From Polyangiaceae bacterium (GTDB lineage: Bacteria > Myxococcota_A > Polyangia > Polyangiales > Polyangiaceae), in the NCBI GenBank assembly GCA_050287085.1, contig JBNKBE010000010.1, forward strand, positions 163,665-227,664: a stretch of DNA of 64,000 bases, written 5' to 3'. Positions 1 through 64,000 of this stretch are shown one piece after another. Position numbers and translations under genes: made by a program. The notes below the pieces were generated by a model. That model had not been told where the DNA came from, did no database searches, and saw only the letters and a program-made list of their open reading frames with translations. The first letter of the stretch is position 1. Each line of letters begins with the position of its first letter.

Positions 1-477
1 GTGCGGTCGTTTGCGACTCATGACTTTCATACGGCGGCGCCCATTGCGTTTGGTGATACCGCGGCGAAGCTTGCGCTATTTCCGGCTGGCAACGCACCCG
101 GCACGGACGAGACGGACGAGAGCCTACGGGATGATCTGGTTCGCCGTCTCAAGTCGGGGCCGCTGCGTTGGAGCGTTCGTGCCAAGCTGTTCATCGATGA
201 TGAGCAAACGCCGATCGAAGATACTTCCGTGTCTTGGCCTGGGCCCTGGGTCGAGCTTGGTACCCTGATCTTGTATCAGCAGGAGGTCGAGTCGGACGCG
301 GGTCGGGCCTTGGATGCGTTGGTCGAAGAGCTTTCATTTGATCCGTGGCACGCAATCGAGGCGCACCGTCCGCTTGGCGGCATCATGCGTGCCCGGGCGA
401 TTGCGTATCGAGACAGCGCAATCGGACGAAAGGCGGCCTCTGAGCTCACGGTTCCGGTTCCTGAGCTTCGCGGGTAG
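1..477 (+). CDS. Catalase-like heme protein, C-terminal part (runs off window edge)
   Basis: TPIEDTSVSW, LSFDPWHAIEAHRPLGGIMRAR..AY motifs of catalase-like proteins. Confidence 0.75.
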   Translation: MRSFATHDFHTAAPIAFGDTAAKLALFPAGNAPGTDETDESLRDDLVRRLKSGPLRWSVRAKLFIDDEQTPIEDTSVSWPGPWVELGTLILYQQEVESDAGRALDALVEELSFDPWHAIEAHRPLGGIMRARAIAYRDSAIGRKAASELTVPVPELRG

Positions 478-816
478 CAGCTCTCACGTTCTTGTTGCTG
501 GTGCGTCAGATGGGTAGCCGTGTGGCGCACTGCAAGCCGTCTTCACGAGGGCGTTCGGGGCATCGCTCCGAATGGGAACGCGGCTAGTTCGGAATAGATT
601 TGGAGTGGCTGCAGGGGCTGGGTGAGGAACCGGCGCCGCGTTGGAGAGCGCGATAACTGTTCGGAGTCGTAGCCGTATGCGCTGTGTCAGGTGTTGGTCA
701 TGGCTTGGTCATGATGGTGCACGGCGTCTTGCTGACGATGCCATGGGTGTCAAGGTTAACAAAGGACGGTCCCCGCGGCACTCTTGCGGCGGCGCGCTGC
801 CGCTTCTTGAATTGCC

Positions 817-1914
817 ATGCCCAAACCAGCCCAACAGGCCCCGAACCCGCGCGCTCGATTTCAGTTTTCCAAGATTGCCTGGACCAATCTAGCATTTATC
901 GCTGGAGTTCATGCGGTTGCACTCTGGGGTCTGAGTGAGCTGCTGGTGGGCGGTAAGCTGTCGTGGTCGGGTGTGCTCTTCTGCGCCCTTTCCGTAGCGC
1001 TCACCACGTTTGCGATCTCCGCCGGCTATCATCGACTGTTCTCGCATCGGACATTTGATACCGGCCCCATTCTTCGCGGAGTGCTGCTGCTAGGCGGTGC
1101 GGCAGCGTTTCAGAATTCTGTCTTGGAGTGGGCTTGCAAGCACCGCCGGCATCATCACCATATGGACACACCGCTCGACCCGTATGATGCCACGCGGGGC
1201 TTCTGGTATTCCCATGTAGGCTGGGTCATTGAGCGTAGCCCTCCGGAGGACCTGAACGCCCCCGACCTTCAGGCGGACGCCCTAGTACGACTGCAACACC
1301 GCTACTACGTGCCGTTGGCGATTCTGACCGGGCTTGGGGCGCCCGCATTGATGGGATGGTGGTTGTTGGGTAGCGCGTGGCACGGTTTGCTGCTTGGGGG
1401 CGCACTGCGGCTGGTTATAGCCTATCACATGACATTCTCGATCAACTCGGTGGCGCATTGGATTGGGAGTCAGCCCTACGGAGCCAAGGGCACCGCGCGC
1501 GATAGTTGGCTGACGGCGCTGGTGACGATGGGAGAGGGGTATCACAACTACCATCACACATTTCCAGGGGACTACCGAAACGGCATTCGCTTGTACGACT
1601 TCGATCCACCGAAGTGGGCGATTGCCGCACTTGCCAAGTTGGGATGGGTCTGGAATCTGAAACGAACGCCAGGACACCTAATTGCACTCCGGCGAGTTAG
1701 AGCCGACAGAGAGCAGCTGAAGGTCTTGAGTCTGAGCCAGGTCCAGCGCCGGCGTTTGGAGCAAGCGTACGAAACGGTGGAGCTGCGACTGCGCGCGTGG
1801 GCCCGCGCGTTCAATGCGACCCGTGCAGGGGGCGCGAGTGCCGCGAGGGCTGAGCGTGACGCCTTCTGGATTGCCTACAGAGTATGGCGCGAGTTGCTCG
1901 GAAGAGCCTGTTGA
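817..1914 (+). CDS. Delta-9 acyl-CoA/acyl-lipid fatty acid desaturase
   Basis: Three His boxes: HRLFSH, HRRHHH, GEGYHNYHH; hydrophobic segments. Confidence 0.9.
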   Translation: MPKPAQQAPNPRARFQFSKIAWTNLAFIAGVHAVALWGLSELLVGGKLSWSGVLFCALSVALTTFAISAGYHRLFSHRTFDTGPILRGVLLLGGAAAFQNSVLEWACKHRRHHHHMDTPLDPYDATRGFWYSHVGWVIERSPPEDLNAPDLQADALVRLQHRYYVPLAILTGLGAPALMGWWLLGSAWHGLLLGGALRLVIAYHMTFSINSVAHWIGSQPYGAKGTARDSWLTALVTMGEGYHNYHHTFPGDYRNGIRLYDFDPPKWAIAALAKLGWVWNLKRTPGHLIALRRVRADREQLKVLSLSQVQRRRLEQAYETVELRLRAWARAFNATRAGGASAARAERDAFWIAYRVWRELLGRAC

Positions 1915-2344
1915 CAAGCCCTGCAAGCTGGATGAACCTTTCAACGATGTTGTTAGACGTTCGCGCAGCTTCAGTGCTTTCTGCCGGGCTCGCCACCGTG
2001 ATGGTCTGAGCCCAGCCCAGCCAGGTCGCGTCGGAGGGCGCGGAAAGGCCTTGGAGCAAGGAGCGGGCTTCATCGCCCAGGGTTGGGCCCGAGTCACCGG
2101 CAGCGCCGGGGTGTGTCTTGGAACGCGAACCTCGGCGACTGAGATTGCCGGTATCGACTTGGGGGTCAGGGCGGAGCCGCTAGGGGCGGTGTGGAACCTT
2201 GGACCACACGCAGGACTTCAGCGTTCACAAGGAGCTGGCAGCTTCCGTCAGATGGCGGCGGCCCGACGGAGTGGTCTTACGTGCCAGATGAGCGCGGGGC
2301 ACGAGAAGAGCTTCGTCGAATTGCTCACACCGTGGCGCAGCCAT

Positions 2345-2360
2345 TGTCGGTGATCTGACA
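2345..2360. promoter_or_regulatory. NifA upstream activator sequence for the nifZ operon
   Basis: TGT-CGGTGATCTG-ACA (TGT-N10-ACA), ~80 nt upstream of a sigma-54 box. Confidence 0.8.
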
Positions 2361-2439
2361 ATACGAGCGTCGCAGCGAGGAGAACCCGCAACAGGGGCGT
2401 CTCGCGCGACGAGAAGCGCGATAGGTCGTCCAGAGCCAC

Positions 2440-2455
2440 TGGCATTCGCTTTGCA
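2440..2455 (+). promoter_or_regulatory. Sigma-54 -24/-12 promoter (nifZ-nifX-greA-like)
   Basis: TGGCATTCGCTTTGCA, GG-N10-GC. Confidence 0.85.
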
Positions 2456-2467
2456 TCTACACCAAAC

Positions 2468-2995
2468 GTGAAGGCACGATATGAACTGGGGCAGCACGTT
2501 CGGGTGACGCGAAACGTGCGCAATGACGGCACGTTTCCTGGGCGTGACATGGGTGAGCTCTTGCTACGCCGTGGGGCCACCGGCTATGTCCGTGATATCG
2601 GAGCGTTTCTCCAGGATCAGGTCATCTACTCGGTTGACTTTATCGAGTACGGCTATCGGGTGGGGTGTCGCGAGCAAGAGCTCATTGCGGCGGAGGCGCC
2701 GTGGCTCCCCAACAGGTACGAGTTCAGAGACCGTGTTTATCTGACAAGAGCGATAGGTGTGCGAGGAGAACAGGTGGCGCTCGCGGGTACTGAAGTAGAG
2801 ATCCTTCGCGTTGTTCGTACTCACCCGACGTGCATCCTGTATCATGTCCTTGTTGCAGGTCGGACTTTTCAACTGCCGGAAGCCGTCCTTGAAGGCGAAA
2901 GTGACTTTGATGAAAAGGTCAAAGAGACAGTCGCGCGCGGTATAGATGCCAATGGAACCACCGCTGGCGCCACCTTGCCCTGGCAGAATCTATGA
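2468..2995 (+). CDS. nifZ: NifZ, MoFe-protein P-cluster maturation
   Basis: VRVTRNVRNDGTFPG...G.VRDIG.FLQDQVIYSVDF...VGCREQEL signature; GTG start. Confidence 0.92.
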   Translation: MKARYELGQHVRVTRNVRNDGTFPGRDMGELLLRRGATGYVRDIGAFLQDQVIYSVDFIEYGYRVGCREQELIAAEAPWLPNRYEFRDRVYLTRAIGVRGEQVALAGTEVEILRVVRTHPTCILYHVLVAGRTFQLPEAVLEGESDFDEKVKETVARGIDANGTTAGATLPWQNL

Positions 2996-3007
2996 AAGGC
3001 CACAGCC

Positions 3008-3484
3008 ATGCTACCTATTGCATCACAGAATGCGTTTTCAGATGCAGCTTCGGAGGACCTGTTGACGGTGGCCTTGGCTACCAGCGACGATAAGAGTGTG
3101 AATCAACACTTTGGCTCTGCAAAGCGCTTTGTCATTTTCGGTCTTTCAAGAGATGAACGGCGGCCCCTCGGAGAGCGCGCTTTCGCCGACGCGGTACAAG
3201 ACGGAAACGAGGACAAGCTCGTGGACAAGCTCCAATGGTTGAAGGGCTGCGACGTCGTGGTCTGTGCGCAAGTGGGGCAGTCTGCGGCCAAGCAATTGCT
3301 CAGCGGCGGCACGCGGCCCATTGTCGTCAGAGGGGGGGCAGCCATTGCTGAAGTGCTTGCTGAGCTTCAGAAGGAGCTCGTCGAGCAGAAAGCCGCGTGG
3401 CTCAATCAGATCATGCGTCGCAAGGGAGCTGCTTCCAAGGAGCGGCTTTATGACATGCTTGATGATGATTGGGAGGCGTCATGA
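3008..3484 (+). CDS. nifX: NifX (canonical-looking copy), FeMo-co precursor carrier
   Basis: VALATSD...VNQHFGSA, DGNEDKL, VGQSAAKQLL, C-terminal ERLYDMLDDDW. Confidence 0.85.
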   Translation: MLPIASQNAFSDAASEDLLTVALATSDDKSVNQHFGSAKRFVIFGLSRDERRPLGERAFADAVQDGNEDKLVDKLQWLKGCDVVVCAQVGQSAAKQLLSGGTRPIVVRGGAAIAEVLAELQKELVEQKAAWLNQIMRRKGAASKERLYDMLDDDWEAS

Positions 3485-3918
3485 GCGCCTTGTCGTTTGA
3501 AGCGTCGGCGCCAAGCACGTCGTTGCCGCGAACTCTCGAGAATTGGATGACGGAGCGCTGGCATGGAGTACTGAAGCTCCGCTTGACGCGGGAAGAACAA
3601 GCCGGCGATCTGGCACGCGCCTCGGAGTTGCGGGCGCGCTTGGAGCGTGCCGTGGTGGTCAGGCGGGAGGACATTCTGTCGACGCGAGTGCAGTTTGGCT
3701 CAGAGGTTACGGTATTCAACATCGATGAGGCGGAGGAGCAGACCTTTGTGGTGGTTAGTCAAGATGAGGCAAGCGTTGGGGCAGGACTCGTAGACCAAGC
3801 GAGTCCGCTGGCGCAGGCGTTGTTTGGAGCTCAAGAGGGAGATGAGGTGGAAGTTGTGCTTCCCCGCGGCAACACCTGCCGCTATGAAGTGACAGCGATC
3901 GGCATTCCCAAGAGTTGA
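3481..3918 (+). CDS. N-terminally shortened GreA/GreB/Rnk-like protein
   Basis: REEQA...[44 protein letters not shown] overlap with the nifX stop. Confidence 0.75.
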   Translation: MSALSFEASAPSTSLPRTLENWMTERWHGVLKLRLTREEQAGDLARASELRARLERAVVVRREDILSTRVQFGSEVTVFNIDEAEEQTFVVVSQDEASVGAGLVDQASPLAQALFGAQEGDEVEVVLPRGNTCRYEVTAIGIPKS

Positions 3919-3961
3919 GCCAGCGAGTGCTTTGCCTCAGCCACTCTTCGCCGAAGACCGC

Positions 3962-4717
3962 CTAGTCATTCCCTTGATCGGAGGGGTCCGTCTGACTTAG
4001 GCGGGCTTCGACGAGTCGCCGTACCTCTGGCTCTGGATCGTCGACGAGTCGGCGAATTGCGTCGAGTGGCGCAAGCGAGGCAGCCTCGAGGCGCACGGTC
4101 CAGTCGGTATCTTTCAGCAGAGGAGCTAGGTCCGCTCCTCTCAGTCGGGTGGCGACAACACGGCGCACTTCGGGTGCCTCGTCGTAGGTCATGAAAGGCA
4201 GGCTCACCAGGGGCAGCCGCGCTGCAACCACCTTGCGCACTTCTCGCTCCCGATCGTTCATGAGCGGAAAGAGGCGATCGGCGTGCATGCGACGTGCGGC
4301 GTAGACCCGCACCTGATAGTCAGGATCGTTGGCAAGCTCTCCGAGGGCATCGGCGGGCAAGCGATCGGCAACCGTAATGCGCACTTCGCGATCCGGATCC
4401 GTCTTGAGTAGGACGAGTTGCTCCAGTGGCAGGCGGTATGCAACGGCTCTGCGCACTGTTTCGTCCGGATCGGAAATGAGCTCGGGGAGCTGCTCGACCG
4501 GAAGGTATCGCGCGCTGATCGCTCTGCGTTCCCAGAAGGGGTCCTTTGTGTACTGCGAGGCACAAGCTGGATTGTTGCGAAAGAAGCGATCGATCTGTCG
4601 ACCACTATTCACCTTTACACAGGCGTCGCCAGGGGCGCATCGGCCAACGTGTGCCAGCACTTGGTGGCAACAGCGTGAGCAGTCAGCGATTGGCGTGTGG
4701 CGCTCGGGCTGAGCCAT
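3962..4717 (-). CDS. lrv: LRV: 4Fe-4S-binding leucine-rich repeat variant protein (nif-associated)
   Basis: N-terminal CxxC...C.PG.AC Fe-S motif followed by ~24-aa L..DPD.EVR..VA.RL repeats. Confidence 0.85.
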   Translation of the reverse strand: MAQPERHTPIADCSRCCHQVLAHVGRCAPGDACVKVNSGRQIDRFFRNNPACASQYTKDPFWERRAISARYLPVEQLPELISDPDETVRRAVAYRLPLEQLVLLKTDPDREVRITVADRLPADALGELANDPDYQVRVYAARRMHADRLFPLMNDREREVRKVVAARLPLVSLPFMTYDEAPEVRRVVATRLRGADLAPLLKDTDWTVRLEAASLAPLDAIRRLVDDPEPEVRRLVEARLSQTDPSDQGND

Positions 4718-4720
4718 GCA

Positions 4721-5110
4721 CTACTCCGGAACCAAGCGCAGCTCACTCTTGAGTGCGCTCTTGCGACCCCATACCTGTACCGCTTCGACGTGTAGCTGAG
4801 GGCGCATGGGATGGGTGCGAGTTACGAAGTACTCCGCGAAAACACTGCCGTCGCCACGAAGTAGGACACTACCCTGTTGTTCTCCGCTTCTATGCCAGGC
4901 GATTTCCAAGGCGAGTGAGCCATCAAACGGATCGCTTCGAAATGTCGCAGTTGTTGCGTCTTCGAACGGGGCTTTGGGAAGTTGCAGTCCGATGTGAGTG
5001 AGCTCGACTACTATGCGTTCTGAAACCGCGCCCGCGAGCTCACGTACCGCTTGCTCGGTGAGGGGAAAGGCAGCCGGAGCGCGCTCAGTGATTGTTGTGG
5101 GCATTGTCAT
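4721..5110 (-). CDS. Conserved nif-associated hypothetical protein
   Basis: DPFDGS...GSV...DGSVFAEY...HP...EAV..WG....KSELRL resembles small ORFs of proteobacterial nif clusters (recalled, not searched); start 5110 or 5104. Confidence 0.6.
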   Translation of the reverse strand: MTMPTTITERAPAAFPLTEQAVRELAGAVSERIVVELTHIGLQLPKAPFEDATTATFRSDPFDGSLALEIAWHRSGEQQGSVLLRGDGSVFAEYFVTRTHPMRPQLHVEAVQVWGRKSALKSELRLVPE

Positions 5111-5121
5111 CGACCTTGGCG

Positions 5122-5463
5122 TCAACGCTTGAGCACGACGATCAGTTCTGCGACGGGGGTTCCCCGTGTCAGGTGCGAGTCGACGATGAGGTCGATATCA
5201 TCTTTGCTCTTGGGTTGGTACCAAACCCCTTCCGGGTAGATCACCATCAGGGGCCCAGCGCTGCAGAAGCCCATACAGCCCGTTGTGTTGAGGGATACTC
5301 TCGGGTCCTGCATGCGCTCCAGTCGAACGGATAGGTGTTCCCAGAGCGGTCGCGCTCCGGCCGATCCGCAACTGCCTCGGGGGTGGTTCGGAGGGCGGTC
5401 TTGGCAACAGACAAGGCAATGATACTTGTAGACAACCGGTAGTTCGAAACCGCTTACGTTCAT
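5122..5463 (-). CDS. Thioredoxin-like [2Fe-2S] ferredoxin (Shethna protein I / FeSI type)
   Basis: C...RPPNHPRGSC, GCMGFC..GP...IYPEGVWY; ATGA coupling to the nifQ stop. Confidence 0.85.
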   Translation of the reverse strand: MNVSGFELPVVYKYHCLVCCQDRPPNHPRGSCGSAGARPLWEHLSVRLERMQDPRVSLNTTGCMGFCSAGPLMVIYPEGVWYQPKSKDDIDLIVDSHLTRGTPVAELIVVLKR

Positions 5464-6212
5464 AGCGATGACTCCTGGCACACGGGGCTTGTGGCGATCG
5501 AATCGGAACCGGACACTACGAAGCATTCTTCGAAACTCGAACACTCGTCGCAGGACGGCGCTCGGCAGACGTAGTCGCCGCCCAGTTCGCATAGTTGTCG
5601 GTAGAAGAAGCGCTTCCAACGCATGTCACGCGTGTTCTTTGCTACCAGCTGGGGAAAGCAAGCGGACAACAAGAGGCGCAGCTCTGCCCTGGAATTGAGG
5701 CCCAGATCCTTCCAGAGGTGTTGTCCTCCAAGGCATGCATGAGCCACTATCCTGGCCACCAGGCGGGGCGCTTCATCTTCGGGTCCAAGCTCGGTGCTGA
5801 GCAACTTCACTAGCTGCGAGACTTCGTCTTGCCGCTGGGACGCGAGCAGCGCTCGCAGCGCCCCGCGTTCGTCGAATCGCTTGGCGCATTGCTGGTATGC
5901 GGGTATTCGGATGAGTTCGTTCATCAGCTCATCGAGTGTTGGTGCGCTGCCATACGCGAGAGCCAGCAAGTGATTGAGCGCGTCTCTGCCAAGGCCCAGG
6001 TAGCTCGGTAGCGCCGAGTCACCTGCCAGTGTGCTTGCCAGAATACCCGTCAGGATTCTCGACAGTGTGCCCTCCAGCGGGCGGGTCGCGCCCTGTTGCG
6101 GGGGGCTACGCTGTAGCCGCGCGGACACGTAGCGCCGTAGATCCACTGGTACGGAACGTCCCTCGCCTTGTTCGGGAAGGGTGGAGGTATACATGAACTC
6201 TGCACAGCTCAT
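5460..6212 (-). CDS. nifQ: NifQ, Mo delivery for FeMo-co
   Basis: HLWKDLGL..R.EL...N...MRWKRFFYRQLC...CRAPSCDEC.....CF; start uncertain. Confidence 0.92.
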   Translation of the reverse strand: MSCAEFMYTSTLPEQGEGRSVPVDLRRYVSARLQRSPPQQGATRPLEGTLSRILTGILASTLAGDSALPSYLGLGRDALNHLLALAYGSAPTLDELMNELIRIPAYQQCAKRFDERGALRALLASQRQDEVSQLVKLLSTELGPEDEAPRLVARIVAHACLGGQHLWKDLGLNSRAELRLLLSACFPQLVAKNTRDMRWKRFFYRQLCELGGDYVCRAPSCDECSSFEECFVVSGSDSIATSPVCQESSL

Positions 6213-6228
6213 AAGGGGCTTCGCGTGA

Positions 6229-6525
6229 CTAGGAGCTAGACGCGGCGGACCTGTCGGCCTCTTTGGCTCGGAGTTCTAGGGTGCGTTCAGCCGGAATGCC
6301 GGTGAGTGTTCCCAGTGGATTCAAGGGCTGACCGCTTGCGTCTAGAATTGCCTCCTCGACGGGACAGATGGTCGCGCATTGAGGCGTGTCGTAGTCTCCG
6401 GCGCATTCCGTGCACTTGCGGGAGTTCACTTTGAAGTGTGGTTTGCTCTCGTAGATGGCGTCATTCGGACAGACCATCATGCAGGCAAAGCAATTGACAC
6501 ATAGCTCTACGATCTTGACCGACAT
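6229..6525 (-). CDS. fdxN: FdxN-type 2[4Fe-4S] ferredoxin
   Basis: CxxCxxCxxxCP and CTEC.....PQC..ICP; directly after nifB; GGAGG RBS. Confidence 0.85.
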   Translation of the reverse strand: MSVKIVELCVNCFACMMVCPNDAIYESKPHFKVNSRKCTECAGDYDTPQCATICPVEEAILDASGQPLNPLGTLTGIPAERTLELRAKEADRSAASSS

Positions 6526-6535
6526 GAGACGCCTC

Positions 6536-8017
6536 CTATCCGGCAACCGTCAGGGCTTGTGGCGTGAGAGCCAGCTGCAACTTGGGGAGAAGTTCGCGGT
6601 AGACCGCGGCCACTGCCTCTTCAATGGGTTCCATAGCGTGGGCCCCATCCGGAACGATACCGGCCTCTTCGAGCTGCTCCCACGGACCGAAGCCGATTTT
6701 GGAGCACAGCACCGCCGCACATCCCTCCAGGGTGCGGATATTCCTCTCGAGAGCGTCTTCCGCCTCACCACAGGTGTCACCGCCACTGCAGTACAGATCG
6801 ACCTTGCGATGGCTGATAAAACGAACCCCCTGAGGAGAAGCTTCATAGACCAGGAACTCTCGAGCATGACCGAAGTGCTCGTTCACGACGCCTCCTCCCT
6901 TGGTTGCGACGGCTATCAGAGCTGGCGGGGCGTAGAGCGCAGATAGCTTCTCTTGTTCTGGCCGGGCGGCCCTGGTCTTTGCCTCGAGCTCGACGGCGAT
7001 GGCGTCATGGAGCTTCTTGCGTCTTACCATGGCGGCTTCGTAGTCGATATCCATCTCCGCTATCTTGTCCAACGTGAACTCGGCACCACGGTCCTCTCCG
7101 AGAAGACCCACCGCGTCAGCACGGCATTGGCGGCAGTGGCGCATCATGTTCATGTCTCCGGAACAGGCATCTTGAAGCGTCTGAAGCTCTTCCTGCGTGG
7201 GGCCACGTTGATGCATGACCCCGTAGTAGGTGCCATGTTCTTCTTCGGCAATAAGTGGCATCACGTTGTGGAGGAACGCCCCTTTCTGCTTCACAACTCT
7301 ACTTACTTCGGACAGGTGTTGGTCGTTGACCCCGGGTATCATTACGGAGTTGACCTTCACGAGGATGTTGCGTGCAACGAGCATCTCGAGTCCGCGTTGC
7401 TGTTGTTTGATAAGAATGTGCGCCCCCTTGCGTCCACGGATCCGCTTGTTGTTCCAGTAGATCCAAGGATAGATCTTGGCACCGATCTCGGGATCGACGC
7501 AGTTGATCGTGATGGTGACATGATCGATGTTATGCTTTGCGATTTCATCGACGTATTGAGGGAGGTTCAGCCCGTTGGTGGACAAGCAGAGCTTGATATC
7601 CGGAGTCTGTGCCGTAAGACCGTTGAACGTCGCGAACGTGCGTTCGGGGTTGGCGAGCGGATCTCCAGGTCCGGCTATTCCCAGAACCGTCATTTGGGGA
7701 ATGGTCGCGGCTACCGCCTTCGTCTTCATCACGGCTTGTTCCGGCGTCAGTAGTTCCGAAACGACACCAGGCCGTGACTCGTTTGAGCAATCATACTTGC
7801 GGTTGCAGTAGTTGCATTGGATGTTGCATGCCGGTGCCACCGCGACGTGCATGCGCGCAAAATAGTGGTGCGCTTGCTCAGAGTAGCAGGGATGATTCTG
7901 TACCTTGGCGCGCACCTCGTCTGAGAGATGTGCCAGTTGGTCGCCAGAACTGCCGCAGGAGTTCGCGTCGCAGCCGGCACCGGCGGAAGGCGTGTCTTGT
8001 ATCACCTCAAGGTCCAT
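6536..8017 (-). CDS. nifB: NifB radical SAM enzyme with C-terminal NifX-like domain
   Basis: HPCY, CNIQCNYC, ESRPG, AGPGDPLAN, CRQCRADA, EHFGH. Confidence 0.97.
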   Translation of the reverse strand: MDLEVIQDTPSAGAGCDANSCGSSGDQLAHLSDEVRAKVQNHPCYSEQAHHYFARMHVAVAPACNIQCNYCNRKYDCSNESRPGVVSELLTPEQAVMKTKAVAATIPQMTVLGIAGPGDPLANPERTFATFNGLTAQTPDIKLCLSTNGLNLPQYVDEIAKHNIDHVTITINCVDPEIGAKIYPWIYWNNKRIRGRKGAHILIKQQQRGLEMLVARNILVKVNSVMIPGVNDQHLSEVSRVVKQKGAFLHNVMPLIAEEEHGTYYGVMHQRGPTQEELQTLQDACSGDMNMMRHCRQCRADAVGLLGEDRGAEFTLDKIAEMDIDYEAAMVRRKKLHDAIAVELEAKTRAARPEQEKLSALYAPPALIAVATKGGGVVNEHFGHAREFLVYEASPQGVRFISHRKVDLYCSGGDTCGEAEDALERNIRTLEGCAAVLCSKIGFGPWEQLEEAGIVPDGAHAMEPIEEAVAAVYRELLPKLQLALTPQALTVAG

Positions 8018-8078
8018 ATTGTGCTCCCGATTGAGTCCGTGGTTGGAATGGGGGTTAGTCTAGCGGTGGAGCGGTCGC

Positions 8079-8366
8079 TCAGGCAGGCATCGGAGAGTGA
8101 GTGTGACAGTCGCGCGGACAGACCGCGTCGCAGGCCCGACATCCAATGCAGTCCAGGGGATCTTTCAGAGTCATCACTTTGAGCACGTCGTCGTCGTTGT
8201 CGTCGTCGTCGTCGTCGCAGGCTTCGCGCTCCATGAGTTCAAAGACGTCCCGCGGGCATACTTTGAAGCAGCGGCCACAACCGATACACTTGCTCTCGTC
8301 CAAGGCGGTTACGTATTGAGGTACCCACTCGTCGCCTCGGAGCGTACGGCCCACGATATTAGCCAT
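8079..8366 (-). CDS. fdxB: Ferredoxin III, nif-specific
   Basis: W.PQYV...CIGCGRCFKVCP, acidic run, CIGC.AC..VCP..CHTH. Confidence 0.88.
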   Translation of the reverse strand: MANIVGRTLRGDEWVPQYVTALDESKCIGCGRCFKVCPRDVFELMEREACDDDDDDNDDDVLKVMTLKDPLDCIGCRACDAVCPRDCHTHSPMPA

Positions 8367-8601
8367 CGGAACTCTCCTGCTCGGGGGTCGTGGGCAGGCT
8401 TCCAGCGGCTTCCAGCCTCTCGCTACACACGCGCCAATGCTCGCAGGCATCAAAGGTGGACTGCGATAGCTCTGGTAGCTCCTGATAGGCCGCCGGAAGA
8501 CGGTCTTCGGCCAGGTCGTGAAGCTTCGAGGCCCATTCGGTGGCGATACGCTTGCTACGGCGAACCTCTTTTTGCAATGCCTTGAGTTCCTCCGGCGTCA
8601 T
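8359..8601 (-). CDS. Rop-like / CCE_0567-family nif-associated protein
   Basis: K.IA...A..LHDLAEDRLP..Y.EL motif and position between DUF269 and fdxB. Confidence 0.8.
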   Translation of the reverse strand: MTPEELKALQKEVRRSKRIATEWASKLHDLAEDRLPAAYQELPELSQSTFDACEHWRVCSERLEAAGSLPTTPEQESSDG

Positions 8602-8605
8602 GGCA

Positions 8606-9076
8606 CTACGCTCCGGCGACTTCAGGATGGTCTTCGATGGCCTTTAGCGCCTGTTCGACGAGTCTGTCGCCCTGGGCTTCCATCTTGGCGAGGGATGGAA
8701 AGCCAAAGCGATGGACGTCACGGAGGGTGCGGTCGAGGACCACCAGCTTTCCGGTCGTTATCAGTGCCCGTCCAAACCCCTCGTGACTGAGATGGATCAG
8801 CGGAACGCTGAGCAGACGAGTTTGCGTCTCGATTCGCACCGCGATCGCATTGTAGAACGCGCGAACTCTCGACACAGTGACCTCGTCCGGATCGCCTACC
8901 AAAGGGATCTCTGCTTTTCGCTCCTTGGTCAAAATCATGGGATCAAGAATCTTGTCGTCGCTCCAGCTGTCGTACTGACCATAGGAGTCGAGAGCTCTGA
9001 GTTGACGTACGAGCTCCTTCGAGAACGGGCCTAGACTCGACTGAGACGAGGGCGCTACTGCTTGTACTGCTTCCAC
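8606..9076 (-). CDS. NifX-associated DUF269 protein
   Basis: ELVRQLRALDSYG, IP.VGDPD, SHEGFGR, LRDVHRFGF; GTG start after GAAGGA. Confidence 0.88.
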   Translation of the reverse strand: MEAVQAVAPSSQSSLGPFSKELVRQLRALDSYGQYDSWSDDKILDPMILTKERKAEIPLVGDPDEVTVSRVRAFYNAIAVRIETQTRLLSVPLIHLSHEGFGRALITTGKLVVLDRTLRDVHRFGFPSLAKMEAQGDRLVEQALKAIEDHPEVAGA

Positions 9077-9080
9077 GAAA

Positions 9081-9554
9081 CTAGTCCTTCTGTTGACGAA
9101 GTGGGTTGCGTTTGGAGAATCGCGCTGTGAGGCTCTCGAGCCGCGGGTTGCGACCACGCCAGTTGGCGATGCTGTCGTTCAATTCGCTCTGCAGCACTGG
9201 GAGCAAAGACTTGATCTCGGTGCCGCTGACTGTTCTTAGAGGAAGCACGCCCCGTGCCAGTAGTCTGCGGCTAGCCGAAGAGCCGATAGCTGCCGCATAA
9301 ACCAGGTCACATTGGCCGAGCCACTCCAAGCGCCCAGCCAGCCTGTGTTCGTGACCGCTCCCTTCGCTTGTCGCGAAGTCGCCAATTGTGATGGGGGCAG
9401 CTGTAGAGTTGTCAACGAGATAGACCAGATATGTGGAGGCTGCGCCGAGATGTTGGTCCACCGTGACGCCATCCGAGGTGGCGAAAGCCGCGCGAACACC
9501 GTCTGCCGTCGGCTGAAGTCCGCTGAGAATGTCTAGTTGACGCAGCAGAGGCAT
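9081..9554 (-). CDS. nifX: NifX-family protein (divergent copy next to nifN)
   Basis: AFATSD...VDQHLGAA, C..VYAAAIGSSA...L..GV.P; syntenic with nifEN. Confidence 0.75.
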   Translation of the reverse strand: MPLLRQLDILSGLQPTADGVRAAFATSDGVTVDQHLGAASTYLVYLVDNSTAAPITIGDFATSEGSGHEHRLAGRLEWLGQCDLVYAAAIGSSASRRLLARGVLPLRTVSGTEIKSLLPVLQSELNDSIANWRGRNPRLESLTARFSKRNPLRQQKD

Positions 9555-9563
9555 GGCGTCGGA

Positions 9564-10937
9564 CTATTGTGCAGCGACCGAGGTTGAGTTCTTTGATGGC
9601 GACAGCTGGGACTGATAGGCGGGTATCTCGTCAAGCTGTAGGTGATGGACGGTGTTGGCCAGGTTGAAGAGCACATCCCGCACTCCACGATACCCAACCC
9701 AGCGGCGAGCGTAGCCGCCGATCGTGTCGTATTGGGGAAAGCCGGCGCGAAGTAGCGGGACATGGAGGCGCTCTGCGGTCTCGGCGGCGTGGGAATTGCC
9801 GAGCAAGAGCTGCACACCAGCGGCCGCTGCTTCAGTCTCCAGATCTTCTAGATCGCCCACTGTTACGTGGGGTACGAGCATGCGATCAAGGGCCGGTCCA
9901 CGGCTCGGAGCGACCGTTGCTACCGCTTCGCAGCCGACGCTTTGCACCAAGCTGCTCAATGCGAGCAGCAAGTCTGGGTCTCCGGCGAGCCCGAGTCGGC
10001 GTTGTCCCAGAAAGAAGTGGGTGTCCAGCATCGCATCCGTCAATTGCCGACGCTGGCGGAGAACGCGGGAACTTGGCTGCTTCCGACCACTGGTCTCCAG
10101 GAGAGCCGAGACGAAGGCGTCGACTGCTGACAAAGAATGAAGATGATCCAGGAAGTGGGTTCGCACACCGGTTTGCTGTTGTAGCCACGCTCCGCACTTA
10201 TGCATGGACGGTCCCAGGGCGAGGGTTGCTGCCGCGGCTCCCAGAGCGGATACTTCGGACACTGGGGTGCCGCCAACGGTGACTGAACTAAAATCGATGT
10301 TTGTCAACTCCCCGCCGAGGGACTCTGCCAAGTTGGGAACGGTTCGACACTTCAGTCCGAACTCTGCGACCAGAGCTTCAATCTCTTCCAAGTCGCCCGG
10401 GGTGAACATGGAGGACGGAAGTATGTTCACAGTATCCAGCCCCTGTCCCAGACATGGTGCTGGAGCCATGGTCTTTAGCAGTTCGAGGACTGCGGCGGCG
10501 TAGCCCGTTTCAAGACAACCAGCGAAGTCAGGAGCGCTGACGGCTACAACCCGTGTACCCCGCAGTTCGGGGTGCAAGGCGTAGAATCGCTTCACAGCGC
10601 CTCGCAGATCACACCCCTGCGTTTCCGCTAGCCCAGTCGAAATTACGCCTACGACCTCCGGTTTGGCCTTGCCGCAGATCGCTACCAGCGCTTCTACTAT
10701 GCTCTCGTCGGCCCCCATGACGGAGCTGACTTGATCCATCGCCGTGGTCTGCAGTGGAATCGGCTCGCGAAAGTGCCGGACAAGAAAGACTTTGGCGAAC
10801 GCGGTGCATCCCTGTGCTCCGTGCATGAGCGGCATCGCACCTTGAAGACCGAGAAATGCCAGACTGGCTCCGACGGGCTGACTGACCTTGAGGGGGCTGA
10901 CGCTTAGCGCCTTCTTCCGTTGGCGTAGGGCTACCAT
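9564..10937 (-). CDS. nifN: NifN, FeMo-co scaffold beta subunit
   Basis: PLK.SQP.GA, HGAQGCTAF...RHFREPIPLQTTAM; TGATG overlap with nifE. Confidence 0.95.
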   Translation of the reverse strand: MVALRQRKKALSVSPLKVSQPVGASLAFLGLQGAMPLMHGAQGCTAFAKVFLVRHFREPIPLQTTAMDQVSSVMGADESIVEALVAICGKAKPEVVGVISTGLAETQGCDLRGAVKRFYALHPELRGTRVVAVSAPDFAGCLETGYAAAVLELLKTMAPAPCLGQGLDTVNILPSSMFTPGDLEEIEALVAEFGLKCRTVPNLAESLGGELTNIDFSSVTVGGTPVSEVSALGAAAATLALGPSMHKCGAWLQQQTGVRTHFLDHLHSLSAVDAFVSALLETSGRKQPSSRVLRQRRQLTDAMLDTHFFLGQRRLGLAGDPDLLLALSSLVQSVGCEAVATVAPSRGPALDRMLVPHVTVGDLEDLETEAAAAGVQLLLGNSHAAETAERLHVPLLRAGFPQYDTIGGYARRWVGYRGVRDVLFNLANTVHHLQLDEIPAYQSQLSPSKNSTSVAAQ

Positions 10938-12373
10938 CAGACCACCGCCGCTAGGGGAGAACACTCGAGCTTGGCTCTTGCGGTGACGTGTTGCGGACAT
11001 GACTCCCAGGGAGCAGCAGCGCGTACCGCCTCCCATATGGGGCTTTGCAACGATAGCGTCAGCTGGCGCACCAGTTGCAGCATGCCAGCGTAGCCAGCGT
11101 AGGCAAAGTCGCGCTCCTGATTGATGTCTAGGAATGGGACCTTGGCTTTCAAAGCTGTATACATGTTGCGTCCGCCCGCGATCAGAATGTCGGCGCGGAG
11201 TTCCGCAACCGTATCAAGCAGAACTCGCGGATTGCCGTCATCGAGCATCTTTGTGTTTTGCCCCATCAGTTCGCGAATGCGCGCCTTGTCCTCTTCGGTG
11301 GACTTCTTGGTGCCGGTGGCCACGACAATCATTCCTAGGTCTTGGAGGGCACTTACTACCGACCACGACTTGACACCACCGGTGTACAGTAGCACACGTT
11401 TACCAGCCACGAGAGGCTTCAGCCGGGTGAGCTCAGCGCGTACCCTTGATTCTTCCCGCGCTATCAGGCGTTCCGTGCGTTGTTGCAGCTCAGGATCGCC
11501 GATAAGCTTGGAGATGCCGCGCAGGGCCGCAGAGGTGTCCTCGATGCCGTAGAAGCTGCCTTCAAACCAAGGCGTGCCGTACTTTGCTTCGAGTGAGCGG
11601 GCAACGTTGAGCATCGCCTTGGAGCAGACCATCATGTTGACGCGCGCTCGATGCATGGTCTGAACTTCGCCAAATCGCGCGTCACCCGACAGGGTGCAAA
11701 GAATTCTTATGCCGAGCTCGTCAAATAGCGGAAGTACGCTCCAGAATTCGCCTGCGATGTTGTACTCGCCAATGAGATTGATGTCGTAGACGGGAAAAGG
11801 CAGGTTAGCTGGTGGAGGCGGCGGTTCGCGCGTGCCGATGACGTACTTGACCATGGCTTCGCCCGCGATGCGGTTGCCTAGGTTCTTGGTGCCGTAGAAG
11901 CCCGCGGCGTCGATCGGAACTGTGGGAACCCCCCACTGCTCTCTGGCAAGCTTGCAAACGGCCTCGATATCATCGCCAATGAGCGCAGGCACGCATGTGT
12001 TGTAGACAAAGACCGCGGCGGGCGAGTGTTCAAGGATCGCTTGCTTGATGGCGTGAAGCAGTCGTTTCTCACCACGACCCATGACCACATCTTGCTCCGA
12101 CAGGTCCGTTGTCATGCCCAGTCGATACAATGCAGGGCCTGATGAGCGCGTACCGCGGTTGTCCCATGAGCTGCCGGCGCAGGCGATAGGACCATGTACG
12201 ATATGCGCAACATCGGCAATGGGGAGCAAGGCTATTTGCGCACCATCGAATGCACAGCCGCCTGCGGCCGACCCGGGCTTGGGTTTTGCGCAGCCGGACT
12301 TGGACTTCTTATTGTGTGCGCACGAGGGTTCGTCGAGCAGAGCCGTCAGCTCTGATTGCTTCTTCAACGCCAT
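10937..12373 (-). CDS. nifE: NifE, FeMo-co scaffold alpha subunit
   Basis: [37 protein letters not shown]. Confidence 0.97.
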
Positions 12374-12414
12374 ACTGAGCTCCTTCAGACAGCGCGACCT
12401 GCGGCCGCTTGTGT

Positions 12415-12669
12415 CTAGAGCTCTGCAAGAACCAGTCCCACGGCATTCTCGAGCTCCGATGTCAGACTCAGGCAGTGACCGCTGCTGGTGAGAAGATGAA
12501 TCTGGAAGTCCGTCCCCTCTCGATAGGGTGTATGGGTCTCGACGTCGTCAGCACTGCAGGTTGTCAAGCGGATTGAGGGATGAAGGCGCCGCAGTTCCGA
12601 TAGCGTTTCCGGTCGAACGCCGTCGAGTTCAAGACGCTCTACAATGGCTTTAAGTTCAGACTGTTGCAT
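12415..12669 (-). CDS. Small nif-associated protein between nifY and nifE (orf1/NafA-like)
   Basis: LR...P.IR.T.CS.DDV....P, HCLSLT...E.A.GLVLAE; syntenic position. Confidence 0.65.
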
Positions 12670-13358
12670 GGGTACGTTTCCCCTTGAGGTCGTAGTTGCA
12701 TCGCCTTGGTCAACCACGGGGCGGGTGAGTTCTTCATGACGTGTTGCAGGCGTTTGAGCACTGCGGAGCAAGGAATGGGCTGGACCATCTTCACTGGATA
12801 GATCCCGAGTCGAACGAGTGACGCGATCGCTGCACCCCCGACCGACAACGTGTAGACAACCCGACAATCTTCTACGAGCTTGAGGCGTTGACTCAGGGAA
12901 TCACGTCGAGTGAGACTACGTGGCGCTTCACGAACGGCGACCAGCGCAGAGTCCGAGATGGCTACGTCGTAGATCAGCATTCGGCGACAGCGAAGCAGGC
13001 TGCCGTCGAGCCAGTGCCCTTCGTGGGACGCAAAACCGACTCGGAGTACTCCTGTTGCCGGGGCTATCCACGTTGCATCGGGGCGGGGCGTTTGCGTGGC
13101 CTTGTAGGGTGGCAGCCCTCGTCCGTGCAGGCGGGCGACGGCGCGCCCGGCGCGGCTACGTGAACACCGCCCTCCGAAGGCCCGTGCGACGCCGCGCTCC
13201 CCGAGTTGGGAAAGGCTTTCGACTGTGAGCTGCCCACCCGTCAGGGTGAGCAGTACCTGAACTAGCTCGCGGAGCGGGACCTCGGGGAGCTCACGGCTGG
13301 CGGCGGCGACCCGCAGGGCGACATCGCGTGTCATCGTTGGCGGCGAAAGACTGCACAT
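12639..13358 (-). CDS. nifY: NifY (NafY/NifX family)
   Basis: VALRVA.A.R.LP N-domain plus NifX-like C-domain, PWL.K; follows nifT. Confidence 0.82.
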   Translation of the reverse strand: MCSLSPPTMTRDVALRVAAASRELPEVPLRELVQVLLTLTGGQLTVESLSQLGERGVARAFGGRCSRSRAGRAVARLHGRGLPPYKATQTPRPDATWIAPATGVLRVGFASHEGHWLDGSLLRCRRMLIYDVAISDSALVAVREAPRSLTRRDSLSQRLKLVEDCRVVYTLSVGGAAIASLVRLGIYPVKMVQPIPCSAVLKRLQHVMKNSPAPWLTKAMQLRPQGETYPCNSLNLKPL

Positions 13359-13413
13359 GATGTCATACACCTCTCGTGAAGAGGCCGGAGAGCGCAGACT
13401 CTCCGGCCGCCAT

Positions 13414-13638
13414 TCACTGCGAGAGCGATCGTTTGGTGGCCCGAACCGTGGTTGGTAGCGAAGGCTTCCCCGGGCGTGGCTCAAGGTAGTAGATAGATCC
13501 GTCTCCGAGAGTTAGTTCGCCACCCCATTTGTCGACCTCGTCGTGTTCTACCTTGACGACAATCTCCTCGAGATCCTTCTTTGCAAGATAGAAGACCAGT
13601 TGGCCAGCAGCGTCTTCTCGCAACATTACATTGGCCAT
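13414..13638 (-). CDS. nifT: NifT/FixU
   Basis: VMLR...Y.AKKDLEE....WGG...L..G...LPTTVRA. Confidence 0.92.
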   Translation of the reverse strand: MANVMLREDAAGQLVFYLAKKDLEEIVVKVEHDEVDKWGGELTLGDGSIYYLEPRPGKPSLPTTVRATKRSLSQ

Positions 13639-13655
13639 CGCGATGATACCAATCG

Positions 13656-15227
13656 TTAGCGAATGAGATCGTAGTTGTAGTCCGTCGTCATCATGCCACG
13701 TGTCTCTTCGTCGAGGCGCTCGAGCACGGCGTTGACCAGGATGGTGAGCATCTGCATCGCGCCTTCGTATCCCATGGTGGTTTGACGATGCAGGTGATGG
13801 CGATCGAAGATCGGAAAGCCGAGCCGAATGAGCGGTACCTCAAACTCCTTGCCCTTGTGCAGCGTGTCCCGTTGAATGAACTTGCCATACGAGTTGCCGA
13901 TCATGAAGTCCGGCTTGTCCGTGAATACGAGCGAGCGCATGTGCCACAGATCAGCCCCGATATGGACTTTGCAATTGGCGCCGTAGGGGGAGGCAGCAAG
14001 TAGATCTTCGACCCCTTTGCGCCAACGCTTGTTGGCATTGTGGCAGACGATGTGAATCGGCTCAGCGCCTAGCTCGAGTAGAAACTTGACCATGCCTCGG
14101 ACGAAGTCCGGATCGCCCCACAGCGCGAAGCGCTTTCCGTGGAGCCACGCGTGTGAGTCGGTCATCATGTCGACGAGGCGGCCGCGTTCCGTGGCAAGCG
14201 AGTCCGGGATGGGCTTTCCGGTCAGCTCGCTCACGTGCATGAGCCACTGGTCGGTCCAATCGAGCCCCATGGGTATTTCGAGCGACTCCGCCTTGTGCTT
14301 CCAAGTATTCTTCACGTACTTGAGCGTCTTGACCGCTTGATTGGGTTGAAGGCACAGCGTATCAATTGCGTTCGGCGCGTCCCTGACTTCGTCGAGAGTC
14401 GTGCCGCCCGCGTACATGCGAAAGTGGCCGTCTGCGGGGGTGTCGAGCACCTCTTCCGGATCGCTCAGGAATGTATAGTCGACGTCCATTTCACTGAGCA
14501 TGCGCTTGATGACGCGGAAGTTGCCCAGATACGTCTCGAACCCTGGAACAATGTTGAGCTTGCCATTGCTTCCAACACTCTTGCCTTCCATGCTGTTGAG
14601 CGTGAAGTAGCGAAGGATTCCTTCGAACATATTGTCCCAGCCGGTGACATGGCTGCCGACGAAGCTCGGGGTGTGAGCAAAGGGAGTAGGGAACTCTTGC
14701 GGAACGCGCCCGTCTTTCTTGGCGTTGTTGATGAATGCATTCAGATCGTCGCCGATGACCTCCGCCATGCAGGTGGTGCTAACCGCGATCATGTCGGGCT
14801 TGTAGACTTCCTTGCAGTTTTGCAGGCCCGCAAACATATTCTTCTGCCCACCGAAGACGGCGGCGTCCTCAGTCATGGAGTCGCTAACGCAGGCGATGGG
14901 TTCCTTGAAGTGACGGTTGAAGTACGTTCTGAAGTACGCGACGCAGCCCTGGCTGCCGTGCACATAGGGCATTGTCTTCTCAAAACCCAGCGCGCACAGA
15001 ACGGCACCCAGGGGCTGACAGGCCTTCGCGGGGTTCACCGTCAATGCTTCCCGCTTGAAGTTGAGGTCCTGGTATTCTTGAGTAGTTGTCCACTGGAAGA
15101 CCTCGTCGAGCTTTTCTTGAGGAAACTTCTCCTCGAATTGGTCCGCCTTGTTCTTGAGGGTGTCCTTGTATTCCTGTTCGCGGAATAGAGGGTAGCTTGG
15201 CTTTATGTCGTCAACGGTCTGGGGCAT
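13656..15227 (-). CDS. nifK: Nitrogenase MoFe protein beta subunit
   Basis: NPAKACQPLGA, HGSQGCVAYFR, TTCMAEVIGDD, C-terminal TDYNYDLIR. Confidence 0.99.
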   Translation of the reverse strand: MPQTVDDIKPSYPLFREQEYKDTLKNKADQFEEKFPQEKLDEVFQWTTTQEYQDLNFKREALTVNPAKACQPLGAVLCALGFEKTMPYVHGSQGCVAYFRTYFNRHFKEPIACVSDSMTEDAAVFGGQKNMFAGLQNCKEVYKPDMIAVSTTCMAEVIGDDLNAFINNAKKDGRVPQEFPTPFAHTPSFVGSHVTGWDNMFEGILRYFTLNSMEGKSVGSNGKLNIVPGFETYLGNFRVIKRMLSEMDVDYTFLSDPEEVLDTPADGHFRMYAGGTTLDEVRDAPNAIDTLCLQPNQAVKTLKYVKNTWKHKAESLEIPMGLDWTDQWLMHVSELTGKPIPDSLATERGRLVDMMTDSHAWLHGKRFALWGDPDFVRGMVKFLLELGAEPIHIVCHNANKRWRKGVEDLLAASPYGANCKVHIGADLWHMRSLVFTDKPDFMIGNSYGKFIQRDTLHKGKEFEVPLIRLGFPIFDRHHLHRQTTMGYEGAMQMLTILVNAVLERLDEETRGMMTTDYNYDLIR

Positions 15228-15350
15228 AGTGTCCTCCTGCCACTCATACGTGGCTTTCCGGGGGCGAAGTCTGGGGTGTGAAGTAGAATGATGTTGGGAG
15301 CGCCCCCGTGTTGCGCAGCACGGCGCACGTGCGCAACCGGAGGCTTCAGC

Positions 15351-16847
15351 TCAGCTCGCAGCGCCAGCTGCAAGCGATTGAGTTGCGGTAGCGCCGACAG
15401 AGGCGCGTTGCCATGGAGCTGCGAGCTTCTTCCAGCATGGATTGTTCAGTGTCATGTCCATGTCACGAGCGAAGATGGCGAAGCCATCGTACCCGTGGTA
15501 TGGGCCTGAGTAGTCCCATGAGTGCATCTGCCGGAAGGGAATCCCCATCTTCTGGAAGATGTACTTCTCTTTGATCCCTGAGCCGATGAGATCGGGTTTG
15601 AGCGCTTTGACAAACTCCTCGAACTCGTAGCCGGTAACATCGTCGTAGAGCAGCGTCGCGTTGCCCATTTCCTTGAGCGTGCGGTCGTAGTCGTCGTTGT
15701 GTCCGAACTCGTATCCGGTTCCTATGACTTCCATACCGAGGTCCTCGTAGGCGCCGATTACGTGACGCGGACGAAGACCACCGACAAAGAGCATGACGCG
15801 CTTGCCTTCCAGCCGCGGTCTGAACTTCTGTACCACTGGCTCCCACTTGGCCTTGTACTTGGCGATGACCGCTTCGGTCTTGGCCTGTATCGTTTCGTCG
15901 AAGAAGGCAGCGATCTTACGAAGAGACTCGTCACACTTCGTCGGCCCAAAGAAGTTGTACTCCATCCACGGGATGCCGTACTTCTCTTCCATGTGTCGCG
16001 ATATGTAGTTCATTGAGCGATAGCAATGAACGAGGTTGAGCTTCACCTTCGGCGTGAGCTCCATCTCGCTCAAGGTCCCATCTCCTGACCACTGTGCGAC
16101 GACACGCAGTCCCATTTCCTCTAGTAGGGTACGAGAGGACCACGCGTCGCCACCAATGTTGTAGTCGCCAATGATGGCCACGTCGTATGGCGTGGACTGG
16201 AAGGAGGTATCCTCGTCGCGTTTGGACAGCACCCAATCACGGACGGAGTCGTTGGCGATATGGTGTCCGAGTGACTGAGATACGCCCCGGAACCCTTCGC
16301 AGCGCACTGGGACAACGGTCTTACCATGTTCCGCCGTTTTCTTCTTGGAGACGGCCTCAATGTCATCACCAATGAGACCGATGGGGCACTCCGACTGGAT
16401 GGTGATGCCCTTGTTGAGGGGAAAGAGCTCTTCGATTTCGTCGATCAGCTTGGCTAGCTTCTTGTCGCCGCCGAAGACGATGTCCTTCTCCTGGAAGTCG
16501 GACGTGAAGTTCATGGTCACGAACGCGTTTACGCCGGTGGTTCCGATGTAGTAGTTGCGACGGCCAGCGCGGGAGTATTGTCCACATCCGACAGGGCCGT
16601 GAGAGATATGGATCATATCTTTCACAGGGCCCCAGACTACGCCCTTTGAGCCGGCATAGGCGCAGCCCCGAATCGTCATCAGACCGGGCAGCGACTTCTT
16701 GTTGGACGTGATGCATTTCTTGGAGCGATCTAGCTCTGGGTCATTAGGCGAAAGATGCTTTGAGCGGTCCTTCTTGGCCTCCTCTGGGTAGATCGCGAGC
16801 ACTTCTTCGATGAGGGCTTCGGTCTCTTCACGGGTCATTTCGGGCAT
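15351..16847 (-). CDS. nifD: Nitrogenase MoFe protein alpha subunit (group I)
   Basis: RGCAYAG, HGPVGCG, SECPIG, VHCYRS (Cys275 equivalent), MHSWDY (His442 equivalent). Confidence 0.99.
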
Positions 16848-16885
16848 AATCCTGCTCCTTTATGAGTCCAAAAGTTGTGGTGAGC

Positions 16886-16914
16886 GGACCGGCAAGCGCG
16901 CGGCGAGCCGGTCC
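16886..16914. other. nifH-nifD intergenic stem-loop
   Basis: GGACCGGC ... GCCGGTCC 8-bp inverted repeat just after the nifH stop. Confidence 0.6.
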
Positions 16915-16921
16915 AAGGTGA

Positions 16922-18145
<1,224 letters not shown>

Positions 18146-18205
18146 TCATACTGCGCCGCCTCATCCCCACGACGGACTCTTCCCTCCGCGGGCCCTTGGG
18201 CTGGT

Positions 18206-18508
18206 TTAGGCGGCGCGCTGCCAGGCGACGAAGCCTCCGGCGAGGCTGTAGACGCGTTGAAAGCCCGCCGCGGCGAAGAGTCTTCCCTTGGCCATGCTGA
18301 GCTGTCCGCGAAAGCAGTAGATGAGTAGTGCTTGCTCAATCTCCCGGCGCTTGACTAGGGCGGCAATGAGGTCGTCGTGCAGGAGCATGGCGCCACTGAT
18401 GTGACCAGCCTTGTACGAGTGAGCGTCTCGCGCGTCGAGGATCGTCGGGTGTTCGTGAGCAATCAGCTTCTGAGCTTCGCCGATTGTCAGTCGAATGGGA
18501 GCCTTCAT
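18206..18508 (-). CDS. Single-domain rhodanese (RhdN/GlpE-like)
   Basis: LDAR...Y..GHI.GA, IYC..G..S, GF..VYSL.GGF..W. Confidence 0.85.
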   Translation of the reverse strand: MKAPIRLTIGEAQKLIAHEHPTILDARDAHSYKAGHISGAMLLHDDLIAALVKRREIEQALLIYCFRGQLSMAKGRLFAAAGFQRVYSLAGGFVAWQRAA

Positions 18509-18522
18509 CAGCGTTGGTCTCC

Positions 18523-18798
18523 TCAAAGTTCGAGTTCCGCGGGGGTGTGAGCGGAAATGCTTAGGGCATGAATGATGCCGGATCTCAGCTCATCGCCAAA
18601 GAGGCCAAGGAGCTGCTGCTGGCGCGCCAACTTGGACTGCCCGGCGAACGCTTCCGACACGATGCGGAGTGAGAACGAACAGTCTTGTCCTGCGATGTAC
18701 ACAGCTGCATCGGGTAGCGCCGCGGTGACGCGCTGTTTGATCTGAGCGCTCGTCAGACCAGCTGGCGACGCGGGCTCAGCGAGAACTTGTAGCTTCAC
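18523..18798 (-). CDS. BolA/IbaG-family Fe-S protein
   Basis: DCSF...IVSEAF.G.S...RQQ...IHALSI.A.TP; GTGA coupling to grx. Confidence 0.85.
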   Translation of the reverse strand: MKLQVLAEPASPAGLTSAQIKQRVTAALPDAAVYIAGQDCSFSLRIVSEAFAGQSKLARQQQLLGLFGDELRSGIIHALSISAHTPAELEL

Positions 18799-19130
18799 GA
18801 AGCGACCTCCCGAACGGGGCGAGCCGTTATGAGGGAGATGATTTCTCCGCTGGCAACCAAGTCTTCGATGATGTCGCTCCCGCCGATCAGTTCTTGGTGG
18901 ATGAAGAGCTGAGGAAACGTTGGGAAGTGCGATATCTTGGGCAGGGTTTCGCGGATTCTGGGAGACTGCAATACGTCGATGTATGCGAAGCTCAGGCCAG
19001 CGGACTGGAGTGCAGCGACCGCCTTGGCCGAGAACCCACATTGGGGGGCCTCTGGGCTCCCCTTCATGAACAAGATGACAGGGGCGTCGGCGATGTACGA
19101 CTTGATGCGATCCTCAGTGGTGTTCGACAT
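18795..19130 (-). CDS. grxD: Monothiol CGFS glutaredoxin (Grx4/Grx5nif-like)
   Basis: LFMKG.PEAPQCGFS, PTFPQLFI..ELIGGSDI. Confidence 0.92.
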   Translation of the reverse strand: MSNTTEDRIKSYIADAPVILFMKGSPEAPQCGFSAKAVAALQSAGLSFAYIDVLQSPRIRETLPKISHFPTFPQLFIHQELIGGSDIIEDLVASGEIISLITARPVREVAS

Positions 19131-19197
19131 AGTGACTCCTTGCGATACGTGCGCACCTCATTGAGCGGGTGCGCCCAGAGGTCGGTAGAGCTTGAGT

Positions 19198-19213
19198 CGC
19201 AATTCTTGGGCCA
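19198..19213 (-). promoter_or_regulatory. Sigma-54 promoter of grx-bolA-rhodanese
   Basis: Minus strand TGGCCCAAGAATTGCG. Confidence 0.75.
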
Positions 19214-19309
19214 CTTCTGCGAGATGCGGGGCGGCGGTCTAGCGCTTGCTTCTTCCGGAGTGATGTGGCGGCTCACTGGCGAACGGGCGTGCCAGTGACG
19301 GAGCCTTCC

Positions 19310-19355
19310 TGTGCCGTAAGAGACAATCAAACGCAGCGATGTCACCTTCCACACA
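19310..19355. promoter_or_regulatory. Tandem NifA UAS
   Basis: TGT-GCCGTAAGAG-ACA (19310-19325) and TGT-CACCTTCCAC-ACA (19340-19355). Confidence 0.8.
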
Positions 19356-19373
19356 ATCAGGATGAGCGAATGC

Positions 19374-19580
19374 CGAGGGCCTTTCGCGACCGGGGCCCCT
19401 CGCGCCCTCACCCATCGGCATGTCAGCCGTCGAACCAATGTTCTTGGAGGCAGAGCGCGCCGTGTTGGAGGTCGGAGCGTTCGACGCACTTGACGGCGCG
19501 CCGCTGCTCGACATCAAGCCGCATACTGCCCGTTGCGATGCGCATCTGGAATCGAAGGCGCGATGGCTTGACGCCGTAGA
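19374..19580 (+). pseudogene. Degenerate TrmO/TsaA (YaeB-like) C-terminal fragment
   Basis: RGPFATGAPR, frameshift, then PIGMSAV...DALDGAPLLDIKPH...D...WLD; N-terminal half absent. Confidence 0.65.
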
Positions 19581-19684
19581 TGCTGCCGGAAAGAGCAGGC
19601 GAGCGCTTCTCGTGATAGAAAGCGCCCTTCGCGCCGTGGAACCGGCGGACGGGGGCTACATTGGAAGCCGAGTAGTCCAGCTAT

Positions 19685-20515
19685 CTACCCGAGAAGCGAT
19701 TGCGGACGCGCCTCGATGATGGATAGCCTAAGACGTTGGCAGAAGCGTCGCTCCTTGTCGGTGGGATTGTTGAGAAGAACCCACCCGGTACTAGTTTTGT
19801 CCGCGCCGTAGGTCAATTCTGTAAGGAGCATGCGTTCGGTATCTCGTCTGAAGCGCAGTCCCACAACCAGATAGCGCTTGTCGATACGACGAGCTTTTAC
19901 GAACGACGGGATGGCAAAGCCACCCATCAACTCAGTAATGTAGTCGACGAAGTCTGCATCCGAGGCAATGAAGCTTGGACTGGGAAGCGGCGTTCCTAGC
20001 GGTTTGAAGAGGACAGGTAGGGCCTTGTCGACCGCTTCAGGCGAACGCTCAACATAGCTACTTCCGGTAAACTCGAAGAGCTTGTAGCGATAGTCGGTTG
20101 CACCGATGCGGGCCACGCCCAGAATCAGTGTGTGTCTTCTCCCCTCGTAGGCCTTCTGCAGCTGTGAGTCGCGATTGGTGTCAATTATGTAGGGGAGATT
20201 CTGGGCCGCAAGCCACTGGTGAAGTGGGGACGCCGTCCACTGTCTCGTGGCGTAGGTACGCGTCAGGGAGTCTTCTACGAAGCGCCGACCTTTCTTGAGT
20301 TCAAGATTCATGGCAGCTCGCGAAAACTCGTACATCAGTTTTGGCGCCATCGGCTTGCCGGCGTTCAGCGAGAGAATCAGGCTGTCGGAGTCCGCCGGAA
20401 TCGGCGTCCCATTCGCTGCGTCGACGACTCCGTCGAGCGCCTCCGGTCCGAGATAGGGAACGACGCTTCCGTTTGCCAGGCCTTGTTTGATTTCTTGGAT
20501 AACTTCGAGGTTCAT
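19685..20515 (-). CDS. Nif-associated SIR2-like (SIR2_2) domain protein
   Basis: VVPYLGP...PIPADSDSLI, APKLMYEFSRAAM, ASDADFVDYITELMGGFAIP; end of the iscA-clpX operon. Confidence 0.8.
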   Translation of the reverse strand: MNLEVIQEIKQGLANGSVVPYLGPEALDGVVDAANGTPIPADSDSLILSLNAGKPMAPKLMYEFSRAAMNLELKKGRRFVEDSLTRTYATRQWTASPLHQWLAAQNLPYIIDTNRDSQLQKAYEGRRHTLILGVARIGATDYRYKLFEFTGSSYVERSPEAVDKALPVLFKPLGTPLPSPSFIASDADFVDYITELMGGFAIPSFVKARRIDKRYLVVGLRFRRDTERMLLTELTYGADKTSTGWVLLNNPTDKERRFCQRLRLSIIEARPQSLLG

Positions 20516-20519
20516 GACT

Positions 20520-21833
20520 CTACCCGTGTCCGTTGGCGGCGCTTTCGCTGGTGGGGGGGACCTGCTGCGCGCTCCATTCGCACTCCAGGTGCTGGACTTG
20601 GTCCAGGTAGAGCTCATCATCTGCGGAGCAGCGAAGCGTGCAGCGTGTTGGTCGATCGAATGGCAGTTCAAACATTGTCGGGAGCAGGGCTTTTTCCAGG
20701 ACGGAACGGAGCCCTCGGGCACCCGTTTTCGCCTCCAACGCCACGCGCGCTACGCGCTTGAGCGCGGCTGTGTCGAAGTCCAGCGTCACGCCGCTTTGAG
20801 CGAACAGTACTTGGTATTGACGAGTCAGCGCATTGCGAGGTTCACGTAGAATGCTGACCAACGCTTCTTCGTCAAGTTCCTCAAGTCCTGCCAGGACCGG
20901 GAATCGTCCGAGGAACTCGGGAATGAAGCCATATGAGCGGAAGTCGCGATTCTCTGCCTGAGAGATGAGTTCGAGCATCTCGGCCTCGCCGCGGGCAACC
21001 GAGCCGGTGCTGAACCCAATGCGCTTCTCGGGACGCATGCGCTTGGCGACGCTCTCCAAGAGCCCATCAAAGGCACCGCCGACGATGAACAGGATGTTGG
21101 TAGTATCTAGGTAGTCACGACTGTCACGTCCGTCGCGGTCCTTGCTCTTCTGCTTTGGTAGAGAGACACGATGTCCTTCGACGAGCTTGAGAAGTGCTTG
21201 TTGTACACCCTCGCCGGAGATGTCGCGCACTCCGGTCGGACCCTGGGAGCGCCGGGCGAGCTTGTCGACCTCGTCTATGTAGACGATGCCCCACTCGGCG
21301 CGGCCGACGTCACCGTCCCCGGAGTCAAGGAGGCGATGAATGATGGTGTCCACGTCTTCCCCAACGTAACCGGCTTGCGTGAGGGTCGTCGCGTCGGCTA
21401 TGGCAAAGGGGACTCCAACAAGGGCCGCCAAGCGTCTTGCGAGCAGCGTCTTTCCGGAGCCGGTCGGACCGAACAGGAGCACGTTGGACTTCTCGAGGAC
21501 TACGCTGTCGTCGGCTTCGGTGGACAGTTTCGCGTCGGCACGCAGGTGCAGGCGTTGATAGTGGTTGTAGACGGCCACCGAGAGAATGCGTTTCGCAGCG
21601 TCCTGTCCGATAATGAACTCGTCGAGTTGGCGCTTCAGTTCGCGAGGAGAAGGCACGGTGGGCGCTTCACCTTTGCGCCCTCCACGACTGCCCCATGCCG
21701 ACACCACACGGTGCGCACAGCGCACGCAAGCATCGCAGATATAGCCGTCTTGGCCCGCAATGAGTGGGGTTCCGGGACCTTGTGCCACGCCACAAAACGA
21801 GCAGCTGGGGGAGGAGGGGGCTCTAGTTGACAT
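20520..21833 (-). CDS. clpX: Nif-associated ClpX paralog (ClpX2-like)
   Basis: CSFC..C..C Zn finger, GPTGSGKT, DATTLTQAGYVGEDV, IGF loop; follows nifM. Confidence 0.93.
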   Translation of the reverse strand: MSTRAPSSPSCSFCGVAQGPGTPLIAGQDGYICDACVRCAHRVVSAWGSRGGRKGEAPTVPSPRELKRQLDEFIIGQDAAKRILSVAVYNHYQRLHLRADAKLSTEADDSVVLEKSNVLLFGPTGSGKTLLARRLAALVGVPFAIADATTLTQAGYVGEDVDTIIHRLLDSGDGDVGRAEWGIVYIDEVDKLARRSQGPTGVRDISGEGVQQALLKLVEGHRVSLPKQKSKDRDGRDSRDYLDTTNILFIVGGAFDGLLESVAKRMRPEKRIGFSTGSVARGEAEMLELISQAENRDFRSYGFIPEFLGRFPVLAGLEELDEEALVSILREPRNALTRQYQVLFAQSGVTLDFDTAALKRVARVALEAKTGARGLRSVLEKALLPTMFELPFDRPTRCTLRCSADDELYLDQVQHLECEWSAQQVPPTSESAANGHG

Positions 21834-22566
21834 GATGGGTCTCCGCGAGCACCGTCTGAACCCAACGCTTTTGTGCGGACAGCTGTCGTCGTCGTAGCAG
21901 CGTAGACCTCAACTTGGCTTCAACGTTGGAGAAGCTCTTGATATGCTCCGGAACGACTTCAAGGCACTGCACGATGTGCCATCCCATTGTCGTGCGAATT
22001 GGGACGCTCACCTCGCCCTCATCGAGTTCGAAGGCCGCCGCATCCAGTTCCTTGTAGAGCTGACCTCGCTGTATCCAGCCCAGTAGCGCCTGGTCCATCG
22101 CAGTGGGGCACTCCGACACCTCGAGTGCCAGCGTTCCGAAGTCTGCGCCCAAGTCCAGCTTGCGCTTGACCTCGTCTATTCGGAGCCTAGCTGTCTGTTC
22201 CGTGTTGTCGATAAATCGATCTTGAACGGTGATCAGAATATGTCGCAGTTTTCGCTTCTCTGGGACGAGCCAGCGTTCCGGGTAGCGGCGGTAGAAGTTC
22301 TCGAGCTCGTGTTGTTCAAGAGGCATGACATCTTTGGACACCTCCTCGAGAGTCGCCTTAAGCCATTCCTTGCGGAACAGTTCGTCCGCCACCTGCTCTG
22401 CTCGAAGATGCGTTGAAGCAAGCTGCCCGCGCAGTTCGGGATCGGTCGAAAGGAGCTCCAAGAGGACCGCCTTGCTCGGGAGTCGCGCCTTGACCCGGAG
22501 CGCTTCTTGCGTTGCGAGCAGTCTCGCAGCGAGCTCGCTGCGCTCCAATGTAGGGCGCGACGTCAC
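21823..22566 (-). CDS. nifM: NifM, parvulin-type PPIase for NifH maturation
   Basis: PE.R..RHILIT, F..LA...SECPTAM...LGW..RGQLY..LD..AF; located between nifW and clpX. Confidence 0.85.
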   Translation of the reverse strand: MTSRPTLERSELAARLLATQEALRVKARLPSKAVLLELLSTDPELRGQLASTHLRAEQVADELFRKEWLKATLEEVSKDVMPLEQHELENFYRRYPERWLVPEKRKLRHILITVQDRFIDNTEQTARLRIDEVKRKLDLGADFGTLALEVSECPTAMDQALLGWIQRGQLYKELDAAAFELDEGEVSVPIRTTMGWHIVQCLEVVPEHIKSFSNVEAKLRSTLLRRRQLSAQKRWVQTVLAETHHVN

Positions 22567-22916
22567 TTGTTGGCTCCGCTGTCCGTCTGGACGTTCAGGG
22601 CTCCTTCAAGATGCGTGAGTGGGACGAACGTCTCACCAATAGCGTTCTTCAGTACCTTAAATACGCGCTCGTCGAGGGGCGTTGATTCGACGAAGTCCTG
22701 ATAGGCGCGAGCGAGCAGGGCCCTATGGACAACGTGGCGGGCGGATTCGTTCTCCGGACTTATGTCACTGCTTCGTTCCAAGTAGTCGTGGTAGCGCTGG
22801 AGGATGTGAAGGCGATTGACATGAACAACACTCGCTTCGTATGGCACCTCGAAGTAGTCGAGGAAGTCTTCTGCGGAACTGAGTTCCGACAGGGCATCGT
22901 CAAGTTCAGTCATCAT
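22563..22916 (-). CDS. nifW: NifW
   Basis: LSSAEDFLDYF.VPY..SVV.VNRLHILQR...AY.DFV.STP...VFKV. Confidence 0.93.
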   Translation of the reverse strand: MMTELDDALSELSSAEDFLDYFEVPYEASVVHVNRLHILQRYHDYLERSSDISPENESARHVVHRALLARAYQDFVESTPLDERVFKVLKNAIGETFVPLTHLEGALNVQTDSGANK

Positions 22917-22930
22917 GGTGCTCTCCTTCA

Positions 22931-24103
22931 TCAGGGGCGATTTGCGTTTGGCGAGGGTGCTCGGGCGCTTGCGCCGTCGTCGGCGAGTCGACTGTTTGTG
23001 TAAAGAGCGAGTAGCTCCTTCCGACGGGGCGAACGCTTATTGACGATCGCAAAGCGGCGCACTTCGTTGAGGAGTAGCGTGCTTCGCTCCGGCTCGAGTG
23101 CGATGCCCAGGTTCTCAAAAACGCGGCTCAGGGCCCGCGTTCCGGAGTGTTTTCCGAGCACAATGGTGTGTCGTCTGCCGAGCAAGCGGGCATTGACCCC
23201 GTCGTAGTTGTGCACGTCTTTGAGCAAGCCATCGACATGGATACCAGCCTCATGGGTGAAGACCGCTCGGCCGACGATGCTTTTCTGTGCCGGCACGGCT
23301 CGTCCCGACGCCTTCGACACGGCTCCGGACAGAGAGCGTAGACGTTCGGTGCGCACTCCGGTGGTGCGGCCATAGAGCTGGTGCAAGGCAACCACAACCT
23401 CCTCGAGTGGAGCGTTCCCCGCCCGTTCACCTAGACCGTTGACGGTTGTGTTGACATGCGTGGCGCCTCCGACCACCGCAGCTAGGCTGTTTGCTGTGGC
23501 AAGACCCAAGTCGTCGTGCGCGTGAATCTCGAGCTCGAGGTCGGTCGCGCTTCGCATCCGACGAAACGCGGTTGCGATACCAAAGGGCTCGGCTACGCCG
23601 AGAGTATCGGCATAGCGAAAGCGACGTGCACCTGCCGCTTGGGCAGCCTCGAGCACACGAAGAACGAACTCAGGATCGGCCCTCGACGCATCTTCTCCGC
23701 CGATACATACCTCGAATCCGAGGTCACGAACGGCTGCGGTGCACGTTGCTATCTGGGATAGGACCCAACGGCGGTCTTTGCCGAGCTTGTGATGAATATG
23801 CTGCTCCGACATCGGTACTGAAATGTCGACGATGTGAACAGGGAGACCGGCAAGGAGCGCGACGTCCGCTGGGTTGCAGCGGCTCCATACCAACAATCTC
23901 GACGGGAGGCCGGCGCTCCCGATCGCGGCTATAGCCTCCCGCTCTTCTGCGCCCATCGCTGGGATACCCACCTCGAGCTCAGGTACTCCGAGCTCGGAGA
24001 GTCGACGTGCTATAGCCACCTTTTCGTCGAGACAAAAGGCGACGCCCGCCGTCTGCTCACCATCACGCAACGTCGTGTCGTCAATGACGATATGCTGGGT
24101 CAT
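22931..24103 (-). CDS. nifV: Homocitrate synthase
   Basis: [41 protein letters not shown]. Confidence 0.95.
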
Positions 24104-24144
24104 CAGGGCTCCTGCTGGGCGCGTGTATCCACGTGGCCCGCGTT

Positions 24145-25356
24145 CTAGGCGTAGACTGGTGCGAACGCCTGCTCTGGGTCTTCTTTGGGGCCGCTTTCGC
24201 CCCAGTAGGGCGATAGCTTGCGGAGTTGGGCTACGACAGCGGGTGTCTCCGCGATGACGTGGGCGACTTCGTCCGCCGTGGTATATGTGGACAGAGAGAA
24301 GCGAACGGTCCCGTGAGCGGCCGTATAGGGAATACCCATCGCTCGCATCACGTGGGACGGTTCGAGCGAGCCGGAGGTGCAGGCAGAGCCACTGGATGCG
24401 GCGATTCCGAGACGATTTAGCAGCAGCAGGATCGCTTCGCCTTCGATGAATTCGAAGGCGATATTGGCAGTATTGGGCAATCGATTCGTCGGATCACCGG
24501 TGACGAAACATCTGGGAATGGCTGCGAGCAGACCTTGTTCCAGACGATCGCGAAGAGCACGGACGTAGGTATTCTCCCGCGCCATGTTGGCCAGTGCGAG
24601 CTTGGCAGCCTCCCCAAGTGCTACGATTCCGGGGACGTTCTCCGTTCCGGCGCGACGACCACGTTCCTGGTGTCCACCCCGAAGAAAGGGTCGGAAGCGT
24701 GTGCCCCGCTTCACGTAGAGGGCGCCCACTCCCTTGGGTGCGTGCAACTTATGTCCGGAAAGCGACAGCATGTCGATCTTGGTACTCTTGAGATCGAGAG
24801 GGATCTTTCCGACGGCCTGTACCGCATCTGTATGAAACGGCACTCCTTGTTCGTGGGCCAGCTCAGCCATCTCAGGAATCGGAAAGAGCGTTCCGGTTTC
24901 GTTGTTTGCCCACATGACGGTTGCGATCGCGACCTGCTCTGACAAGGCCCTCTTATATTCGGCCATGTCCAGGCGCCCCTGTGAGTCGACGCCGAGCCAA
25001 TGCACTTTGTAGCCCTCAGACTTCTCCAGGTAGGAGCAAACGTTGAGTACCGCAGGATGCTCCACTGTAGTTGTGATGAGCTCTTTGCGCTCGGGGTTGG
25101 CGCGGACGGCGGAGAGAATCGCAGTGGAGTCCGACTCGCTTCCACAGGAGGTGAATACGACTTCGGTAGAATGAGCCGCGCCCAGCAGTTCCTGCACTGC
25201 CTTACGGGCGTCGTTCAGCGACTTCGCAACGCGATTGCCGAAGCTGTGCATCGAGGACGGATTGCCAAACTGCTCGGTTAGGAACGGAAGCATGGCTGTC
25301 ACGACCTCGGGGGCTACTTGGGTCGTTGCGTTGTTGTCGAGATAGACGTCGGGCAT
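24145..25356 (-). CDS. nifS: Cysteine desulfurase NifS
   Basis: YLDNNATT, SGHKLHAPKG, SSGSACTSGSLEPSHV. Confidence 0.97.
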   Translation of the reverse strand: MPDVYLDNNATTQVAPEVVTAMLPFLTEQFGNPSSMHSFGNRVAKSLNDARKAVQELLGAAHSTEVVFTSCGSESDSTAILSAVRANPERKELITTTVEHPAVLNVCSYLEKSEGYKVHWLGVDSQGRLDMAEYKRALSEQVAIATVMWANNETGTLFPIPEMAELAHEQGVPFHTDAVQAVGKIPLDLKSTKIDMLSLSGHKLHAPKGVGALYVKRGTRFRPFLRGGHQERGRRAGTENVPGIVALGEAAKLALANMARENTYVRALRDRLEQGLLAAIPRCFVTGDPTNRLPNTANIAFEFIEGEAILLLLNRLGIAASSGSACTSGSLEPSHVMRAMGIPYTAAHGTVRFSLSTYTTADEVAHVIAETPAVVAQLRKLSPYWGESGPKEDPEQAFAPVYA

Positions 25357-25359
25357 TGT

Positions 25360-26277
25360 TCAGCCTCCCATGTGCACTAGTTGCTTCTTGGCATGCTGAG
25401 GGACCACCTTCAGGAATTCGCCAGTGGCTTCCATCAACTTCTGCTGAACAAGGCCGAGTGTGGCAGAAGCCAGAGAACACCCGGAACACGCCCCCGTTAG
25501 TTCTACGAGGACTTGATTGCCGTCGATGTCAAGCAGGCTGATATCGCCGCCGTCAGCTCGCAGTGTCGGCCGTACGCTCTCTATGGCCTCTTCGATCAGG
25601 CGGATGCGCTGCAGATCGGTGAGTTGAGCGGGGGCTGCCTTCTTGGCACGGGTTGATTCTTCGGGAAGCGGTGGCTCAGTGAGATGGCCAGCACCGCTTT
25701 CGTAGTCGTCGCCGGCCAGTACTTCCGCGAGAATGTCTTCGATCGACTCGTGGCAGCAGGCGCACCCACCGCCTGCTTTGGTGTAGTTGACGACATCTTG
25801 GACCGTAGAGAGATTGTTTTCCCGAATGACGCGCTCGATCATGGGCGCGTCAATGGCAAAGCACTTGCAAACCAGGGCACCTTCCTCGTGATCGTCGACC
25901 CACTCTTCGCCGCGGTAGTTTGCAACGGCTGCGTGTAGCGCCTCTCGGCCCATTACCGAGCAATGCATCTTCTCAGGGGGCAATCCTTCGAGGTAGGCCG
26001 CGATGTCGTTGTTCGTGACAGCCAGCGCATCGTCCAGCGTCATACCTTTTACAATCTCGGTGAGAGCAGAGGACGAGGCGATAGCGGAGCCGCAGCCAAA
26101 CGTTTCAAAGCCCGCCTCGAGAATAACGTCTGTGTTGGGGTCGACTTTGAGTGTTAGTCGGAGTGCGTCCCCGCATGCGATCGAGCCGACCTCGCCAATT
26201 CCATTGGGAGCGTCGACTGCACCCGCGTTGCGCGGATTGAAGAAATGGTCCTTAACCTTATCGGTGTAATCCCACAT
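25360..26277 (-). CDS. nifU: NifU Fe-S scaffold (three-domain)
   Basis: MWDY..KV..HF, CGD, GCGSA, MHCS, CKCF...GGC..C, DGGD...GACSGC. Confidence 0.97.
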
Positions 26278-26304
26278 GCTGGCCTCGTATCTGCGAATAC
26301 CTGC

Positions 26305-26628
26305 CTAGCAGGCGAACGACTTGCCACAGTTGCAGGCGGCTGTGGCGTTGGGGTTTTGAAATTTGAATCCGGTCCCGTCGAGACCGTCTAGGAAGTCAAG
26401 CGTGACGCCTTCGAGCATCGGGGCACTTTCCGGATCAATGAAGACCCGCGCTTCGCCCTCGGTGATGACGGTGTCGTTGTCAGCAGCTCCAGTTTCCACT
26501 TTCATCTTGTACTGGAGACCGCTGCATCCTCCGTTTTCGACGGCGATGCGAACTCCGCTTTGGGTAGAGGACGCCGTCCCGGCGAACCGCACGACAGCGT
26601 TGACTGCGCTTTCTGTTAGCGTGAGCAT
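26305..26628 (-). CDS. iscA: IscA(nif) A-type Fe-S carrier
   Basis: GGCSGLQY, GFKF.NPNA...CNCGKSF. Confidence 0.93.
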   Translation of the reverse strand: MLTLTESAVNAVVRFAGTASSTQSGVRIAVENGGCSGLQYKMKVETGAADNDTVITEGEARVFIDPESAPMLEGVTLDFLDGLDGTGFKFQNPNATAACNCGKSFAC

Positions 26629-26664
26629 CCGATGTTCTCCTTTGGTTGGCTGACACGAATAATG

Positions 26665-26680
26665 TGCACGCGCCGTGCCA
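26665..26680 (-). promoter_or_regulatory. Sigma-54 promoter of iscA-nifUSVWM-clpX
   Basis: Minus strand TGGCACGGCGCGTGCA. Confidence 0.88.
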
Positions 26681-26819
26681 GCTCGGAATCTGACAAGTCC
26701 TGGAGTCAGTTGCCGCTGCGGTGGTGGAGAAGTTGCTGCTCAGGCCACGAGTCAGGCTGATGGCTACTGCTAGGTGCCGCCCTGAAACGCAGTCTACGAC
26801 GTATCGAAACGCAGGCTGT

Positions 26820-26864
26820 TGTCACAAAGCAGACGCGACAGCGGCCTTTGTTGGAGTCGTGACA
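26820..26864. promoter_or_regulatory. NifA UAS pair for the iscA operon
   Basis: TGT-TGGAGTCGTG-ACA (26849-26864); TGT-N10-ACG (26820-26835). Confidence 0.75.
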
Positions 26865-26926
26865 CGACCGACGGGTGGCGGTCACCGTATCACCGTGCGT
26901 GCGCGTCGACGCGCTGAACGGACGGG

Positions 26927-28486
26927 CTAGAAGCGCGGGACGTCTATCTTCAGGATCTGAATCCTGTACGCGACTTGTCGGGGCGTCATGCCAAGAAGTC
27001 GAGCCGCCTTCGCCTGCACCCAGCCGGCGCGTTCCAGGGCGGCCATGACCCTTTCTCGCTCATCAATGTTGGGATCGCGGAGATCGATTGTGGACGGCTG
27101 GTTGACACTGGCGGAGTGGGTTGTGAGTTCGCTCGAGACTCCTGCCATCGTGACCGCCTCATCATTGATGAGTCCGGCGCCGCTCATGATCGCTGCGCGT
27201 TCCAGGCAGTTTTCTAGTTCGCGCACGTTTCCAGGCCATTCAGCGGACTTCAGCAGACGTATCGCATCCTCGGTGATGCTCAGTTCTCGCTGTTGAACCC
27301 CCGCGAGCTTCTTGACGAGATGGACCGCGAGGTCACCGATATCCTCCCGGCGATCGCGCAGCGGTGGCGTCAGAATTGGCATGACATTGAGCCGATAGAA
27401 GAGATCTTGACGGAACTTGTTTACCTCTACCTGTTGTTCCAGATCCTTGTTGGTCGCCGCAATGATTCGGACATCGGCCCTGAGCGTTTGGGTACCCCCC
27501 AGTCGCTCAAACTCGCCTTCCTGTAGTACACGCAGGAGCTTGGCTTGGAATGAGGGTGATATCTCTCCGATCTCATCCAAGAACAACGTTCCGCGGTGCG
27601 CTTGTTCAAAGCGACCACTGTGCCGTGCCACCGCACCGGTGAAGGCTCCCTTTTCATGTCCGAAGAGCTCCGACTCGAGCAGGTTGTCGGGCAATGCTGC
27701 GCAGTTCAATTTGATGAATGGGCCTCGCGAGCGCTGGGAGCTATAATGAATGGCATGAGCTATGAGTTCCTTGCCAGTGCCCGACTCGCCCATGATCAAG
27801 ACAGTGGTGTTCCACTTAGCGACCTGCCGCACCTGTGCAAAAACGCGACGCATCGCCGGTGTGTGGCCGACCAGATTCTCGAAGCCGTAGTGTGTTCCAG
27901 TGCTGGCAACGGCCGCCTGTCGAGCGCCATCAGATGATGGCCAGCGAGCGGCTCCGTGTTGACCAACCAATGCGGCGCACATTTCGCAGAGCCGTGCAAA
28001 GGCGTCGAAGGCTTCTTCACTGAGAGATGGCTGAATTTCGAGTACACCCGCTACCGCTCCGGCGGCGGTGCGAATTGGAACACCCACGAAGGGCATGGAA
28101 GAGTCATAGCTCGGGTTCTTGCCCACGAAGCGGTCATCATCGCCGACCAACAGCGGCATGTGCAGTGGCTGTTCGCGTTCCGCTATCCAGCGTGCGGCAC
28201 GGGAGTTGTTGATGCCTGCGGGGCGTGGGCTTCCGTCAGCAGCGTAGCTGGCGGCGACCTCCAGTGCGCTACCATCTTCGGTTAAGAACGAGATCTGTCC
28301 GAGTGCGGCTTGGGAGTGCTCGCATAGAACCCTCAACACCTGCGGCAATGTGGCGCGAGGGGCGGTAGAACGGCACAACAAGCCACTGACGCGAAACAGC
28401 GCATCTACAGATGTGGTTGCGATCGATTGCATGAGTGACATGGAGGACGAATTGGCAGCGACAGGCTCATGCGTTCTGGGGGGCAT
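26927..28486 (-). CDS. nifA: NifA sigma-54 activator (GAF-AAA+-HTH)
   Basis: [53 protein letters not shown]; start 28486 or 28441. Confidence 0.95.
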
Positions 28487-30059
28487 CGCCTTGGGGAAGT
28501 TCCACGGTGATTCGGCAACCACGGTGATAGGTCGAGTCGACGTAGACGGTACCCGAGTGGTCGAGCACGATGCTTTGAACTCGAGGTAGTCCCATGCCAG
28601 CACCGTCTCGCTTCTTGCCGCGTTGAGAGAAGAATGGCTCAAAGACCTTGAACTGGAGAGCCTCCGGTATTCCCGGACCGGTATCGCTGATCGAGATGTA
28701 GGCTCGTTCGTTTAGGCTCCTTGCTTCGATCAGAATGGCGCGCTCCGCGCTGCTTCCCATGGCTTCTACGGCGTTGTCGATGAGCTCTTTGAACAGCGCG
28801 CGTAGCCGGCCCGGATCACCCTGAACTATCAACGACTCGGGAATGGCTCGATCGATTACGATGTCATCCGCGATCAGGCGGTGAGTGTAGAGTCGGAGTG
28901 CTTCGTTGATGAGTTCCGACACATGGACTGCTTCTATTCGTGCCTTGGGCGTCTCTGGAACTGACTCCGAAAGTCGCTCGAGAAGCTCATGTCCTTCCTT
29001 CACGGCTTCCCTTACAGTTTCAACCAGTGTTCGATGGGCCAGCGGATCTCCACCGCGTCGTTCTGCAGACCGAAGGGCGGTCGATAGTAGATTGATAGGA
29101 AGCTGGAAGCGAAATAGGGCGGCTTCGAGCGCCTCGTGAAGCTCATGGGCGCGTTCCTCTTCAGCAACCAGCGCTCTCATGGCGTTAGTACGGACCTCTT
29201 CTTCCTGCTTTCGGAGGCTAGTGAGGTCGGTGCCGAATATGAGAAAGTAGCGCTGCCCGCCGCTCTTGAAGAACGCATCGGCGCTCGTATCGTTTTCGTC
29301 CAACCAGCGTCCCGCCAGTCTGATGCGTCGGTTGCCCGCGTCCCCGCTGAGTGCAACGTCTATCTCCCGCTCCGGAACCATTGCTTTCTTCTCGCGCAGC
29401 TCCTGATACGCGGACGTGGTATCCCCGCATAAGGCGCTGGCCAAGTGGCGTCCCAGGTGTTCTCCGCAGAACTCCTTTGCCGCGTGGCGGAAAGGAGCGT
29501 TGCCGAGGGCGACATTGGCCCGCTCGTCGAGTGCGACGAACCACATCGGGGCGCAGTCGAGCAAGCTATCAATGAGTGCCCGCTGATTGAGTACGGCCTG
29601 CTCCAGGGTGTGTTCTTCACTGACGTCCCGGTGCATTCCAAGGTAGTGGATTGCCGTTTGAGATGCATCCAGGACTGGGGCAACCATCAGCTCGGCAAGG
29701 TAGCGCTCGCCGTTGCTTCGGCGATTGACGAGTCTTCCACTCCAAGCGCGGCTTCGCAGCAGAGCAGACCAAAGTGACTCGTAGACTATGCCTGGCGTGC
29801 GTCGGTCGGAAAGAACTGATTCGTTCTTTCCTTTGACGTCGTCGAAGGAAAATCCGGTGACCTTCTCGAAGGTCTTGTTTACATATTGCACGCACGCCCG
29901 CGTGTCGGTGATTGAGATGGCAACGGGGGCCTGTTCTACGGCCTTGAAGAACACCTCTGCTGGAAGCCCGAAGTGTTCGAGTGTACGCTCGGTGGGATCG
30001 GTGTCTTGGTGTGTGCCCTCCGAGGGCCTCTCGTCAGGACGTGCTCTAGAATCGCTCAT
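28467..30059 (-). CDS. nifL: NifL anti-activator (PAS-PAS-GHKL)
   Basis: [21 protein letters not shown]1, NES.LS...TP..VY..LW, HATPase-like C-terminus; directly upstream of nifA. Confidence 0.92.
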
Positions 30060-30388
30060 GGCTGTGCTCGGCGCTGGCAGATTAGAACCGATCCTGAAAG
30101 CCGCCGTAGCATCGTGTAGACCCCAGGGGGCGAGGCCGCCCTGAGGGTGCTACTTTGGCGAACTTGGATCGGCGCATTCTGTAGTTCATGGTTGCCGAGC
30201 CTCTTTAGGATCGGCTCTAAGCTAAGGTCTGCGTTTGGGTACTACTGTCCGATATTCCAGAGTCCGTTTCGGAGGAACGACCGTCATATGAATGAATCGT
30301 TTCTGAAGTGCGGTGGGGCTCTTGCCGCGCAGAGTCCGAAATTCTTGCGCGGGCTCCGGCTATGCACCCGCGGGTCTAGTTGGAGCTT

Positions 30389-30404
30389 TGTCAGGAATCC
30401 GACA
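30389..30404. promoter_or_regulatory. NifA UAS for rnf
   Basis: TGT-CAGGAATCCG-ACA. Confidence 0.8.
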
Positions 30405-30541
30405 ACGAGGAACGCTATTGTTGAGATCTGGTCGCGACGTAGGCGCCGCGGACCGCCGCCGCATGGCATCGAGAACGCGCTGGCGGCTCAACCACAGCCA
30501 TATTCCTTCCGGATGGCTTGATAGGGCGGTCCAATCGACGC

Positions 30542-30557
30542 TGGTACGCGCCATGCA
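30542..30557 (+). promoter_or_regulatory. Sigma-54 promoter of the rnf-mod operon
   Basis: TGGTACGCGCCATGCA. Confidence 0.85.
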
Positions 30558-30569
30558 AAGTGACGCGAT

Positions 30570-31148
30570 ATGTCCGTGGTATCAGTCATTGTGGACGCAG
30601 CGTTGGTCCACAACGTCGTGCTCGTCTACTTCTTGGGTCTATGTCCAGCTATCGGTATGTCGAAGAGACGCGACGGTGCGCTGGGGATGGGGCTGGCAAC
30701 GACAGTAGTGCTTACACTGGCGACGCTGCTGGGTTGGTTGTTGGAGCGCACGGTTTTGCTACCCCTTGGCTTAGGCTTCTTGAAGATACTGTCATTCATT
30801 ATGGTCATCGCCGCAGTGGTACAGCTACTTGAGCTGAGCCTGAAGCGCTTTGCTCCCCCCCTCTATTCCCAACTGGGCGTTTACCTACCGCTTATTACTA
30901 CCAATTGTGCGGTGCTCGGGGCCGCGCTGCTGAACTCCCGAGAGGGGCGTGACCTAGTGACGAGCCTCGCGGTCGGCTTCGGCTCGGGCCTTGGCTTTCT
31001 TGCTGTGATGGTGGTCTTTGCAGGTCTTCGCGAGCGGTTGTCGCGTGCGCAAGTCCCGCACGCATTTGAGGGAACCCCGGTTGCATTTCTCACGGCTGGA
31101 ATACTGTCCCTAGCTCTAATGGGCTTTGAGGGGATGGGCGGTCACTAG
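30570..31148 (+). CDS. rnfA: RnfA
   Basis: NVVLVYFLGLCP, YLPLITTNCAVLG. Confidence 0.95.
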   Translation: MSVVSVIVDAALVHNVVLVYFLGLCPAIGMSKRRDGALGMGLATTVVLTLATLLGWLLERTVLLPLGLGFLKILSFIMVIAAVVQLLELSLKRFAPPLYSQLGVYLPLITTNCAVLGAALLNSREGRDLVTSLAVGFGSGLGFLAVMVVFAGLRERLSRAQVPHAFEGTPVAFLTAGILSLALMGFEGMGGH

Positions 31149-31166
31149 AGCAGAAGCGGAGGACCC

Positions 31167-31700
31167 ATGATACTTGTAGCCATTGCGTGTTTGACTGGCC
31201 TCGGAGTCATCCTTGGTCTGATTCTCGGCATCGCGGCCAGGCAATTCGCGGTGGAAGCGCCACCCATTCAGGCGGAGATCGAAGCGATGCTCCCGGGAAG
31301 CCAGTGTGGCCAGTGTGGCTTTGCCGGCTGCGCTGGACTGGCCGCCGCAGTCGCCAATGGCCAGGCCTCGCCTGCGGCGTGCACTCCGGGGGGGCATGCT
31401 CTTGCGGTCAAGCTGGCGGCGCTCGTCGGCGTGGTACTCGAAGACGACAACCCTGTGGGAGTTCCGAAGGTGGCCTATGTTGGGGAGTCGAAGTGTGTCG
31501 GGTGTGCGAAGTGCTCTTCCGTTTGCCCGACGGATGCCATCGTCGGCGCGCCGAGACAGATACACGCGGTGATGCAGCAGTATTGCACTGCCTGTGGCCT
31601 TTGCGTGGATGCCTGTCCGACCGAGACCATTCAGCTCGAGGACCAAAGTTTGAGCCTAGACTCTTGGCGTTGGCCGAAACCGGCGACTCGCGCTGCATGA
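31167..31700 (+). CDS. rnfB: RnfB
   Basis: LPGSQCGQCGF.GC, two ferredoxin motifs, W.WPKP tail. Confidence 0.95.
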   Translation: MILVAIACLTGLGVILGLILGIAARQFAVEAPPIQAEIEAMLPGSQCGQCGFAGCAGLAAAVANGQASPAACTPGGHALAVKLAALVGVVLEDDNPVGVPKVAYVGESKCVGCAKCSSVCPTDAIVGAPRQIHAVMQQYCTACGLCVDACPTETIQLEDQSLSLDSWRWPKPATRAA

Positions 31701-31709
31701 GGTGCTGTC

Positions 31710-33236
31710 ATGTTTGCGTCTCTTCCCATTCCTGCCTTTCTCTCAGCTAAGCGTCTCGGCATTCCGCGGGGGCGTAGAGTCTTTGACTTCATGGGGGGGA
31801 TCCATCCAGCAGAGCAGAAGCATACGAGCGACGTCGCCATAGAGCTCCTTCCGAGCGCTCCGAGGGTTTATATCCCTCTTCGGCAGCACGCCGGAGCACC
31901 GAGCCGAGCTATTGTACGGGTGGGTGAGCGCGTCAGGAAGGGACAGCTCATCGCCGATGCGCTGGACCGGGTGTCGGCGCCTGTACATGCATCCATTTCT
32001 GGAACAATACTGGCGATCGGAGACCACGTTGCTCCTCACCCCAGCGGCTTGCCTGGTCCGACGGTGGCCATTGAATCAGACGGATTGGACGAGTGGATCG
32101 ACCTGGAGACGATCGCCGATCCGTTTCGTCTTACACCTGAGGAGGTAGCGGACCGTATCGAGCGGGCAGGGATTGTCGGACTCGGTGGGGCGGCGTTCCC
32201 CGCCGCCGTGAAGCTTCGCCAATCCATCGGAAGGGTCGAGACACTCATCGTAAACGCGGCTGAGTGTGAACCCTACCTGACCTGTGACGATCGGATCATG
32301 CGTGAGCGCGCGCTCGGGGTCGTGGACGGCATTCGTCTGCTTCTTCACGCAACCAAGGCGCGGCGCGCGGTCGTTGGCATTGAGGACAACAAGCCGGAGG
32401 CGGCTGAGCTGTTGAGGCACGCCACGCGTTCCTTCGATGCGATCGAAGTTGTCGTGGTGCCCACCCGTTTTCCCACGGGGTCGGGCAAGCAGCTTGTACG
32501 CATTCTTACCGGGCACGAAGTGCCGGCCAAGGGACGAAGCCACGACATCGGGGTGATGATGCAGAACGTCTCAACATGTTATGCCATGCACCGCGCCGTG
32601 CGGCGTGGACGACCACTGACGTCCCGCGTCGTCACCGTTGCCGGCAGTGCGATCAGGAGCCCGAAGAACGTCGAGGTAGCCATTGGAACCCCAATTGCCG
32701 ACGTGCTGGCGGCGTGTGGCGGCGTGCTCTTTCAGCCGCTACGACTGGTGATGGGCGGTCCGATGACAGGTATCGCGATCGCCGACCCGGCGGCTCCCAT
32801 CATCAAGGGCACGACCGGAATCCTCGCGCTCGGGCCCGATGACGTCAAGGAAACACGCACGGCGCCGTGCATTCGCTGTGGCAAGTGTATTGACGTCTGT
32901 CCAATGGGACTAGTTCCAATGGAAATGGCTGCGGCCAGCCGCGTGGGTGACTTCCAGGAGGCTGTTGCCTTTGGTCTCTCGGATTGTATTGAGTGTGGGT
33001 CTTGTGCCTTTGTTTGTCCCTCCCATATCCCGCTCGTCAACTACTTCGTTCACGGCAAAGACGAGCTTAGGAATCAGAGCCAGCAAGAGCGCAGACACGA
33101 GGAATTGCAAGCGCGCGCGAACGCGCGGATGGAGCGCTTGGAGCGCCACAAACAGGAAAAGGCCGAAGCAGCCAGAGCACGCGCAGCGGCACGTAAGGCC
33201 AAGGCAACAAGGGCACCCAAGGGGGCATCCCAATGA
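31710..33236 (+). CDS. rnfC: RnfC
   Basis: GGIHP, GIVGLGGAAFP, ECEPYLTCD, CIRCGKC..VCP. Confidence 0.95.
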   Translation: MFASLPIPAFLSAKRLGIPRGRRVFDFMGGIHPAEQKHTSDVAIELLPSAPRVYIPLRQHAGAPSRAIVRVGERVRKGQLIADALDRVSAPVHASISGTILAIGDHVAPHPSGLPGPTVAIESDGLDEWIDLETIADPFRLTPEEVADRIERAGIVGLGGAAFPAAVKLRQSIGRVETLIVNAAECEPYLTCDDRIMRERALGVVDGIRLLLHATKARRAVVGIEDNKPEAAELLRHATRSFDAIEVVVVPTRFPTGSGKQLVRILTGHEVPAKGRSHDIGVMMQNVSTCYAMHRAVRRGRPLTSRVVTVAGSAIRSPKNVEVAIGTPIADVLAACGGVLFQPLRLVMGGPMTGIAIADPAAPIIKGTTGILALGPDDVKETRTAPCIRCGKCIDVCPMGLVPMEMAAASRVGDFQEAVAFGLSDCIECGSCAFVCPSHIPLVNYFVHGKDELRNQSQQERRHEELQARANARMERLERHKQEKAEAARARAAARKAKATRAPKGASQ

Positions 33237-34312
33237 CTCAAGGCCTAGTTGTTGCCGCGCCCCATGCTCACGACGATTCGAGTGTTCGTTCCGTGATGTT
33301 GCTGGTAGTCACGGCCTCGCTGCCCGCGACGGCTCATGGTGTGGTGCTATTTGGTTGGCCAGCGGTCAACCTGATCTCGGTTACTGTTGTTTCGGCCGTG
33401 GCCTTCGAGGCACTGGCACTTTGGGTGAGAGGCGCTGCGGTTGCGAGTCGAGTTGGCGATGGATCGGCTCTGCTCGCTGGTTGGTTGCTCGCATTGAGCC
33501 TTCCGCCATGGGCGCCGTGGTGGCTTGGTGTGCTCGGCGGCGCGATCGCAATGCTCCTAGGCAAACACGCATTCGGGGGGATTGGTCAGAACGTCTTCAA
33601 TCCGGCGATGGTCGCCCGAGTGGCATTGCTTCTTGCGTTCCCGCTTGAGATGACGAGTTTCGTTCGCCCCTTTGCTGATCTTAGGGCTCGCAGCAATTTT
33701 GAGGCGGGCCTAGCGGTCACTTTTGGCGGAGCGGGTGCTCCCGATTCATTGACAGGCGCGACGCTTCTTGGACTGACACAGACGCTGACCGCGAAGGGCG
33801 AAGCGCTGGCTGCGGTCTACCAGCAGTATGGGTTTGACGAGTTGGTGTTCGGGGGGCGGTCGGGTAGCTTGGGAGAGTGCTCACCGCTACTAGTTGTACT
33901 TGGTGGATTGGTTCTATTGTGGAAGCGAGTGATCAGCTGGCATACGCCCCTGGGGGTACTGCTCGGCGCCTTGGTGCCTGCAATGATCTTGCACTGGATG
34001 GCTCCAAGCCGATTCCTCGCCGTGGGAGAAGTTGCAGCGGGGGGTGGGTTGCTCTTGGCGGCGTTCTTCATTGCGACAGATCCAGCCAGTTCACCCACGA
34101 CCCCGCCTGCGCGGCTGAGTTATGGATTCGGCATCGGAGCCATAACGCTCGTGATTCGCGACTTCTGCGCGCTGGCGGAAGGTGTAGCTTTCGCGGTGTT
34201 GCTGCTCAACGCGCTGGGCCCTACTTTGGATCGCAAGCTCAAGCCGAGGGTCTATGGTCGAAACCGTGATGGCACTCCACGCGGAGTCATTGCGCGAACA
34301 GGGAGGGGCTAA
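33233..34312 (+). CDS. rnfD: RnfD
   Basis: GG.GQN.FNPAM, D..TGAT FMN site, FFIATDP. Confidence 0.95.
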   Translation: MTQGLVVAAPHAHDDSSVRSVMLLVVTASLPATAHGVVLFGWPAVNLISVTVVSAVAFEALALWVRGAAVASRVGDGSALLAGWLLALSLPPWAPWWLGVLGGAIAMLLGKHAFGGIGQNVFNPAMVARVALLLAFPLEMTSFVRPFADLRARSNFEAGLAVTFGGAGAPDSLTGATLLGLTQTLTAKGEALAAVYQQYGFDELVFGGRSGSLGECSPLLVVLGGLVLLWKRVISWHTPLGVLLGALVPAMILHWMAPSRFLAVGEVAAGGGLLLAAFFIATDPASSPTTPPARLSYGFGIGAITLVIRDFCALAEGVAFAVLLLNALGPTLDRKLKPRVYGRNRDGTPRGVIARTGRG

Positions 34313-34314
34313 TC

Positions 34315-34938
34315 GTGTCTAGGTTGGCTCCCCTGACTCAAGCGGCGTCATTGGGGGCGCTAAGTGGCCTTGCAACGCTCGGACTAGCCTGGTCCACTCA
34401 GACCACAGCGCCAATCATAGAAGCGCAGAAGCGTCATGACTTCGAGAGGCTGCTGGTGCAGGTCATCCCAGAAACACTGCACGAAAATGCCATCGTCGAC
34501 GCTGTTGTCGAGGTCGCGCAGCCCGACGGCGGCCCGCATCGCTACTACGTCGGAACACTCGAGGGCAGAGTCTCATGTGCCGCTTTCAAGACGGTATCGG
34601 ACGGATACTCGGGGCCGATAGAGATGCTCGTCGCCGTAGAGCCGGACGGTTCGATCCTCGGCGTCAGGGTGACGTCCCATACCGAGACACCGGGGTTGGG
34701 CGATCGAATCGAGGCGGCAAAGAGCGATTGGATTCACGAATTTGATGGCAAGAGCCTAGACAACCCGCCATCTGAGCGATGGTTGGTGACCAAGGACGGC
34801 GGTGACTTTGACGCGCTCTCGGGCGCCACCATCACTCCGCGGGCCGTTGTACGTGGTATCAAAGAAGGGCTCGTGCGCTTCGCCAGCGATCAACAGCAAT
34901 TCACTCGACGGAATGCGGAACAGGAGGCAGAGCCATGA
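34315..34938 (+). CDS. rnfG: RnfG
   Basis: GYSG.I, HTETPGLG, FDALSGATIT. Confidence 0.95.
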   Translation: MSRLAPLTQAASLGALSGLATLGLAWSTQTTAPIIEAQKRHDFERLLVQVIPETLHENAIVDAVVEVAQPDGGPHRYYVGTLEGRVSCAAFKTVSDGYSGPIEMLVAVEPDGSILGVRVTSHTETPGLGDRIEAAKSDWIHEFDGKSLDNPPSERWLVTKDGGDFDALSGATITPRAVVRGIKEGLVRFASDQQQFTRRNAEQEAEP

Positions 34939-35615
34939 AGGTCAAGGACCTATTCACGGATGGATTGTGGTCGCGCAACATCGTGCTCGGGCAATTGCTG
35001 GCGCTGTGTCCTCTGCTGGCCGTCACCACGACGACGATCAACGGGCTAGGAATGGGGCTTGCAACGCTCTTGGTGCTGGTGTTGTCGAACCTCGGGGTAT
35101 CGCTCCTGCGCCGCCATATCCATCGCGCCATTCGAATTCCGTGTTTCGTCGTCATCATTGCAACCATGGTCACGATGGTGGATCAGTGGATGGCCGCCTA
35201 CACTCACGAATTGCACAAGGTTCTGGGCTTGTTCATTCCGCTTATTGTCACCAATTGCGCCGTATTGGGACGGGCGGAGTCCTTTGCCTATAGCAATTCC
35301 CCCGGGCTTTCAGCCTTGGACGGCGTGGCTATGGGTCTGGGCTTCATGGGCAGTCTTGTCATGATTGGCGCACTGCGCGAGATAGTCGGCACTGGAACCC
35401 TACTCTCAGGAGCCGCGCTGCTAGGGGGCGAACCACTCGAGGCAATTGAACTGACGTTGCTTCCGGGCTATCGCGGCTTCTTGCTCGCGGTCTTGCCCCC
35501 GGGCGGGTTCTTTGCCGTTGCATCGGTGCTAGCACTCAAGAAGCATCTCGAACGTGGGCGACTGAAGAAGGGCCAAGAGCTGCCGGTGCTCAATTCCGTT
35601 TCCGCCAATTCGTGA
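34935..35615 (+). CDS. rnfE: RnfE
   Basis: LALCPLLAVT, FIPLIVTNC, LPPGGF. Confidence 0.95.
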   Translation: MKVKDLFTDGLWSRNIVLGQLLALCPLLAVTTTTINGLGMGLATLLVLVLSNLGVSLLRRHIHRAIRIPCFVVIIATMVTMVDQWMAAYTHELHKVLGLFIPLIVTNCAVLGRAESFAYSNSPGLSALDGVAMGLGFMGSLVMIGALREIVGTGTLLSGAALLGGEPLEAIELTLLPGYRGFLLAVLPPGGFFAVASVLALKKHLERGRLKKGQELPVLNSVSANS

Positions 35616-35627
35616 GGGGTTTCGCTG

Positions 35628-35933
35628 ATGAACAAAGAGGAGACGATCAAGGTCGAGGTCGTGTACTGTAGCGGCGCTGAAGTGGCGAGCCAGCCCCTCC
35701 TGTTGCGGGGTGGAGCCACGATTGAAGAGGCGATAGCGCGTTCTAGGATGCTGGAGCGCTTCGCTCAGATCGATCTCAAACAGAATAAGGTGGGTGTGTT
35801 CGGAACGATTAAGAAGCTGAATACTCCGCTGCGTCACGGGGATAGGGTCGAGATCTATCGTCCGATCACCTGTGACCCTGAGAGCGTAGCGCGTCGCGAT
35901 CGGAAAGAGCAGGACGATGAGGACGAGGAATGA
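35628..35933 (+). CDS. rnfH: RnfH ubiquitin-like protein
   Basis: KVGVFG....L...L..GDRVEIYRPI.CDP. Confidence 0.92.
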   Translation: MNKEETIKVEVVYCSGAEVASQPLLLRGGATIEEAIARSRMLERFAQIDLKQNKVGVFGTIKKLNTPLRHGDRVEIYRPITCDPESVARRDRKEQDDEDEE

Positions 35934-36724
35934 AGCGACGAGCCACGTGCTGGCTGGCGTTTGTTTGGGGGCTATGGCTTCTTGCTTGTAAGTCGGCGCC
36001 CCCGCACGGGAGCCCAGCGACGGAAGAGCATCAGCTGGTCGTATTTGCGGCCACGAGCTTGAAGGAGCCTGTTGAGGAACTCGCAAGACGCTATGAAGAA
36101 CGTACGGGCGATCGCGTGGTCACCCACTTTGCGGGCTCCAATCTGTTGGCCCAACAGATAGCGAGCTCGCGCAGGCAAGATGTGTATTTCTCAGCCAATC
36201 GTGAATGGGTTGACTATTTGGCTGAGGGGGGCGTCTTGAGGCGTAATGATATCCGACCTCTGTGCGGCAACCGCCTGGTAGTGGCCGCGCGGAGGGACGC
36301 CCGCATTCAACTCTCTGACCTGCGACAACTTCTGTCGCCCGAGGTGAAGCACGTGGCCATTGGCGACCCGCGCGGGGTACCGGCCGGGCGCTACGCGCGG
36401 CGAGCGCTGGAGAGCGTCGGCTTGTGGACTTCGCTGGCTAGCCGCGTTGTACCCAATGCTGACGTGCGCGCGGCACTTCTGCTTGCAAGCGCTGACCCCC
36501 ACACTGTGGGTCTTGTGTATCGGACGGATGTAGGTACTGTGAGTGGCATGGCGGCGCTGCTCGAGGTACCCATAGAAGCAACCGGACCGATCGAGTACTT
36601 CGTGTCTGCCGTGTCGCGCGGAGCGGAGCCGACGCCTCAAGCGCTGGCCTTCCTAGCGCTGGCTACCTCTGCAGAGGCAAAGGCGCTGCTTGCGCGCCAC
36701 GGATTTGTGGTGGATGACAGCTGA
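35930..36724 (+). CDS. modA: Molybdate ABC transporter binding lipoprotein
   Basis: Lipobox LLAC, VFAATSL, AGS..LAQQI, VPAGRYA, VY.TD. Confidence 0.9.
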   Translation: MKRRATCWLAFVWGLWLLACKSAPPHGSPATEEHQLVVFAATSLKEPVEELARRYEERTGDRVVTHFAGSNLLAQQIASSRRQDVYFSANREWVDYLAEGGVLRRNDIRPLCGNRLVVAARRDARIQLSDLRQLLSPEVKHVAIGDPRGVPAGRYARRALESVGLWTSLASRVVPNADVRAALLLASADPHTVGLVYRTDVGTVSGMAALLEVPIEATGPIEYFVSAVSRGAEPTPQALAFLALATSAEAKALLARHGFVVDDS

Positions 36725-37430
36725 ATTGTTCTCCGCGCTTTGGGTATCTCTTAAGGTGGCAACGGTATCGACGTTGGCGGGTCTGGTGCCAGCAACGCTC
36801 GTAGGGTTTCTGCTTGCGACCAAAGAGTTTCGCGGCAAGGAGGCAATTTCGGCTCTTACCAGTTTGCCCCTCGTGGTTCCCCCTACGGCGGTCGGTTACC
36901 TCTTGCTTCGGCTATTCGCGGTAGACGGTCCGCTTGGGGTGCAGACCCTTGGAGTGGAACTCAATGTGCTGCTGACATGGCGAGCGGCGGTGGTGGCTAC
37001 GGCCGTCATGTCGTTTCCGCTGATCGTTAGGACCACGCGGGTCGCGTTTGAGGCCAACGATCCGCGTTTGGCTCAGGTGGCTCAGACCCTGGGGCACCAT
37101 CCGGTGCAGGCCTTCTTGAGGTTCACGCTTCCGTTGGCGCGTCGCGGTATTATCGCCGCGGCCATTTTGGGCTTTACCAGAGCACTAGGAGAGTTCGGAG
37201 CGACCGTGAGTATTGCGGGCAACATTCCCGGGGAGACCGCTACGATTGCCTCATCTATTTGGTCCGCGCAGCAGGTCGGGGCTCACGACGAGGCCATGTC
37301 GCTCATCGTGATTTCGATCGTATTGGGATTTGCGGCAAGTCTAGCCGCAGAGCAGATGGTTCGACGGTCGGCTCGAAGCCGCCGCGGCCCGGCACTCCTC
37401 TTGGTGGAGAGCATGGGCGAATCTCGGTGA
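36714..37430 (+). CDS. modB: Molybdate ABC permease
   Basis: LPLV.PPTAVGY, RALGEFGAT..AGNIPG.T. Confidence 0.92.
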   Translation: MTAELFSALWVSLKVATVSTLAGLVPATLVGFLLATKEFRGKEAISALTSLPLVVPPTAVGYLLLRLFAVDGPLGVQTLGVELNVLLTWRAAVVATAVMSFPLIVRTTRVAFEANDPRLAQVAQTLGHHPVQAFLRFTLPLARRGIIAAAILGFTRALGEFGATVSIAGNIPGETATIASSIWSAQQVGAHDEAMSLIVISIVLGFAASLAAEQMVRRSARSRRGPALLLVESMGESR

Positions 37431-37437
37431 GGCGCAC

Positions 37438-38517
37438 GTGGAGCTATATGCCAAAGTGCGGGTTCCGCTCCGAGATTTTGAGCTGGACGTCGAGCTCAAT
37501 ACGCGCGCCGACGTGCTCGGGATCTTTGGTCGCTCCGGGGCAGGCAAGACCAGTTTAGTCGAAAGCCTCTGCGGTCTTCGACAACCTGCTCGGGGTAGTA
37601 GCATGTCCCTTGATGGGCAGGTTTGGATGAGCCCGAGTGATCGTCGCGCCGTACCGGCTCACGCCAGGGCAGTCGGCTATGTTCCTCAGGGCAGTCTGCT
37701 GTTCCCTGACCGCAACGTGCTCCGAAATCTTCGAGCCGGGGCGTCGCGTCAGCGCTTGGGTGCGGCAGAAGGGGCCGAACTCGAGGCCCGAGTGATCGAA
37801 GCTCTGGAACTCAACGCTCTGCTGCACGCCATGCCCGCCGAGCTGTCTGGCGGAGAGCAGCAACGCGTCGCACTCGGGCGCGCCTTGTGCTCTGGGGCGA
37901 GGCTGTTGGTGCTCGACGAGCCTACGGCATCGCTCGGGGTCGTATTCCGGCGCAAAGCGCTCGCCTTGCTCGATCGGATCCGTCGCCAGTTCAACGTGCC
38001 CATGGTGGTGGTTTCTCATGAACCGCTGGACCTGCAGTTCCTGTGTGACGAGATGGTCGTGCTCGAACGGGGCCGCATTGTGGCACACGGTCCACCGGCA
38101 AGTGTACTCCCTCGTGTATTGGAGCCAGAGCGCCGCCCACCGACCCTGCTGCGAGGGATGATCGTGTCGGTAGACAGCCATCTCACAATTGTCGAGCTGG
38201 CGGGCCTTCACCGCATTACCGTTAGCGGCGCTGCGGGGACAGTCGGTGACTCGGTTGTGGTGGGTGTGGACGCGGCGCGGGTCGTCTTGGCGCGCAAGCA
38301 GCCAGAAGAGGTTTCGGCTCTGAATTCGCTTCCTTGTTTGGTTCAGAACGTGGAGCACGCGGGCAGTCACTTGTCACTCGAACTGCGACTGCAAGGCAGC
38401 GATATCGGCCTTCGCAGCGAGATCACTGAAGCCGCGCGAGCGCGCCTTGGATTGCGCGTTGGGATGCCCGTCTTTGCGGTGATAAAGTCCGTCACCGTGT
38501 GGGCGACGCCCAGCTAG
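37438..38517 (+). CDS. modC: Molybdate ABC ATPase with TOBE/Mop domain
   Basis: GRSGAGKT, LSGGEQQRVALGRAL, SALN, VFAVIKSV. Confidence 0.92.
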   Translation: MELYAKVRVPLRDFELDVELNTRADVLGIFGRSGAGKTSLVESLCGLRQPARGSSMSLDGQVWMSPSDRRAVPAHARAVGYVPQGSLLFPDRNVLRNLRAGASRQRLGAAEGAELEARVIEALELNALLHAMPAELSGGEQQRVALGRALCSGARLLVLDEPTASLGVVFRRKALALLDRIRRQFNVPMVVVSHEPLDLQFLCDEMVVLERGRIVAHGPPASVLPRVLEPERRPPTLLRGMIVSVDSHLTIVELAGLHRITVSGAAGTVGDSVVVGVDAARVVLARKQPEEVSALNSLPCLVQNVEHAGSHLSLELRLQGSDIGLRSEITEAARARLGLRVGMPVFAVIKSVTVWATPS

Positions 38518-38527
38518 GGCAAGGCCA

Positions 38528-39256
38528 CTACTGGCTGTGCATTTCTTCGGCGGCGTTTGCCCTCCCAAACTTGGTGCGTTGGTCTGCGGCAACCCCCAGT
38601 ATCTTGGCTAGCCAGGGCGGAGGTTTGCTGACCATGATGCCCTGGAGGCGCTGCAGGTGCTCGCGCGCGTCGCCACCCTCGGCTTGTTTGATTGGGTACA
38701 CCCCCTGGCGGATTACCTTTGCCGCCGCCGGCCCCCCCATCGAAACGACATACAAGACTTGGCAGTCGGAGATTAGGGTTGCCCTCGCGGCGTTCTTGTC
38801 GTCTGTAAGATCGGCAGTCACTGCGCTTCGTAGATCGACGAGGCGGATGGCGGTCTCGGATACTTCGTAGACCAAGAATCGAAGGCAGCTGCCAAAGTGT
38901 CCGTTGAGCTTCTCCGAGCTATTGGAGGCGACCGCAACCCGAAGCTTCTGTGTAGCGAGTGGCAACGCGGCCTGCGTCAGCGGTAGTTCCTCCGCGGTTT
39001 CGTCGCCCCACAGGATCTGAACAGCGTTCTTGAGATTCTCAAGTCCTGGGCTCATGTCCTCGCCGTCTTCTTCTCCGTCGAGGCTACCAAGTCCGGTCTT
39101 GAGATCGGTCACCGTGATCTTGGTCAGGACGTTCGTGTCTAGCGGCGTACCGAGCCGCTCCAACAGCACGCTCAGTAGCGCTTTGAGATCGATGCCCGGG
39201 AGGGCCCGTGCCGCCATGGCGATTCTCAGCGCCACCTGCTTGTCTAGAGTTGCCAT
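38528..39256 (-). CDS. nafY: NafY (nitrogenase gamma subunit)-like
   Basis: VALRIAMAARALP N-domain; NGHFGSC, GGPAAAKV, PPPWLAK; located near rnf as in Azotobacter. Confidence 0.82.
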   Translation of the reverse strand: MATLDKQVALRIAMAARALPGIDLKALLSVLLERLGTPLDTNVLTKITVTDLKTGLGSLDGEEDGEDMSPGLENLKNAVQILWGDETAEELPLTQAALPLATQKLRVAVASNSSEKLNGHFGSCLRFLVYEVSETAIRLVDLRSAVTADLTDDKNAARATLISDCQVLYVVSMGGPAAAKVIRQGVYPIKQAEGGDAREHLQRLQGIMVSKPPPWLAKILGVAADQRTKFGRANAAEEMHSQ

Positions 39257-39319
39257 CGCTTCCTTTCTGTGCCTGCCCATTGGGCGTTGGGCTTGACAAA
39301 TCCGCTTGAGAAGTTTGCT

Positions 39320-39335
39320 TGCAACTAGTGAACCA
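39320..39335 (-). promoter_or_regulatory. Sigma-54 promoter of nafY
   Basis: Minus strand TGGTTCACTAGTTGCA. Confidence 0.8.
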
Positions 39336-39486
39336 ACCGGGAGGTCCCTCCAGAGGTTGGCGTGCCGCCACGATGCTCTGGGTTTGGATGGGTGAGAGGT
39401 GACCTCCCGCGTCCGAAGGAGACCGGCTCGATTGGTAGCCGCGTTCCTTCGAACCGCACAGATGGGAGCCATTGCGCCAAAGATAT

Positions 39487-39502
39487 TGTCGCGTTGCTGA
39501 CA
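39487..39502. promoter_or_regulatory. NifA UAS between divergent sigma-54 promoters
   Basis: TGT-CGCGTTGCTG-ACA. Confidence 0.82.
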
Positions 39503-39586
39503 TAAGGCACCTCCACGCCAAGGGCGCCCCGTGACTGCGACATTGTTTGGAGGTAGCGGTGCTGCGTGCGCGAGCCGACATCGCTG

Positions 39587-39602
39587 TGGCACGGCTGTTG
39601 CT
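39587..39602 (+). promoter_or_regulatory. Near-consensus sigma-54 promoter of an unknown gene
   Basis: TGGCACGGCTGTTGCT. Confidence 0.88.
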
Positions 39603-39653
39603 CCTGTCTCGAATGATGCGCCTCCATGCCGCGACCGGCGTTGGGAAAGGAAG

Positions 39654-40589
39654 ATGAAGGTGATGAACGTTCCGTCAGAGTTGGCAATCTCGAGCGCCGC
39701 GTATCACCACGTGCAGCATGCCATGGCTAAAGCGTTCGACTCGATGGTCGTCGATGAGCCACTGGTCCCCCTCACCATGAGGTGGCTAGAGGATGAAGTG
39801 CGGGTTGAGCAGTTCATGGCGGGGACGTACGACGATTCGATCGCGCAAGCGATGCGCTCCGTTGAGAGTCGGGTGGACGCAGCGACTGCCTATGCGGTGG
39901 TCTGGAGCGGATACATCAATGTGAATGGGCGGCGCTCGGAGGCGGTTGTGCTGGAGCTGGCACTGAGGCAGGAGCCCTGTGCGCATCAACTGGCGCAGTC
40001 CTATGCTGTGACGGACGACGGCGACAAGGTCGTTCTACGCGGCGATATCATGGGCTTGGGAACCGCCCCGAGCCTATTTCATCATCAGCTCAGCGTGCTG
40101 AATATGAGTGAACATCTGCTCAAGCCAGAAGGTGTGACGAGCGATGCACATCTGGTAGCCGTCATGGCTCAGCCCTTTGCGCAGATTCCGGCGGCTTTGA
40201 TTTGCCTAGCCGCCAACCTCTTCGAGGGTTCAGAGGCAGAACGCGCCTCCGCTGGCATTCGCACACTGCAGAACTTGGAGCGAGACGCCAAGGGACAGCT
40301 GTGTCGACATGTTTTGAAGATGACGGTCGCTGCTGTAGCAGGGGGTGACCTGGCCACAGTGCTTCCAGCCGACACCATCGAGGGACTCACCAAGGTGCTT
40401 GTCGAAGGTGCGCAGCAGCTGAAGTTCCTGATTCAGAAGGGACTGGTTCAGGAGTCGGACGCCAGAGACTACTTGGCGACTGTGAGACGTATCGTTGCTT
40501 CGGTGGTTGGTTGCGACGGTACGCCCGAAGCGGCGCGAAGGGGTGAACGATTGATTGGGATCTTTGACGCAATCGCGCGTCTCTCCTAG
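39654..40589 (+). CDS. Hypothetical protein (~311 aa)
   Basis: Long ORF; ATG after GGGAAAGGAAG, downstream of the sigma-54 box; no family recognised. Confidence 0.75.
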   Translation: MKVMNVPSELAISSAAYHHVQHAMAKAFDSMVVDEPLVPLTMRWLEDEVRVEQFMAGTYDDSIAQAMRSVESRVDAATAYAVVWSGYINVNGRRSEAVVLELALRQEPCAHQLAQSYAVTDDGDKVVLRGDIMGLGTAPSLFHHQLSVLNMSEHLLKPEGVTSDAHLVAVMAQPFAQIPAALICLAANLFEGSEAERASAGIRTLQNLERDAKGQLCRHVLKMTVAAVAGGDLATVLPADTIEGLTKVLVEGAQQLKFLIQKGLVQESDARDYLATVRRIVASVVGCDGTPEAARRGERLIGIFDAIARLS

Positions 40590-40826
40590 CTCACCTCTCG
40601 GGCGTTGCGGCGGATCCGATGCCAGCATGCTTTCTGCGGCGAATCGAAATGCCCATCTGGTTCACACATTGTTGCGGGTCGAGAGGCGACCCATCGAAAA
40701 GGTTGGTGCAATCTAGAACGTCGCCCAATCACAGGACTGGAGCGCTCCTGAGAAGAGCGGGACCTGGCGTTCGGCTCCCAGCTGGAAGCTTAGAGAAGTG
40801 AACTACCTAACTAGAAAGAGCGAAAT

Positions 40827-41345
40827 ATGGCAAAGATTGGCTTGTTCTTTGACACCGACACCGGCACGACCCGCAAGGTAGCCAAGATGATTCGAAAGCT
40901 ATTTGCCGACGGAGATGTCGAGCTGATGAATGTAGCGAAGGCTACTCCCGACGACTTTCAACGCTTCAAGGCGCTGATCTTGGGGACGCCGACGTTGGGT
41001 GAAGGTGAGCTGCCCGAGAAGTGGGCCGAGTTCTTGCCACAGCTCGAGGGCCTGGACTTCAGTGACACGACGGTTGCGCTCTTTGGGCTCGGCGATCAGG
41101 AGGGCTATGCACACGAATTCGTCGACGGCCTTGGACTGCTATTTGAGGCATTCGAGGAATTGGGGGCAAACATCATTGGTTCATGGCCACTGGAGGGCTA
41201 CAAGTACGATGTCTCTCGCGCTGAAGTCGACGGAGAGTTCTGTGGTCTTGTCATCGACAATGACAATCAGTCTGAGTTGACCCACTCACGGATAGAGAAG
41301 TGGGTTGAGCAAATCAAGCCAGACCTGATGGCAGCCGCAGGATAG
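40827..41345 (+). CDS. nifF: Long-chain flavodoxin NifF
   Basis: MAKIGLFF.TDTG.TRKVAK, LGTPTLGEGELP, FGLGDQ.GY, D.DNQS.LT..RI..W. Confidence 0.9.
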   Translation: MAKIGLFFDTDTGTTRKVAKMIRKLFADGDVELMNVAKATPDDFQRFKALILGTPTLGEGELPEKWAEFLPQLEGLDFSDTTVALFGLGDQEGYAHEFVDGLGLLFEAFEELGANIIGSWPLEGYKYDVSRAEVDGEFCGLVIDNDNQSELTHSRIEKWVEQIKPDLMAAAG

Positions 41346-41346
41346 G

Positions 41347-41775
41347 GTGATGACACGAAACAGTCTGTTGGCAGGCGGTAGAAGTCCCCAACAATGGCTT
41401 GACGCGGCGCGAGAGCTGCTTGGGTCGGCGGGTGAACAGATCGCCAGCGAGGACAAACGTGCGCTTCTTGCGACCCTGAAGTCGGCAGGGGGCTTTGCGC
41501 TCAGAGCGCTCTTGCTCACTTCACCCCAGAAGGGATGGGGCACAAGCCCGACTGAGCACCTTGCCGGTCTAGCCGATAGCACGCGGATGCCGGCGGAGGT
41601 CCGCGCGGCAGCTAGACGCTTGCACGATGCCCAACCTCGAGAGCAGGATCTGGTGCAGATCGGACCACCGACGTGCGGCCCAAGGTCATGGCATTCGGCG
41701 GCAGATGTCCTCGTCAGTTACGTCGCCTCGGCAATTGGGAGTAGCCGGCAGTCGGCGACGGAAAGACCCAACTAG
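41347..41775 (+). CDS. Hypothetical helical protein coupled to nifF
   Basis: ORF begins immediately after the nifF stop; no family confidently recognised. Confidence 0.55.
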   Translation: MMTRNSLLAGGRSPQQWLDAARELLGSAGEQIASEDKRALLATLKSAGGFALRALLLTSPQKGWGTSPTEHLAGLADSTRMPAEVRAAARRLHDAQPREQDLVQIGPPTCGPRSWHSAADVLVSYVASAIGSSRQSATERPN

Positions 41776-42051
41776 GTCGCAGTTGCGTCCCACCTCTCTG
41801 CAGAGCCCGAGCCTGGGCGAGGGCGGCTGATACGATAGCGTCCGGCGTCGAGAACGAGAAGCCTCGCCCCCTGTGAAATACCCCACCGGTCGGTTTGCGA
41901 CGGTGGGCGCGACGTGACCGCATTGGTGCCCTTGGCCAGGGATCGCGTGCTACGGTGTCGCAGCGCTGACCGATGGCGCAGGTAGGTATAGGTAGGCGGC
42001 TCCTCACGCGCTCACCCCATTTGTCGGGTGTTCAGGCCTCACGACGCCACG

Positions 42052-43128
42052 ATGAAATCCCTCCGACTTGCTGTGACGCTGGCCTTCTTCGAGCTCGAGA
42101 CCGCGGCCTACCTGCTGGTCAATCGTCTGAGCTCCAAGCTGCCCAGTCTGCCGCTGCTTACGCCAGCCGATGAGGCGATTCTGATGCGGCCGCGAGCCCT
42201 CTGGCTCTATCTGTCATTTGTCCCCTATTGCCTAATCGCTTCCAGCGATTTCGGCCGCGCTGGAAACGCTTTGCGGATCTTCGCCTGCGTGTTCGCCAAT
42301 AGCTTGGTCGCATACCGGTCGTTTCTGCGCACGCCCTCGTCTTATCCGCGCCCGCGGGTCGAAACGCCGCACGAGCCCCACTTGCAGCGGGCCTTCGACG
42401 CGCTCCACGCGGTGGATCGTCCTTCGAATACCTTTCCAAGTATTCACGTAAGTCATACCGTGTTGTTGGCGTTGCTACTGTCGCAACGGCTGCCTCCAAA
42501 GCTTGCGCAAGCCTATCTTTCGTGGGCTTGTGGCATCAGCTTATCAACCTTGTTGACGAAGCAGCACTACCTCGTGGATGTGACAGCGGGCGTAATCGTC
42601 GCCGAGCGCTTGGCTCGTTCCGCGTTCGAGCCCCGGCGTGGTCGGCGCTTAGTGCCAGCGGCCGTAGCTGCCGAAGTGCGCGAGCTATGTCGCGAGCTCG
42701 ATGCGATGGTGCAGCCAGGGGAGCAGTATGCTGTGGAGCCAGCGCCCTTGGTCTACGAAGAGCGGCACCCGGCTATTCAGGCATGGCTACGAGAGTATGT
42801 GCGCGCAGGAAGCTTCTCGGAGCTGTACAAGGTGTTGTCTGAAGACGGACAGTTGGAAGAAAGGAAACGAGCGCTCGATGTCGTGCTGGCGCGCATCAGC
42901 GGACCACTTCGCATCGCCAATCGCCTGATGCCCGGTTGGCTTCAGTTTGTCCAAGACTTCCAGCAGGTCTCACCAGAGCTCGATTTCGCGGCGGTCTATG
43001 GCTATTTGCGTGACTTAGATGCGGAGCTCCATTCGCTTCTGGAGCTCGTATTTCAGCTACCCGAGCCCGAGGCTGCCGTTTCTGTGGCGGCTCCGGCAGG
43101 CTGCCCTATAAGGGTCGCCGATGTCTAG
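42052..43128 (+). CDS. PAP2/AUR1 (IPC-synthase-like) membrane phosphotransferase with extra C-terminal domain
   Basis: YPRP, D.P.NTFPSIHVS, STLLTKQHYLVDV..G. Confidence 0.75.
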   Translation: MKSLRLAVTLAFFELETAAYLLVNRLSSKLPSLPLLTPADEAILMRPRALWLYLSFVPYCLIASSDFGRAGNALRIFACVFANSLVAYRSFLRTPSSYPRPRVETPHEPHLQRAFDALHAVDRPSNTFPSIHVSHTVLLALLLSQRLPPKLAQAYLSWACGISLSTLLTKQHYLVDVTAGVIVAERLARSAFEPRRGRRLVPAAVAAEVRELCRELDAMVQPGEQYAVEPAPLVYEERHPAIQAWLREYVRAGSFSELYKVLSEDGQLEERKRALDVVLARISGPLRIANRLMPGWLQFVQDFQQVSPELDFAAVYGYLRDLDAELHSLLELVFQLPEPEAAVSVAAPAGCPIRVADV

Positions 43129-45844
43129 GCAATCTGCGGGAGCCCTGGTAGCGCCGGTCTTTCATCCCTCCGTGGGGGCGCCGGGGACGCCAAGTCTGGG
43201 AGGTAAGGCGGAGCAATTGCTTCGGCTTGAAGCATTGGGCGCTCCCGTTCCGGCCTGGTTTGCCATCCCGACTGACCTCTTTGCGTCCCTTGCTTCCGAG
43301 CTTGTGCGACCGGGGCTCGTCCGGTTGATGACGGCCTCGGACGAAGATGTTCCAGCTATTGCGCGGAGCCTTCGTTGTGCCGTAGAGGAATTATCGCTGC
43401 CGCTGGACGCCATCGCTGCGGTCGAGTCGGCGCTCGAGCGCCTCACGAGCCAAGGCAAGGGCCGCGACGTTGCTTTTGCAGTGCGTTCTTCGGCCGCTGC
43501 CGAAGACAGCAGCGCAGACTCATTTGCTGGGCAGCTCGAGACGTTTCTGAACGTTGCGGCGGCTGACGTAGTGTCTTGCATTCGCTCTTGCTGGGCGAGT
43601 GCCTTTTCCGACCGGGCTGTGCGCTATGCTCGGGCCAGGGGCCAGCTCGAGTCACTTACGTCGGTAGGTGTGCTTGTGCAGCTGATGGTGAACAGCGTCG
43701 CCTCGGGGGTGTTGTTTAGCGCCAACCCGACCGGAAGCCTCGATGAACTTGTGATCGTAGCCGGCTACGGACTTGGGGAGGGAATCGTCACGGACAAGGT
43801 AGAGTGCGATACCTACACGCTCGACACCCAGGAAGGATGCTGGTTGCTCGACGTCGGCAGGAAGCACCGGAGGGTCGCATGCGACGACGTGCGCGGCGTT
43901 GGAACGCGCGTGGTATCGGTGCCGCCAGATCAGGTAGATGCTCCCGTGTTGAGTGAAGAGCAGCGCGATGGGTTGGCGAAGCGCGCACAGCAGTTGAGCC
44001 AGACGCTGGGGCCGCATCTGGACATCGAATGGTCATTTGACTCCAGTGGTAAGCTTTGGCTGCTGCAAGCCAGGCCTATCACTTCCATTCCGTCCGGGCG
44101 CGCTACGGTCTTTGACAACAGCAACATCGTAGAGAGCTATCCGGGGATTACTCTGCCGCTTACTGCCTCCTATGTAAGAACCGCCTATGCCAAGCTATTT
44201 GCAGCGGCCTTTCGACAGCTTGGCGTGGCGCCGGCAGCCTTGCGGGCTCATGAGAGCAGCTTGGCCAACATGCTGGGATACGCCGATGGTCGTCTCTACT
44301 ACAACCTGACTAGTTGGTATCGGCTCTTTCGGTTGATCCCGGGTACTGCGCGTTATGTTCCGGTTTGGGAGGAGATGCTCGGCATTGCCGCCGGCGCATC
44401 ACGTCGCGAGACCCCCAGGCGTCAGCCCTTATTGCAGCGGGCGTTTGCGCTGCTTCGCTTGGTGAGTGCCCTCGTCTCGAGCTTTGCCCTGCTGGGACGC
44501 CGGATGCGCGCGATGCGCTACGAGTTTCTCAAGACTCAGGAGGAGTTTCGTGCCTTGGACCTGTCGGTCCTAGACGCGCACCAATACGAGGACGAGTATC
44601 GGAGAATGTTGGGGCCGAAGTTGAGGGGGTGGGAGCACACTCTGCTCAACGACGGGTACGCGTTCATCTTTTCTGCACTAGCTCGCGCGCTACTACGCCG
44701 GAGCGGTCTGGATGAACAGCTCTTTGGGGCGTTGCTGGCTGGCGACGAAGAGTTGGAAAGCGTATTGCCGGTGCGCCGCTCCGTCGCGATGGCAGAGTGG
44801 TTGCGAGCGAATCCAGCCAGCGCGGTCCGCCTTCGGCCCTGTGTAGAGGCACCGCTCGCGCGACTGGAGGCTGAGCTCGCGCGTGCCGAGAACGAGGCAT
44901 TGGCCGCGCAGTTTCGAGCACATCTGGAGCATTTCGGGGATCGCGGTATCGAAGAGCTCAAGCTTGAGTCGAAGTCTTTCCGCGACGATCCGCGACTCTT
45001 GCTACGAGTCGTGCTCGGCTACGTTGATGCCGACGTCGGCGTGCAAGAAATGATCGAACGGGAGCGGGCTATTCGCGCCGTTGCGGAAGCACAAGTGCTC
45101 AAGGTCTTGCGCTGGCGTCTGTTCAGACGCACTGCATTGGCCTTTTGCTTGGCCATGGCCAGACGTTCCATTCGCTTTCGGGAGAGTTCGAGATTGGACC
45201 GAGGTCGCGCCTTCGGAATGATCCGTGGATTGTTTGCAGGACTTGGAACGCACTTGGTTCGCGCAGGAGCGTTGGCGGCCGCGGAGGATGTCTATTATCT
45301 GCGCGTCGATGAGCTGTTCGACTTCGTATCTGGCATGTTGTTTGAGCGCCAGCTGCACCCTATTGTTGAGCGGCGCAAGCTCGAGTTTGGGCGCTATCAG
45401 CAAGCGGTGCCGCTTCGACGCTTCCGCACCAGCGGACCCGTTGGCGCCAACACCGTTCCTTTGCAGCGAAAGGGCTCGCCGACTAGCTCAAGTGTAGGTG
45501 AGGACAAGTGGCAGGGCCTGGGTTGCTCGGCGGGCACGCTCTGCGCTGAGGCGGTTGTGATCACCAACCCTCACACCGCGGGGGATGTGCGTGGGAAGAT
45601 TCTTGTCACCGAAATGACGGATCCAGGTTGGGTTTTCCTGATGGTGCCAGCTGCAGGATTGGTTGTGGAGCGCGGTAGCTTGTTGAGTCATACGGCGATC
45701 ATCGGTCGAGAGTTGGGCAAGCCGACGGTGGTCGGAGTGCGTGGCATCTCAACTCAGATCCAGACGGGAGATCAGCTCGAGATTGATGGTCGCTCAGGAA
45801 CCGTGAGGCGGCTAAGCAGAGCCAGTTCGGCGGAGCTCGAATAA
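43121..45844 (+). CDS. PEP-synthase/rifampin-phosphotransferase-like dikinase
   Basis: GGKA, AVRSSA..ED....SFAGQ, QARPIT ATP-grasp; large middle domain; TDPGW, SLLSHTAIIGRELG His domain at the C-terminus. Confidence 0.88.
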   Translation: MSRQSAGALVAPVFHPSVGAPGTPSLGGKAEQLLRLEALGAPVPAWFAIPTDLFASLASELVRPGLVRLMTASDEDVPAIARSLRCAVEELSLPLDAIAAVESALERLTSQGKGRDVAFAVRSSAAAEDSSADSFAGQLETFLNVAAADVVSCIRSCWASAFSDRAVRYARARGQLESLTSVGVLVQLMVNSVASGVLFSANPTGSLDELVIVAGYGLGEGIVTDKVECDTYTLDTQEGCWLLDVGRKHRRVACDDVRGVGTRVVSVPPDQVDAPVLSEEQRDGLAKRAQQLSQTLGPHLDIEWSFDSSGKLWLLQARPITSIPSGRATVFDNSNIVESYPGITLPLTASYVRTAYAKLFAAAFRQLGVAPAALRAHESSLANMLGYADGRLYYNLTSWYRLFRLIPGTARYVPVWEEMLGIAAGASRRETPRRQPLLQRAFALLRLVSALVSSFALLGRRMRAMRYEFLKTQEEFRALDLSVLDAHQYEDEYRRMLGPKLRGWEHTLLNDGYAFIFSALARALLRRSGLDEQLFGALLAGDEELESVLPVRRSVAMAEWLRANPASAVRLRPCVEAPLARLEAELARAENEALAAQFRAHLEHFGDRGIEELKLESKSFRDDPRLLLRVVLGYVDADVGVQEMIERERAIRAVAEAQVLKVLRWRLFRRTALAFCLAMARRSIRFRESSRLDRGRAFGMIRGLFAGLGTHLVRAGALAAAEDVYYLRVDELFDFVSGMLFERQLHPIVERRKLEFGRYQQAVPLRRFRTSGPVGANTVPLQRKGSPTSSSVGEDKWQGLGCSAGTLCAEAVVITNPHTAGDVRGKILVTEMTDPGWVFLMVPAAGLVVERGSLLSHTAIIGRELGKPTVVGVRGISTQIQTGDQLEIDGRSGTVRRLSRASSAELE

Positions 45845-46840
45845 CGTGTACTCGCGGCTTGGCGCCCCGATCTTGTCATATAGAGTGCGGCCTTCTTTGG
45901 CGAGTGCGCCTACCGCCCCGCCCTGTCCCCAGTCTCGGGCGGCTCTGATGGCTCCGTTGATCGCGAACGCGCTCACCACGCCCTTGCCGCGCACCGCGGG
46001 TAACAACGCCATGGTATGGAGTACGACGCCGCAGCGCGGATCTGGGTAACAATAGGCTAGACCTTGGGGGCGCTCCTCGCCATCGTACAAGACCAGGACC
46101 AACTCCGGCTGTAGCAATGGTTTCATGGGCGAGAAGACGGCGCTAAACTCGTCGAGCTCGATCGCCGCGTAGCCTAGGTTGTCTTTGAAGCTCTCGTTGG
46201 CAACGAGATGAAAGTCTCGCAGTAGCTGATCGAAGCGAGCCGCCTCATAGGTTGCGACGTGCAGTCCCTGTTCGGCGAGCAGACCGGGGGGCATTGCGCT
46301 TGCGGCCGCGACCAGCGTGGACAGCTCTTCTTGCGTGAGGTCCCAGGAACGCCATTGCGCCAGGGGGCTGAAGCCGGCTGCTTCGAAGAAGGCTGGATAA
46401 TATGGGGGATTGCGTGGCTCTCCGATGAAAGGCGGGGCGCTGAAGCCGCGTGTCATCAAGCGGTAGCTATGCCATATGGAGAACTGCATCGGGCCCCAAA
46501 TGAGCGATAGACCGCGCTGTTCGAGTGACTCCACGGCGGCTGCCAGGCATTGCGTTGCCACTTCTTCGTCAGGGGCCGCCTGAAAGAAGCCGACAAGGCC
46601 GACAGGGCGTCCGCCGTGGGTTAGCCTTGGATTGTGGATTGCTGAGCAGCGGGCAATGGGTAGACCGTCGCGCAGGCCTAGAAAGTGCCTTGTGCTGCCA
46701 TAGCGATGAAACGGGTTGCCACTCGACAAAGACCACTCTTCGAGCTGAGCGCTGGCTGGGTCTCCAAGCTCCCTGCCAAGGGCAAGGAAGGCTTCGAAAT
46801 TGCGGCTACCGTTCTCACAAGCGACTATCTGGATCGGCAC
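45812..46840 (-). CDS. YghO/bacterial ceramide synthase-like GNAT acyltransferase
   Basis: NPF...FLGLRDG.PIARCSA, GLVGFF, WGP, GF..PP.....NPPYYP.FFE.AGF; GTG start inferred. Confidence 0.6.
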   Translation of the reverse strand: MPIQIVACENGSRNFEAFLALGRELGDPASAQLEEWSLSSGNPFHRYGSTRHFLGLRDGLPIARCSAIHNPRLTHGGRPVGLVGFFQAAPDEEVATQCLAAAVESLEQRGLSLIWGPMQFSIWHSYRLMTRGFSAPPFIGEPRNPPYYPAFFEAAGFSPLAQWRSWDLTQEELSTLVAAASAMPPGLLAEQGLHVATYEAARFDQLLRDFHLVANESFKDNLGYAAIELDEFSAVFSPMKPLLQPELVLVLYDGEERPQGLAYCYPDPRCGVVLHTMALLPAVRGKGVVSAFAINGAIRAARDWGQGGAVGALAKEGRTLYDKIGAPSREYTLFELRRTGSA

Positions 46841-46882
46841 TTCGATGGTGTACCACGGGACGCAAGACGCTACACTGCCCTC

Positions 46883-47809
46883 GTGGCCGCGCTGAAGCGA
46901 ATCGTCGTCTTTATACGTGAGATGTTCCCGCCGTGGGTCATGGTCCCCTTTGGGCTCGCGAAGTTCTACGCGGTCTATTTGACGATGCAGGCGCTCGCAG
47001 GGAGAGCGGCCGTTGAGATCTCCCCTCGCTCGGTCGTCGGCGCCATTTCGGTGGTCTTGCTTCTGCTGCTTACGCGTGTCTTCGATGAGCTCAAAGACCA
47101 CGAGGCCGACAGGCGGATGGCCGCCGCTGGAGATCCGCGCTACACGGGACGCCCACTGGTGCGCGGCGCGGTGCTGCTCAGTGATGTCATCACTCTCCGC
47201 GGTCTCGTAATCGCTCTATTGTGGGGCTTGCAGTTTCTCTATCCGCAGCCCTACATGTTGGTCGCATTCGGGGTTGCCTTTGCCGCGCTCTGGCTTTCGT
47301 CGAAGTGGTTCTTCTATCCGCCGATAGCTCGCAGCTTGCTGCTCGCTTTCGTGACCCACAGCCCGCTTACGCTGGTCGTCTTGCTGTATGCGTACGGCGT
47401 GTTCGCGGCGGACTTTGATGTGCTCTGGGATGGCCGCGTCGTATTGCTCTTGCTCGGACTTTGGATGCCCCTGGCGGCTTGGGAAACCTCACGGAAGATT
47501 CGAGTCCCCGAAGACGAGACGGCATACCAAACCTATACCCAGATACTCGGACTGCGGCGTGCGCCGTTGCTACCCGTGACCTTTGTCGTGATCGGCACTG
47601 CGTGTGTGGCCCTTGTATCTCGGGCCGCTGGAACCTCCTGGGTATTCAGCTGGGTGCTGATCGCAGGTGCGTTGGTGCCGGTAGTAGGCTGCCTTCGGTT
47701 CATCGTCAGGCCCACCCGGCGCGCCGCCAAGTTGCAGCCGCTGACTGAGTTCTACGGCTTGGTGGTGGATATTGGGCTGCCGCTGTCGGTGGTGTTGTCA
47801 GCCACATAG
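46883..47809 (+). CDS. UbiA-family prenyltransferase
   Basis: RVFDELKD...D...RPLVRG first Asp-rich motif; E..RKI...EDE..Y.TY second motif; many TM helices; start inferred. Confidence 0.8.
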   Translation: MAALKRIVVFIREMFPPWVMVPFGLAKFYAVYLTMQALAGRAAVEISPRSVVGAISVVLLLLLTRVFDELKDHEADRRMAAAGDPRYTGRPLVRGAVLLSDVITLRGLVIALLWGLQFLYPQPYMLVAFGVAFAALWLSSKWFFYPPIARSLLLAFVTHSPLTLVVLLYAYGVFAADFDVLWDGRVVLLLLGLWMPLAAWETSRKIRVPEDETAYQTYTQILGLRRAPLLPVTFVVIGTACVALVSRAAGTSWVFSWVLIAGALVPVVGCLRFIVRPTRRAAKLQPLTEFYGLVVDIGLPLSVVLSAT

Positions 47810-47937
47810 TCGCGCGTCACGCCATTGGGTGCGACCAGGCCGCGCCGGCCAGGGGGGAGCTCTGGAGGTGTGGCCTGACCGTTGTCCATGCAGCTTCATT
47901 CAATGAGCGTTACTGTCACCGTAGCCACGCACTTGGA

Positions 47938-49188
47938 CTATCGGGCGCGTTCCTTCTCCAAGAAGCTGGCGAGCCACGTCATGGCCGGGCGCGGGACGCC
48001 ATTGCGAATGAGTCCGGTGTTGTTGTGCCAGGTGGCGCCGTAGATGTAGCCCCACAGGGTGATGCCTTTGATGCGATCGTCATTCCAGAAAATGGGGAAT
48101 TGCTCTGCCATGATGCGGGCTTGTTCTTCATCGTCAGCGACGTCGATGTCGTATTCGGTGATGTAGAGTGGCAGTCCGACAGCAGCGAGCCTATCGATGC
48201 GTTCGCGCAATTCCTCGGGTGTCTTTCTGAAGGCGTCGTGCGCCTGGGCCCCGAGAGCGTCCACCGGAGCGCCGGCTTCCTTGACGGCGGTCGCGGCGCG
48301 GATGAAGTTGTCTTGATCGGGGTCCCACTCGATGTTGTTGTAGTCGTTGAAGATCAGAATGGCGTCGGGACAGTACCGACGTGCAAGACGAAAGGCTTCG
48401 ACGATCCAATCATAGCCGCTTTCGCCTGCACCCCCGAGTGCAGCCATGACGGCCGTTGGCTCTGTATGTGGGGGGGGCTCGTTGACGACGTCAATCAGCG
48501 CTGTTTGGGGATAACGCTCACACGCGAGACGCATGAGGTCTTCAACCTGGGTACGGACATCGCTCGTGCCATTAACCCAGTCGGGTTGTTGGCTACCCCA
48601 GACGAACGTATGTAGTTTGAACAGCCAACCGTGCTCTTGGGCCTGCCGGTATAGCTCGTCCACCTGGTCCCATTGCATGTCGTCCTTATTGGGTTCCAGG
48701 TAGCTCCACTTGCTTTCGTTTTCGGGGGTCAGTTGGTCCCAATACTGAGCGAAGTCGTCGGGGAGACTCCCGCGGGCAGTGATATTGCCTACGAACTTCT
48801 TTCCTCCCAGAGGGGGCGCTGGCCAACCCTCCCCAGCTGGCGCTGCGGCATCTGTGTCAACCACTGACGGCTCATCGCCGCCGGCGCCACCCGTCTCGGA
48901 ACTCGTGTTGCCGCCCTGCGATGGGGGACTTCCGCCGGTGCTATTGGCGCCGGCCGTCCCGCCTTGAGCGGTGGCCCCGCCTTGCGTTTCGCTCGGCGCC
49001 CCCCCGCCCGCGGCCCCGTCGGGGGTGTTGTCTGTACCACCCGTATTGGCAATAGGGGCTCCACCGCTTCCACCGGAGGCCGGGGCTCCGGCCACTGGCG
49101 GGGGGGTGGTTTCGGGTTGCTCGGTGGGCGTTTCTGCACTGCAGGCGAGAAGCAGCATTCCGACGGAAAGAATTGGGGGGCGTATCAT
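47938..49188 (-). CDS. GH10 endo-1,4-beta-xylanase lipoprotein
   Basis: Lipobox LLAC, Gly/Ser/Thr linker, TPENESKW, HTFVWGSQQP, DVVNEP, NDYN, ITEYD. Confidence 0.92.
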   Translation of the reverse strand: MIRPPILSVGMLLLACSAETPTEQPETTPPPVAGAPASGGSGGAPIANTGGTDNTPDGAAGGGAPSETQGGATAQGGTAGANSTGGSPPSQGGNTSSETGGAGGDEPSVVDTDAAAPAGEGWPAPPLGGKKFVGNITARGSLPDDFAQYWDQLTPENESKWSYLEPNKDDMQWDQVDELYRQAQEHGWLFKLHTFVWGSQQPDWVNGTSDVRTQVEDLMRLACERYPQTALIDVVNEPPPHTEPTAVMAALGGAGESGYDWIVEAFRLARRYCPDAILIFNDYNNIEWDPDQDNFIRAATAVKEAGAPVDALGAQAHDAFRKTPEELRERIDRLAAVGLPLYITEYDIDVADDEEQARIMAEQFPIFWNDDRIKGITLWGYIYGATWHNNTGLIRNGVPRPAMTWLASFLEKERAR

Positions 49189-49252
49189 GATGGTTGGGGG
49201 AGAGAGGTGGAACGTGTGACGAGCCTGGAGCGCTGAACCTTCTGCCTTTTGG

Positions 49253-49301
49253 TGGTACCTGCGTGTGGGTACCTGCGACTGTGGGTACCTGCGTACCTGT
49301 G
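49253..49301. repeat. Direct repeats upstream of the xylanase
   Basis: GGTACCTGCG x3 plus a partial TACCTG. Confidence 0.7.
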
Positions 49302-49838
49302 CACCCGCTACGGCATCAATCCAAAGCCAATGCTGGGCTCGCGCCTCGCGCGTTGGTCGCCGGCTGACACTTCTTTGACTACCACCTGCAGCCAACATTG
49401 CACGTGAAGTCGGCATTCTGTTGTTGTCACTTCTGACCGCACGAATGCTGCGCCGGCTTTGCCGGCGGCAATGCCAGCGTCAGTGACAATTGCGTGATCG
49501 AAACGGCCGCGCGTTGGCATCCACGTTGGCGGTGGCTGCTTGTGTCGGGTGGGCTCTTGACCGATGTCGGAGTGCGGCTTCGGCGGGGGCTCGCGCGTAG
49601 CGGGTTGTTGTTCCTGCTCCTTGCGATCGCTCTGGGGCGTCTTCGTCAAGGGGGGGCGTAATTTGCCAAGCAAGGCGCGCAGAAGACTAGGAGAGGAGGA
49701 GCGGGCGAGGCCTTCAAGGGTGTTGCTAAGGCGCGATTTTCCGTTGCGGCTCGACGGTGCAGCATCGCTCCCGAATTGGTGGTATTGGAACCGGTTCCAG
49801 GCGTCCGATCGTCGGCGCCCACGGCTTCAGGTCCACGC

Positions 49839-51221
49839 ATGCTACAGAACACATCCCGGCTGAGCTTCTTCTCCCTCTTCTTGCTTTCGTCGCTGGTGCA
49901 GGCGGCGCCCCGCCCGGTCACCCACGTGGCCTGCGTCGGGGATAGCATCACGGAGGGTGCGGGCGCGTCTGGCTCGGCAGCAAACTACCCGTCGCAGCTG
50001 CAGCAGCTGATGGGCAACGCGGTGCAGGTCCAGAACTTCGGGCGCAGCGGCGCCACGCTGCTGAACAACGGCGATATGCCGTACACGCAGCAGTCGCAAT
50101 ACACCGCAGCGACCAACTTCGTGGAGAACGCTGGGCCCGACGCGGTCGTGAGCGTGATCATCTTGCTGGGAGCCAATGACTCCAAGCCGTTCAACTGGGA
50201 TGCTGATGGCCGTCCGGAGCAGTTTCACCAGGACTACCTGGCGCTGGTCGATCACTTCCTGGAGCTGGGCACCAAGCCCACCGTATACGTCGCATTCCCA
50301 ACCGCAACGGGCAACAACCCCTGTTGCGAGATTCGGGGTGACGTAATTCATGACGCGCAGGTGCCCTTGATCCAGCAGATTGCTGAGGAGCGACATCTGC
50401 CTATCATCGATCTCAACACGCCTACGTTGGAGCACCCCGAATACTTTGGAGATGGGGTGCACCCGAACGATGGGGGCTATGGCGTTGTTGCCGGGCTCGT
50501 CAAAGAGGGGCTCGAGCGCGAGCCAAGTGTGGCCATTGTGATGCCAGAGATGAACGCAATGGTGCCGGCCGGGTTGGTGCCGATCGTGGTCGAAATCCCC
50601 AACGACACGGTTGCGATCACCAGCGTTGATTTCTTTGATGGCGACGAACTCCTGGGCACCGAGACGATGCCGCCTTTTGAGTTCACGTGGGATGCCGCTC
50701 CCGGCGTGCACGAGCTGAGCGTGAGGATCGTAGACGCGACTTTGGCCGATGCCACGAGCGAGTCACGCACCGTGACCATCACCGAAGCAGAGGCTGGCGG
50801 AGCGGGGGGCGCGGGCGGAGTTGGGGGCGCCGGCGGGGGCGGTGCGGCTGGAGAGCAGATGCAAGCCGACGCCGGAGCGGGGGGGGTGACTGCTTCAGGT
50901 GGACTGGGCGGCGCTGGTATGGTCGCGGGCAACGACTCGGGAGCGGCGGGCATGCCTTCGGGGCCGGCCGCAGGAGCAGGTGCCGAGCCCGCGTCGAGCG
51001 CCGGTGCAGGCCAATCGGGCGCGGGCGCGGCGGGCAGCGATGGAACGAGTTCCGCGGGCGGTGCTCCCTTCACCCCTCAGGCAAGCGGTGGCGACGACAG
51101 CAGCTGCAGTGCAACGCCCGGCTGGGGCGGCGCTCGCACCACCGCGTGGATGACGTTGGGGCTGTTGTTTCTAGCGTTGGCTCGGCGTCAGCGCGGAGTA
51201 TCGGTGTCGACCTTGCGCTGA
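49839..51221 (+). CDS. Secreted SGNH/GDSL esterase + Ig-like domain + MYXO-CTERM-type tail
   Basis: Signal peptide, GDSITEG, G.ND, DGVHPN; Gly-rich linker; GGDDSSCS...hydrophobic helix...ARRQR. Confidence 0.85.
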   Translation: MLQNTSRLSFFSLFLLSSLVQAAPRPVTHVACVGDSITEGAGASGSAANYPSQLQQLMGNAVQVQNFGRSGATLLNNGDMPYTQQSQYTAATNFVENAGPDAVVSVIILLGANDSKPFNWDADGRPEQFHQDYLALVDHFLELGTKPTVYVAFPTATGNNPCCEIRGDVIHDAQVPLIQQIAEERHLPIIDLNTPTLEHPEYFGDGVHPNDGGYGVVAGLVKEGLEREPSVAIVMPEMNAMVPAGLVPIVVEIPNDTVAITSVDFFDGDELLGTETMPPFEFTWDAAPGVHELSVRIVDATLADATSESRTVTITEAEAGGAGGAGGVGGAGGGGAAGEQMQADAGAGGVTASGGLGGAGMVAGNDSGAAGMPSGPAAGAGAEPASSAGAGQSGAGAAGSDGTSSAGGAPFTPQASGGDDSSCSATPGWGGARTTAWMTLGLLFLALARRQRGVSVSTLR

Positions 51222-51278
51222 GCGTCGGTACCGTCCCTGTCCCTTTCGGCGGGTCGCAGCGACAGCGATAGGGTCGCT

Positions 51279-52001
51279 TCACAGTAGTGGGTGCACCTCG
51301 AGCGCTTCGAGCACCGGACCAAAGCTGGTCAGCGGAAGCGGGGTGAAGTTTCGCTGTACCAGGCGAGGGTTTGATATCCGATCGAGACGAAACATGCGTT
51401 GCGCCTCGCGATGTAGGTCGTAGGTGAGTAGATAACAGACGGGAGGCTGGAGCAGGAGACCGTGCGGCTCCACCTCCCGCCGCGTTTGGGTGCAATTGCG
51501 GTCGCGATAGGAAAAGGCCATTCGGCATTGTTGTTCAAAGCAATGCTCAAATACCTCGAGCGTGGCGGCAGTCGCGGCTCCGAGTCCGCTCAGCACAGCG
51601 GGGGAGGCGGGGGGCCCCACGACGACGCGTCTGCACAGTCGTTGAATCTGCTTGGCGCGCTCCGTGGGCAAGGCGGCCATGATCTTTCCGAGGGCAGCCT
51701 GAGCAGGTCTGCCAAACGGTATCGATGTGGCACGCCGAGCGACGGATACGGCAAATACCAGGCCCATGAGCTCGGCGGCTTCAAAGCGGACGGGCGGGAC
51801 CGACCAGCGCTCGCCCAGCGCGACCCCACCGCCGCGTCCCATGTCGGTGTCGATGGCGATACCTCGACTCCGGAGAGCCGCGAGATCACGGTGCAGCGTC
51901 CGCACCGATACGTCGAAGCGTTCGGCTAGGGTTGCGACCGTGGTGGTTCCGAGGGTGCGGAGCGCGGCCACGATGGCGTCCTGTCTCGTTCGTCGGTCCA
52001 C
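51279..52001 (-). CDS. HTH-WYL (YafY-like) transcriptional regulator
   Basis: LAERFDVSVRTLHRDL, GRGGG, Y.DR....T.R.VEPHGL, R.FRLDRI. Confidence 0.92.
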   Translation of the reverse strand: MDRRTRQDAIVAALRTLGTTTVATLAERFDVSVRTLHRDLAALRSRGIAIDTDMGRGGGVALGERWSVPPVRFEAAELMGLVFAVSVARRATSIPFGRPAQAALGKIMAALPTERAKQIQRLCRRVVVGPPASPAVLSGLGAATAATLEVFEHCFEQQCRMAFSYRDRNCTQTRREVEPHGLLLQPPVCYLLTYDLHREAQRMFRLDRISNPRLVQRNFTPLPLTSFGPVLEALEVHPLL

Positions 52002-52022
52002 GTCGACTGCGTATCACCAAAC

Positions 52023-52039
52023 ATGACACAATTTGTCAT
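52023..52039. promoter_or_regulatory. Palindromic operator, probably for the WYL regulator
   Basis: ATGACA-CAATT-TGTCAT between divergent genes. Confidence 0.7.
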
Positions 52040-52097
52040 AGTTTCGACCTACGTCCTCATCGACCATGGACGGCCCATGGACGATTGGAGCTACGAA

Positions 52098-52421
52098 ATG
52101 ACAAAAAACACGACGGAAGTAGTAGAGATAGCGCAGTTCAAACTCTCTTCAGATGCGAGCGCGGAGTCCGTGCGCGGAAGCGCCAGCGAAGTCGACGCCT
52201 GGTTGCGCGCTCAGCCCGGGTTTGTCAGTCGCACGCTGATGGGACCGGATGACGACGGTCGCTACTTGGATCTCGTACGTTGGCGGTCGAGCAGCGAGGC
52301 GAAAGAGGCTGGTGAACGCTTCGTTGCGGCCGCCGAGACCTGTGAGTTCATGGGTCTGATCGATCCAGCCAGCGTCGAGATGCGGCACCTGCCGATCTTG
52401 TTGGACTTTGCCGTGAGCTAG
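52098..52421 (+). CDS. Antibiotic biosynthesis monooxygenase-like (dimeric alpha-beta barrel) protein
   Basis: EIAQFKL, WL..QPGF.SR, Y.D.V.W.S...A; GGAG RBS. Confidence 0.75.
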   Translation: MTKNTTEVVEIAQFKLSSDASAESVRGSASEVDAWLRAQPGFVSRTLMGPDDDGRYLDLVRWRSSSEAKEAGERFVAAAETCEFMGLIDPASVEMRHLPILLDFAVS

Positions 52422-52671
52422 CCGCTCTCGGGCAGCGCACGGAGAACCACCGATGTGCGCAAATCCGGGCAGTCGCCACGGAGCGACCCTCTTAGCGCGG
52501 TCGAAAGCTCAGCGTCGTCGCAAGCGTCCTGAGTTGCGTTCCGGCACAGCATCGGTGCCTTGGCGCTCGGGGCAGCCTCCGGGCTCAGCAAAGAATGCGT
52601 ACCGCTTATCGACCGGTGACCTGGCGTCGTCTAGATAGCGCGCACCACCGTGCTTCGCAGAAAGGACTTGC

Positions 52672-54633
52672 GTGTCGACTCTCAATCCCCCTTTCCCCTG
52701 GCAGCAGCGCTATGCTCATAAGCTCACAAGCCCAGAGCAGGCCATCAAGAAGATCCCAGCCGGTCGGCGCATCTTGATCGGCTCCGGGGCAGCTGAACCC
52801 GAGGCTTTGGTCAATGCTATGGTCGAGCATGGGCATCACCTGGCGGACAACGAAGTCGTCCACCTGTTGACGCTCGGGGCGGCGCCCTACGTCAGCCCCG
52901 AGCACGCGGCGCGTTTTCGTCACACGGCGTTCTTTATCGGCGGCAATACGCGGGCGGCCGTATTGGCGGGGCAGGCCGATTTCATGCCGGTCTTTCTGTC
53001 CGAGATTCCGGAACTCATTCGTTCACGTCGGGTGCGCGTTGACGTGGTGCTGATTCAGGTAAGTCCGCCCGATCGACACGGATTCTGCAGCCTGGGGGTC
53101 TCGGTGGACATCGTGCGGGCCGCGGTAGATTGTGCTGCGTTGATCATCGCGGAGGTCAATCCACACATGCCGCGCACCCTGGGTCAGTCGTTTGTTCCGG
53201 TTGAGCAGATCGACGTGCTGGTGCCGGTCGATACACCCCTATTCGAGCTTCCGACGCCGAATCTGGACGACGTTTCTCGAGAGATCGGCCGCCATGTTGC
53301 TTCCTTGATCCCCAACGGAGCCACGCTACAGACGGGCATTGGAAAGATTCCGCATGCTGTCACTGAGGCGCTTTCCAATCATCACGATCTGGGGGTGCAC
53401 ACCGAGATGCTCAGCGACTCGGTGATCGATCTCGTTGAAGGGGGAGTGATAAATGGAGCGCAGAAGACGCTGCTGCCCGGAAAGATTGTTACGACATTCG
53501 TGATGGGGACCAGTCGCCTGTATCGTTGGGTGGACGACAATCCACTCGTCGAGCTGCGCCCCAGCGACTTCACGAATGATCCAACGGTCATCGCTCGCAA
53601 CGACCGAATGATATCCATCAATTCTGCGCTGGCTGTCGATCTGACGGGTCAGGTTGCGGCTGACAGCCTGCGCGGCAAGTTCTTTTCCGGGATCGGGGGG
53701 CAGGTGGACTTCGTACGCGGCGCCGCTCGGAGCCGCGGGGGGAGACCCATCATCGCGTTGCCTTCGACGGCTGAGAAGGGCAGCACCAGCCGGATTCAGG
53801 CGGTGCTCGATGAGGGCACCGGCATCGTGACGAGCCGCGGGGATGTGCACTACGTCGTTACGGAGTACGGGATTGCCGACCTGTGGGGCAAGAGCGTCCG
53901 GGAGCGAGCGACGGCGCTGATCTCCATCGCTCATCCGGACTTTCGGAGCGAGCTCATCGAGGCAGCCAAGGCCCGTCGATACATCTTTCCTGACCAGGCC
54001 GTGCCGCGCGGCCCTCATCGTGGTGACGAGGCGAACCGAGTGCATCTGCGCGACGACCGTACTGTGGCGCTTCGTCCGGCGCGGACTACCGACGAGCGGG
54101 CGCTCCAGGACTTCTTCTATCGCTTGTCGGAGGAGGCGGTCTACAAGCGCTTTCTTCACTGGAAGACACGCTACCCGCATCAAGAAGTGTCATCTCTGGT
54201 CAACCCCGACTACGAGCATACCTACACCCTCGTGGCTGTTCCTGAGGGTGACGAGACGGGTCAGATCGTGGGCATGGGGCGCTACGTGGTGGACGCAGCA
54301 ACCCGCTATGCGGACGTAGCGTTTGTCGTGGAGGACGGCTGGCAACAGCTTGGCGTCGGCAAGAGCATGCTGAGCAAGCTCACGGAGGTGGCGCAGGCGC
54401 GAGGTCTACACGGCTTCACTGCAGATACATTGTCTACCAATAGGCCAATGCTCGCATTGTTCGAGGGCAGCGGTTTGCGCTGCGAGTTGGAGCGGGTAGA
54501 CAATATGACACATGTCGTGCTCAATTTCTTCGACGCTGCGGGCGCCCCGGCGAGTTCCAGCGCGTCTCGACGGCCGCGGGAGCCTGGCACCTCACCCGCG
54601 CCGAGACGGTCTGTGACTCCACCCGCGCGTTGA
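52672..54633 (+). CDS. Acetyl-CoA hydrolase/4-hydroxybutyrate CoA-transferase fused to a C-terminal GNAT
   Basis: GATLQTGIGKIP, HTEM, SGIGGQVDF.RGA, VTEYG; GNAT V.D.WQ..G.G, N.PM. Confidence 0.9.
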   Translation: MSTLNPPFPWQQRYAHKLTSPEQAIKKIPAGRRILIGSGAAEPEALVNAMVEHGHHLADNEVVHLLTLGAAPYVSPEHAARFRHTAFFIGGNTRAAVLAGQADFMPVFLSEIPELIRSRRVRVDVVLIQVSPPDRHGFCSLGVSVDIVRAAVDCAALIIAEVNPHMPRTLGQSFVPVEQIDVLVPVDTPLFELPTPNLDDVSREIGRHVASLIPNGATLQTGIGKIPHAVTEALSNHHDLGVHTEMLSDSVIDLVEGGVINGAQKTLLPGKIVTTFVMGTSRLYRWVDDNPLVELRPSDFTNDPTVIARNDRMISINSALAVDLTGQVAADSLRGKFFSGIGGQVDFVRGAARSRGGRPIIALPSTAEKGSTSRIQAVLDEGTGIVTSRGDVHYVVTEYGIADLWGKSVRERATALISIAHPDFRSELIEAAKARRYIFPDQAVPRGPHRGDEANRVHLRDDRTVALRPARTTDERALQDFFYRLSEEAVYKRFLHWKTRYPHQEVSSLVNPDYEHTYTLVAVPEGDETGQIVGMGRYVVDAATRYADVAFVVEDGWQQLGVGKSMLSKLTEVAQARGLHGFTADTLSTNRPMLALFEGSGLRCELERVDNMTHVVLNFFDAAGAPASSSASRRPREPGTSPAPRRSVTPPAR

Positions 54634-54693
54634 GGGGGACTATCTCGAGAGGCTGAGGTTGACGGTCGCATCCCTTGGCGTCAGAGCATAGCC

Positions 54694-54921
54694 ATGGCAG
54701 GTCTCCCACTCCACCCGGCGCGTCCAGAGCGAATCTGCTGGGGTTGTCCGCGTTATTGTCGTGCAGACGACCTGGCATGTGGCAACGGCACCGTGCGCAC
54801 GCCCCATCCGCAAGAGCTCTTTGGCGATGACTGGCTCGAGTGGGCGCAGGACAGCGAGATCGAGGTAGGCGGACCCGATCCCTCCGCGCCCGACGCAAAG
54901 CCGGATGCCGAACGATGCTAG
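54694..54921 (+). CDS. DUF3079-family small Cys-rich protein
   Basis: PLHP..PERICWGC..YC....L.CGNG..RT.HP.ELFGDDW. Confidence 0.85.
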   Translation: MAGLPLHPARPERICWGCPRYCRADDLACGNGTVRTPHPQELFGDDWLEWAQDSEIEVGGPDPSAPDAKPDAERC

Positions 54922-55028
54922 GGCTGCGTTAGCAAGGAATAGAGCCGAGGTGCGAGGTTCTGCACCTGCGCTCCCCGGCTACCGCATGGCTGCGTCCGAC
55001 AGGCTAGAAGGCTTGCTGCGCGTGCGTC

Positions 55029-56288
55029 TCAGAGCTGCGCAGATTCTTGCGACGCGTCCCGCAGGTGCCGCGTTAGGTGGTCTACCACGTGGCGAGCGTC
55101 GCGGCCCACGCCCGACATGCGACCCGAACCCCAAGTGTGAAGCCATGGCAAGCCCAAGAAGTAGAGTCCGGGGCAGCTGCTGACGCCTCGCTGGTGTCTT
55201 GGGTATCCGCGTTCGTCAAAGATATCGAGCTTGACGAAGCTGCCGAAGTTGGAGCGGAAGCCAATAGACCAGACGACGCTAGTGATGCCTTGAGCCTCCA
55301 AGTCGAGCTCGCGGGGCTCATGCTCTGGGGTCCATGGGGCGACGTACGGTGGCTCGTCGGGTACAGCAATACCCGCCTGGAGGATGTAGTTGTCTATCAG
55401 CGTTCGGATGCCGTTGTATACGGCATCGGCAGCGTCGAGGCGCTCGCGCAGGTCCGGGGCGAAATGGCAGGTGCCGCCCGAGATGTCGCTAAGGTAGCCA
55501 TACAAGCGCATTCCTCGCAGTGCATGGAGTCGCAGATCGATTTCGCGCCCGCCGTCTCGACCCGTCAGGTAGTGGTTGGTCTTGTCGCGGGTTGAGTCTA
55601 CGTCTGGATGCGCCTCGACCGGAGTGTTGTAGTAGCCCATCTCATCGAGCCAAGACACGACGTCTCGACCGCGGTAGACGCGCGGCGAGCGTGGTGCATC
55701 GCCCAGGCAGAGGTGTACTTCGCGCCCGGCAAAGTGCAGGTCTTCTGCGATCTGACAGCCACTTTGACCACTGCCGACCACGAGGACGGCTCCCCTGGGA
55801 AGCTGGTCAGGGTTCTTGTAGTCGCGGGAGTGCATCTGCAGAATTCCCGTTGGGATTTCGGTGGCAAACGGCGGAACGATCGGACGGTGATAGGCCCCAA
55901 CCGCCAAAATCACCGCGCGCGTACGCAATGAACCGCTACTGGTATCGATCTGTAGGTTGCCGTTTGCCAGGCGCCGCACGCTATCGACCGAAACACCAGT
56001 TCGGAGCGGGGGCGCCACAAACTTCGCGTACGACTCGAGATAGCCCACGATATCTTCTTTGGGCATGAAACCGTCCGGGTCGGAGCCTTGGTAGGGATAT
56101 CCGGGTAGCTGGCACTGCCAGTTTGGGGTAACCAGACAGAAGGAATCCCACCGCTCGCTTCGCCACGCGTGCGCGAGTTCACTGCGTTCGAGCAGTACGT
56201 GCTCGATATTCTGTTGCTTCAGGTAGTAGCTGGCGCTTAGCCCGGCTTGGCCGGCGCCAACGACTACGACGGGGTAGTCTATGCTCAT
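55029..56288 (-). CDS. MSMEG_0569-family FAD oxidoreductase (Nit1C NitH)
   Basis: GAGQAG, RWDSFCLVTPNWQC, GSGQSGCQIAEDL, TWGSGR. Confidence 0.9.
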   Translation of the reverse strand: MSIDYPVVVVGAGQAGLSASYYLKQQNIEHVLLERSELAHAWRSERWDSFCLVTPNWQCQLPGYPYQGSDPDGFMPKEDIVGYLESYAKFVAPPLRTGVSVDSVRRLANGNLQIDTSSGSLRTRAVILAVGAYHRPIVPPFATEIPTGILQMHSRDYKNPDQLPRGAVLVVGSGQSGCQIAEDLHFAGREVHLCLGDAPRSPRVYRGRDVVSWLDEMGYYNTPVEAHPDVDSTRDKTNHYLTGRDGGREIDLRLHALRGMRLYGYLSDISGGTCHFAPDLRERLDAADAVYNGIRTLIDNYILQAGIAVPDEPPYVAPWTPEHEPRELDLEAQGITSVVWSIGFRSNFGSFVKLDIFDERGYPRHQRGVSSCPGLYFLGLPWLHTWGSGRMSGVGRDARHVVDHLTRHLRDASQESAQL

Positions 56289-56371
56289 GTTGTTTTCGCT
56301 CTGGTGGGTAGGGCGGCTTCTGGGTCTGACGCGCCGCTCGGGCGCCCGTTTCTCGGCGGCGTAGGTTGCGG

Positions 56372-56665
56372 CTAGGTGCGGACTTTTGCGGCGAGGGAGA
56401 GAATCTTGACGGGCGATTCCGCCTCGTAGCCTTGCGCTCGCGTCTCGAGCGCAGAAAGCTGATCCATGGCGGCGCTGCAGTAGAATCCGTACTTGGCACG
56501 CACGCGCTCGGCACCGATACGCAATGCAGCGCGCGAACGCTCCATGAATTCATAAACCGGGTAGATGGCTCCCTCCGTCATCAGTTCGCTGACTACGAGC
56601 GAAGGCGAGTAGCAGCTATCCTCCGAGCCATCTGGCCATTGTACCGTGAAGTGCATCTCAGGCAT
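56372..56665 (-). CDS. MSMEG_0570-family protein (NitG)
   Basis: MPEMHF.V.WPDG....CYSPSLV, RV.AKYGF.CS.A.DQL. Confidence 0.9.
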   Translation of the reverse strand: MPEMHFTVQWPDGSEDSCYSPSLVVSELMTEGAIYPVYEFMERSRAALRIGAERVRAKYGFYCSAAMDQLSALETRAQGYEAESPVKILSLAAKVRT

Positions 56666-57860
56666 GAGAGAGTTCCTGTTGTGCGGGCGAATCCAGCCTT
56701 GAAGTCTGCGCGAAGTCATAGCGAGCGCTCTTTCCAAGGTGGTCGGTGAAGGCATCCGCGTAGCGTTCGGCCACGCGTGCCCAGCTCATGGTGCTCGCGG
56801 CCTGGACGCCAGCGCGATGTCGTGTGGGATTAGGATGAAGCGCTCTTAGGAGCGCTGCGGCGATTGACGTTGGCGCGAGGGGATCGGCCCATTCTACGGC
56901 TGCGGCGGGTATGACCTCCAGGAAGGGTTGACATCGGCTCACGACCGCGGGCGTGCCCGCGGCAAGCGCTTCTAGGACGGTGAGACCAAAGCCCTCTAGC
57001 AGCGATGGGCAGGCGAAGACGTCAGCGCAGGCGAGGAGGGCTGCGACGTCGCTTTCGGGGATCACCCCGAGTTCGACGATCGCATCACCCACGGCCAGTT
57101 CTGCGCGGCGCATGTGGAAGCGCTGCTGATACCGGCCATGGTCCAGGACGCTCGCGCCGCCCGCGATAGCCCAGCGCGCCTCGGGAAAGCTTCGGTGCAG
57201 CTCCGCGAAGGCGTCGAGAAGACCAAGCGTGTTCTTGCGCTCCTCTATGCCGCCAAAAGAGACGAGCAGCGGGCCGCTAGCACCGGCGAGCAAGCGCGCG
57301 CGAAGCGCCTGCGTGCGCACGGGTGACGGACTTGCAAAGCGCTCCCGATCGACACCGTTGCCGACGAGGGTGGTGTCTCGACCAAAGTGCGCTTTGACTT
57401 CTCGCTGGGCCTCAGCGCTCACCGTAAGTAGGTGGTCTGCGCGCTGGATGGAGTTCTGTTGGCAACGCGCCAAGTAGGGATCTGCGAAGCGCTCAACGTG
57501 ATGGACGGTGCGTGTCACCATACCTCCGTTCTTCCAACGGAGCAGACCGCTCGCGCTTAGACAATCCTGGGCGTGGTAGACGTCGTGTTGGGGGCACGCC
57601 ATGCGAAGATATTGCTCGACTTCAGCGATGCGCTGGGCGACGAGCTGAGCGCCGGGGCCACGGGCGCGCTGAGCCCGGATGAGGACATGAGGACAGGAAA
57701 GTGGGCGGTAGAATCCCGTGTCCTCCTTGTCCAATGCGTAAAGAGTGGTCGGAACGCCAGCGGCATGGAGAGCTTCGGCAACGTAGGCGGCGTGCACCAC
57801 GCTGCCCCGCGGTAGCGTGGAGTAGGTGAACATCGCAACAGTGTAGGGGAGCGTTGGCAT
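56658..57860 (-). CDS. MSMEG_0565-family GT4 glycosyltransferase
   Basis: TYST.PRG.VVH, HAQDC, GGIE.RKN, EGFGL.VLEALA. Confidence 0.88.
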   Translation of the reverse strand: MPTLPYTVAMFTYSTLPRGSVVHAAYVAEALHAAGVPTTLYALDKEDTGFYRPLSCPHVLIRAQRARGPGAQLVAQRIAEVEQYLRMACPQHDVYHAQDCLSASGLLRWKNGGMVTRTVHHVERFADPYLARCQQNSIQRADHLLTVSAEAQREVKAHFGRDTTLVGNGVDRERFASPSPVRTQALRARLLAGASGPLLVSFGGIEERKNTLGLLDAFAELHRSFPEARWAIAGGASVLDHGRYQQRFHMRRAELAVGDAIVELGVIPESDVAALLACADVFACPSLLEGFGLTVLEALAAGTPAVVSRCQPFLEVIPAAAVEWADPLAPTSIAAALLRALHPNPTRHRAGVQAASTMSWARVAERYADAFTDHLGKSARYDFAQTSRLDSPAQQELSHA

Positions 57861-58906
57861 TACGATGCCTTCCGCGGGACGAGCGGCAGGACGTCGTGGG
57901 GGGCGTCGGGTTCCGCGCTTCCGAACCCCGTGAGGGACGTCTCGGCGACGTCCCACAGCAGCGCTTCGTGTCCAGCCAGAGCAAGCCGCACCTGGCGACC
58001 GGTGTCTAGATGTCCCACAGTGGCCGCTGCGATGCCTGCGACCTGAAAGTGCCGTTGCAGCGCGCTCACCTTGTCAGGGGGTGTGGTGAGAAGATAGCCG
58101 AAGCTCGGAAAGGTTAGGAGCCACCGTCTCAGGTCGACGCCGTGCGGCAGAGGAAGACGCTCCAGGTCTAGGACGGCGCCCAGTCCGGCGCCTTCACACA
58201 GCATCACGAGTGTGCCAGCCACGCCAGCCTGACTGATGTCTTTCGCCGCGTGAGCCAGTTCGAGTTCTGCCGCCTGGGACAGCAGCCGGATCTGATGCCG
58301 TAGCTGTTCACGACTTGCGGCCGTTGCCGCATTGAAATGGTCGTAGTGTCCGCGATAGGCGCCGCGAAGGTCTACGGCGCACACAATGGCGTCTCCTGGC
58401 TTAGCGTTGAGAGTGGAGAGCAGACGTCGGGCTCGTCCCACAATGGCTACCGAAAGCCATGTTTCGCCGGAGCTTTGCCCCGTGTGCCCGCCCACGATGG
58501 GAACACCAAAGGCTGCCGCGGCGTCGCGCATGCCGGCCAAGACTCGTCGGTTGTCCACGTCAGAGCCTGCAAACAACACGTCGGTTACGGCGTAGGGCAC
58601 GCCGCCCATTGCCGCGATGTCATTGACGTTGACCATCACCGAGCAGAAGCCGGCGAACCAGGGATCTTGCCGCACGAATTGTGCTTGTAGTCCTTCAGCG
58701 GCGACGAGTAGGTAGCCGTTCCCGTCTACGATGGCGGCGGCGTCGTCGCCGTTGCATATGACGTCGGCTGTTTCTGTCCAGGCGCTGGTGGCAGAATGTC
58801 CAAACTGGCGAGCCACGTCCTGAATGGGTTGTTTCGAACGCAGCCCACTGTGGCTTCGCACGGCACCAGCCAGTTGCTCGAGAGCGGCCGAAGGGGAGTG
58901 GATCAT
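57860..58906 (-). CDS. Sll0787-family AIR-synthase-like protein (NitF)
   Basis: GDD.AA, PWFAG.CSVMVNVNDIAAMGG, GGHT, KDIS.AG, WL..FPSFG. Confidence 0.9.
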   Translation of the reverse strand: MIHSPSAALEQLAGAVRSHSGLRSKQPIQDVARQFGHSATSAWTETADVICNGDDAAAIVDGNGYLLVAAEGLQAQFVRQDPWFAGFCSVMVNVNDIAAMGGVPYAVTDVLFAGSDVDNRRVLAGMRDAAAAFGVPIVGGHTGQSSGETWLSVAIVGRARRLLSTLNAKPGDAIVCAVDLRGAYRGHYDHFNAATAASREQLRHQIRLLSQAAELELAHAAKDISQAGVAGTLVMLCEGAGLGAVLDLERLPLPHGVDLRRWLLTFPSFGYLLTTPPDKVSALQRHFQVAGIAAATVGHLDTGRQVRLALAGHEALLWDVAETSLTGFGSAEPDAPHDVLPLVPRKAS

Positions 58907-59535
58907 GCGGCTAACTCCGAACGGCTTCTGGCGGTCAGGCGGGCAGCGCAGTCAGCCCATAGGACGTCGTGTTGTTGACCAAAGTGGACCGGGGGGTAGT
59001 GGGCGAGATCCGCTTCCATGAGCGCGTGTCGATGACCACATACTTCCACGGAGCCACGGGTCTCGAAGTGGTGACGTTCGAAGTAGCGGACCACCTGGGG
59101 TTGAACCGTGGCCAGAAACTCCCTGCAACCCAGGGCGTGGGCCGTGCACACTGCTGCACGGATCAATGACTCCCCCACGACGCCGTGGCGACGGTAACGA
59201 TGCAGGACAGCGAGGCGCCCGCCGTACCAGGTGTTGCCCATTTGGCGATAGATGCGCACGGTGCCGATCACCTCATGCGGCATGCCGCAATTGCCGCTCA
59301 TGGCCACGATCGGAAGCGAGGAAGGATCGACTGCGTCTACGTCGGAGCTCGAGAACAGGCCTTGTTCGTCGACGAATACCTGGTCTCTTAGGCGATGGTA
59401 GTCACGGAGCTGCCAGGCCTCGGTCGCGACCTGAGTTACGATGCCCCGGGAGCGATAGGCTTTGAGCCATGGAGATGCGCTACCGGTGCTTGTAGACGTC
59501 TGCACGAGCTCGAGTAGTGGGTTTGGATCAAGCAT
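58903..59535 (-). CDS. MSMEG_0567/Sll0786-family GNAT (NitE)
   Basis: LR..VFV.EQGLF..D.D, GTVRI, WYGGRLAV, LGC..FLATVQ. Confidence 0.88.
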   Translation of the reverse strand: MLDPNPLLELVQTSTSTGSASPWLKAYRSRGIVTQVATEAWQLRDYHRLRDQVFVDEQGLFSSSDVDAVDPSSLPIVAMSGNCGMPHEVIGTVRIYRQMGNTWYGGRLAVLHRYRRHGVVGESLIRAAVCTAHALGCREFLATVQPQVVRYFERHHFETRGSVEVCGHRHALMEADLAHYPPVHFGQQHDVLWADCAARLTARSRSELAA

Positions 59536-60778
59536 GACGGACTCCCTCCGGTGGCAGGGTTCTGCTTGCCTCACGGGCGCGAAGGGTCGAACACGCGCCG
59601 CAGCGGCCGCAGCCAGCGCTCATGGCGTGGGCGGATAGTCCGGCGCCTGCGATCACTTCCGCTACTCCGTCGAGGACGTATTGCATCAGTGCAGGGCTCG
59701 GAGCGGGGTGCTCAGCCAAGGGAGTGCCGCCGATCGGCACGAACGGTACGACAAAAGGATAAACGCCGCGCGTGGCGAGTTCTTGGCACGCGCTGAGGAT
59801 GGCGTCAGCGCTGTCGCCGAGCCCGGCGAGAATGTAGGTGGACACCTGCCCCCAGCCGAAGACAGGAACCGCGGCTTCGAAGGCCGATAGGTACTGCTGG
59901 AAGCTGACCTCGGCTTTGCCCGGCATGATGCGCTTACGGACCGCCTCGGTAACCGCTTCCACGTGCATGCCGAGCGCATCGGCACCCGCGTCTTTGAGAC
60001 GGTGATACCAAGTTGGGTCTTCGGGGGGTTCACATTGCACCTGAATTGGGATGGGAACAGCGGCTTTGACGGCTGCCGCTGACTCGCACAGCAGGGCGGC
60101 GCCGCGGTCTTTGCCGGGCGGCGTGCCGGTGGTCATGATAAGTTGTTCGACGGCGTCGAGTTCCACCGCGGCTTTGGCGACCTCGGAGAGTTGGGTCGGC
60201 GTCTTTCGTGCGATAGTAGAGCGAGCGGCCAGGGACTGACCGATGGCGCAGAACTGACACGACGTGCTGCGGTTCGCGTAGCGGATGCAGTTCTGCAGTA
60301 CGGTGGTGGCAAGGACCTTCTCCGCATGTAGCGTCGCCAGCTTCCACATGGGGGTGCCGTCACTGGAGCTCAGCTTGTAGAAGCGCGGCGCGGTCGGAAA
60401 ACGCACGCGTGCCAGAGGCTCGTTGTCGCGCAACAATACCGCCTCGCCACCCGAAGCCTTGTCGTCTTCTTTAGCGCCTTGAAGGGAGCGGAAGGAGTAG
60501 GGAGACTGGAGCGCATGTCCGGTGTGGATGGGAACCATAATGACCTGGCCCCCCAATTTGATCGCCTTGTGGTCTGAAGGACCCGCACCACCAACCCGGC
60601 TCAGGCCGGGGCTTGTGCCGTTGTCCCAGCGGGCGCCGCGGGCTTGAAGATCGCTCAACAGTTCGGTTAGGCCTGCGTTCGGAGTGGCTCCCAGTTCACG
60701 GTTCATGTCCGGGTCTAGCAGTGGGAGGTGGCGCCTGCTGACCGTCGTGCTTTGCGGGATCGCGGTGAGTGGGGGCAT
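59528..60778 (-). CDS. MSMEG_0568-family radical SAM protein (NitD)
   Basis: [20 protein letters not shown].....[27 protein letters not shown]; start may be 60706. Confidence 0.92.
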
Positions 60779-61709
60779 CGTATTCCAAGGGTTGGATCGG
60801 GAGCTGTTCCCGGCGGTTGATGAGTAGTGAAAGCAGTTCGGGTCGACTGTAGTGACCGACGCTATCCATCATGCGTTTGCGCTTGACGAGCAGTTCGCGG
60901 TCGAGGTCGGCCACCACCATGCCTTCGCCCTGAGTCAAGGGCTCGGCGAGCAAAGTGCCCTCCGGCGAGACTATCGCGGTGTAGCAGCCGCCTTGCAGCG
61001 CTCCCGAAAGCGAGGTTCCCTCGGCCAGGGCCGCGACTTGTTCGGGCTCGAGCCAGCCTGTCGAGTTAACGACAAAGCAGCCGCTTTCTAGGGCGTGGTG
61101 GCGGATCGTCGCCTGGATCTGGTCGGCGAAGATCTGCCCCACCATCGATCCGGGAAACATCCCAATGTGGATCTCTTCGTGGTCCGCCATCAGGGCGTAG
61201 CGGGCCAGAGGGTTGTAGTGCTCCCAACACGCTAGACTTCCTATCCGTCCCGCGGCGGTATCGACGCACCGTAGACCAGAGCCGTCTCCTTGGCCCCATA
61301 CCATACGCTCGTGAAAGGTCGGGGTTATCTTGCGTCGACGTTGCACGAGCTGGCCGTCGGCGTCGAAGAGAAGCTGGGTGTTGTAGAGCGTGCCGTGGTC
61401 GCGTTCATTGACGCCGACCGACACTACCATTGCGTTTGTTCTGGCCGCCTCAGCCAGTGCTGCCGTTGCGGCGGATGGGACGACGACGGACTGTTCGTAG
61501 AGGGCCATGTGGTCTCGCCCCATGGCCGCGGGTGCCTTGATGAATGAGAAGTACGGGTAGTAGGGAACGACCGTTTCCGGAAAAACACACAGCTCGACCC
61601 CGTCTGCGCCTGCGCGTTTTATGGCTGTGATGATCTTGTCAATGGTTCCGTCGCAACTGCCGAGCACTGGGCTGAGCTGTACGGCGGCGGCACGAAGGGT
61701 AGGACGCAT
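60696..61709 (-). CDS. Nit6803/Sll0784-type nitrilase (NitC)
   Basis: [38 protein letters not shown] (E-K-C triad). Confidence 0.93.
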
Positions 61710-61746
61710 GGCGGTTCCGAGCTGGTGATTGTGTTCGGGGGACGCG

Positions 61747-62229
61747 TTACATCGTCCAGGTGTCTAGGATGAAAGCGCCGTCTTTGCGGTGCATCAGCAC
61801 TATGTCCAACACGTCCAGTGGATTGATGGGACGGATACCGGGGATGAGTGATGGCTCGCCATGGCCGTACAGCGCTTGCAGTGCAAAGCGGCAGGCATAG
61901 ACCTTGCCTCCTTCGCTCATGAACTTCTCAATCTGACCGTTCATGGCCATATGTCCAGGAAAGGCTTCGTCCCCGAGTTTGGGGAAGCCGCGCTGGACTC
62001 CAAGCGTGACGCCCGGTCCATACAGCAGGACCGATGTTTCAAAGCCCTTTCGAAGCAGCCGTGTGGCTTGGAGCAGGTTTACGAGTCCTATCGAACCTTC
62101 GAACGCGACGGTATGAAACGTTACCAAGGCTTTTTCACCAGGTTCGGCCTTGATATCTGGGAAGACCTTTTCTTCGTAGTCGACGAGGAAGTCACCGGTC
62201 TTGTTGGGGGTCTTTTCGACTGTAGGCAT
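61747..62229 (-). CDS. MSMEG_0572/Sll0783-family DsrE-like protein (NitB)
   Basis: [48 protein letters not shown]. Confidence 0.93.
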
Positions 62230-62360
62230 AGCGCTCCTAATTGAGGGAAAATGCGGATGTGGGGCCGGCGATGGAGATTCCTGGCAGCGGCTTGTGAGCC
62301 GTGGGTAAGCTAAGAGCGACACCAGGTGAGTCCTATTGTCCGACTCACGGTGATCCCCAA

Positions 62361-62376
62361 TGCGAAGGTTGTGCCA
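62361..62376 (-). promoter_or_regulatory. Sigma-54 promoter of the Nit1C operon
   Basis: Minus strand TGGCACAACCTTCGCA, ~130 nt upstream of nitB. Confidence 0.75.
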
Positions 62377-62554
62377 GCGCTCGCGTCTTGGCGTGGTGCA
62401 GTCTCCTTTTGCGCAAATTCGGCGCCGGCCTTCGAGGGTGCGGCGTGTTTCGAAACTCTCTTGCAACGCGCAACTTCCTGCGAGTCACAAGAAGCTGTGG
62501 GCTGAAGTGCCGAAATCCTGTGGGGCGCCACTCGCGCAATCATCTGGTTACCGT

Positions 62555-62603
62555 GGCGACATGGGCGCGGGCGACATCGGCGCGGGCGACATCGGCGCGG
62601 GCG
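62555..62603. repeat. Tandem 15-bp repeat x3
   Basis: GGCGACAT(G/C)GGCGCG three times head-to-tail. Confidence 0.85.
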
Positions 62604-62786
62604 GCCGAGCAAAGCTTGCTACCTACTCAGGGCGCCGGACGCCAAGGGCTCGCATGCGGTAGGCCAGGGTACTCGGACTGAGGCCGAGCAGTTGCGCTGC
62701 GCCTCGGGGACCGGCGACCTTCCATCCGCAGCGCTTCAGAGCGGCGCGAAGATTGTCGCGTTCGAGCTGACGCAGCTCGTCGTCGC

Positions 62787-63929
62787 TCAGAATCCGAGCC
62801 CCGAGGCGGAAGAATAATACGTGTCGAGCTTGGCGCCGACGTCGAATAGCTCAGGGATCTCGCGGTTTGGATCACACGGCGGCCGATAGGGCGTCGCTGT
62901 CTGGGCTAGCACTTGAGGCGCGCATGCGGAGAGGCGCACCGCGGGTTCGCTGCAGTCGTCGTCGACGAAGCCTTGGCCATCGATAGTGTGGTTAGAGAGT
63001 CGGGCACCCAGCGCAGCATATCCACCACGTAGGGGATATGCTTGGTCAAGCTGGCACGCTCGACGACGGCCTCGCGCCCGAGCGCGCCGTCTTCAAACTC
63101 CAGGTTCATAAGCACGAGGGAGGCGTCTCCGCTCAGCACGGGTTCACGCGTGGCGGATACGAAGAGTGAAGGGGAAACGGGCTGAGCGGCGCGAAAGGTT
63201 TCGGTACCGTGCTCGCGACAGCCTTGGTCTTGGTAGCGCGTGTAGACGGTGCCCGTGGTCGCCGCTCCCGATGCTCGAAACGCGTCGTACCGGTCGGAAG
63301 GTGACGAACAGTAGGTCGCCGGCGGGCGGGTCGCAATCTTCCACGACCAATACCGGTTGTTCGCACAGCGGGTCGGCGCAATACAGGTTCGTGTAGCGTT
63401 GAGGCAAACATCTCGGCTCGCCGTCCCCTGCAGTCAGGGGGGCGCAGTCGATTTCTAGCTGGCTATCGTACCAGCCCAAACGCCCAATCACCTCGCCATC
63501 TGCCACCGCTACCCGCGCCTTGAGTCGCTCACCGGATTGGATCCAAGAGTTCAGCTCGATGGAGGCCTCCACGACCCCCGCGTCCGGGCCGTCATTGTCG
63601 TTCGTATCGTCACCGGTGTCATCCGTGGCGGCATCGGCGCTGTCATCTGCAACGTCATCGTTCTGAGCGTCGTCAGCGGTGTCATTCGCCACTGAGGCGT
63701 CCGTGTGGTCGTCCGCAGCGGGATCATCCTCTGCCGTATCGTTCGGCGCGTCGTCCGCGTCGTCACTGCTCGCGTCGCTTGACGTGTCATCCGCCGTGGC
63801 CGCGCCGCTCTTCGAGTCGCTCGTACAACCCGCACCCAGCACCAAACCACCCAGCACCCAAAGCCCAGTAACCCTCATGGGCCCAGGCCAGCGGCGAAGC
63901 GGGCGCGTGACAATAGCCAGGCCTTTCAC
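62787..63929 (-). pseudogene. Myxobacterial Cys-repeat lipoprotein interrupted by two frameshifts
   Basis: Lipobox GAGC, Asp-rich linker, SG.RLKAR...WYDSQL..DC...DG..RCLP; coding continues in other frames (see finding). Confidence 0.6.
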
Positions 63930-64000
63930 CGAGACTCTGACTCTCCTTTCTGCGCTATCGCCTGCACGTTCCGCCCGCGCAGCGCAATTCGTCCGGGCAC

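Follow-up and report, generated by a model that had tools for sequence, protein, structure and literature searches.

Complete gammaproteobacterial-type nif-nifLA-rnf gene cluster in a Polyangiaceae (Myxococcota) genome

Gene content and regulatory sites

The window (the whole stretch analysed, 64,000 nucleotides; genome G000) carries at 2.3-41.8 kb a complete nif gene set of ~40 kb (nifHDKTY, ENX, B, Q, USVWM, Z, nifF, nafY), with clpX, nifLA, rnfABCDGEH and modABC in the same interval. Forty-eight intact-looking ORFs and a TrmO fragment were counted at 2468-41775, in agreement with the ~48 intact ORFs of the initial annotation; the nif, rnf, clpX and LRV genes named there were all recovered in place with open frames (NCBIfam/Pfam), and the divergence of rnf from nifL is borne out by the gene strands. 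modABC (35930-38517), grx4-bolA-rhodanese and a SIR2-like gene were absent from its list. Features are given below; G003 and G262 (the latter also G041) are two further Polyangiaceae genomes with the cluster.

2345-2455 (+): NifA UAS-like TGT-N10-ACA at 2345 and sigma-54 -24/-12 site at 2440, before nifZ; both conserved in G003 and G262
2468-2995 (+): nifZ (Pfam)
3008-3484 (+): NifX/NifB-family protein (profile match)
3469-3918 (+): GreA/GreB C-terminal-domain protein (profile match)
3962-4717 (-): LRV FeS4 protein (Pfam)
4721-5125 (-): ORF without family
5122-5463 (-): thioredoxin-like 2Fe-2S ferredoxin
5460-6212 (-): nifQ (Pfam)
6229-6546 (-): fdxN-type ferredoxin
6536-8017 (-): nifB, radical-SAM CxxxCxxC present
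8079-8453 (-): ferredoxin III
8359-8601 (-): Rop-like protein
8606-9157 (-): NifX-associated DUF269; sigma-54-like site at 9259, inside nifX
9081-9554 (-): nifX
9564-10937 (-): nifN
10937-12373 (-): nifE
12415-12669 (-): DUF6129-like ORF
12639-13358 (-): nifY (Pfam)
13414-13638 (-): nifT
13656-15227 (-): nifK, Mo-nitrogenase
15351-16847 (-): nifD, Mo-nitrogenase
16922-17797 (-): nifH, Mo-nitrogenase; sigma-54 site at 17862
18206-18526 (-): rhodanese
18523-~18780 (-): BolA
18795-19130 (-): Grx4 glutaredoxin; UAS-like sites at both 19310 and 19340
19420-19719 (+): TrmO/TsaA fragment, just the end of the N-terminal domain
19685-~20515 (-): SIR2-like gene
20520-21833 (-): clpX
between clpX and iscA, within 19685-26628 (-): nifU, nifS, nifV, nifW, nifM
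26305-26628 (-): iscA; sigma-54 site at 26680, UAS at 26849
26927-28486 (-): nifA, overlapping the end of nifL
28467-30059 (-): nifL (PAS1-PAS2-DH-GHKL)
30570-35933 (+): rnfABCDGEH; UAS at 30389 and sigma-54 site at 30542 before rnfA
35930-38517 (+): modABC molybdate ABC transporter
38528-39256 (-): nafY (Pfam)
39651-40589 (+): ORF without family, ~310 aa; UAS at 39487 and consensus sigma-54 site at 39587 in front
40827-41345 (+): nifF, long-chain flavodoxin
41347-41775 (+): ORF without family

Where G000 has the TrmO fragment, G003 and G262 carry a TrmO-like gene of greater length, with another nifZ beside it; ORF 39651-40589 has no counterpart in the G003 and G262 cluster loci compared. The cluster ModB is 67% identical to the G003 cluster copy and at most 38% to other ModB matches in the genus.

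NCBIfam cut-offs are exceeded by nifH (468 bits), nifD (865), nifK (902), nifE (680), nifN (540), nifB (655), nifS (627), nifU (459), nifV (499), nifA (570; cut-off 529) and nifL (TIGR02938, 488; cut-off 242), and by clpX, rnfA/B/C/D/G/E/H, nifT, fdxIII, modA, modB and flavodoxin. The nifHDKENB minimum for a Mo-nitrogenase diazotroph is thus complete (6/6, each above its family cut-off). Four genes score below the cut-off, yet with the family as best match: nifM (146/168), nifW (111/117; Pfam NifW is cleared), nifX (61/112) and modC (274/285). Motifs that we take to hold the P-cluster, FeMo-co and Fe-protein ligands were found in NifH, NifD, NifK, NifE and NifB.

Conserved UAS and sigma-54 sites, predicted from sequence with consensus motifs assumed by us, precede nifZ, DUF269, nifH, iscA-nifU and rnfA and are retained in all three cluster genomes; the UAS motif occurs 14 times in 40 kb, against 3.1 expected from the genome. 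The host encodes rpoN.

nifL lies directly upstream of nifA, and the overlap of the two genes is kept. PAS1 residues S39, E70, Y83, W87, N102 and H133, presumably functional, are identical to those of Azotobacter. NifL belongs to a distinct clade of nine sequences (stem length 0.44), with identities of 60-69% followed by a drop to 44% or less for any match outside it. Compared with residues of the NifL-NifA complex from A. vinelandii (from the available part of PMC12998190), two of three NifL interface residues are kept (E298, R323) and E488 is replaced by S/N/H; its loss is common to all seven aligned clade members, two of which also have E70 changed to Q. N419 is kept, and GHKL residues are likewise conserved. 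Five of seven NifL-contact residues are kept in NifA (K230, R258, E356, E360, N373), P257 and E366 both being changed to Q; the NifA GAF domain is diverged (Pfam GAF_3, 17.8 bits, below cut-off). With these changes and the low NifL identity, regulation may differ from that in Azotobacter. NifL-NifA has so far been described from Proteobacteria, and no report of a myxobacterial NifL was found in the literature; the kit is familiar in kind, and what is new is the phylum, Myxococcota.

Host genome, phylogeny and distribution

The host is a Polyangiaceae myxobacterium (Myxococcota), as the initial annotation had supposed from the flanking genes. Its S12 falls in a 90% cluster with 'Polyangiaceae bacterium' and 'Myxococcota bacterium' as named members (six other markers were singletons and one was not found); RpoB shares 77-86% identity with genomes of the family versus 56% with Ketobacter, and GroEL on the cluster contig is 93/89/82% identical to G003/G006/G262 versus 64% to Ketobacter. 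The assembly is 96.8% complete and 0.85% contaminated, and no 16S was found in it. The tail at ~51.1 kb that had been called MYXO-CTERM-type has the right look (Cys, hydrophobic helix, Arg-rich end) but no NCBIfam match at E<=1; TIGR03901 (MYXO-CTERM) has seven matches in the genome and none on the cluster contig. The putative 'DAG-type linkers' of flanking lipoproteins were seen in translation.

In the trees, NifHDK of G000, G003 and G262 form one clade (100/100) inside the gammaproteobacterial type, beside Ketobacter/Cellvibrionaceae/Halieaceae (bootstrap 100; 1000/1000 bootstrap trees); the branch separating gamma-type sequences from the alpha/cyano and Anaeromyxobacter types is also 100/100. 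Alternatives to the gamma-type grouping were rejected (AU, p=0.001-0.003 and 2e-7), among them joining to the Anaeromyxobacter type (p=0.003 and 0.001), an affinity that the initial annotation had named as counter-evidence; for NifD alone this joining is not rejected (p=0.51). Of the 80 best-matching NifK loci from GTDB genomes, 78 are from Pseudomonadota or unclassified proteobacteria and two are G003 and G262.

In the family, 3/383 genomes, representing two genera and three or more species, have the gamma-type cluster; nif of three other types is present in a further 19, giving four types in 22/383. Within the genus, two of 18 genomes have the cluster and a third has another nif type. No further gamma-type nifK was found among 400 genomes sampled from the order and 400 from the phylum, whereas nifK (all group I types) is present in 39/401 sampled Gammaproteobacteria; this rarity argues for transfer into Polyangiaceae. 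Horizontal acquisition, proposed initially, is thus supported, the donor being most likely gammaproteobacterial. The proposal of an undescribed diazotroph lineage needs qualifying, nifH-bearing Polyangiales MAGs having been published before (PMC13479853, PMC11474244).

Cluster GC3 tracks each host (0.67/0.75/0.65 in G000/G003/G262 versus 0.74/0.81/0.65 for rpoB; Ketobacter, 0.44). Between G000 and G003, 451/1496 four-fold sites (0.30) are alike in accessory genes versus 268/598 (0.45) in rpoB, so that silent sites are near-saturated alongside strong protein conservation.

Origin and working of the cluster

The reading that we consider probable is a complete gamma-type Mo-nitrogenase regulon, taken up by Polyangiaceae in a single ancient event and retained under selection in the three or more species that have it; acquisition would have been once, long ago, and most likely from a Pseudomonadales-type gammaproteobacterium. 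Structural genes are present in the cluster together with those for cofactor, maturation, Mo uptake and electron supply; G000 also encodes PII with Tyr51, GlnD, cbb3 and aa3 oxidases and a Na+-NQR-like operon. By analogy with the Azotobacter model, low oxygen (NifL FAD reduced) and low fixed nitrogen (PII uridylylated) would let NifL release NifA, which would activate the sigma-54 promoters; Rnf would push NADH electrons to ferredoxin/NifF at the expense of an ion gradient, and cbb3 oxidase would hold oxygen low. From the Azotobacter-type aerotolerant kit, neither FeSII (Shethna) nor cytochrome bd was found in G000 (96.8% complete; queries used); FeSII is present in G003 and G262, and bd, among the three, in G003 only. 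Genes for xylanase, an acetylxylan-esterase-like protein and xylose transport lie on the cluster contig, and the host probably lives as a microaerobic diazotroph on plant polysaccharide poor in nitrogen. We infer the labels 'oxygen-regulated' and 'diazotroph' from sequence.

That a gammaproteobacterial nif region was mis-joined to, or mis-binned with, a myxobacterial genome is hardly credible and already largely refuted. All three genomes seem metagenome-derived, cluster GC is slightly below that of the genome (0.59 versus about 0.63), and the sole matching sequencing run may itself be the source. Against this, gene order and orientation are the same in G003 (43/47 queries) and G262 (37/47), diverged genomes with one NifHDK clade, so that the chimeric contig considered initially is excluded; the G262 copy sits on a 2.86-Mb contig also bearing rpoB, GroEL on the G000 contig is myxobacterial, contamination is low, and a Logan contig, which may come from the source run and hence not be independent, spans 32001-52000 and so the right junction with no difference. 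It is likewise quite unlikely that the cluster is silent, or that NifL is no longer an oxygen-sensing anti-activator in this host: the E488 and E70 changes, the diverged GAF domain and the FeSII result point that way, but every frame is open, proteins are conserved over near-saturated silent sites, and the promoter motifs, nifL-nifA overlap, E298, R323, N419 and PAS1 positions are retained.

Two alternatives keep a working system and change its history. The kit may be the earliest branch of NifL/Rnf gamma-type nitrogenases, not nested in living Gammaproteobacteria, with a stem lineage that died out or was never sampled as its source or, with lower probability, with myxobacteria as the donor side. 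Placement outside all gamma-type proteobacterial sequences is not rejected when compared with the careful tree (AU p=0.20), so that a gammaproteobacterial donor is likely but not established; compared with quick trees (p=0.63 and 0.78), this placement even scores higher; the NifL stem and identity gap, and a gene order unlike that of Ketobacter, fit as well. This is nevertheless unlikely, the nested position being 16.7 log-units better in the careful tree, with basal splits in 0/1000 bootstrap trees against 1000/1000 of Pseudomonadales type, and the cluster scarce in Myxococcota against widespread in Pseudomonadota. More plausible, if still doubtful, is sideways movement among Polyangiaceae after entry, in place of inheritance from the common ancestor of the two genera; the mechanism is the same and only the history differs. 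The cluster is patchy with different flanks in each genome, for which a single old acquisition requires many losses; the tetranucleotide distance of the G000 stretch (0.155) is matched by 1/131 genome windows and its GC3 is at about the 10th percentile; a right-flank PEP-synthase-like gene is present in 0/17 other genus genomes; and cluster silent sites diverge more than those of rpoB. On the other side, HDK branching ((G000,G003),G262) equals host kinship (87-93 bootstrap), no integrase, tRNA site or terminal repeat was found at the cluster, and near-saturated silent sites exclude recent moves among the three genomes.

Implications and relation to known systems

With single ancient uptake as the preferred reading, a whole regulon and its regulator entered another phylum and stayed intact. 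It is possible, though a little short of probable, that Polyangiaceae hold an active, deep-branching NifL/Rnf nitrogen-fixation lineage with a re-tuned NifL-NifA interface wired to myxobacterial PII/sigma-54, and that the family is a repeated nitrogenase sink; it would then include a hidden group of microaerobic, polysaccharide-degrading diazotrophs that nifH surveys assign to the Gamma-, Alpha- or Deltaproteobacteria. Because their nifH is gamma-type, surveys with the usual marker would misname cluster-bearing myxobacteria, as initially predicted; among the loci compared, the amplicon matches Thiocapsa best at the amino acid level (96.7%), ahead of the related G003 (95.8%). Soil surveys rely on deltaproteobacterial NifD/K as one clade (available part of PMC11127431). 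Given how rare the lineage seems, it may account for a small part of nitrogen fixation. Testable questions are how many 'gammaproteobacterial' nifH amplicons derive from myxobacteria and whether a nif module of 40 kb can be connected to a foreign PII/sigma-54 network, which bears on engineered nif transfer; the NifL here is a natural variant without E488.

Azotobacter vinelandii/Stutzerimonas stutzeri, to which the kit had been assigned, are alike in group I Mo-nitrogenase, nifLA divergent from rnfABCDGEH, nifUSVWM-clpX, nifY/nafY, nifF, sigma-54 and UAS sites, and the kept NifA and NifL contact residues (PMC12998190, available part); the gene set is of this gamma type, but the nearest NifHDK are of Ketobacter/Cellvibrionaceae/Halieaceae type. 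Unlike there, the host is Myxococcota, NifL is 41-43% identical with E488 replaced, NifA P257 and E366 are replaced, and one 40-kb block has its own order with modABC inside and no FeSII found in G000. Ketobacter/Cellvibrionaceae/Halieaceae are closest in NifHDK (NifD 87-90%, NifK 79-82%), and the gene set of Ketobacter is almost the same (with nifF, rnf, nifLA, rhodanese, bolA, SIR2-like); order is rearranged, accessory proteins are 34-76% identical, GC3 is 0.44 versus 0.67 in the window, and silent-site agreement is at chance level. Anaeromyxobacter-type nif shares the phylum and is also present in Polyangiaceae G098 and G099 (NifD 84-85% to Anaeromyxobacter), but forms a separate NifHDK clade (NifD about 61%, NifK 49% to the window); its loci compared are compact and without nifL, as initially stated, and also without rnf. 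Ca. Tectiglobus diatomicola ('Gamma A') likewise combines gamma-type nif and rnf with a non-gammaproteobacterial host and a nifH formerly read as gammaproteobacterial (available part of PMC11208148, in whose main text 'nifL' does not occur); that transfer was between classes of one phylum, the myxobacterial one between phyla.

Gene content, host and integrity of the cluster

The window lies on a 228-kb contig from a genome of 6.2 Mb, for which completeness is 96.8% and contamination 0.85%. NCBIfam and Pfam scans (70 ORFs and 17 follow-up queries) bore out the nif/nifLA/rnf gene list of the initial annotation. Window positions 2468–41775 hold 48 genes that look intact, plus a TrmO fragment, listed from left to right by block.

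Left end: nifZ, NifX-like gene, GreA-like gene
Next block: LRV, 2Fe-2S ferredoxin, nifQ, fdxN, nifB
Next block: fdxIII, Rop-like, DUF269, nifXNE
Nitrogenase structural block: nifY, nifTKDH
Block: rhodanese, bolA, grx4
Block: SIR2-like, clpX, nifMWVSU, iscA
Regulators: nifA, nifL; rnfABCDGEH and modABC in divergent orientation
Right end: nafY, unknown ORF, nifF, second unknown ORF
19420–19719 (+): TrmO fragment
39651–40589 (+): orf39651, ~310 aa

NifH, D, K, E, and B all carry the motifs that we take to be their metal ligands; nifM, nifW, nifX, and modC score below their own NCBIfam cut-offs. At the place of the TrmO fragment, the TrmO-like gene of two further Polyangiaceae genomes (G003 and G262) is longer and is accompanied by a second nifZ; the source genome (G000) has a local deletion here. 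In G003, transhydrogenase and bacterioferritin genes are inserted between nafY and modC (L011:1700–6800).

No 16S rRNA gene is present in the G000 assembly, and RpoB searches of PDB and the ESM Atlas pointed to no informative taxon. Eight core proteins were looked up: S12 clustered with named members, six were singletons, and one was not found. S12 is a member of a 587-member 90% cluster, organism-named members of which are 'Polyangiaceae bacterium' or 'Myxococcota bacterium'. RpoB identity is 86% to G003, 85% to G006, 80% to G024 (both family genomes), 77% to G262, and 56% to Ketobacter; GroEL, encoded on the cluster contig, is 93% identical to G003, 89% to G006, 82% to G262, and 64% to Ketobacter. 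These figures, the S12 cluster, and seven MYXO-CTERM matches in the genome support the myxobacterial host first proposed. The MYXO-CTERM-type tail reported at 51.1 kb stands by eye as a likeness and has no match to the MYXO-CTERM model.

G003, of the same genus, has 43 of 47 cluster queries at 35–95% identity, order and orientation kept. G262 (=G041), which belongs to a different genus in the family and is 72% complete, has 37 of 47, on a contig of 2.86 Mb where rpoB lies as well. NifL is above cut-off in both and absent above cut-off from G006 and G024. A single Logan contig spans 32001–52000; the sequencing runs listed as containing the sequence comprise one DNA run, which may be the assembly's own source, and no RNA run. 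The cluster contig is almost certainly not chimeric.

Regulation, electron supply and host physiology

The pattern TGG(C/T)(A/G)-N7-TGC, which we take as the sigma-54 consensus, occurs 15 times in 40 kb, six times just upstream and in the right sense (nifZ, DUF269, nifH, iscA, rnfA, orf39651); five of these six are at matching places in G003 and G262. TGT-N10-ACA, presumably the NifA upstream site, occurs 14 times in the 40 kb, where the genome background would predict 3.1. As both sites precede orf39651, this ORF is possibly NifA-controlled; it has no family in Pfam or NCBIfam, Atlas matches reach 0.83 at best, and the 50% representatives include just six close relatives, full or near-full in length (36–41%).

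PAS1 positions of NifL that we take to be flavin contacts are identical, and the non-phosphorylated H305 is replaced by F. Interface residues tested are those named in the available part of PMC12998190: in NifA, K230, R258, E356, E360, and N373 are kept and Q replaces P257 and E366; in NifL, E298 and R323 are kept and E488 is S, N or H in all seven clade members aligned. A PII trimer modeled with the NifL GHKL domain scored 0.02, which carries no weight either way. The host encodes one rpoN, one PII with Tyr51, and GlnD. By analogy with Azotobacter, oxygen (NifL flavin) and nitrogen (PII) would gate NifA, Rnf would supply electrons to ferredoxin and NifF, and ModABC would deliver molybdenum.

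The host has oxidases of the aa3 and cbb3 types, together with a Na+-NQR-like operon (G000:C1:304896–311988); this operon, the genome's only Rnf/Nqr paralogue, may hint at a saline habitat. FeSII adjoins the cluster in G262 and is present in G003; neither FeSII nor cytochrome bd was found in G000, which therefore looks microaerobic, not Azotobacter-like aerotolerant. In G262, an FeSII homologue and a second 2Fe-2S ferredoxin lie on one side of the cluster (L108:7324–8138), and pyruvate:ferredoxin oxidoreductase on the other (L110:3456–8701).

The cluster contig also encodes a GH10 xylanase, esterases, and a xylose ABC transporter; gene content of this kind suggests N2 fixation on nitrogen-poor plant polymers. 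A complete Nit1C/MSMEG_0565-0572 nitrogen-starvation cluster (55029–62466, − strand; nitrilase, radical SAM, GNAT, AIR-synthase-like, glycosyltransferase, flavin oxidoreductase) lies 13 kb from the nif cluster and is a second nitrogen-scavenging module beside nif.

Phylogenetic placement, distribution and age

The best 80 NifK loci listed include 78 from Pseudomonadota or unclassified proteobacteria; Azotobacter and Stutzerimonas are absent from these 80. NifHDK trees used 22 of 36 aligned rows in one analysis and 21 ingroup rows in another, with quick trees of 36 rows and under a mixture model. The three myxobacterial rows form one clade (100/100) within the gammaproteobacterial (gamma) type (100/100), and the split joining them with Ketobacter, Cellvibrionaceae, and Halieaceae is present in 1000 of 1000 bootstrap trees; with 29 random Gammaproteobacteria NifK loci added the pattern holds with weaker support (84).

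Grouping with the Anaeromyxobacter type, against which the initial annotation had set its gamma-type reading, is rejected in AU tests by NifHDK (p 0.003, 0.001) and not by NifD alone (p 0.51; this constraint omitted two clade members). The tests also reject a union with the Rhizobium-like type of Polyangiaceae (p 2e-7). They do not reject placing the myxobacterial rows outside all gamma-type proteobacterial rows, which counts against the nested reading. Compared with the careful tree, this placement loses 16.7 log-units (p 0.20); compared with the quick trees, the constrained tree had the better score (p 0.63 and 0.78). The main support for the direction of transfer is therefore distribution: gamma-type nifK in 3/383 family genomes vs nifK in 39/401 Gammaproteobacteria genomes.

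In the family, nifK is present (E ≤ 1e-100) in 22 of 383 genomes. The NifK tree (21 family loci, the window, and 78 named loci; the short G097 match left out) resolves four types: gamma (3; G000, G003, and G262), Rhizobium-like (10; grouping with Rhizobium in the NifHDK tree seen for the four tested), Anaeromyxobacter (7), and distant (2). NifD of G098 (Anaeromyxobacter type) is 84–85% like Anaeromyxobacter. Loci of the further types are L003, L004, L123–L140, and L146–L155; one Rhizobium-like locus sits in a 12.4-Mb single-contig genome (G381), and G099:C43 (L153–L155) carries Anaeromyxobacter-like and Rhizobium-like clusters ~30 kb apart, nifD of the second matching in two pieces. No additional gamma-type nifK turned up among 400 genomes sampled from the order and 400 from the phylum, and no NifL was found in 270 other class genomes (five candidates scored per genome).

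The NifL clade has nine members, namely the window, G003, G262, and six metagenome proteins 60–69% identical to the window NifL; identity beyond the clade is ≤44%. The best 80 matches listed in a metagenome NifL scan (best 39%) include no member of the clade.

Over 14 core genes, GC3 amounts to 0.67 in G000, 0.75 in G003, and 0.65 in G262 (rpoB, 0.74, 0.81, and 0.65; Ketobacter, 0.44). Four-fold-site agreement between G000 and G003 is 0.30 for nine accessory genes, 0.37 for NifHDK, and 0.45 for rpoB, and 0.25–0.27 with Ketobacter. From these figures, no recent transfer links these genomes. The cluster is still atypical in G000 (tetranucleotide distance matched by 1 of 131 genome windows; GC3 0.673 vs 0.717 ± 0.039). 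Each of the three genomes has its own flanks; a search for tRNA, integrase or terminal repeats as marks of mobility found none, and an empty-site search found no conserved flanks. Inheritance by descent, accompanied by numerous losses, fits these data, and so do old lateral moves inside the family. To the right (42028–47809) lie PAP2, PEP-synthase-like (PigC/RedH-like ligase), and UbiA-like genes, and the PEP-synthase-like gene was found in none of the 17 other genomes in the genus.

The sequences that we take to be primers nifH1/nifH2 have zero mismatches to nifH of G000, G003, and G262. Among the loci compared, the amplicon is closest in amino acids to Thiocapsa (96.7%), ahead of its relative G003 (95.8%) and the Anaeromyxobacter type (83–84%), so such amplicons would probably be misassigned, as foreseen from the sequence.

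Relation to known nif systems

The accessible parts of the literature, most subscription journals excluded, gave no report of NifL in Myxococcota or of a gamma-type nif cluster in that phylum (PMC11155484 and PMC12685144 included); the part available of bioRxiv 10.64898/2026.06.16.732551 held nothing relevant to either, and PMC9447857 makes no mention of terms for this topic. From the portions available, PMC10356936 has a Myxococcota MAG with cluster III nifH only; PMC11474244, three nif-bearing Myxococcota MAGs, one of them Polyangia; PMC13479853, eight Polyangiales MAGs with nifH, clusters not typed there; PMC11613949, Polyangiaceae with cellulose breakdown and without nif; PMC11208148, Tectiglobus; and PMC11127431, monophyletic group I NifD/K of deltaproteobacteria. 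These genomes may already be recorded as nifHDK-positive in NFixDB data or closed bioRxiv supplements. Neither NifL in Myxococcota nor the occurrence of four nif types within one family was found in the print accessible; gamma-type nif transfer into other groups and nif in Polyangiales are already known. NifL-NifA is described in the setting of Proteobacteria (PMC10372690, PMC8219145, and PMC12998190, as far as available). The cluster is real, intact, and common to few Polyangiaceae; the system is a known one that occurs here in a new phylum, and its NifL belongs to a distinct clade.
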